The notes under the pieces are model-generated. The model made no database searches. It saw nothing but the letters and a program-made list of their open reading frames with translations, and had not been told where the DNA came from. Below, in pieces: positions 1 through 64,000 of a stretch of DNA of 64,000 bases. Made by a program: the position numbers and the translations under genes. Position 1 is the first letter of the stretch. Every line of letters starts with the position of its first letter. Source of the stretch: Paraspadella gotoi (taxonomy: Eukaryota > Animalia > Chaetognatha); the NCBI GenBank assembly GCA_051294375.1, contig CM119265.1:103263-167262 (forward strand). Direction: 5' to 3'.

Positions 1-23
1 GACGAGAGCCTGAAAAAACGTGA

Positions 24-66
24 GGGAAACGCCAAAGGGGGACGACGTCGGTGAACGCCGTCCCCC
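24..66 (+). promoter_or_regulatory. -1 ribosomal frameshift signal (G_GGA_AAC plus hairpin)
   Basis: Slippery heptamer at 24-30 in the gag frame, 6-nt spacer, then GGGGGACGACGT/ACGCCGTCCCCC stem. Pol is in the -1 frame. Confidence 0.85.
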
Positions 67-3000
67 TCGCTTCAACTCAATCACCGTCGACAAATAACCT
101 CTTATACATTCGCGACGCCGGCGATCGGACTAAGTGGTTGGTCGACGGCGGGGCTCTACTATCGATCGTCCCGCCTACAAAGGAGCAACGTCAAGCCGGC
201 CCAGATCCAAAGATCCGCCTTCAAGCCGCCAACGGCTCACCGATTGAGTGTTATGGGACAGTCGACAAAGTGGTTCAACTCGGCAATAGAAAGTTTAATT
301 ATGAATTCATCGTCGCCAATGTCAAACAATTCATACTAGGCGCGGATTTCCTTGCTGAGAACTTTCTAGCACCTAACCACAGGGATGGACTACTACTTGA
401 TCTGCGTGATTACTCAACAATCGCCGCTTCAGTGGCGTCAGAAACTCCAGCGCACATCAACCTCGTCGACCGACAGGGCGAGCGATATTATAAACTCCTC
501 GACTCTTTCCCATCACTAGCCACGCCAACTTTCGAGGTGAAAGATCCTAAGCATGGAGTTACACACTCCATTCCCACTGAAGGCAGACCATGCCAATCAA
601 GGGCACGCCGCTTAGATCCAGAAAAGCTGGCCGTCGCTAAACGTGAGCTGGAGAAAATGGTTTCTCTGGGCATAGCTCGACGTGGAAAATCTGAATGGTC
701 ATCTCCGCTTCATGTTGTGGAAAAACCCGACGGCGGATGGCGTTGTTGTGGGGATTACAGGCGCCTAAATTCCCAAACAATAGATGACAAATATCCAGTT
801 AAACTTCTAACGGATTTTAACTCACAGCTTGAGGGAAAGACGATTTTTTCTAAAATCGATCTTTTGAAGGGCTATCATCAGATACCCGTCAATCCTGATG
901 ACGTTAAAAAAACGGCGGTTATCACCCCGTTTGGATTGTATGTCTTTCCACGTTGCCCATTCGGTCTTAAGAATGCCGGGCAAGATTTTCAGAGGCTCAT
1001 GGATGAGATCTTGGGGGAAATCCCCCATACCTTTGTTTATCTTGACGACATTCTTGTTGCCTCATCGTCACCAGAGGAGCATTACCAAGACCTCGAGCGC
1101 GTGTTTAAAGCACTGGATGCCAACGGCTTAGTAGTAAATACTAAGAAATGTCTGCTAGGACAGGACTCGCTGGAGTTCCTAGGCTTCTTGGTGGACAAAA
1201 ATGGCGTACGACCTCTGCCTAAACGCGTACAGACTCTCCAAGAAACGACAAGGCCAACTACCATCAAGGAACTCCAGCGGTTCCTAGGTATGGTAAATTA
1301 CTACAGGCGCTTTATTCCGAAAGTCGCCCATAGATGCGCACCACTTTACGACGCATTAAGTGGCAAACCGAAAACCCTCGAATGGACAAGCGACTGCGAT
1401 CGAGCATTCGAAGCCATCAAGGAAGGATTAGTGCAAGCGGCTCTCCTCCACCACCCCAGAACCGGCGCTCAATTGTGCATCACGACCGACGCGTCGGACC
1501 AGGCAGTGGGCGCGGTCCTGGAGCAGCGTGGGCCAAAAGGCTGGGAACCGCTCGCCTTTTTTTCGACCAAACTGGCCAAAAACCAGAGGTTATGGCCTCC
1601 CTTCGACAAGGAGCTTTTCGGCGCCTTCAAGGCCGTCCGGCATTTCCGGCATTGGGTGGAAGGACGTTCTTTTACGTTGTACACCGATCACCAGAGTTTG
1701 GTCTCAGCCATAAGGAAAAAGTCGGAACCACAAACAGTGCGTCAATCCTATCAATTGTCTGTCATTGCAGAATTTACGACGGATGTTAGGTACTTAAAGG
1801 GCAAGGCGAACGTGGTCGCCGACGCCCTATCTCGACCTAACGCCCTGCCGACGACGACGACTCCGCCGACGAATCCCTCCACGTCAGCGACGCAGGCCTC
1901 AACGCCAACGTCAACAGATTCACCGGCGACTCGGCCCAAAAACTCAATGACGACCTCATCATCAAGCGAGACCGCTCATACGCCTTCATCATCGACAGCG
2001 ACGACCGATTCCGCGCTCATAGCGTCAACATCCTCAACAGAAAACGAAAAAGAGAGAGGAATAAAGGAGAATCGACTCGAGGACGCCCACGCGTTAATAT
2101 CGTCGCTAACAAACTTCGAAATAAACTTCGAACAAATGGCAAGGGAGCAGGTGCTTGATCCAGATTACCAGAGCATAGCAGAGAATGCAAGATCAGGACT
2201 CTCATTTAGAAAAATTAAAGTGGGGGAACAAGATCTACTCGTTGACGTTTCAAACGGGCCGGCGCGCCCATTCGTCCCGGCGTCATGGCGCCGGCGGATT
2301 TTCGACATTATACATGGACTCGGCCATCCGGGAGTAGAGGCCACACGCAAAGCAGTCGCGGCCAAATTCGTCTGGACGTCGATGCGCCAAGACGTGACGA
2401 AGTGGGCGCGGGACTGCTTGGACTGCCAGCGAGCCAAAGTTACCAGACACGTTGTCCCGGAAATCGGCGAGTTTAAGGTGCCACCACAACGATTTCAACA
2501 TCTCAACTTAGATCTCGTTAAAATGCCAACGTCTAACGGCTTCTCTCACTTACTAACAATAGTCGACAGGTTTTCGAGATGGCCGTCAGCCATCCCGATC
2601 AAGGACACCCTCACTACAACCATTCTAGATGCTTTGAGTCACAATTGGATTAGTGTGTTCGGCACGCCCACAATAATCACCACCGATAGAGGAACTCAAT
2701 TTAATTCCGCGCTGTGGCGTCAATTGACCAAAAGCTGGGGAATTAAACATCAGATGACGACCTCCTACCACCCCCAGGCGAACGGCCTAGTAGAACGATT
2801 TCATAGGAGGTTGAAGGAGTCCCTCATCGCCCTCGCTCGAGAAAACCGTGAAAAATGGTTTTGGAAGCTTCCAATGACAATGCTCGCAATTCGTACGACT
2901 ATCAAAGAGGACATCGGCGCCTCCGCGGCCGATTTGGTCTTCGGCGAGGGCATCAGAGTCCCCGGCGCCCTTCTCGACGACCCTCAAAACGACAACGCCG

Positions 3001-3818
3001 AGCTACAACGTCAACGACGGAACCAATTGGCGAAACTGCGCGTCGAGGTGGCGAGGCTACAACCAACTCCAACATCAGCTCATCACCATCCGACAATCCA
3101 TCTTCCAAGCAACCTCCAGACGGCACAATACGTTTTCGTCAAACGCGCAGGCGTCAATCCACCCTTGGTCCCGCCCTACGAGGGCCCCTACAAGGTAATT
3201 AACAGAAATGGAATTAATTTTACAATTGAAATTCCCAGCGTCGGACGAGAGACGATCAACATCGCGCGCGTGAAGCCAGCTTGGGTCAGCGACGAGACGC
3301 TGGAGGTCGATCAAGCACACCCCCAGCGACGCCCACCAGGCCGTCGACCCGGTCCCAGGACAACAACGCCGGCGCCAACATCACGAATCACGCGTTCAAA
3401 TCATCAACGCGCCTCTTCACCCGATCCGACGCCTCCGTCTCCTCCTCCTCCTCCTCCTCCTCCTCCTCCTCCTTCACCGACCGTCTCCCCGACCTCACCC
3501 AAGCAACCCCATCGTCTCCCCGACCCCCACCAGTCGCCTTTACGTTTTTTCTCAAATCCTTCCCATTCTCCCGAGCCTCCACGCAAGACGAGTCCAGCGT
3601 CAAAAAGGCAAAAAGGGGAAGACAACAACAACAACAACGAAAAGAGAGAGAATGAGCCAATCATCGAACGTTTCTCTAAGCCAAGCTCAGACGACTTCTC
3701 ACGAAGATGTCCAGGCATGACAAGACCTACATATTCCGTTGTACTGAAGGAGATGCTCAGAAGACAAAACGATCACAACAACAACAACCAAAAAAGCAAA
3801 AGTCCCCCTGTCACCTAA
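51..3818 (+). CDS. pol: Pol polyprotein (protease-RT-RNase H-integrase), probably expressed by -1 frameshift from gag
   Basis: LVDGGA (PR), YLDD (RT), TDAS/ADALSR (RNase H), HGLGH..CLDC (IN zinc finger), TTDRG/NGLVERFH (IN core), YEGPYKV (GPY/F). Confidence 0.97.
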   Translation: MNAVPLASTQSPSTNNLLYIRDAGDRTKWLVDGGALLSIVPPTKEQRQAGPDPKIRLQAANGSPIECYGTVDKVVQLGNRKFNYEFIVANVKQFILGADFLAENFLAPNHRDGLLLDLRDYSTIAASVASETPAHINLVDRQGERYYKLLDSFPSLATPTFEVKDPKHGVTHSIPTEGRPCQSRARRLDPEKLAVAKRELEKMVSLGIARRGKSEWSSPLHVVEKPDGGWRCCGDYRRLNSQTIDDKYPVKLLTDFNSQLEGKTIFSKIDLLKGYHQIPVNPDDVKKTAVITPFGLYVFPRCPFGLKNAGQDFQRLMDEILGEIPHTFVYLDDILVASSSPEEHYQDLERVFKALDANGLVVNTKKCLLGQDSLEFLGFLVDKNGVRPLPKRVQTLQETTRPTTIKELQRFLGMVNYYRRFIPKVAHRCAPLYDALSGKPKTLEWTSDCDRAFEAIKEGLVQAALLHHPRTGAQLCITTDASDQAVGAVLEQRGPKGWEPLAFFSTKLAKNQRLWPPFDKELFGAFKAVRHFRHWVEGRSFTLYTDHQSLVSAIRKKSEPQTVRQSYQLSVIAEFTTDVRYLKGKANVVADALSRPNALPTTTTPPTNPSTSATQASTPTSTDSPATRPKNSMTTSSSSETAHTPSSSTATTDSALIASTSSTENEKERGIKENRLEDAHALISSLTNFEINFEQMAREQVLDPDYQSIAENARSGLSFRKIKVGEQDLLVDVSNGPARPFVPASWRRRIFDIIHGLGHPGVEATRKAVAAKFVWTSMRQDVTKWARDCLDCQRAKVTRHVVPEIGEFKVPPQRFQHLNLDLVKMPTSNGFSHLLTIVDRFSRWPSAIPIKDTLTTTILDALSHNWISVFGTPTIITTDRGTQFNSALWRQLTKSWGIKHQMTTSYHPQANGLVERFHRRLKESLIALARENREKWFWKLPMTMLAIRTTIKEDIGASAADLVFGEGIRVPGALLDDPQNDNAELQRQRRNQLAKLRVEVARLQPTPTSAHHHPTIHLPSNLQTAQYVFVKRAGVNPPLVPPYEGPYKVINRNGINFTIEIPSVGRETINIARVKPAWVSDETLEVDQAHPQRRPPGRRPGPRTTTPAPTSRITRSNHQRASSPDPTPPSPPPPPPPPPPPSPTVSPTSPKQPHRLPDPHQSPLRFFSNPSHSPEPPRKTSPASKRQKGEDNNNNNEKRENEPIIERFSKPSSDDFSRRCPGMTRPTYSVVLKEMLRRQNDHNNNNQKSKSPPVT

Positions 3819-4158
3819 CTGACAATCGGAGCGTCTTCTCCCAGGCATCCTCGGTCTTCCTCCCGCCAGCTCCGATTGCCAGTGGCCTAATTGTACAGTA
3901 TTTTACAAATTTGATTATTATTTTACAAAGTTTAGTAATTTTTGGTTGTTATGGAATTTTTTGAAATGTTATGGAATGACGATGGAGTAATTTTTGCACG
4001 TTTAAACCGGTCTTTAGACCAAATTTTTATTTTTCGTTGTATATAGAAGTATATATATTTTAGAGAAATTAATTATCAACACACAAGTCAAACACACAGA
4101 TGGACGACAACTAATTTTGTTATAATATGTTATTACCCATTATTACAACAGGGGGGCA

Positions 4159-4853
4159 TGCGGCCACCTGAGACAATTAATTTCGGTGTATTCCAGAGTT
4201 GGATTCGAACCATCGAACTCAGGCCTGGGACGCTGGGACTATGAGCAATCAGCACCAGGAAGGCCATGAGTCTTAGATGATTAAAACAGATCTTATAGGC
4301 TTTAATCCTTCTTCTTCGAAGCCAGCCTTTTGTTTTCAACTCAGATCAACTGATTTGTTCACACAATCAAATAGATGGCTTCCCGCCTTTTCAAACTGAT
4401 TAGTTTCAACTGATTGTTACCTGAAAATCGATTTCTCTGATTATAGTCACTCTGGTTTTTAATCTCGAAATAAAACGTTGATCTTTCACAATAAAAAACA
4501 TTGTTTTTAATTCTTCTCTCAATGTAAATAATACATTCCTTCAAAGAGAAAAACCTTATTGTTGAAACTCTCTCAATTTGAATTCGAATTCTTAATAATC
4601 AAGTAAATATCTTCTACAATGATTTAAACTTCGATTTAAAATATTCAAACTGATTTAAAACTCATTCGACTTGATTTTAACCTCGATATTAAAATATCAA
4701 ATTGAAAACATCAACTCTGTTATAATGTGAGCACGCTTTCCCTGCCCGGCAGGTTCATCTTCACTTGAAGTGGATTCACTTACTCGATTAGTTACGCGTC
4801 ACGTTCCTGTCACGCCACGAGTCACGCTGTGGTGACCTCGATGTCGAGCCACA
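4159..4853 (+). repeat. 3' LTR of E1 (~695 bp)
   Basis: Starts TGCGGC right after the PPT and ends GCCACA before (TTAGGG)n. Confidence 0.9.
4191..4261 (-). other. tRNA-like (Pol III B-box) cassette in E1 LTR, antisense to the element
   Basis: Minus strand reads TTCCTGG...GATGGTTCGAATCCAACTCTGGAA, with B-box GGTTCGAATCC and partly paired ends. Confidence 0.7.
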
Positions 4854-5447
4854 TGGGTTAGGGTTAGGGTTAGGTTAGGGTTTAAGGGTTAGGGTTAGGG
4901 GTTAGGGTTAGGGGTTAGGGTGTAGGGTTAGGGTTAGGTTAGGGTTGGGTTAGGGTTAGGGTTAGGGTTAGGGTTAGGGTTAGAGGGTTAGGGTTGGTTA
5001 GGGTTAGGGTTAGGGTGTTAGGGTTAGTAGGGTTAGGGTTAGGGTTAGGGTTTAGGCGTTTAGGGTTAGGGGTTAGGTTTAAGGGTTAGGGGGTTAGGGG
5101 TTTAGGGTTAGGGTTAGGGTTAGGGTTAGGTAGTTAGGGTTAGGGTTAGGGAGGGTTAGGTTAGGGTTAGGTTAGGGTTAGGGTTAGGGTTAGGGTTGTG
5201 TGGTGGGTTAGGGGGTTAGGGGTTAGGGTTAGGGTTAGGGTTAGGGTTAGGTGTTAGCGGGTTAGGGTTAGGGTTAGGTTAGGGTTAGGTGGTTAGGGTT
5301 AGGGTTAGGGTAGGGTTAGGGTTAGGGTTAGGGTTGGGGTTTAGGTTAGGGGTTAGGGTTAGGGTTAGGGGGTTAGGTTTAGGGTTAGGGTTAGGGGTTA
5401 GGGTTAGGGTTAGGGGTTAGGGTTAGTGGTTAGGGTTAGGGTTAGGG

Positions 5448-5484
<37 letters not shown>

Positions 5485-5523
5485 GTTAGGGTTTTAGGGT
5501 TAGGGTTTAGGTTAGGTTAGGGT
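4854..5523 (+). repeat. (TTAGGG)n telomeric-repeat tract
   Basis: Tandem TTAGGG with scattered indels. Confidence 0.98.
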
Positions 5524-5957
5524 TGTAGCCTGTGACCGCAGAAAAATAATAATAATATTTTTATAATAACCGAATCATTAATTATTAATTAATTAATCCT
5601 TCCATGATTAATATCCTTCTATTACGAGTCCTCTGATAATTAATTACGAGTTATAAATAACACTTACCTGATCGGATTCGAACCAGCGACCTAGCGGCCC
5701 ATAGTCCGATGCTCTAACCACTTGGCCGCCGAGACACTTTAGTTACAAATGATTGGAACTTCCTCATATTGAATTCTGAAAGCTCCCGACGTCCCTTTTG
5801 TTTTATATATCGAATCCAAGGGCCTTCGTTATCGTTATTAATCCAAAATGGCCGCTGCTGATAAGCAGATGATATTTGTAACCTTTACAGAGACGATTCG
5901 GTTATAAGTCACTTCTCTTTGATCCTGTAACTCTGCCAGGGTATTCGCCTATCTACA
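5524..5957 (+). repeat. 5' LTR of E2
   Basis: Direct repeat of 11630-12064 with TG..CA ends. Confidence 0.95.
5667..5737 (-). other. tRNA-like A/B-box cassette in E2 LTR (second copy 11770-11841)
   Basis: Minus strand: GTGTCTCGGCGGCCAAGTGGTTAGAGCATCGGACTATGGGCCGCTAGGTCGCTGGTTCGAATCCGATCAGG. A-box-like GGCCAAGTGG and B-box GGTTCGAATCC; the acceptor stem is poorly paired. Confidence 0.8.
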
Positions 5958-6263
5958 ACTGGTGAGCCCAACTCGAACTGATTTACCAACCTCTGATACT
6001 TATCTCAAAACCTACCGCCAATCTTACTGAGCTTAGAACTTATTCATCGAAAATGAGTCTTTTCCTCTAAACTGAATAAACAACTAATAAATCAAACAAA
6101 ACAGAAGAAAACGGAGGACAACGTTTCCAAGAGGTCGTTCAGCGGATCCAATCGTCTCCTCAGGTAGGCAAGACGTGAAGCATTAGGCTAATTTTCCTTG
6201 CCTATCTCTCACCACGACCTTCCTCCCTTTTCTTTCCCCCTTTCCAACGCCATCAACTGACGA

Positions 6264-7355
6264 ATGAGTGGCCCTGCCGGCAGCACCCGCGCACGAATCG
6301 CGCAAACCAGCAGCACCAGTGAAGCTTCTCCAGGTGCTCCAGACAACGCCGCCTTCCTTCAACCTCCACCTTCCGCTGCAATTGGATTTGGGCGTGGCAG
6401 ACGCTCTCCAAACGCGATCGCCGCCCAAGGCAACTTCAATTTCCAACCGACGTCTCCATTCGCCGCCCACATGGCCGCCGCCGCGGCGCCAGATCCTCAG
6501 GAGGAACTCGTCCGCGCCCTCGCCGCCACGCTCTCTGCATCCCTTCAGGGCATGTCTCTTAAGAAGCCTAAGTTACCCGACTTCGACGCTGATANNNNNN
6601 NNNNGTGGATACAGCGAGTGGAGGCGGCCTACACTCGCGCAGGCACCTCCACAGCCAAGGAAAAGTNNNNNNNNNNAGAGGACAAGTTCGCTGTCGACTT
6701 TAACCCTCGCGTTAACGCCTTTCTCTTCGGAACGGCCGACGACACCCAATGGACAGCTTTCCTCGATTATCTCAGGACCGAATATGGCCGAACTCGGTCA
6801 CAACAAGCGTCATCTCTGATCGATGGCACTCGTCGAGAGGGCCGTCGACCTTCTCAGCTCCTCGCCATCATGAAGGAGAAGGCGGGGAAAGTCACAGTGG
6901 ATGATATCCTCAAAGAATTACTCCTACGCGAATTACCAACGGAAATTCAGCGAAATCTAGCGGAGAGAGTCGAATCCGTCGACGCCGAGACGGCCGCCAA
7001 ATTCGCCGACGCTTACTTCGACAAAGAAGGAAAACCTCTACACTCAGCGTCATCAACGGCGGCCTTCGCCGTCAATCAGCCGATTCCCAATCTGATGCAG
7101 GACGACACCTTTTCAAATGACGACATAAACGCCGTCAATCGACCTCGTCAAGGTCAAGCAGCCCGTCGACCTTTCAGCGCAGCACGTCGACCAGCGAATC
7201 CCGATAAGGCAACTATGGATCATAGCCATCAGTCGAAAACGTCAAAAGTAGAAATATGCTACTATCATCGAAAATTCGGCGACTNNNNNNNNNNATGTGA
7301 GTCAGGCTGTTTCCGTTATCGCACGGAAAACTCGAAGGCCGGCGNNNNNNNNNNA
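6264..7355 (+). CDS. gag: Gag with CHCC zinc knuckle (true stop masked by N; the ORF track over-extends it to 7604)
   Basis: KLPDFD..WIQRVEA N-terminal motif and CYYHRKFGD....CESGC; homologous to E5 Gag, which ends GGRK*. Confidence 0.88.
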
Positions 7356-10300
7356 ACGCCATCCCGACCGGCCCAATTATCAACAGCAACGATGCCCTTC
7401 TCTTCGTTCACGATAGCGACAACAAACTCACGTGGCTCGTCGACGGCGGCGCCACAGTGTCCATCGTTCCCCCAACTAAACAAGAGAGAGAACGAGGAGA
7501 AAATAAAACTAAACTCAGGGCAGCTAACGGATCTCCCATTCCCTGTTTTGGTTACAAGGACGTCCAGGTCCGTCTCGGAGGTAGAAAATTTCCCTTCACT
7601 GTAACCATTGCAGAAGTCACTCAACCCATATTAGGCTCAGACTTTTTGGCTGAGCACTATCTCGCCCCAAACCATCGAGATGGTTTTTTAATAGACCTGC
7701 AGAATTTTAGTACAATCCCAGCATCAAAAGCAAATAAGCAACAACCTTTAAGGGTAAATTTCGTCGATCAGGCCGACGACCCCTATTATAAGTTATTAGA
7801 TACTTACCATGACCTTTGCACTCCATCGTTTCAACCAAAGGACCCTAAACATGGAGTGAGACATTACATTCCCACAACAGGTCGTCCAGTTCAATCGCGA
7901 GCCCGTCGATTGGCCCCCGACAAACTCGAGGTGGCCAAGAAGGAGCTGGACAAACTCTGCGAACTAGGCATCGCCCGCCGCGCCAAAAGCGAGTGGGCGT
8001 CGCCCTTGCTCGTCGTCAACAAACCGGACGGCGGTTACCGCGTTTGTGGAGACTTTCGTCGCCTAAACAACGCCACCCTCGACGACAAATACCCGGTGAA
8101 AACCCTTAACGACTTCAACGCCAACTTGTGTGGAAAGAAAGTCTTCAGTAAAATCGATTTACTGAAGGGTTATCACCAGATACCCGTGGCCGACGAGGAC
8201 ATACAAAAAACCGGCGTCATAACTCCATTCGGCTTATATGTCTTCCCTAGGACCCCGTTCGGTCTAAAGAACGCGGGTCAAGACTTTCAACGCTTGATGG
8301 ATGAAATTCTTGATGGACTTCCCTACGTCTTTGTGTATATCGATGATATACTGGTCGCCTCCAAAAATCACGAGGAACACGAGAAACACCTCCGAGAAGT
8401 TTTCGATACACTTCACCAAAACGGTCTTGTTGTCAACAGACAGAAATGTGTATTGGGAAAGCCTTCTCTAGAATTTTTAGGCTACCACGTAGACGCCAAC
8501 GGGATCTCCCCACTACCAGGGAGAGTGGCCGCCATTAACGAGACCACACCACCCACAACCATAAAGGAACTCCAAAGGTTCCTGGGGATGATCAATTATT
8601 ATAGGCGATTCATCCCCAGGTCAGCTCATCACCTCTATCCACTCTTCGAGGCATTGAAAACAAAAACGAGGCCACGCACCTTAGACTGGACGCCAGCTTG
8701 CCAACAAGCTTTTGATTCCATTAAGCAAGCACTCGCTAAGGCCACAATGCTTTGCCATCCTCGACCAGGTGCATCCCTAGNNNNNNNNNNTGACGCCTCA
8801 AACACGGCAATAGGCGCCGTATTGGAACAAAGAGGCCCTCGTGGCTGGGAGCCACTGGCATTTTTTTCTGCCAAACTACAAAAGAGTCAACAATTATGGC
8901 CTCCATTCGATCGGGAATTGCTCGCAGCATGGCGAGCCATTCGCCACTTCAGAACCATGATCGAAGGCCAAAAATTCACACTCTACACAGACCACAAATC
9001 GTTGATTCCAGCATTAGCAAAAAAATCAGAGCCACACACGGCACGACAAACTTACCAGCTCGCCGGCATAGCGGAATTTACCACCGATATACAATACCTC
9101 GCCGGCAAAGCAAACGTCGTCGCCGATTCTCTGTCTCGACCAAATGCTGAGAAAAATCCGAATTCGAATCCTTCTCCTCCTACTCCTTCTTCTCCCCCTC
9201 CCTCACCCACTCCCCAACCTCTCTTCCCTTCTTTCTCTGCCCCCATTCCCTCTCCTCCCCCAATTGTAGCTACAATCGACAAAGAAGTCCCCACGGAGAA
9301 GCAACAAGATCTCGATCAACTCGTTTACTCAATCCTTCAACACGGTTTGGACATGCAAAAGATGGCCGTCGACCAGCCACTGGACGCCGAGTTTCGACGC
9401 ATCACAACCGACGCTAGTTCCAGCCTCCGTTTCCGCCGGATCCCGATTGGAGAAACGTCTATCACAGTCGACATTAGTAATGGCCCTCCTCGCCCCTTCG
9501 TGCCATTCTCCTGGCGCCGTCGAGTCTTCGAGACGGTCCACAATCTGGGCCATCCCGGCGTCGAGAGGACACGACAAACAATCAGCGAAAAATTCGTGTG
9601 GCCCTCAATGCGCGCCGATGTCTCTCGGTGGGCTCGAGAGTGCCACGAATGTCAGCGGTCCAAAGTAACGCGAAATACGGTGCGGAAATAGGCACCTTCG
9701 AAACTCCCTGAGCGCCGCTTCAATATATTCAACGTCGACATCGTGACCCTTCCATCATCGAACGGATTTAACTATGTCTTAACGGCCGTCGACAGATTCA
9801 CTCGATGGCCGACAGCTATCCCCATGAAGGATATCGCAGCCAAGACCGTCGCCGACGCTCTCGTCCATGGCTGGATATCCTCCTTCGGAGTGCCGGCCAC
9901 TATTACAACAGATCGAGGTTCCCAATTCCTCTCCTCGACATGGCGACAATTATTATCTTCATGGGGAATTTCTCACAACTTAACTACAGCCTACCATCCC
10001 CAATCGAACGGCCTCGTAGAGAGGTTCCACCGGCGCTTAAAAGAAGCCCTCATCGCTCTCGGCGCTGATTCACGAGGAGATTGGTATTGGCGACTTCCCT
10101 GCGCCCTTCTCGCCATCAGGACGACGCTCAAACCTGACGTCGGCGCCTCTCCAGCCGAACTCGTATATGGAGAAGCAATAGCGGTCCCTGGGGACCTAAT
10201 TTCGACTCAGACCGGAAGTGACGCCCGCGAGAGAGAGCAACGACGCCGCACACTCGCCAATTTGCGCCTCGAGGTCTCACGTCTACAACCAGCTCCAACG

Positions 10301-11147
10301 ACAACTCACCGTCAACCTCGCGTGCATCTTCCCGACGCCTTACGACACGCCTCACACGTATACGTCCGTAGAGGAGGCGTGGCCACGTCTTTATCGGCGC
10401 CATATCTCGGACCATATCGCGTAATCTCTCGTGATCAATTAACTTTTAAAATCGAAATCCCTGGACGACAAAACGAAAACGTTTCAATCTCTCGCCTAAA
10501 ACCCGCTTTCGAGGCGGACGACGACGCCGGAAATGACGCCAGCGGCGGCGCTAGGTCCACCACGCACGCCGTCGCCTCCTCCCTCGGCCCCCGCCGGGCC
10601 GGCGTCCCGGAATCAGAAGCCGTTTCCCCGCTCCATCAACTCGGAATCTTCGATCAAGTACAACCGAGAACTCGTCCGCTCCGTCCTCCTCCTCTCTCCT
10701 CCTCCTCCTCCTCCCTCCCCCCCCCTCACCTGCCCCCCTACCTCCCCGCGACCACATCGACCTTCACTTCCCTCCCTGGTCGATTTCCCCCTTAAAACAT
10801 AAAAAAAACAAACCGGGCCAAAAAGTAAACAAAGATGTAAACAAACCGGTAAGATCAAGAGGAGGAAGAGCAATTCGACGCCAACGAAGACGATTCCAGC
10901 CCAACGCAACACGAGGCATCCCCGGAGACGATCCCCTTCCTGCCCTCGTCCCCTCGTCGCTTCCCTCGCCTCATATATTCTCGAAACCAACGCCCGATAA
11001 TTTTTTCATATCGAGCGGCGAGGCGTCAAAATTCGCCTTCAAACGTCAACTCCACTCGCCGTCCTACTCGGCGGTCGCTAGCACCATGTGCTCCAGCAAA
11101 TCAACAACGAGGAGACCTCTCCATCACAAACTCGAACGGGTCAGTGA
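7331..11147 (+). CDS. pol: Pol polyprotein of E2, broken by a few indels (~9690, ~10550-11100)
   Basis: ORFs 7457-9691 (YIDD, RNase H, HHCC) and 9743-10795 (DDE, YLGPYRV). The C-terminal TGQ* is conserved with E5. Confidence 0.88.
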
Positions 11148-11629
11148 ATCACAAAACTCATTCTTTTTCAGTTAACCTGGTGAAATTCAATCCTGTCCTG
11201 AATTCACCCTTTCAAAAAAACTTTAAATTACATTTTTTCAATTTCAATTGTCGTTTATTTCACTCGAATACATCTCGAAATATTTTTAATTATGTTAAAC
11301 GTTAATAAGAACGTTACATAATCATCGAATTAATCGCGAATCTCGTTACTCATCCTAATCATCAAAAATTTAAAACCCGTTACTCGTTCCAAATTATTTA
11401 TCACCGTTTACTATCGTTTATCATCTTTAAAAAACGATTCGATTTTTACTTAGCTTGAACGACAGTGTATACTACTATTCTAACGTGTTTTACCTATACC
11501 TTTTAAAAAACTTAGATCACAATCGTAGTAAATACTTTTATTAACAAACGATCTTTATTCACAAAGGCTTTTTAAACTTTAGATAAAATCGCGCCAAAAT
11601 ATTTTTTCCCCTAATTTTATCTGGGGGCG

Positions 11630-12064
11630 TGTAGCCTTTGACCTGGCAGAAAAAATAATAATAATTATTTTTATAATAACCGAATCAATTATTTAATTAA
11701 TTAATCTCCATGTAATATCCTTCTATTACGAGTCTCTGATAATTAATTACGAGTTATAAATAACACTTACCTGATCGGATTCGAACCAGCGACCTAGCGG
11801 CCCATAAGTCCGATGCTCTAACCACTTGGCCGCCGAGACACTTTAGTTACAAATGATTGGAACTTCCTCATATGAATTCTGGAGAAAGCTCCCGACGTCC
11901 CTTTTGTTTTATATATCGAATCCAAGGGCCTTCGTTATCGTTATTAATCCAAAATGGCCGCTGCTGATAAGCAGATGATATTGTTAACCTTTACAGAGAC
12001 GATTCGGTTATAAGTCACTTCTCTTTGATCCTGTAACTCTGCCAGGGGTATTCGCCTATCTACA
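11630..12064 (+). repeat. 3' LTR of E2
   Basis: Follows the PPT and repeats 5524-5957. Confidence 0.95.
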
Positions 12065-12195
12065 GGCTTAGGGTTAGGGTTAGGTTAGGGTTAGGGTTTA
12101 GTGTAGGGTAAGGTTTTGGGGTTAGGGTAAGGGTTAGGGTTAGGGTTAGGTTAGGGTTAGGTTAGGGTTAGGGTTAGGGTTAGGGTTAGGTTAGG
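12065..12195 (+). repeat. (TTAGGG)n tract
   Basis: Tandem TTAGGG. Confidence 0.95.
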
Positions 12196-12319
12196 TGTCG
12201 TGGCTCCGAGTGGCGTTGATACGCCACGAGATGACGCGACAACTGAGGGTGGCTACACTAAGCAAGCGTAGCGAGTGACTCCTTCGTGACGAGTTAGCGT
12301 AGCGCAGGGAAAGTGACAC
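12196..12319 (-). mobile_element. U5 end of a further subfamily-A LTR in reverse orientation, cut by a scaffold gap
   Basis: Reverse complement contains TTCCCTGC and ends ..GCCACGACA against the telomeric repeats, like the U5 ends of E1, E3, E4 and E6. Confidence 0.6.
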
Positions 12320-12419
12320 NNNNNNNNNNNNNNNNNNNNNNNNNNNNNNNNNNNNNNNNNNNNNNNNNNNNNNNNNNNNNNNNNNNNNNNNNNNNNNNNN
12401 NNNNNNNNNNNNNNNNNNN

Positions 12420-13428
12420 AAAAGGTATATAAAACACTAAGTGTTCAACTAAGTAAAAATCGAATCGTTTTTTAAAGATGATAAACGATAGTAAACGGTG
12501 ATAAATAATTTGGACGAGTAACGGGTTTTAAAATTTTTGATGATTAGGATGAGTAACGAGATTCGCGATTAATTCGATGATTATAGTAACGTTCTTATTA
12601 ACGTTTAACATATTAAAAATATTTCGAGATGTATCGAGTGAAATAAACGACAATTGAAATTGAAAAAAATAAATTTAAAGTTTTTGAAAGGGTGAATTCA
12701 GGACAGGATTGAATTTCACCAGGTTAACGAAAAAGAATGAGTTTGNNNNNNNNNNGACCCGTTCGAGTTTGTGATGGAGAGGTCTCCTCGTTGTTGATTT
12801 GCTGGAGCACATGTGCTAGCACCGCCGAGTAGGAACGGCGAGTGGAGTTGACGTTTGAAGGCGAATTTTGACGCCTCGCCGCTCGATATGAAAAATTATC
12901 GGGCGTTGGTTTCGAGAATATATGAGGGCGAGGGGAGCGACGAGGGGACGAGGCAGGAAGGGGATCGTCTCCGGGGATGCCTCGTGCTTGCGTTGGGCTG
13001 GAATCGTCTTCGTTGGCGTCGAATTGCTCTTCCTCCTCTTGATCTTCCGGTTTGTTTACATCTTTGTTTACTTTTTGGCCCGGTTTGTTTATTTTATGTT
13101 TTAAAGGGGGAAAATCGACCAGGGAAGGGAAGTGAAGGGTCGATGTTGGTCGGGGGGAGGTAGGGGGAGGGGNNNNNNNNNNNNNNNNNNNNGGAGGAGG
13201 AGGAGGAGGAGGAGGAGGAGCGGACGAGTTCTCGGTTGTACTTGATCGAAGATTCCGAGTTGATGGAGCGGGGAAACGGCTTCTGATTCCGGGACGCCGG
13301 CCCGGCGGGGGCGGCGAGGGAGGAGGCGACGGCGTGCGTGGTGGACTAGCGCCGCCGCTGGCGTCATTTCCGGCGTCGTCGTCCGCCTCGAAAGCGGGTT
13401 TTAGGCGAGAGATTGAAACGTTTTCGTT
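12420..13428 (-). mobile_element. Inverted near-identical copy of the E2 3' region (integrase tail plus 3' UTR) between two N gaps
   Basis: Reverse complement matches ~10470-11500; probably a redundant contig or a second E2 copy. Confidence 0.85.
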
Positions 13429-13528
13429 NNNNNNNNNNNNNNNNNNNNNNNNNNNNNNNNNNNNNNNNNNNNNNNNNNNNNNNNNNNNNNNNNNNNNNNN
13501 NNNNNNNNNNNNNNNNNNNNNNNNNNNN

Positions 13529-14844
13529 GGTTTTCTAGTAAAAAACATGAAATGTTCTTGAATGTCATGCAAAAAAAGTCTTTTGATGCATATGATGATA
13601 AACGATTTATACTTTAGCTCATGGACATTATAAAGTTCCATTTATCAAAGAACAATGGAATGAAGATTTGAATAGTCTTGTTAAATTGATATAATTTTTT
13701 TTAGAATGACGATGTGTCCAATTCAACTGGAGATTGAGATGGATTTTTTAAAGTAATAGGGTTTTTTTAATTTTTCTTCAATTTTTTTTCTTATCTGTGG
13801 GACATTGTTTTAAAACATTGTTTGTAAGCACTTAGCCTCTAACCTAATTTGTTACCTTACATTCATGCTGGGGCGCAAGCCATTCTCACTCTTCAAAAAT
13901 AAAGAATCAATCCAAAAAAAAAAAAAAAAAATAAATCACGAGATTTAATAAATATAATCACGAGCAGCAGCCAACATGACGTGAGTTAGTAGAGAGAGAC
14001 GCGAGCTTTATAGATAGAGAGAGCCAAGAGCGGAGTCAAAAGCTGTTACAAATCAGATAATTTCAATGTTTAGAATCATTTCAAAAAGTTACAGAATATT
14101 CCTTCATCATGGTTACCCTAATGTTTCCTGGGCAATCTCCTACAGAAGTTTAACGATCTATTGCTTTCATACTTCTTTAAATGGAAAGAGACCAATTAAA
14201 AACGATGTTCGCACTCTTTGAGAATACTACAGATAATGTGATCAGAAAGGTCTCGCCAATCAGGAATTAAGAACCAAATAATAACCCAATGAAATCACAG
14301 AATAGAAGGACCCGCGAGTTGTGAGAATTTAAGCTAGTACTTATTGTATTCATATAAAACCGAATATTAACTTTCGAAAAAACTAATTAATATTAATAAA
14401 CTATTTAACACTTATCAATTAATTTTTAACAAACATTTTTGATTTTTTCATTTAGAACAAAGTTTTTGAAAAGAGATAAACAATGATTTTATTTCAAATT
14501 TTTTCAAATAAATCACAATGAAACAGAAAGGAAAAATACATAATGATTTTTTCATAAAGAAATAATTAAGAGTTTTTTTATTTAGTACTATTTTTTTAGT
14601 TTATAAAATTTTATAAAAACTTCTCTAGATTCTTTAATCACAGTTTCAATTTCATCTGCATTGGGAGTTTAATTGAGATATGCCCCTATATTTTTTTTCA
14701 AAAAGTTTACAAGTAAATTTGTAAAAATGTAAATGTTTTAGTTTAAAAATATTTACTTATTAAATATGAATAAAATGTAGACTTATGTTAATGCTGGTTT
14801 ATTGCATTTTCTTTTTAATTACAGAATAAAGTATCAATAATATG
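13529..14844. other. AT-rich non-element DNA (possible subtelomeric unique sequence)
   Basis: No telomeric repeats and no credible ORF; contains AATAAA followed by an A-tract at ~13897-13931. Confidence 0.5.
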
Positions 14845-15385
14845 TGCGGTCCACTCGATCGAATCCATTTCATTTGGGAAATAAATTCATCATTTATAAA
14901 GCTTTAAATAGAAGACGAGATCTTTTGTTTTACAAAAGATATATCTAACTTCTCCAAGATGTCTCCACATATTAAACCTTTTGTTTGATGACTGTTTACC
15001 TTTGTTATTGATTTTAATTCTGTTCAGTTCGGTTTTGAATCTTGATTCAAATAGAATCTTTCATCAATTAAAAACTCGTTTTTATTATTCAACAAATGTA
15101 AAGCTACATTAAGAAAGTGCTGAAATAAAAACTAAATGAACTCGTTAATGTTTCTAACCAATCAATAAAATCTGCCAACCAATCAATTCATCTCTAATCG
15201 AATCTTAGTTATTTCTCAATTGGTTAAACAAATAAACAATCATCTTAATGTTAAACGAATCACCTTCCCTGCGACTTAATCACCTCCGCTAATCACCTTC
15301 GGTTCCAACGTCTTAGGACTGACTCATTTCAGTTGGTCAGTCAACTTCGTTCATTGCTGTGGCCTGTCTCTGTGAGCTAACCACA
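14845..15385 (+). repeat. 5' LTR of E3 (~540 bp, no tRNA-like cassette seen)
   Basis: Direct repeat of 20543-21081. Confidence 0.93.
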
Positions 15386-15572
15386 CTTGGTGAGCACCGA
15401 CAAAGGACGTTACCAACTTCAAACGGGAAAGTCGGCGACACCTAACCCTCCTCGAGGTAAGATTGGGTGAAGAGTGGGATTTTAGTGAGTTGCCCCCAAT
15501 CTTCTCACACTTTTCCCTTCTTTTTAAACTTTCCCTTCACGTGAATCGCTGGATCCGAATTCGACGCCGTCA

Positions 15573-16655
15573 ATGAGTGGGTCTGATCTAAGATCACGCT
15601 TACGCTCCGCTCAACGCGACGTCGACGAGCAGGGACAACGCCTCCAGATTCCTTGTGGATTCGGGAGAGGCGCTCGCTCGAGATCGACGTCTCCAATCTT
15701 TGCTGACGTCGCACCGAACTTCGATTTCCCGACGGCCGGCGCCCACGATTTCGACGACGCCGACATGGCAACGGCCGACGCGACGCCGCGTAGCTTACGC
15801 GACGAAAACGACGAATTGCGCGCCGCCCTCGCCGCGGCGACGAGAGCATTGGAGAGAGCGTCTAATCGCAAACCGGATCTACCGGACTTCGACTCATCTA
15901 ATATAGAGATCTGGATAAAGCGTGTAGAAGCCGCCTACACGCGCGCAGGGATCGTCAACCCCAGGAACAAGTTCGCCCACTTGGAATCGAAAATTGGGAT
16001 AAACGTCGATCCCAAGATCAACCAATTTCTTTTCGGTGAAACCACTGAGGCGACTTGGGAAGAGTTTATCGCCTACTTACGCAGCGAATATGGACTAACG
16101 CGGCGCCAGCAAGCCGCGAATCTGCTCGACACCCTCGACACAGACGGCGCTAAACCCTCAAAAATCCTCGCCAAACTCGAAGAGAAAACAAGGTCTCTCA
16201 CTATCGACGACGTGAGAAAAGAAAAGATCCTGCGAGAACTCCCAAACGACATTCGACGCCAACTCGAGGAAAAGGCGGATAACCTCACCGCCAGCGAGTT
16301 ATGTAAACTGGCCGACCATCACTATGACAACGACGGCAACGTCAAACTGAAACAAACGTCGTCACTAATCAACAACGTCGAGAGAGATTTGCATAATCAT
16401 CGCAACTCGGACTCAGACGACGACGACGATGCAGTCAACGCAGTCGACGACCATCCTCGACGACACGCTGGAGGAAAGAAGCGTCAACATCCGGCGTCGA
16501 AAGGAAAAGCGAAACCCAAGGCTAAACTCGTCACTCTATGCACCAAACACGCAAGGTTCGGAGACGACACGTGGACGTGTGAAGCAGGCTGCTCTCGCTA
16601 CGAGGAGTTCCAAAAGAAAAAAGAGGGAAACGCCAAGGGGGGACGCCGGCGGTGA
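15573..16655 (+). CDS. gag: Gag with CHCC knuckle
   Basis: 360-aa ORF with CTKHARFGDDTWTCEAGC; ends EGNAKGGRRR* at the slippery site GGGAAAC (16625-16631). Confidence 0.93.
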   Translation: MSGSDLRSRLRSAQRDVDEQGQRLQIPCGFGRGARSRSTSPIFADVAPNFDFPTAGAHDFDDADMATADATPRSLRDENDELRAALAAATRALERASNRKPDLPDFDSSNIEIWIKRVEAAYTRAGIVNPRNKFAHLESKIGINVDPKINQFLFGETTEATWEEFIAYLRSEYGLTRRQQAANLLDTLDTDGAKPSKILAKLEEKTRSLTIDDVRKEKILRELPNDIRRQLEEKADNLTASELCKLADHHYDNDGNVKLKQTSSLINNVERDLHNHRNSDSDDDDDAVNAVDDHPRRHAGGKKRQHPASKGKAKPKAKLVTLCTKHARFGDDTWTCEAGCSRYEEFQKKKEGNAKGGRRR

Positions 16656-19600
16656 ACGCCGTCCCCCAAGCGTCAACTTCTTCACCGGCGCCCAACGACC
16701 TTCTTTTCATCAGGGACGCCGGGGACCGGACTCGATGGTTAATTGACGGTGGTGCGTTACTCTCTATTGTTCCGCCGACGCCGCAGCAGCGCAGCAGCGG
16801 CCCGAATCAAACGACAAAACTGCAGGCGGCCAACGGATCGCCAATATCATGCTACGGAACAGTCGAGAGAACGGTTCAACTAGGAAATAGAAAATACGTT
16901 TATCAATTCGTAGTCGCCGACGTTAAACAAAGTATACTCGGCGCTGACTTCTTAGCAGAAAATTTCCTGGCGCCCAACCACCGAGATGGCCTTTTACTGG
17001 ATTTACGAGATTACTCTACCATAGCAGCGTCGACGTCAAAAGGAACATCCGCTCATGTCAATTTCGTAGACAGACAAGGCGAACAATATTACAAAATCCT
17101 CGAGTCATTCCCTTCGCTGGCCACGCCCACTTTCGAGTTGAAAAACCCAAAGCATGGCGTGACACATTCCATCCCTACCGAAGGTCGTCCCTGCCAATCG
17201 CGTGCCCGGCGATTGGACCCTGAGAAATTGGCCGTGGCAAAGAGAGAACTTGAAAAAATGGTATCACTGGGTATAGCAAAGCGTGGCAAGTCAGAGTGGT
17301 CGTCGCCACTCCACGTCGTCGAAAAACCGGACGGGGGATGGCGTTGTTGTGGCGACTATCGCCGTCTCAACGCCCAAACGGTAGAAGACAGATACCCAGT
17401 TAAGCTACTTACAGATTTCAATTCTCAATTAGAAGGAAAAACCATCTTCTCTAAAATCGATCTTTTGAAAGGGTATCACCAGATACCGGTGAACCCAGAT
17501 GACATCAAAAAAACGGCAGTGATAACTCCGTTTGGCCTGTATGTTTTTCCACGTTGTCCTTTTGGACTGAAAAACGCAGGTCAAGATTTCCAGAGACTCA
17601 TGGATGAGATCTTGGGGGATATTCCCCATACTTTTGTGTACTTAGACGACATCCTCGTCGCCTCCTCATCTCCAGAGGAACACAAGCAAGACCTCCAGCG
17701 CGTATTCAAAGCTCTCGATGAGAATGGTTTGGTTGTAAATACCAAAAAATGCCTTCTTGGACAAGAATCGCTCGAATTTCTGGGATTTTTGGTCGATAAG
17801 AACGGTGTACGACCACTACCGGAAAGAGTTCAGACACTCCGCGAGACGACACGGCCCACAACTATCAAAGAGTTGCAACGTTTCCTCGGTATGGTAAATT
17901 ATTACCGCCGCTTCATACCGAGAGTTGCCCATCGATGTTCAGCTCTCTACGAGGCTTTGAGCGGCAAGCCTAAAACACTGAACTGGTCTGAAGACTGTGA
18001 AAAGGCCTTCGAGGCCATCAAGGAAGGCCTCATCTCGGCAGCACTGCTTCATCATCCTCGGACTGGAGCTCAGTTGTGTATAACGACTGATGCATCAGAC
18101 AACGCCATTGGAGCCGTCCTAGAACAACGAGGACCGAAGGGATGGGAGCCACTAGCTTTTTTCTCGGCTAAATTAGCAAAAAACCAAAAGCTGTGGCCTC
18201 CCTTCGATAAGGAGTTACTAGGAGCCTTCAGAGCCGTCCGCCATTTCAGGCATTGGGTGGAGGGACGAGCTTTCACGATCTACACCGATCATCAAAGCCT
18301 CGTCTCAGCGATAAAGAAAAAATCCGAGCCACAAACGATCCGACAAGCTCATCAACTATCGTCGATAGCCGAATTTACCACGGATATTAGATATCTCAAA
18401 GGTAAAGCAAATGTTGTGGCGGATGCGCTCTCTCGTCCCAACGCCCCATCGACAACTCCAGCAACGGCGAGAGAAAACTCCGAGTCGAAAAAAGAGCAGC
18501 AGACCGACAGACCGACCGACGAAAAACGAGACATCGAAAAACGCGAAAAAAGCATTAAGCCAGATCGACTTGAAGACGCTCAAGCCGTCATCTCATCACT
18601 CACTAGCTTTGAGATAGACTTCGAGGACATGGCTCGCGAACAAGTCTTAGACCCTGAATTTCAAAAGATATCTGACGACGCCAGATCGGGACTAAACTTC
18701 AGAAAAATCCGCATAGGCGATCACGATCTACTCGCCGACATCTCGAATGGTCCAGCTAGACCTTTTGTTCCCGCGTCTTGGCGTCGCAAAGTTTTCGAGG
18801 TAATTCATGGATTAGGCCATCCCGGCGTCGACGCCACAAGGAAAGCAATATCTGCAAAGTTTGTATGGACTAATATGAGACAGGACGTGTCGAAGTGGGC
18901 AAGAGACTGTGTTGATTGCCAACGCGCCAAGGTCACGCGACACGTCGTCCCTGAAATCGGGGAATTCAAAGTCCCTCATCGTCGATTTCAACATATTAAT
19001 CTGGACTTAGTTAAAATGCCAAAATCAAACGGATATTCGCACCTATTAACTATCGTCGACAGATTCTCAAGATGGCCGTCGGCCATCCCTATCATCGACA
19101 CCCTGACGCCGACGATCCTCGATGCTCTCAGCCTACACTGGATTAGTGTCTTCGGAACACCAGCTATCATAACCACGGATAGAGGAAGTCAATTCAACTC
19201 GGCCTTGTGGAAGCAGCTAACGAAGCACTGGGGCATAAAACACCAGATGACCACGCCCTATCATCCACAGGCGAATGGTTTGGTTGAAAGGTTCCATCGG
19301 AGGCTCAAGGAATCGCTCATGGCATTGGGGAAAGAGGAGAGACAACAATGGTACTGGAAATTACCGTTGACATTATTGGCAATTAGGACCACGATCAAGG
19401 AAGATATTGGAGCATCGGCTGCAGATCTTGTTTTCGGCGAAGGTGTAAGCATCCCTGGCAGTATGCTTGGAGACTTTCAAAACGACGACGAGAATCTCAA
19501 TCGCCAGCGTCGAAATCAACTTTCGAAATTAAGACTCGAAGTAGCTCGATTACAGCCAACTCCAACGTCAGCACATCAACAGCCCGCTGTACATCTCCCT

Positions 19601-20200
19601 TCGAATCTCACCACCGCCCAGTATGTCTTCATCAGACGAGCCGGCGTTCAACCGCCGCTGACACCTCCCTACGACGGCCCATTTCGAGTGATTCATCGAA
19701 ATGGACTTAATGTCACCGTCGAAATTCCCAGCTCGGGAAGGGCAACCGTCAACGTCTCCAGAATCAAACCAGCGTGGATCAGCGACGAGCAGCTGGACGT
19801 CGACGACTCACAACCTCGCCCAGAGAGAGCTCCTGGCCGTCGGCCAGGCGTAAGAACTCGAAAACCGGCGCCAACAACGAGAAAAACGCGATCGGCGAAT
19901 CGGCGAGCGTCGTCTCCTCCTCCTCCTCCTCCTCCTTCATCCACCTCTTCGATACTCACCGCGAATCACCCTCAGCCTCTCCCTGACCCACCACGAACGC
20001 CTTTACGCTTTTTGTCACCATCTTCTCATTTTCCCGAGCCTCCACGCTCGACGACTCCATCATCAAAAAAACGAGAAAATAATAACAACAACAATAACAA
20101 TCGCCCAACTTATGCTATCGTCTTAAAAGAAATGCTACAAAGACAAAAAACGGAAAATGACAACAACAAAAACAAAAACAAAACCCTCGCGCTAACATAA
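16652..20200 (+). CDS. pol: Pol polyprotein PR-RT-RH-IN
   Basis: LIDGGA, YLDD, TDAS, HHCC, DDE core, YDGPFRV; -1 frame relative to gag. Confidence 0.97.
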   Translation: MNAVPQASTSSPAPNDLLFIRDAGDRTRWLIDGGALLSIVPPTPQQRSSGPNQTTKLQAANGSPISCYGTVERTVQLGNRKYVYQFVVADVKQSILGADFLAENFLAPNHRDGLLLDLRDYSTIAASTSKGTSAHVNFVDRQGEQYYKILESFPSLATPTFELKNPKHGVTHSIPTEGRPCQSRARRLDPEKLAVAKRELEKMVSLGIAKRGKSEWSSPLHVVEKPDGGWRCCGDYRRLNAQTVEDRYPVKLLTDFNSQLEGKTIFSKIDLLKGYHQIPVNPDDIKKTAVITPFGLYVFPRCPFGLKNAGQDFQRLMDEILGDIPHTFVYLDDILVASSSPEEHKQDLQRVFKALDENGLVVNTKKCLLGQESLEFLGFLVDKNGVRPLPERVQTLRETTRPTTIKELQRFLGMVNYYRRFIPRVAHRCSALYEALSGKPKTLNWSEDCEKAFEAIKEGLISAALLHHPRTGAQLCITTDASDNAIGAVLEQRGPKGWEPLAFFSAKLAKNQKLWPPFDKELLGAFRAVRHFRHWVEGRAFTIYTDHQSLVSAIKKKSEPQTIRQAHQLSSIAEFTTDIRYLKGKANVVADALSRPNAPSTTPATARENSESKKEQQTDRPTDEKRDIEKREKSIKPDRLEDAQAVISSLTSFEIDFEDMAREQVLDPEFQKISDDARSGLNFRKIRIGDHDLLADISNGPARPFVPASWRRKVFEVIHGLGHPGVDATRKAISAKFVWTNMRQDVSKWARDCVDCQRAKVTRHVVPEIGEFKVPHRRFQHINLDLVKMPKSNGYSHLLTIVDRFSRWPSAIPIIDTLTPTILDALSLHWISVFGTPAIITTDRGSQFNSALWKQLTKHWGIKHQMTTPYHPQANGLVERFHRRLKESLMALGKEERQQWYWKLPLTLLAIRTTIKEDIGASAADLVFGEGVSIPGSMLGDFQNDDENLNRQRRNQLSKLRLEVARLQPTPTSAHQQPAVHLPSNLTTAQYVFIRRAGVQPPLTPPYDGPFRVIHRNGLNVTVEIPSSGRATVNVSRIKPAWISDEQLDVDDSQPRPERAPGRRPGVRTRKPAPTTRKTRSANRRASSPPPPPPPSSTSSILTANHPQPLPDPPRTPLRFLSPSSHFPEPPRSTTPSSKKRENNNNNNNNRPTYAIVLKEMLQRQKTENDNNKNKNKTLALT

Positions 20201-20542
20201 ATCAGCAGCCGGAGCTAGGGATGCTTCATCCATCTTCCTCCATCGTCACGACGTCAGCTCCGACTGCTGAAAAGCTAGCTTGGCTACCACTCTCTATCTT
20301 TGTATATAGCAAGCTATATAATATTTGATATTTATTCGATTTTACAATATTTTGAATGTTTTTAATTTTTGAAATTTTTATGTCAGTCGGTCAATCGTCT
20401 ATTTCAGGAGGAATATCTTAAAATTGTTATTTTTTACCATTTTATTTTCACAAACACACACATACTCGTGGACGACAAACAATATTATTGATATATATTA
20501 ATTTCAATTTTGCTTTATATTATATATCCCAACAAGGGGGGA

Positions 20543-21081
20543 TGCGGCCACTCGATCGAATCCATTTCATTTGGGAAATAAATTCATCATTTTATAAAGC
20601 TAAATAGAAGACGAGATCTTTTTGTTTTAACAAAAGATATATCTAACTTCTCCAAGATGTCTCCACATATTAAACCTTTTGTTTGATGACTGTTTACCTT
20701 TGTTTATTGATTTTTAAATTCTGTTCAGTTCGGTTTTTGAATCTTGAATTCAAATAGAAATCTTTCATCAATTAAAAACTCGTTTTTTATTATTCAACAA
20801 AATGTAAAGCTACATTAAGGAAAGTGCTGAAATAAAAACTAAATGAACTCGTTAATGTTTCTAACCAATCAATAAAATCTGCCAACAATCAATTCATCTC
20901 TAATCGAATCTGAGTTATTTCTCAATGGTTAAACAAATAAACAATCATCTTATGATTAAACGAATCACCTTCCTGCGACTTAATCACTCCGCTAATCACC
21001 TTCGGTCCAACGTCTTAGGATGACTCATTCAGTTGGTCAGTCACTTCGTCATTGCTGTGCCCTGTCTCTGTGAGCTCCACA
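20543..21081 (+). repeat. 3' LTR of E3
   Basis: TGCGGCC..CCACA followed by GGGTTAG. Confidence 0.93.
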
Positions 21082-21183
21082 GGGTTAGGTTAGGGTTAGG
21101 GTTAGGGTAGTTAGGGTAGGGGTTAAGGGTTAGGGGAGGGTTAGGCTTAGGGTTAGGGTTAGGGTTAGGGTGGTAGGTTAGGT

Positions 21184-21216
<33 letters not shown>

Positions 21217-22171
21217 GGGTTAGGGGGGAGTTATTAGATTGGTTAGGGTTAGGTTAGGGTAGGGTTAGGGTTAGGGTTAGGGTTAGGGTTAGGTGTTAGG
21301 TTAGGTAGTAGGGAGTTAGGGGGTTAGGGTTAGGGTTGGGGTTAGGGTTAGGGTTGGGTGGTGGTTAGGGTTAGGTTAGGGTTAGGGTTGTTAGGGTTAG
21401 GGGTTAGGGTAGTAGGGTTAGGGTTAGGTAAGGGTTAGGGTTTAGGGTTAGGGTTAAGGGTTAGGGTTAGGGTTAGGGTTAGGTAGTAGGTTAGGGTAGG
21501 GTTAGAGGGTTAGGGTAAGGTTAGGGTTAGGGTAGGGTTAGGGTGGTAGGTAGGGTTAGGGGTTAGGGGGGTTGGGTGGTTGGGTTAGGGTTGTTAGGGT
21601 TAGGGGTTAGGGTTAGGTGGTAGGTAGGGTTTAGGGTAGGTTAGGGTTAGGGTTAGTTAGGTGGGTTAGGGTAGTAGGTTAGGGTTAGGTTAGGGTGGTT
21701 AGGGGTTAGGGTTAGGGTTAGGGGTTAGGGTTAGGGTGGGTTAGGTTAGGGTAGGAGTTAGGTTAGGGGTTAGGGTTAGGGGTTAGGGTTAGTTAGGGTT
21801 TAGTGGTTAGGGTTAGGAGTTAGGGTAGGGGTTTAGCGGTGTTAGGGTAGGGTTAGGTTAGGGTTAGGGTTGTAGGGTTAGGGTTAGGGTTAGGGTAGGG
21901 TTAGGGTTAGGGTAAGGTTAGGGGTTAGGTGTTAGGGTTAGGGTTAGGGTAGGGTAAGGGTTAGGGTTTAGGGTTAGGGTTAGGAGTTAGTAGGGTTGGG
22001 TGTTCGGTTACGGGGGGTTAGGGTTAGGGGTTAGGGTTAGGGAGGTTAGGTTAGGGTTAGGTTAGGGTTAAGGTTAGGTAGGGTTAGTTTTAGTTGGTTA
22101 GGGGGGTGGAGGTAGGTTAGGTTGGGTGGTGGAGGTAGTTTAAGGGTGTAGGTATGGTTGGTTGGCTGGGT
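21082..22171 (+). repeat. (TTAGGG)n tract
   Basis: Tandem TTAGGG, noisy. Confidence 0.97.
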
Positions 22172-58352: not shown

Positions 58353-60142
58353 ATGCATTCTAGTAACTTGTAGTACCTTTCTCCCTTTCGATCGACAAAA
58401 TTGACATGCGTTGACTGCTCCTTCGTCGTCGACGCCGCGATGGTCGAGTAATCGCGGAGGTCGAGGAGGAGGCCGTCTCGATGATTCGGTGCCAAGTAAT
58501 TCTCCGCCATAAAGTCAGCACCGAGGATGTGTGCTTCACATCGGCTACGATGAACTGATAGTCGAATTTTCGTTTACCTAGCTGTACTGTTTTTGTCGTC
58601 GTTGCCATAGCAATTGATGGGAGAACCATTTGCAGCCTGAAGTTTCATTAATGGTTCAGGGCCGTTTTGCTTTTGCTGAGGAGTGGGCGGGATGATCGAA
58701 AGCAAAGCTCCGCCGTCTACAAGCCACTTAATCTTATTCCCGGCGTCCCGAATATACAATAAATTGTTGGAGGCCGGTGAATAGTCTGTGCTCAGGGGAC
58801 GGCGTTCACCTGCGTCGGACCCCTTTGCCGTTTCCCTCTTTCTTCCTTTGAGTATCGTCGAATCTGGCGCAGCCTGGCTCGCAGGACCAGGCGTCCTCTC
58901 CAAACTTCACGTGTTTGGCGCAGAGAGTCATCAGCTTTGCTTTGCCCTTGTTTTTCGATGTTTGTTGTTGTCGTCGTCTATTGTTGTTGTTGTTCGCCTG
59001 TTTACGTGGACGCCGATCGATGCGCTGACGCCGTCCTCGCTATCGGAGTCAGAATCGATTTGATCATGGCGATCAACTGCATTGACGAAAGAAGATGTCT
59101 GGCGAATTTTCAGATTTCCGTCGACGTCGTAGTGCCTGTCCGCTAGCTGGCATAATTCCTTGGCAGTAAGCTCATCAGCTTTTTCCTCTAGCTGGCGCCG
59201 GACGTCGGTCGGTAGGTCGCGGAGAATCTTCTCCTTCCTTATGTCGTCGACACTAACATTTCGAGTCTTTTCCTCGAGTTGGGCCAACATTTTTGATGGC
59301 TTAGCACTATCGAGGCTGAGGGCATCGAGCATATTGGCGGCCTGTTGCCGCTTTGTGAGTCCGTATTCACTTCTGAGATAGCTTATGAATTGTTCCCAAG
59401 CTGATTCGGTAGGTTCTCCAAACAGATACTGATTTATTCTAGGGTCTACGTTGATACCTATTTTAGACTCTAGGTGCGCAAATTTATTCCTTGGGTTTGT
59501 TATTCCTGATCGAACATAGGCCGCTTCAACTCGCTTAATCCATACTTCGATGTTATTCTGATCGAAGTCCGGTAGTTCAGGTTCCGGTTTGATACACGCT
59601 CCAGCGCGCGGGTGGCGGCGGGCGAGGGCGGCGCGAAGCTCGTCGTTTTCGTCACGCAAATCCCTCCCTTCGTTGCCTGCACGCTGGTGGTCGGTCGGTC
59701 CACCTGTCGCCATCTCGGCGTCGTTCCTAGCGGCGTTGCTCGATGGAAAAGCGAAGGTCGGCTCGGCGTCGATAAACGCCGGTGAGATAGAGCGGGATCT
59801 TTGTCCTCTACCAAACCCGAAAGGCACTTGTAGGCGTATTTCCTCGTTTCGTCGGTCCTCCGCCTCAGCGTCGCGTTGGGCAGAGCGTAGGCGCGAGCGA
59901 AGGTCCGATCCGTTCATCGAGGTCCTCGTCGCCGTCGAATCGATGTTGAAAAGCGGGAGAAATGAAAAAGGGAAGTGTGAGAGGATTGGGCGGCAACTCA
60001 CTTAAATCCCCACTCTTCCACCCAATCTTACCTCAGAGAGGGTGACTTTCCGTTGTCTTCTCCCTTTCAATCGTTGGAAAATGTTCTGAGTCGTTCTCAC
60101 CATTTGTTCCGGGTTGTAGTTGAGCCACAGCGCGACGAAGAC
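58353..60142 (-). mobile_element. Near-identical duplicate of the E6 5' region (U5 end, PBS, gag, protease)
   Basis: Matches ~43617-45410 almost base for base. Confidence 0.9.
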
Positions 60143-61101
60143 CGGACATGAGTAGAGTCACAATACTAAGATAGAAGCTTCGATATGCATTGAAGTTTAT
60201 CACAGGGAATTTGTGGCGCGTAGTTCAATAGAGAAATATGTTTAGTATGAAGAGTAGTTTCAGATTATGTAGAATAAGTCTTCAGATTAATTAATAAGAC
60301 GTTTTTAATCGAGATTGAAATCTTTGGATTATCGCTAATTCAGAGTTCAGATCTTTGCACTACTCGAAATTTAAACTTTCTTCTTTGACGATCGAATTCA
60401 TTGAGATTAATTATTCATATCTTAGATAATTCGATGAATTGTTTTATCACATGTATTAATGTACTTGCTACATTATTGTGAGGCAATTAAAAACAAGTTC
60501 AAGCATGTTTTACCATGTATTTCATGCGTGAGTAAAAAACCGAACTAGATTTGAGAATTGAAACAGAGATAGTTCAACAGATGCCTTTTGATTTTTCCAA
60601 CAAATAACTGATATTCCCTCCTCAGATGGCTGAATCAATCAGTTAATTGTTCTGAATCAACCATTGTTTACTTCTGTATTGATTCTATAAAAATAGTTCG
60701 GTTTTACTCACGCATGAAAATACATGGTAAAACATGCTTGAACTTGTTTTTAATTGCCTCACAATAATGTAGCAAGTACATTAATACATGTGATAAAACA
60801 ATTCATCGAATTATCTAAAGATATGAATAATTAATCTCAATGAATTCGATCGTCAAAGAAAGAAAGTTTAAATTTCGAGTTAGTGCAAAGATCTGAACTC
60901 TGATTAGCGATAATCCAAAGATTTCAATCTCGATTAAAAACGTCTTAATAATTAAATCTGAAGACTTATTCTACATGAATCTGAACTACTCTTCATACTA
61001 AAACATATTTCTCTATTGAACTACGCGCCACAAATTCCCTGTGATAAACTTCAATGCATATCGAAGCTTCTATCTTAGTATTGTGACTCTACTCATGTCC
61101 G
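60143..61101. repeat. ~405-bp inverted repeat of E9 LTR sequence (arms 60143-60547 and 60694-61101)
   Basis: For example, CGGACATGAGTAGAGTCAC at 60143 is the reverse complement of GTGACTCTACTCATGTCCG at 61083-61101. Confidence 0.9.
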
Positions 61102-61299
61102 CGTGGCCACATGGTGAAACCGACGGAGAACAATACCAACGTCAACGTGGAGAAGTCAGCGGATTTTTACTCTCTCTGAGGTAAGATCGGGTGAGAGATT
61201 GAGAGATTTAAGTGAGTCGCCGCCCGATCGTCTCACACTTTTTCTCTCCTCCCCACCTTCCCCACTTCCCCACGCATGCCCTGACGGAGTCTACAACAG

Positions 61300-62387
61300 A
61301 TGAGTGACCCGGATATACGCGCGCGTCTCCGCTCCGCCCAAAGAGAAGCAGAAGCGGAAGATCATCGAAACGAAGTCGGCCGACTCCAAGCTCCACTAGG
61401 ATTCGGAAGAGGTCAACGCTCGCGCTCTATTTCGCCGGCGTATAGCGACGCCGCACCGTCCTTCAGCTTCCGAATGAACGGCGCCGCGGGACGAGAAAAT
61501 ACTGCCATGGCGTCCGACCGACCGACCGACGGCGCGAGAAACTTATACGACGAAAACGATGAATTACGCGCCGCCTTGGCCGCGGCGACACGCGCGCTGG
61601 AACGTGCTTCAAATCGTAAACCCGAGCTACCGGATTTCGATCCCAGTAACATTGAAATTTGGATTAAAAGGATTGAATCAGCGTATACGAGGGCCGGCGT
61701 CACCAACCCTCGTAATAAGTTCGCACACCTAGAATCGAAAATTGGCATTAACGTAGATCCGACTATAAATCAGTATTTATTCGGCGACGCAGGAGACATG
61801 GAATCAGTTCATTGAGTACCTTAGAAAAGAGTACGGTCTCACACGTCGACAAACAAGCTGCCAATATTTTAGACGTCGACGTCGACGCCACGAAGCCATC
61901 CAAGATGCTGGCTCAACTCGAAGAAAAAACTCGAAGTCTTACTCTCGACGACATAAGAAAGGAGAAGATCTTACGCGAACTCCCCAACGAAATACGGCGC
62001 CAACTAGAGGAAAAGGCGGATGATATGACGGCGCATCAGCTCTGCCAACTGGCGGATAGACACTATGACGTCGACGGCAATCTTAAGATTCGCCAAACGA
62101 CGTCGCTCGTCAGTAACGTCGACCGTGATCAACGAGATCACATCGGATCGGATACAGACGACGAGGAGCTCGTCAACGCCGTCGACAGCCGCCCACGCAA
62201 ACCAGGGAATAATAAACGCCGCCCTCAACAAGCCTCGAAGCCCAAAAACAAGCCAAAGCTCTCGACGTTGTGCGCGAAGCACATCAAGTTCGGAAAGGAC
62301 GCTTGGTCATGTGACCCAGGCTGTGACCGCTACGAGGAGACCCAGAAGAAGAGAGAGGGAAACGGGAGGGGGGGACGACGTCGGNNN
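61300..62387 (+). CDS. gag: Gag with CHCC knuckle (frameshift at ~61795)
   Basis: ORFs 61300-61815 and 61812-62474; CAKHIKFGKDAWSCDPGC. Confidence 0.85.
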
Positions 62388-62473
62388 NNNNNNNCCCCCA
62401 AGCGTCAACGAGTTCACCAGCGCCCAGCAGCCTCTTATTCATCAGAGACGCCGGGGACAACACCAAGTGGCTA

Positions 62474-63890
62474 GTGGACGGCGGCGCGCTGCTCTCTATA
62501 GTGCCTCCAACATCTCGACAACGCGAACAAGGCGCAGATCCGACCATCAAACTGCAAGCAGCCAACGGTTCGCCAATTGAGTGTTTTGGGACAATAGAGA
62601 AAACGGTTCAATTGGGAAATCGCAAGTTCACCTATAAATTCGTCGTTGCAAACGTGAAACAAAACATTTTAGGTGCAGACTTTCTCGCAGAAAATTTTCT
62701 AGCGCCGAATCATCGAGACGGTCTACTAATCGATCTGAGGGACTACTCGACCATTGCGGCGTCAATTGCAACCGAAACAAGCGCACACGTCAATTTCGTC
62801 GATCGAAAAGGCGAAAAATTTTACAAGCTGCTTGATAGTTTTCCATCATTATCAACACCCACTTTCGAACTCAAGTCACCAAAGCATGGAGTGACACACT
62901 CCATACCTACTGAAGGCCGCCCATGTCAGGCAAGAGCCAGGCGTCTCGATCCAGAGAAGCTAGCAGTAGCGAAGCGTGAATTAGAAAAAATGGTGTCGAT
63001 GGGAATCGCCAAGCGAGGCAAGTCGGAATGGTCGTCGCCTCTCCATGTCGTCGCCAAGCCTGACGGCGGCTGGAGATGTTGCGGCGATTACAGGCGCCTA
63101 AATGCACAAACAGTCGAAGATCGGTACCCAGTCAAGTTGTTAACAGATTTCAACGCCCAATTGGAAGGAAAAACAATCTTTTCGAAGATTGATCTGTTAA
63201 AAGGGTACCACCAGATCCCGGTGGACCCAAAAGATGTACAAAAAACGGCTGTAATAACGCCATTTGGATTGTACGTTTTTCCACGCTGCCCTTTCGGACT
63301 CAAGAATGCTGGACAGGATTTCCAGCGCTTGATGGACGAAATCCTGGGGGATATCCCTCATACATTCGTGTACTTGGATGATATCCTCGTCGCTTCAACA
63401 TCTCCGGAAGAGCACATGCAAGATCTGGAACGAGTCTTCAGAGCACTCGATGAAAGCGGCCTTGTAGTAAATACTAAAAAGTGTTTACTCGGCCAGGACT
63501 CACTGGAGTTCCTTGGATTTTTAGTGGACAAAAACGGCGTCCGTCCACTACCACAACGAGTGCAAACCCTTCGAGAGACAACCAGGCCAACCTCGATCAA
63601 GGAGTTGCAACGGTTTCTTGGAATGATAAACTACTACCGTAGGTTCATTCCAAGAGTTGCACACCGTTGCGCTCCTCTCTACGAGGCTCTGAGCGGAAAG
63701 CCAAAATCGCTAGACTGGACAGAGGACTGCGAAAGGGCGTTTGAAGCAATCAAGGAGGGATTAATCTCAGCAGCTCTGTTACATCACCCTCGAACAGGAG
63801 CACAATTGTGTGTGACTACTGACGCTTCAGACCATGCAGTAGGCGCAGTTTTGGAGCAGCGGGGCCCAAAAGGTTGGGAACCGCTGGCTT
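62474..63890 (+). CDS. pol: Pol, partial (PR-RT-start of RNase H)
   Basis: VDGGALLS, YLDD, TDAS; the sequence flips to an inverted pol segment after ~63895. Confidence 0.9.
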
Positions 63891-64000
63891 CTCTCCCTCA
63901 ATCCAGTGTCGAAAGTGGGACCGCGCGGAAAGCTCCGTAAGTTCTCGATCAAAATGGTGGCCCCAGATTTTCTGGTTCTTTGCAGCTTTGGCCGAGAAAA

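What the first reader, a model, noticed from the sequence alone, without database searches (positions are those of the whole stretch)
1..64000. A family of Ty3/gypsy LTR retrotransposons that colonises (TTAGGG)n telomeric repeats
Seen in the sequence: at least nine different CsRn1-like elements plus a TRIM alternate with 0.13-2.3 kb TTAGGG tracts, and almost every readable LTR end abuts the repeat. No element appears nested inside another. Established: the well-known telomere-repeat specialists are non-LTR or Penelope-like (SART/TRAS, MoTeR, Zepp, GilM/GilT, Athena, HeT-A/TART), while yeast Ty5 targets silent chromatin rather than the repeat sequence. Inference: this is an integrase-based LTR lineage specialised for telomeric DNA, which builds mixed retroelement/telomere arrays and may add length to chromosome ends. 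I do not know of a described equivalent but cannot run a literature or database search.
Basis: partly seen in the sequence, partly recalled or inferred. Interest (0 to 1): 0.93.

Follow-up and report, generated by a model that had tools for sequence, protein, structure and literature searches.

The report
Gypsy retrotransposons inside telomere repeats
In an animal genome, about ten different LTR jumping-gene families sit directly inside TTAGGG telomere-type repeats, mostly at the same position of the repeat, which likely means their integrase is steered to telomeric DNA, a niche that the papers I searched describe only for other kinds of mobile element.

Summary
Confirmed. Nine gypsy-type elements of two lineages (about 69% RT identity), one further LTR end and a TRIM alternate with seven TTAGGG tracts (0.13-2.3 kb). 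Of 15 readable outer LTR ends, 14 abut the repeat and 9 show exactly GGGT, a 4-bp target duplication (TTA-GGGT-TAG), in both orientations; none is nested. For element E4, short-read contigs hold the left junction (3 of 4 runs) and the right junction (2 of 4), so this is not a long-read chimera. Gag CHCC, -1 frameshift, GPY/F and 4-bp duplication fit the CsRn1 clade, whose described members show no target preference. The phase follows a generic integrase rule; the crowding into repeats needs targeting or selection. The integrase ends in a disordered tail with a conserved terminal helix, a likely tether. Not shown: genome-wide exclusivity (no genome held; one LTR end and one contig are non-telomeric), terminal position, any role in telomere length. 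Parts of the window look misassembled. Ten paper searches found no integrase-based LTR element specific for telomeric repeats; Repbase could not be searched. The scan had not reported this on other DNA.

The parts
1..4853 (+). E1, lineage A element, 5' part off the window; pol frame 24-3818; 3' LTR about 4159-4853 ending CCACA, then repeat
4854..5523 (+). TTAGGG tract 1 (670 bp)
5524..12064 (+). E2, lineage B, both LTRs (5524-5957, 11630-12064; 3 substitutions, 12 indel events); flanks GGGT / GGCT; pol broken by a stop and a late frameshift
12065..12195 (+). TTAGGG tract 2 (131 bp)
12196..12319 (-). X, 3' end of an LTR of a further family in opposite orientation, cut by a scaffold gap
12420..13428 (-). 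Reversed piece 93% identical to the 3' part of E2, between two 100-N gaps; second copy or misplaced contig
13529..14842 (.). Non-telomeric AT-rich (27% GC) repeat DNA left of E3; high depth in two of four runs; subtelomeric repeat or misjoin
14843..21081 (+). E3, lineage A, complete; LTRs 14843-15385 and 20543-21081; open gag (to 16655) and pol (16583-20200) overlapping in -1 frame; left flank not telomeric, right flank GGGT
21082..22171 (+). TTAGGG tract 3 (1090 bp)
22172..22862 (+). TRIM: LTRs 22172-22451 and 22575-22862, PBS and PPT like lineage B, GGGT on both sides
22863..24997 (+). TTAGGG tract 4 (2135 bp)
24998..31770 (+). E4, lineage A, complete; LTRs 24998-25722 and 31076-31770; open gag and pol (26915-30847); GGGT on both sides, junctions seen in short-read contigs
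31771..34105 (+). TTAGGG tract 5 (2335 bp)
34106..40040 (-). E5, lineage B, opposite orientation; 3' LTR 34106-34517; lacks 5' LTR and PBS
40060..46162 (-). E6, lineage A, opposite orientation; 5' LTR 45372-46162, pol 40352-44242; lacks PPT and 3' LTR, joined directly to the E5 leader
46163..47313 (+). TTAGGG tract 6 (1151 bp)
47314..53864 (+). E7, lineage B, both LTRs (47314-47735, 53450-53864), frames broken by many indels; flanks AGGT / GGGT
53865..54011 (+). TTAGGG tract 7 (147 bp)
54012..58327 (+). E8, lineage A, 5' LTR 54012-54703 after GGGT, indel-rich, cut by a 25-N gap
58353..61101 (.). 98% duplicate of E6 43621-45410 followed by a fold-back of the E9 LTR (60143-61101, 91%); likely assembly artefact
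60640..64000 (+). E9, lineage A; LTR 3' part, PBS, gag, 5' half of pol; neither outer end readable
19601..20200 (+). Integrase C-terminal part of E3: GPY/F, SH3-like barrel, disordered Pro/Arg tail, terminal helix; candidate targeting module

Best explanation
These are CsRn1-like Ty3/gypsy LTR retrotransposons inserted into TTAGGG tracts at TTA-GGGT-TAG with a 4-bp duplication, and they are likely steered there by a tether, predicted to be the conserved helix at the end of the integrase tail binding a telomere-bound host protein. Shown: normal LTR anatomy, TG..CA ends, insertion in both orientations in one repeat phase by two lineages, no nesting, real junctions for E4. From established knowledge: a 4-bp integrase prefers T at -2 and A at +5, and GGGT is the only phase of the repeat that offers this, so the phase is generic integrase chemistry. 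Inferred: the regional choice (repeat tract rather than neighbouring elements or other DNA) comes from recruitment, as Ty5 uses Sir4 and Ty3 uses TFIIIB; telomerase likely keeps supplying new repeat, and each insertion splits a tract, which builds a mixed array that acts as a safe haven. Probability that targeting of some kind is real is about 0.75; the tether form of it about 0.5.
For: 14 of 15 outer ends in repeat, 9 of 14 exact GGGT. E4 junctions in independent short-read contigs: left in 3 of 4 runs, right (21 repeat letters shown) in 2 of 4; apart from the element's own 3' UTR, only one other branch is listed at the two LTR ends. Neutral model: P = 4e-5 that 8 successive insertions all miss earlier elements with today's 7.7 kb of tract. 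Two lineages 67-70% identical in RT-RNase H, plus a TRIM, use the same site. The integrase has no chromodomain or other folded DNA-binding domain after the barrel; it has a disordered tail (pLDDT mostly under 60) and one helix at residues 449-466 of the model. A related basic-Pro-helix motif ends the tail in 85 of 110 close relatives and 1 of 74 distant ones. A distant family with 4-bp duplications sits in unique DNA (5 of 6 copies with matching duplication), and 0 of 98 related loci carry TTAGGG runs. Described CsRn1 members have no target preference (PMC2582038, passages).
Against: No genome-wide flank census was possible. The left end of E3 is not telomeric, and one contig in run X3 (92 nt, 4 differences in 67, depth 225) puts 25 letters that fit neither repeat nor PPT before an E4-like LTR start. 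Ten loose-end rows and 11 piece rows, and 664 and 1056, were not shown. Contig depths are similar across families, so each may have only one or a few copies, and the contig junctions may be the window's own insertion. A strict TA-N4-TA preference alone would give no nesting with P = 0.49, and the neutral P rises to 0.05 if the tracts were once 50 kb. The tail motif is shared by marine relatives whose flanks are unknown, so it may have another job. No TRF-binding [FY]xLxP motif in the lineage A pol proteins. The 98 control loci are distant (mostly 36-49% identity) and mostly too short to show flanks.
Confidence: 0.5

Rival explanations
1. The integrase itself reads the repeat: a dyad TA-N4-TA core with longer base contacts across several units makes TTAGGG arrays the preferred target without any host tether.
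For: GGGT is the only one of six phases with a TA..TA dyad; it is used in both orientations; the central step is a rigid GG, not the flexible YR step typical of 4-bp integrases (PMC4422553, section 6), which hints at base reading; the tail carries basic PGRRPG motifs that could contact DNA.
Against: T at -2 and A at +5 are the generic preference of 4-bp integrases. An 8-bp motif is too common to confine insertions: 149 such sites in 55,644 non-tract positions of this window. No folded DNA-binding domain was found.
Confidence: 0.22
2. There is no true telomere targeting: the integrase has only a local TA-N4-TA bias, inserts genome-wide, and copies survive in repeat tracts because they are harmless there.
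For: TA-N4-TA bias alone explains the phase and the lack of nesting (P = 0.49). E3 has a non-telomeric left flank; one non-telomeric LTR-start contig in X3. Unchecked notes report TRIM-type LTRs with 4-bp duplications in introns of this genome. About 30 related contigs per deep run at one protease position show many more families than the window holds, and their flanks are unknown.
Against: At the E4 LTR ends the listed branches are repeat or the element's own interior in 3 of 4 runs, with junction depths near the interior depth; E3 contigs run across the LTR ends without a listed unique flank. Ten insertions in 7.7 kb of tract is an extreme density.
Confidence: 0.2
3. The array is an assembly artefact: error-rich long reads or scaffolding joined separate elements through TTAGGG.
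For: Gaps, indel-rich LTRs and tracts (5'/3' LTR pairs differ mostly by indels), a fold-back, two duplicated pieces and an LTR-less E6/E5 join.
Against: Joining through TTAGGG still needs each element to be flanked by TTAGGG. Both E4 junctions exist in short-read contigs of two studies; E3 coding DNA matches contigs with 0 differences over kilobases. An artefact could change order and number, not the junctions.
Confidence: 0.05
4. Telomerase added repeats to broken element ends, or recombination copied repeats beside the elements, without integration into the repeat.
For: The E3 left end and the E6/E5 join show that rearrangements or misjoins occur.
Against: Ends are exact TG..CA on both sides with a matching 4-bp duplication and an uninterrupted G-strand direction, whatever the element's orientation; healing would give ragged ends on one side only.
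Confidence: 0.03

Closest known systems
CsRn1 clade of Ty3/gypsy elements (CsRn1, PwRn1, AgCR1-14; PMC2582038, passages read)
   Same: Gag CHCC knuckle, -1 overlap of gag and pol, PR-RT-RH-IN order, GPY/F, no chromodomain or env, 4-bp duplication, TGGTGA-type PBS.
   Different: Described members show no preferred target; here nearly all ends lie in one phase of TTAGGG. Elements are longer (6.2-6.8 kb) with a 130-240 aa integrase tail and tRNA-like boxes in the LTR.
SART/TRAS, MoTeR, FoTeR, Tx1-1_ACar, Zepp, Gil and Athena telomeric retroelements (PMC10088271, PMC4700185, PMC12857005, PMC12477314; passages read)
   Same: Mixed arrays of element and telomeric repeat; fixed position within the repeat.
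   Different: Those are non-LTR or Penelope-like and use target-primed reverse transcription in a fixed orientation; these carry LTRs and a DDE integrase and insert in both orientations.
Ty5 of Saccharomyces (PMC4700185, passages read) and Ty3 (10.1101/2021.07.27.453949, passages read)
   Same: LTR elements whose integrase is tethered to a host protein through its C-terminal part; the model for the mechanism proposed here.
   Different: Ty5 is copia-type and lands in silent chromatin near telomeres, not in the repeat; Ty3 targets Pol III genes through a chromodomain that is absent here.
Telomere-inserting endogenous nimaviruses of shrimp (PMC10871703, passages read); TATE of trypanosomatids (recalled, no call)
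   Same: Insertion into the telomeric repeat by an integrase-type enzyme.
   Different: Tyrosine recombinases, not DDE retroviral-type integrases; giant DNA viruses or DIRS-like elements.
Retand of Silene latifolia (PMC12477314, passages read)
   Same: Ty3/gypsy family concentrated near chromosome ends.
   Different: Subtelomeric by cytology in a plant; not described as inserted in the telomeric repeat.

Membership tests
Ty3/gypsy LTR retrotransposons | Paired LTRs with TG..CA ends, PBS and PPT | tested here: met
   E2, E3, E4, E7 and the TRIM have both LTRs; PBS and PPT read
Ty3/gypsy LTR retrotransposons | pol order PR-RT-RNase H-IN, nearest solved relative Ty3 | tested here: met
   Pfam; best PDB sequence hit Ty3 Gag-Pol, E 8e-109; fold hits PFV and Ty3 integrase
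CsRn1 clade | Gag CHCC knuckle (C-x2-H-x9-C-x3-C) | tested here: met
   Found in E2, E3, E4, E5, E6, E9 (6 of 9; E1 gag is off the window, E7 and E8 are frameshifted)
CsRn1 clade | 4-bp target site duplication | tested here: met
   GGGT/GGGT at E4 and the TRIM, GGGT/GGCT at E2; in a 6-bp repeat the length is known only modulo 6
CsRn1 clade | tRNA-Trp primer binding site | tested here: inconclusive
   All 8 readable PBS start TGGTGA and then differ at two or more places from the PBS of relative L020; host tRNAs are not available
CsRn1 clade | GPY/F motif, no chromodomain, no env; gag-pol fused, in frame or -1 | tested here: met
CsRn1 clade | Grouping with named CsRn1, Kabuki or PwRn1 in an RT tree | not tested
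   No named reference sequence came from any call; the tree holds only unnamed relatives and one tapeworm and one jellyfish protein
CsRn1 clade | No preferred target sequence (as described, not a defining trait) | tested here: not met
   against PMC2582038
Telomere-repeat-specific elements (SART/TRAS type) | Fixed insertion position within the repeat | tested here: met
Telomere-repeat-specific elements (SART/TRAS type) | Nearly all genomic copies in the repeat | not testable with these tools
   No genome held; contig evidence for one family only
Telomere-repeat-specific elements (SART/TRAS type) | Non-LTR structure with endonuclease and TPRT | tested here: not met
   LTRs and DDE integrase
Helenus / TRIMp3 (for the TRIM) | Non-coding TRIM under 1 kb, tRNA-like sequence in the LTR, 4-bp duplication | tested here: inconclusive
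   Size, PBS, PPT and duplication fit; a sense A/B-box hit in 1 of 2 error-rich LTR copies at a shuffle rate of 5%; ARAGORN and Rfam found nothing relevant

The most novel reading that the evidence does not exclude
A whole marine clade of gypsy elements has turned the retroviral-type integrase into a telomere-homing enzyme through a short helix that docks on the telomere-binding proteins, and dozens of families now build the chromosome ends of this animal as mixed retrotransposon-TTAGGG arrays: the first integrase-based LTR telomere specialist.
Probability: 0.35. Interest if true: 0.9.

Novelty: new variant of a known kind. Interest (0 to 1): 0.76.

Why it matters
All telomere-repeat specialists in the papers I read use target-primed reverse transcription or a tyrosine recombinase. 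A retroviral-type DDE integrase that homes to TTAGGG, the repeat shared by most animals, would add a new solution to the question of how integrases choose safe sites, with a short candidate motif that can be tested directly. It would also show how an animal that keeps TTAGGG tolerates chromosome ends that are 88% retrotransposon, with internal repeat tracts that may favour breakage or healing.

Tried and rejected
Whole genome: none held, so no flank census. RNA: no RNA holder listed; this says nothing on expression. Close relatives with flanks: none in viral contigs or genome contigs; the 4 closest metagenome loci (55-58% identity) are short and lack LTR ends. Junction patterns: 1 and 0 matches in viral contigs, 2 in bacterial genomes; L081 has no element; the two bacterial loci were checked only for repeat runs. 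Cluster look-up of 10 relatives gave no host name except a jellyfish protein and one likely contaminant record. Atlas search of gag gave only generic gag clusters. ARAGORN and Rfam found no tRNA or ribozyme; a twister-like motif in the TRIM is my recall only and unconfirmed. TRF-binding [FY]xLxP motif absent from lineage A pol, present twice in E5 in low-complexity or spacer sequence: rejected as a tether. Nesting of E6 in E5 rejected: the E5 5' LTR does not follow E6. Telomere elongation in the Drosophila sense rejected on mechanism. Copy numbers could not be derived from contig depth. Earlier notes held no look-alike of the TRIM or of E3 pol and nothing near this window.
Full report
What is in the window. 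The + strand holds 847 TTAGGG and 8 CCCTAA. The repeats form seven tracts of 131 to 2335 bp, 7,659 bp in all, 51-80% perfect units, all in one direction. Between them lie nine gag-pol elements (E1-E9), the 3' end of a tenth LTR (X) and a 691-bp TRIM. E2, E3, E4, E7 and the TRIM have both LTRs. E3 and E4 have open gag and pol frames overlapping by 73 nt in the -1 frame. E5, E6 and X lie on the minus strand. Among 11 LTRs only two short nucleotide matches were found, so these are separate families. In RT-RNase H, lineage A (E1, E3, E4, E6, E9) is 90-94% identical within itself, lineage B (E2, E5) 88%, and the two are 67-70% identical. E7 and E8 were left out of the tree because their frames are broken; nucleotide matches place them in B and A. 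Each lineage has support 1.0, but their common ancestor holds 125 of 173 tips, mostly unnamed marine-metagenome proteins, so they are not one private clade.

Junctions. Fifteen outer LTR ends are readable; their positions are fixed by the inner PPT and PBS boundaries. Fourteen abut the repeat. The left end of E3 follows 1.3 kb of non-telomeric DNA. Nine of the 14 have exactly GGGT as the flanking four bases, one has GGCT in phase, and four need one indel or substitution. GGGT makes up 0.13 of tract 4-mers, so 9 of 14 has P = 1e-5; one junction per insertion, 6 of 10, gives 6e-4, or 4e-3 after allowing for six phases. The site is TTA-GGGT-TAG with a 4-bp duplication (modulo 6), used in both orientations. 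No element is nested. In a neutral sequential model, eight insertions all miss earlier elements with P = 4e-5 for today's tract length, 0.003 for 20 kb and 0.05 for 50 kb.

Is it real? The assembly is rough: LTR pairs differ mostly by indels, and there are three gaps, a reversed E2-like piece, a 98% duplicate of part of E6, a fold-back at 60143-61101 and an LTR-less join of E6 to E5. I therefore laid contigs of four public runs from two studies (4 of the 9 listed). E3 coding DNA matches contigs with 0 differences over kilobases, and listed contigs run from the 3' UTR into the LTR and from the LTR into the leader; no contig joining the non-telomeric flank to E3 was listed, but 664 loose-end rows and 1056 pieces were not shown. 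For E4, contigs carry the left junction in X1, X2 and X6 (eight flank letters compared, 15-16 more run off unseen; depths 131, 65, 23) and the right junction with 21 repeat letters in X1 and X6 (depth 14.6 against 10 for the leader in X6; in X1 the leader is 224 and the LTR 461-516). The other listed branch at the LTR start is the element's own 3' UTR. One X3 contig, 4 differences in 67 letters, has 25 upstream letters that by my reading fit neither repeat nor PPT. Ten loose-end rows and 11 pieces were not shown, human-like contigs are dropped silently, and depth is not copy number. So the junctions are real for E4; order and number of elements are not verified; exclusivity is untested because no genome is held.

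What the elements are. Gag has the CHCC knuckle in 6 of 9 elements, pol is PR-RT-RH-IN with GPY/F and no chromodomain or env, and all eight readable PBS begin TGGTGA. PMC2582038 (passages) gives CHCC, a tRNA-Trp PBS, 4-bp duplications and no preferred target for the CsRn1 clade. I had no named CsRn1 sequence for a tree, so membership rests on these features. As a control, a distant family in metagenome contigs shows matching 4-bp duplications in unique DNA in 5 of 6 copies, and 0 of 98 related loci carry a TTAGGG run, though most are too short to show flanks. An unchecked note (e1-10588039) calls the host very likely an arrow worm; the window has no host gene to test this.

How it likely works. 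Two things need explaining. The phase: PMC4422553 (abstract and section 6) reports that 4-bp integrases prefer T at -2 and A at +5 and avoid T at 0 and A at +3; GGGT is the only phase of six that meets all four, and the only one with a TA..TA dyad. The phase is therefore generic chemistry, except that the central step is GG rather than the usual flexible YR. The region: something must put ten insertions into 7.7 kb of repeat. A model of the E3 integrase (37-row alignment, mean pLDDT 67.5, pTM 0.39) shows the usual domains, closest to PFV and Ty3 integrase, then about 110 disordered residues and a single helix at 449-466. The tail carries PGRRPG and FSKP motifs in both lineages, and a basic-Pro-helix motif ends it in 85 of 110 close relatives against 1 of 74 distant ones (the pattern was my own, written after seeing examples). 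Ty5 and Ty3 are tethered to host proteins through the integrase C-terminus (PMC4700185 and 10.1101/2021.07.27.453949, passages). I infer a tether to a telomere-bound protein (0.5). Rivals: direct reading of the repeat (0.22); a local TA-N4-TA bias plus survival in harmless DNA (0.2), which explains the lack of nesting with P = 0.49 and fits the two non-telomeric ends and the unchecked note of TRIM-type LTRs in introns (e1-10599390); artefact (0.05); healing (0.03). The uniform G-strand direction, with non-telomeric DNA on the left of E3, is what a chromosome end pointing right would show, but this is not proof.

What is known. Ten searches of the open library listed no LTR element with a DDE integrase specific for telomeric repeats. 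Passages read in reviews and papers name only non-LTR and Penelope-like elements (PMC10088271, PMC4700185, PMC12857005, PMC12477314, 10.1101/2025.03.14.642909), Ty5 in silent chromatin, subtelomeric Retand, and nimaviruses that use tyrosine recombinases (PMC10871703). The chaetognath genome paper has no occurrence of 'telomer' or 'gypsy' in its main text (PMC12460157, term search; supplements not read and may bear on this), and an EST study found no retrotransposon beside telomeric repeats (PMC2678813, passages). PMC12471100, PMC10886601 and PMC11541908 were read as passages. TATE is recalled, not from a call. Repbase, GyDB and subscription journals were not searchable, so an entry there cannot be excluded. 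Earlier notes of this scan held no such finding.

Verdict. It works like a telomere-repeat specialist but is built as a CsRn1-like LTR element: a new variant of a known kind. Interest 0.76; 0.9 if a genome-wide census and long reads confirm a tethered, telomere-confined clade.

Noticed in passing
window LTRs of E1, E2, E5, E6, E7 (for example 5660-5735): Antisense tRNA-like A/B boxes in the 5' part of the LTR of protein-coding elements: 5 of 8 autonomous LTRs scored against shuffle rates of 1.5-6%, and the B-box column aligns in E4 and E8 too. Kojima 2024 (PMC10886601, passages) describes such boxes only in TRIMs. They could act as a barrier against telomeric silencing (guess).
   Followed up: partly
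window 15452-15515, 25788-25850, 45245-45308 (-), 54772-54840, 61172-61240: Leader hairpin that pairs with a splice-donor-like GGTAAG upstream of gag; 13 predicted pairs, 2 with changes on both sides in 5 sequences. Lineage B leaders show a similar donor and complement by eye.
   Followed up: partly
window 22172-22862: The TRIM may be of the tRNA-like, twister-bearing kind that earlier notes report elsewhere in this genome; no Rfam hit and no look-alike found.
   Followed up: partly
window 13529-14540: Part of a 4.7-kb contig at about nine times the depth of E3 in run X1, but not in X2 or X6; contigs lack a 659-bp piece of it. Candidate subtelomeric repeat at the inner edge of the array.
   Followed up: no
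window 16637 (protease motif of E3): 17-32 related contigs per run differ at this place, so the genome holds many more families of this lineage than the nine seen here.
   Followed up: no
window 16583-16655 and 26915-26987: 73-nt gag/pol overlap in -1 frame with a GGGAAAC heptamer followed by a G/C-rich stem-like stretch.
   Followed up: partly
window 23300-24500: Tract 4 has 47 C residues and variant units, against 0-5 in the other tracts: older repeat or a noisier read.
   Followed up: no
L100 5924-6056: A bacterial genome locus with an eight-unit TTAGGG run.
   Followed up: no
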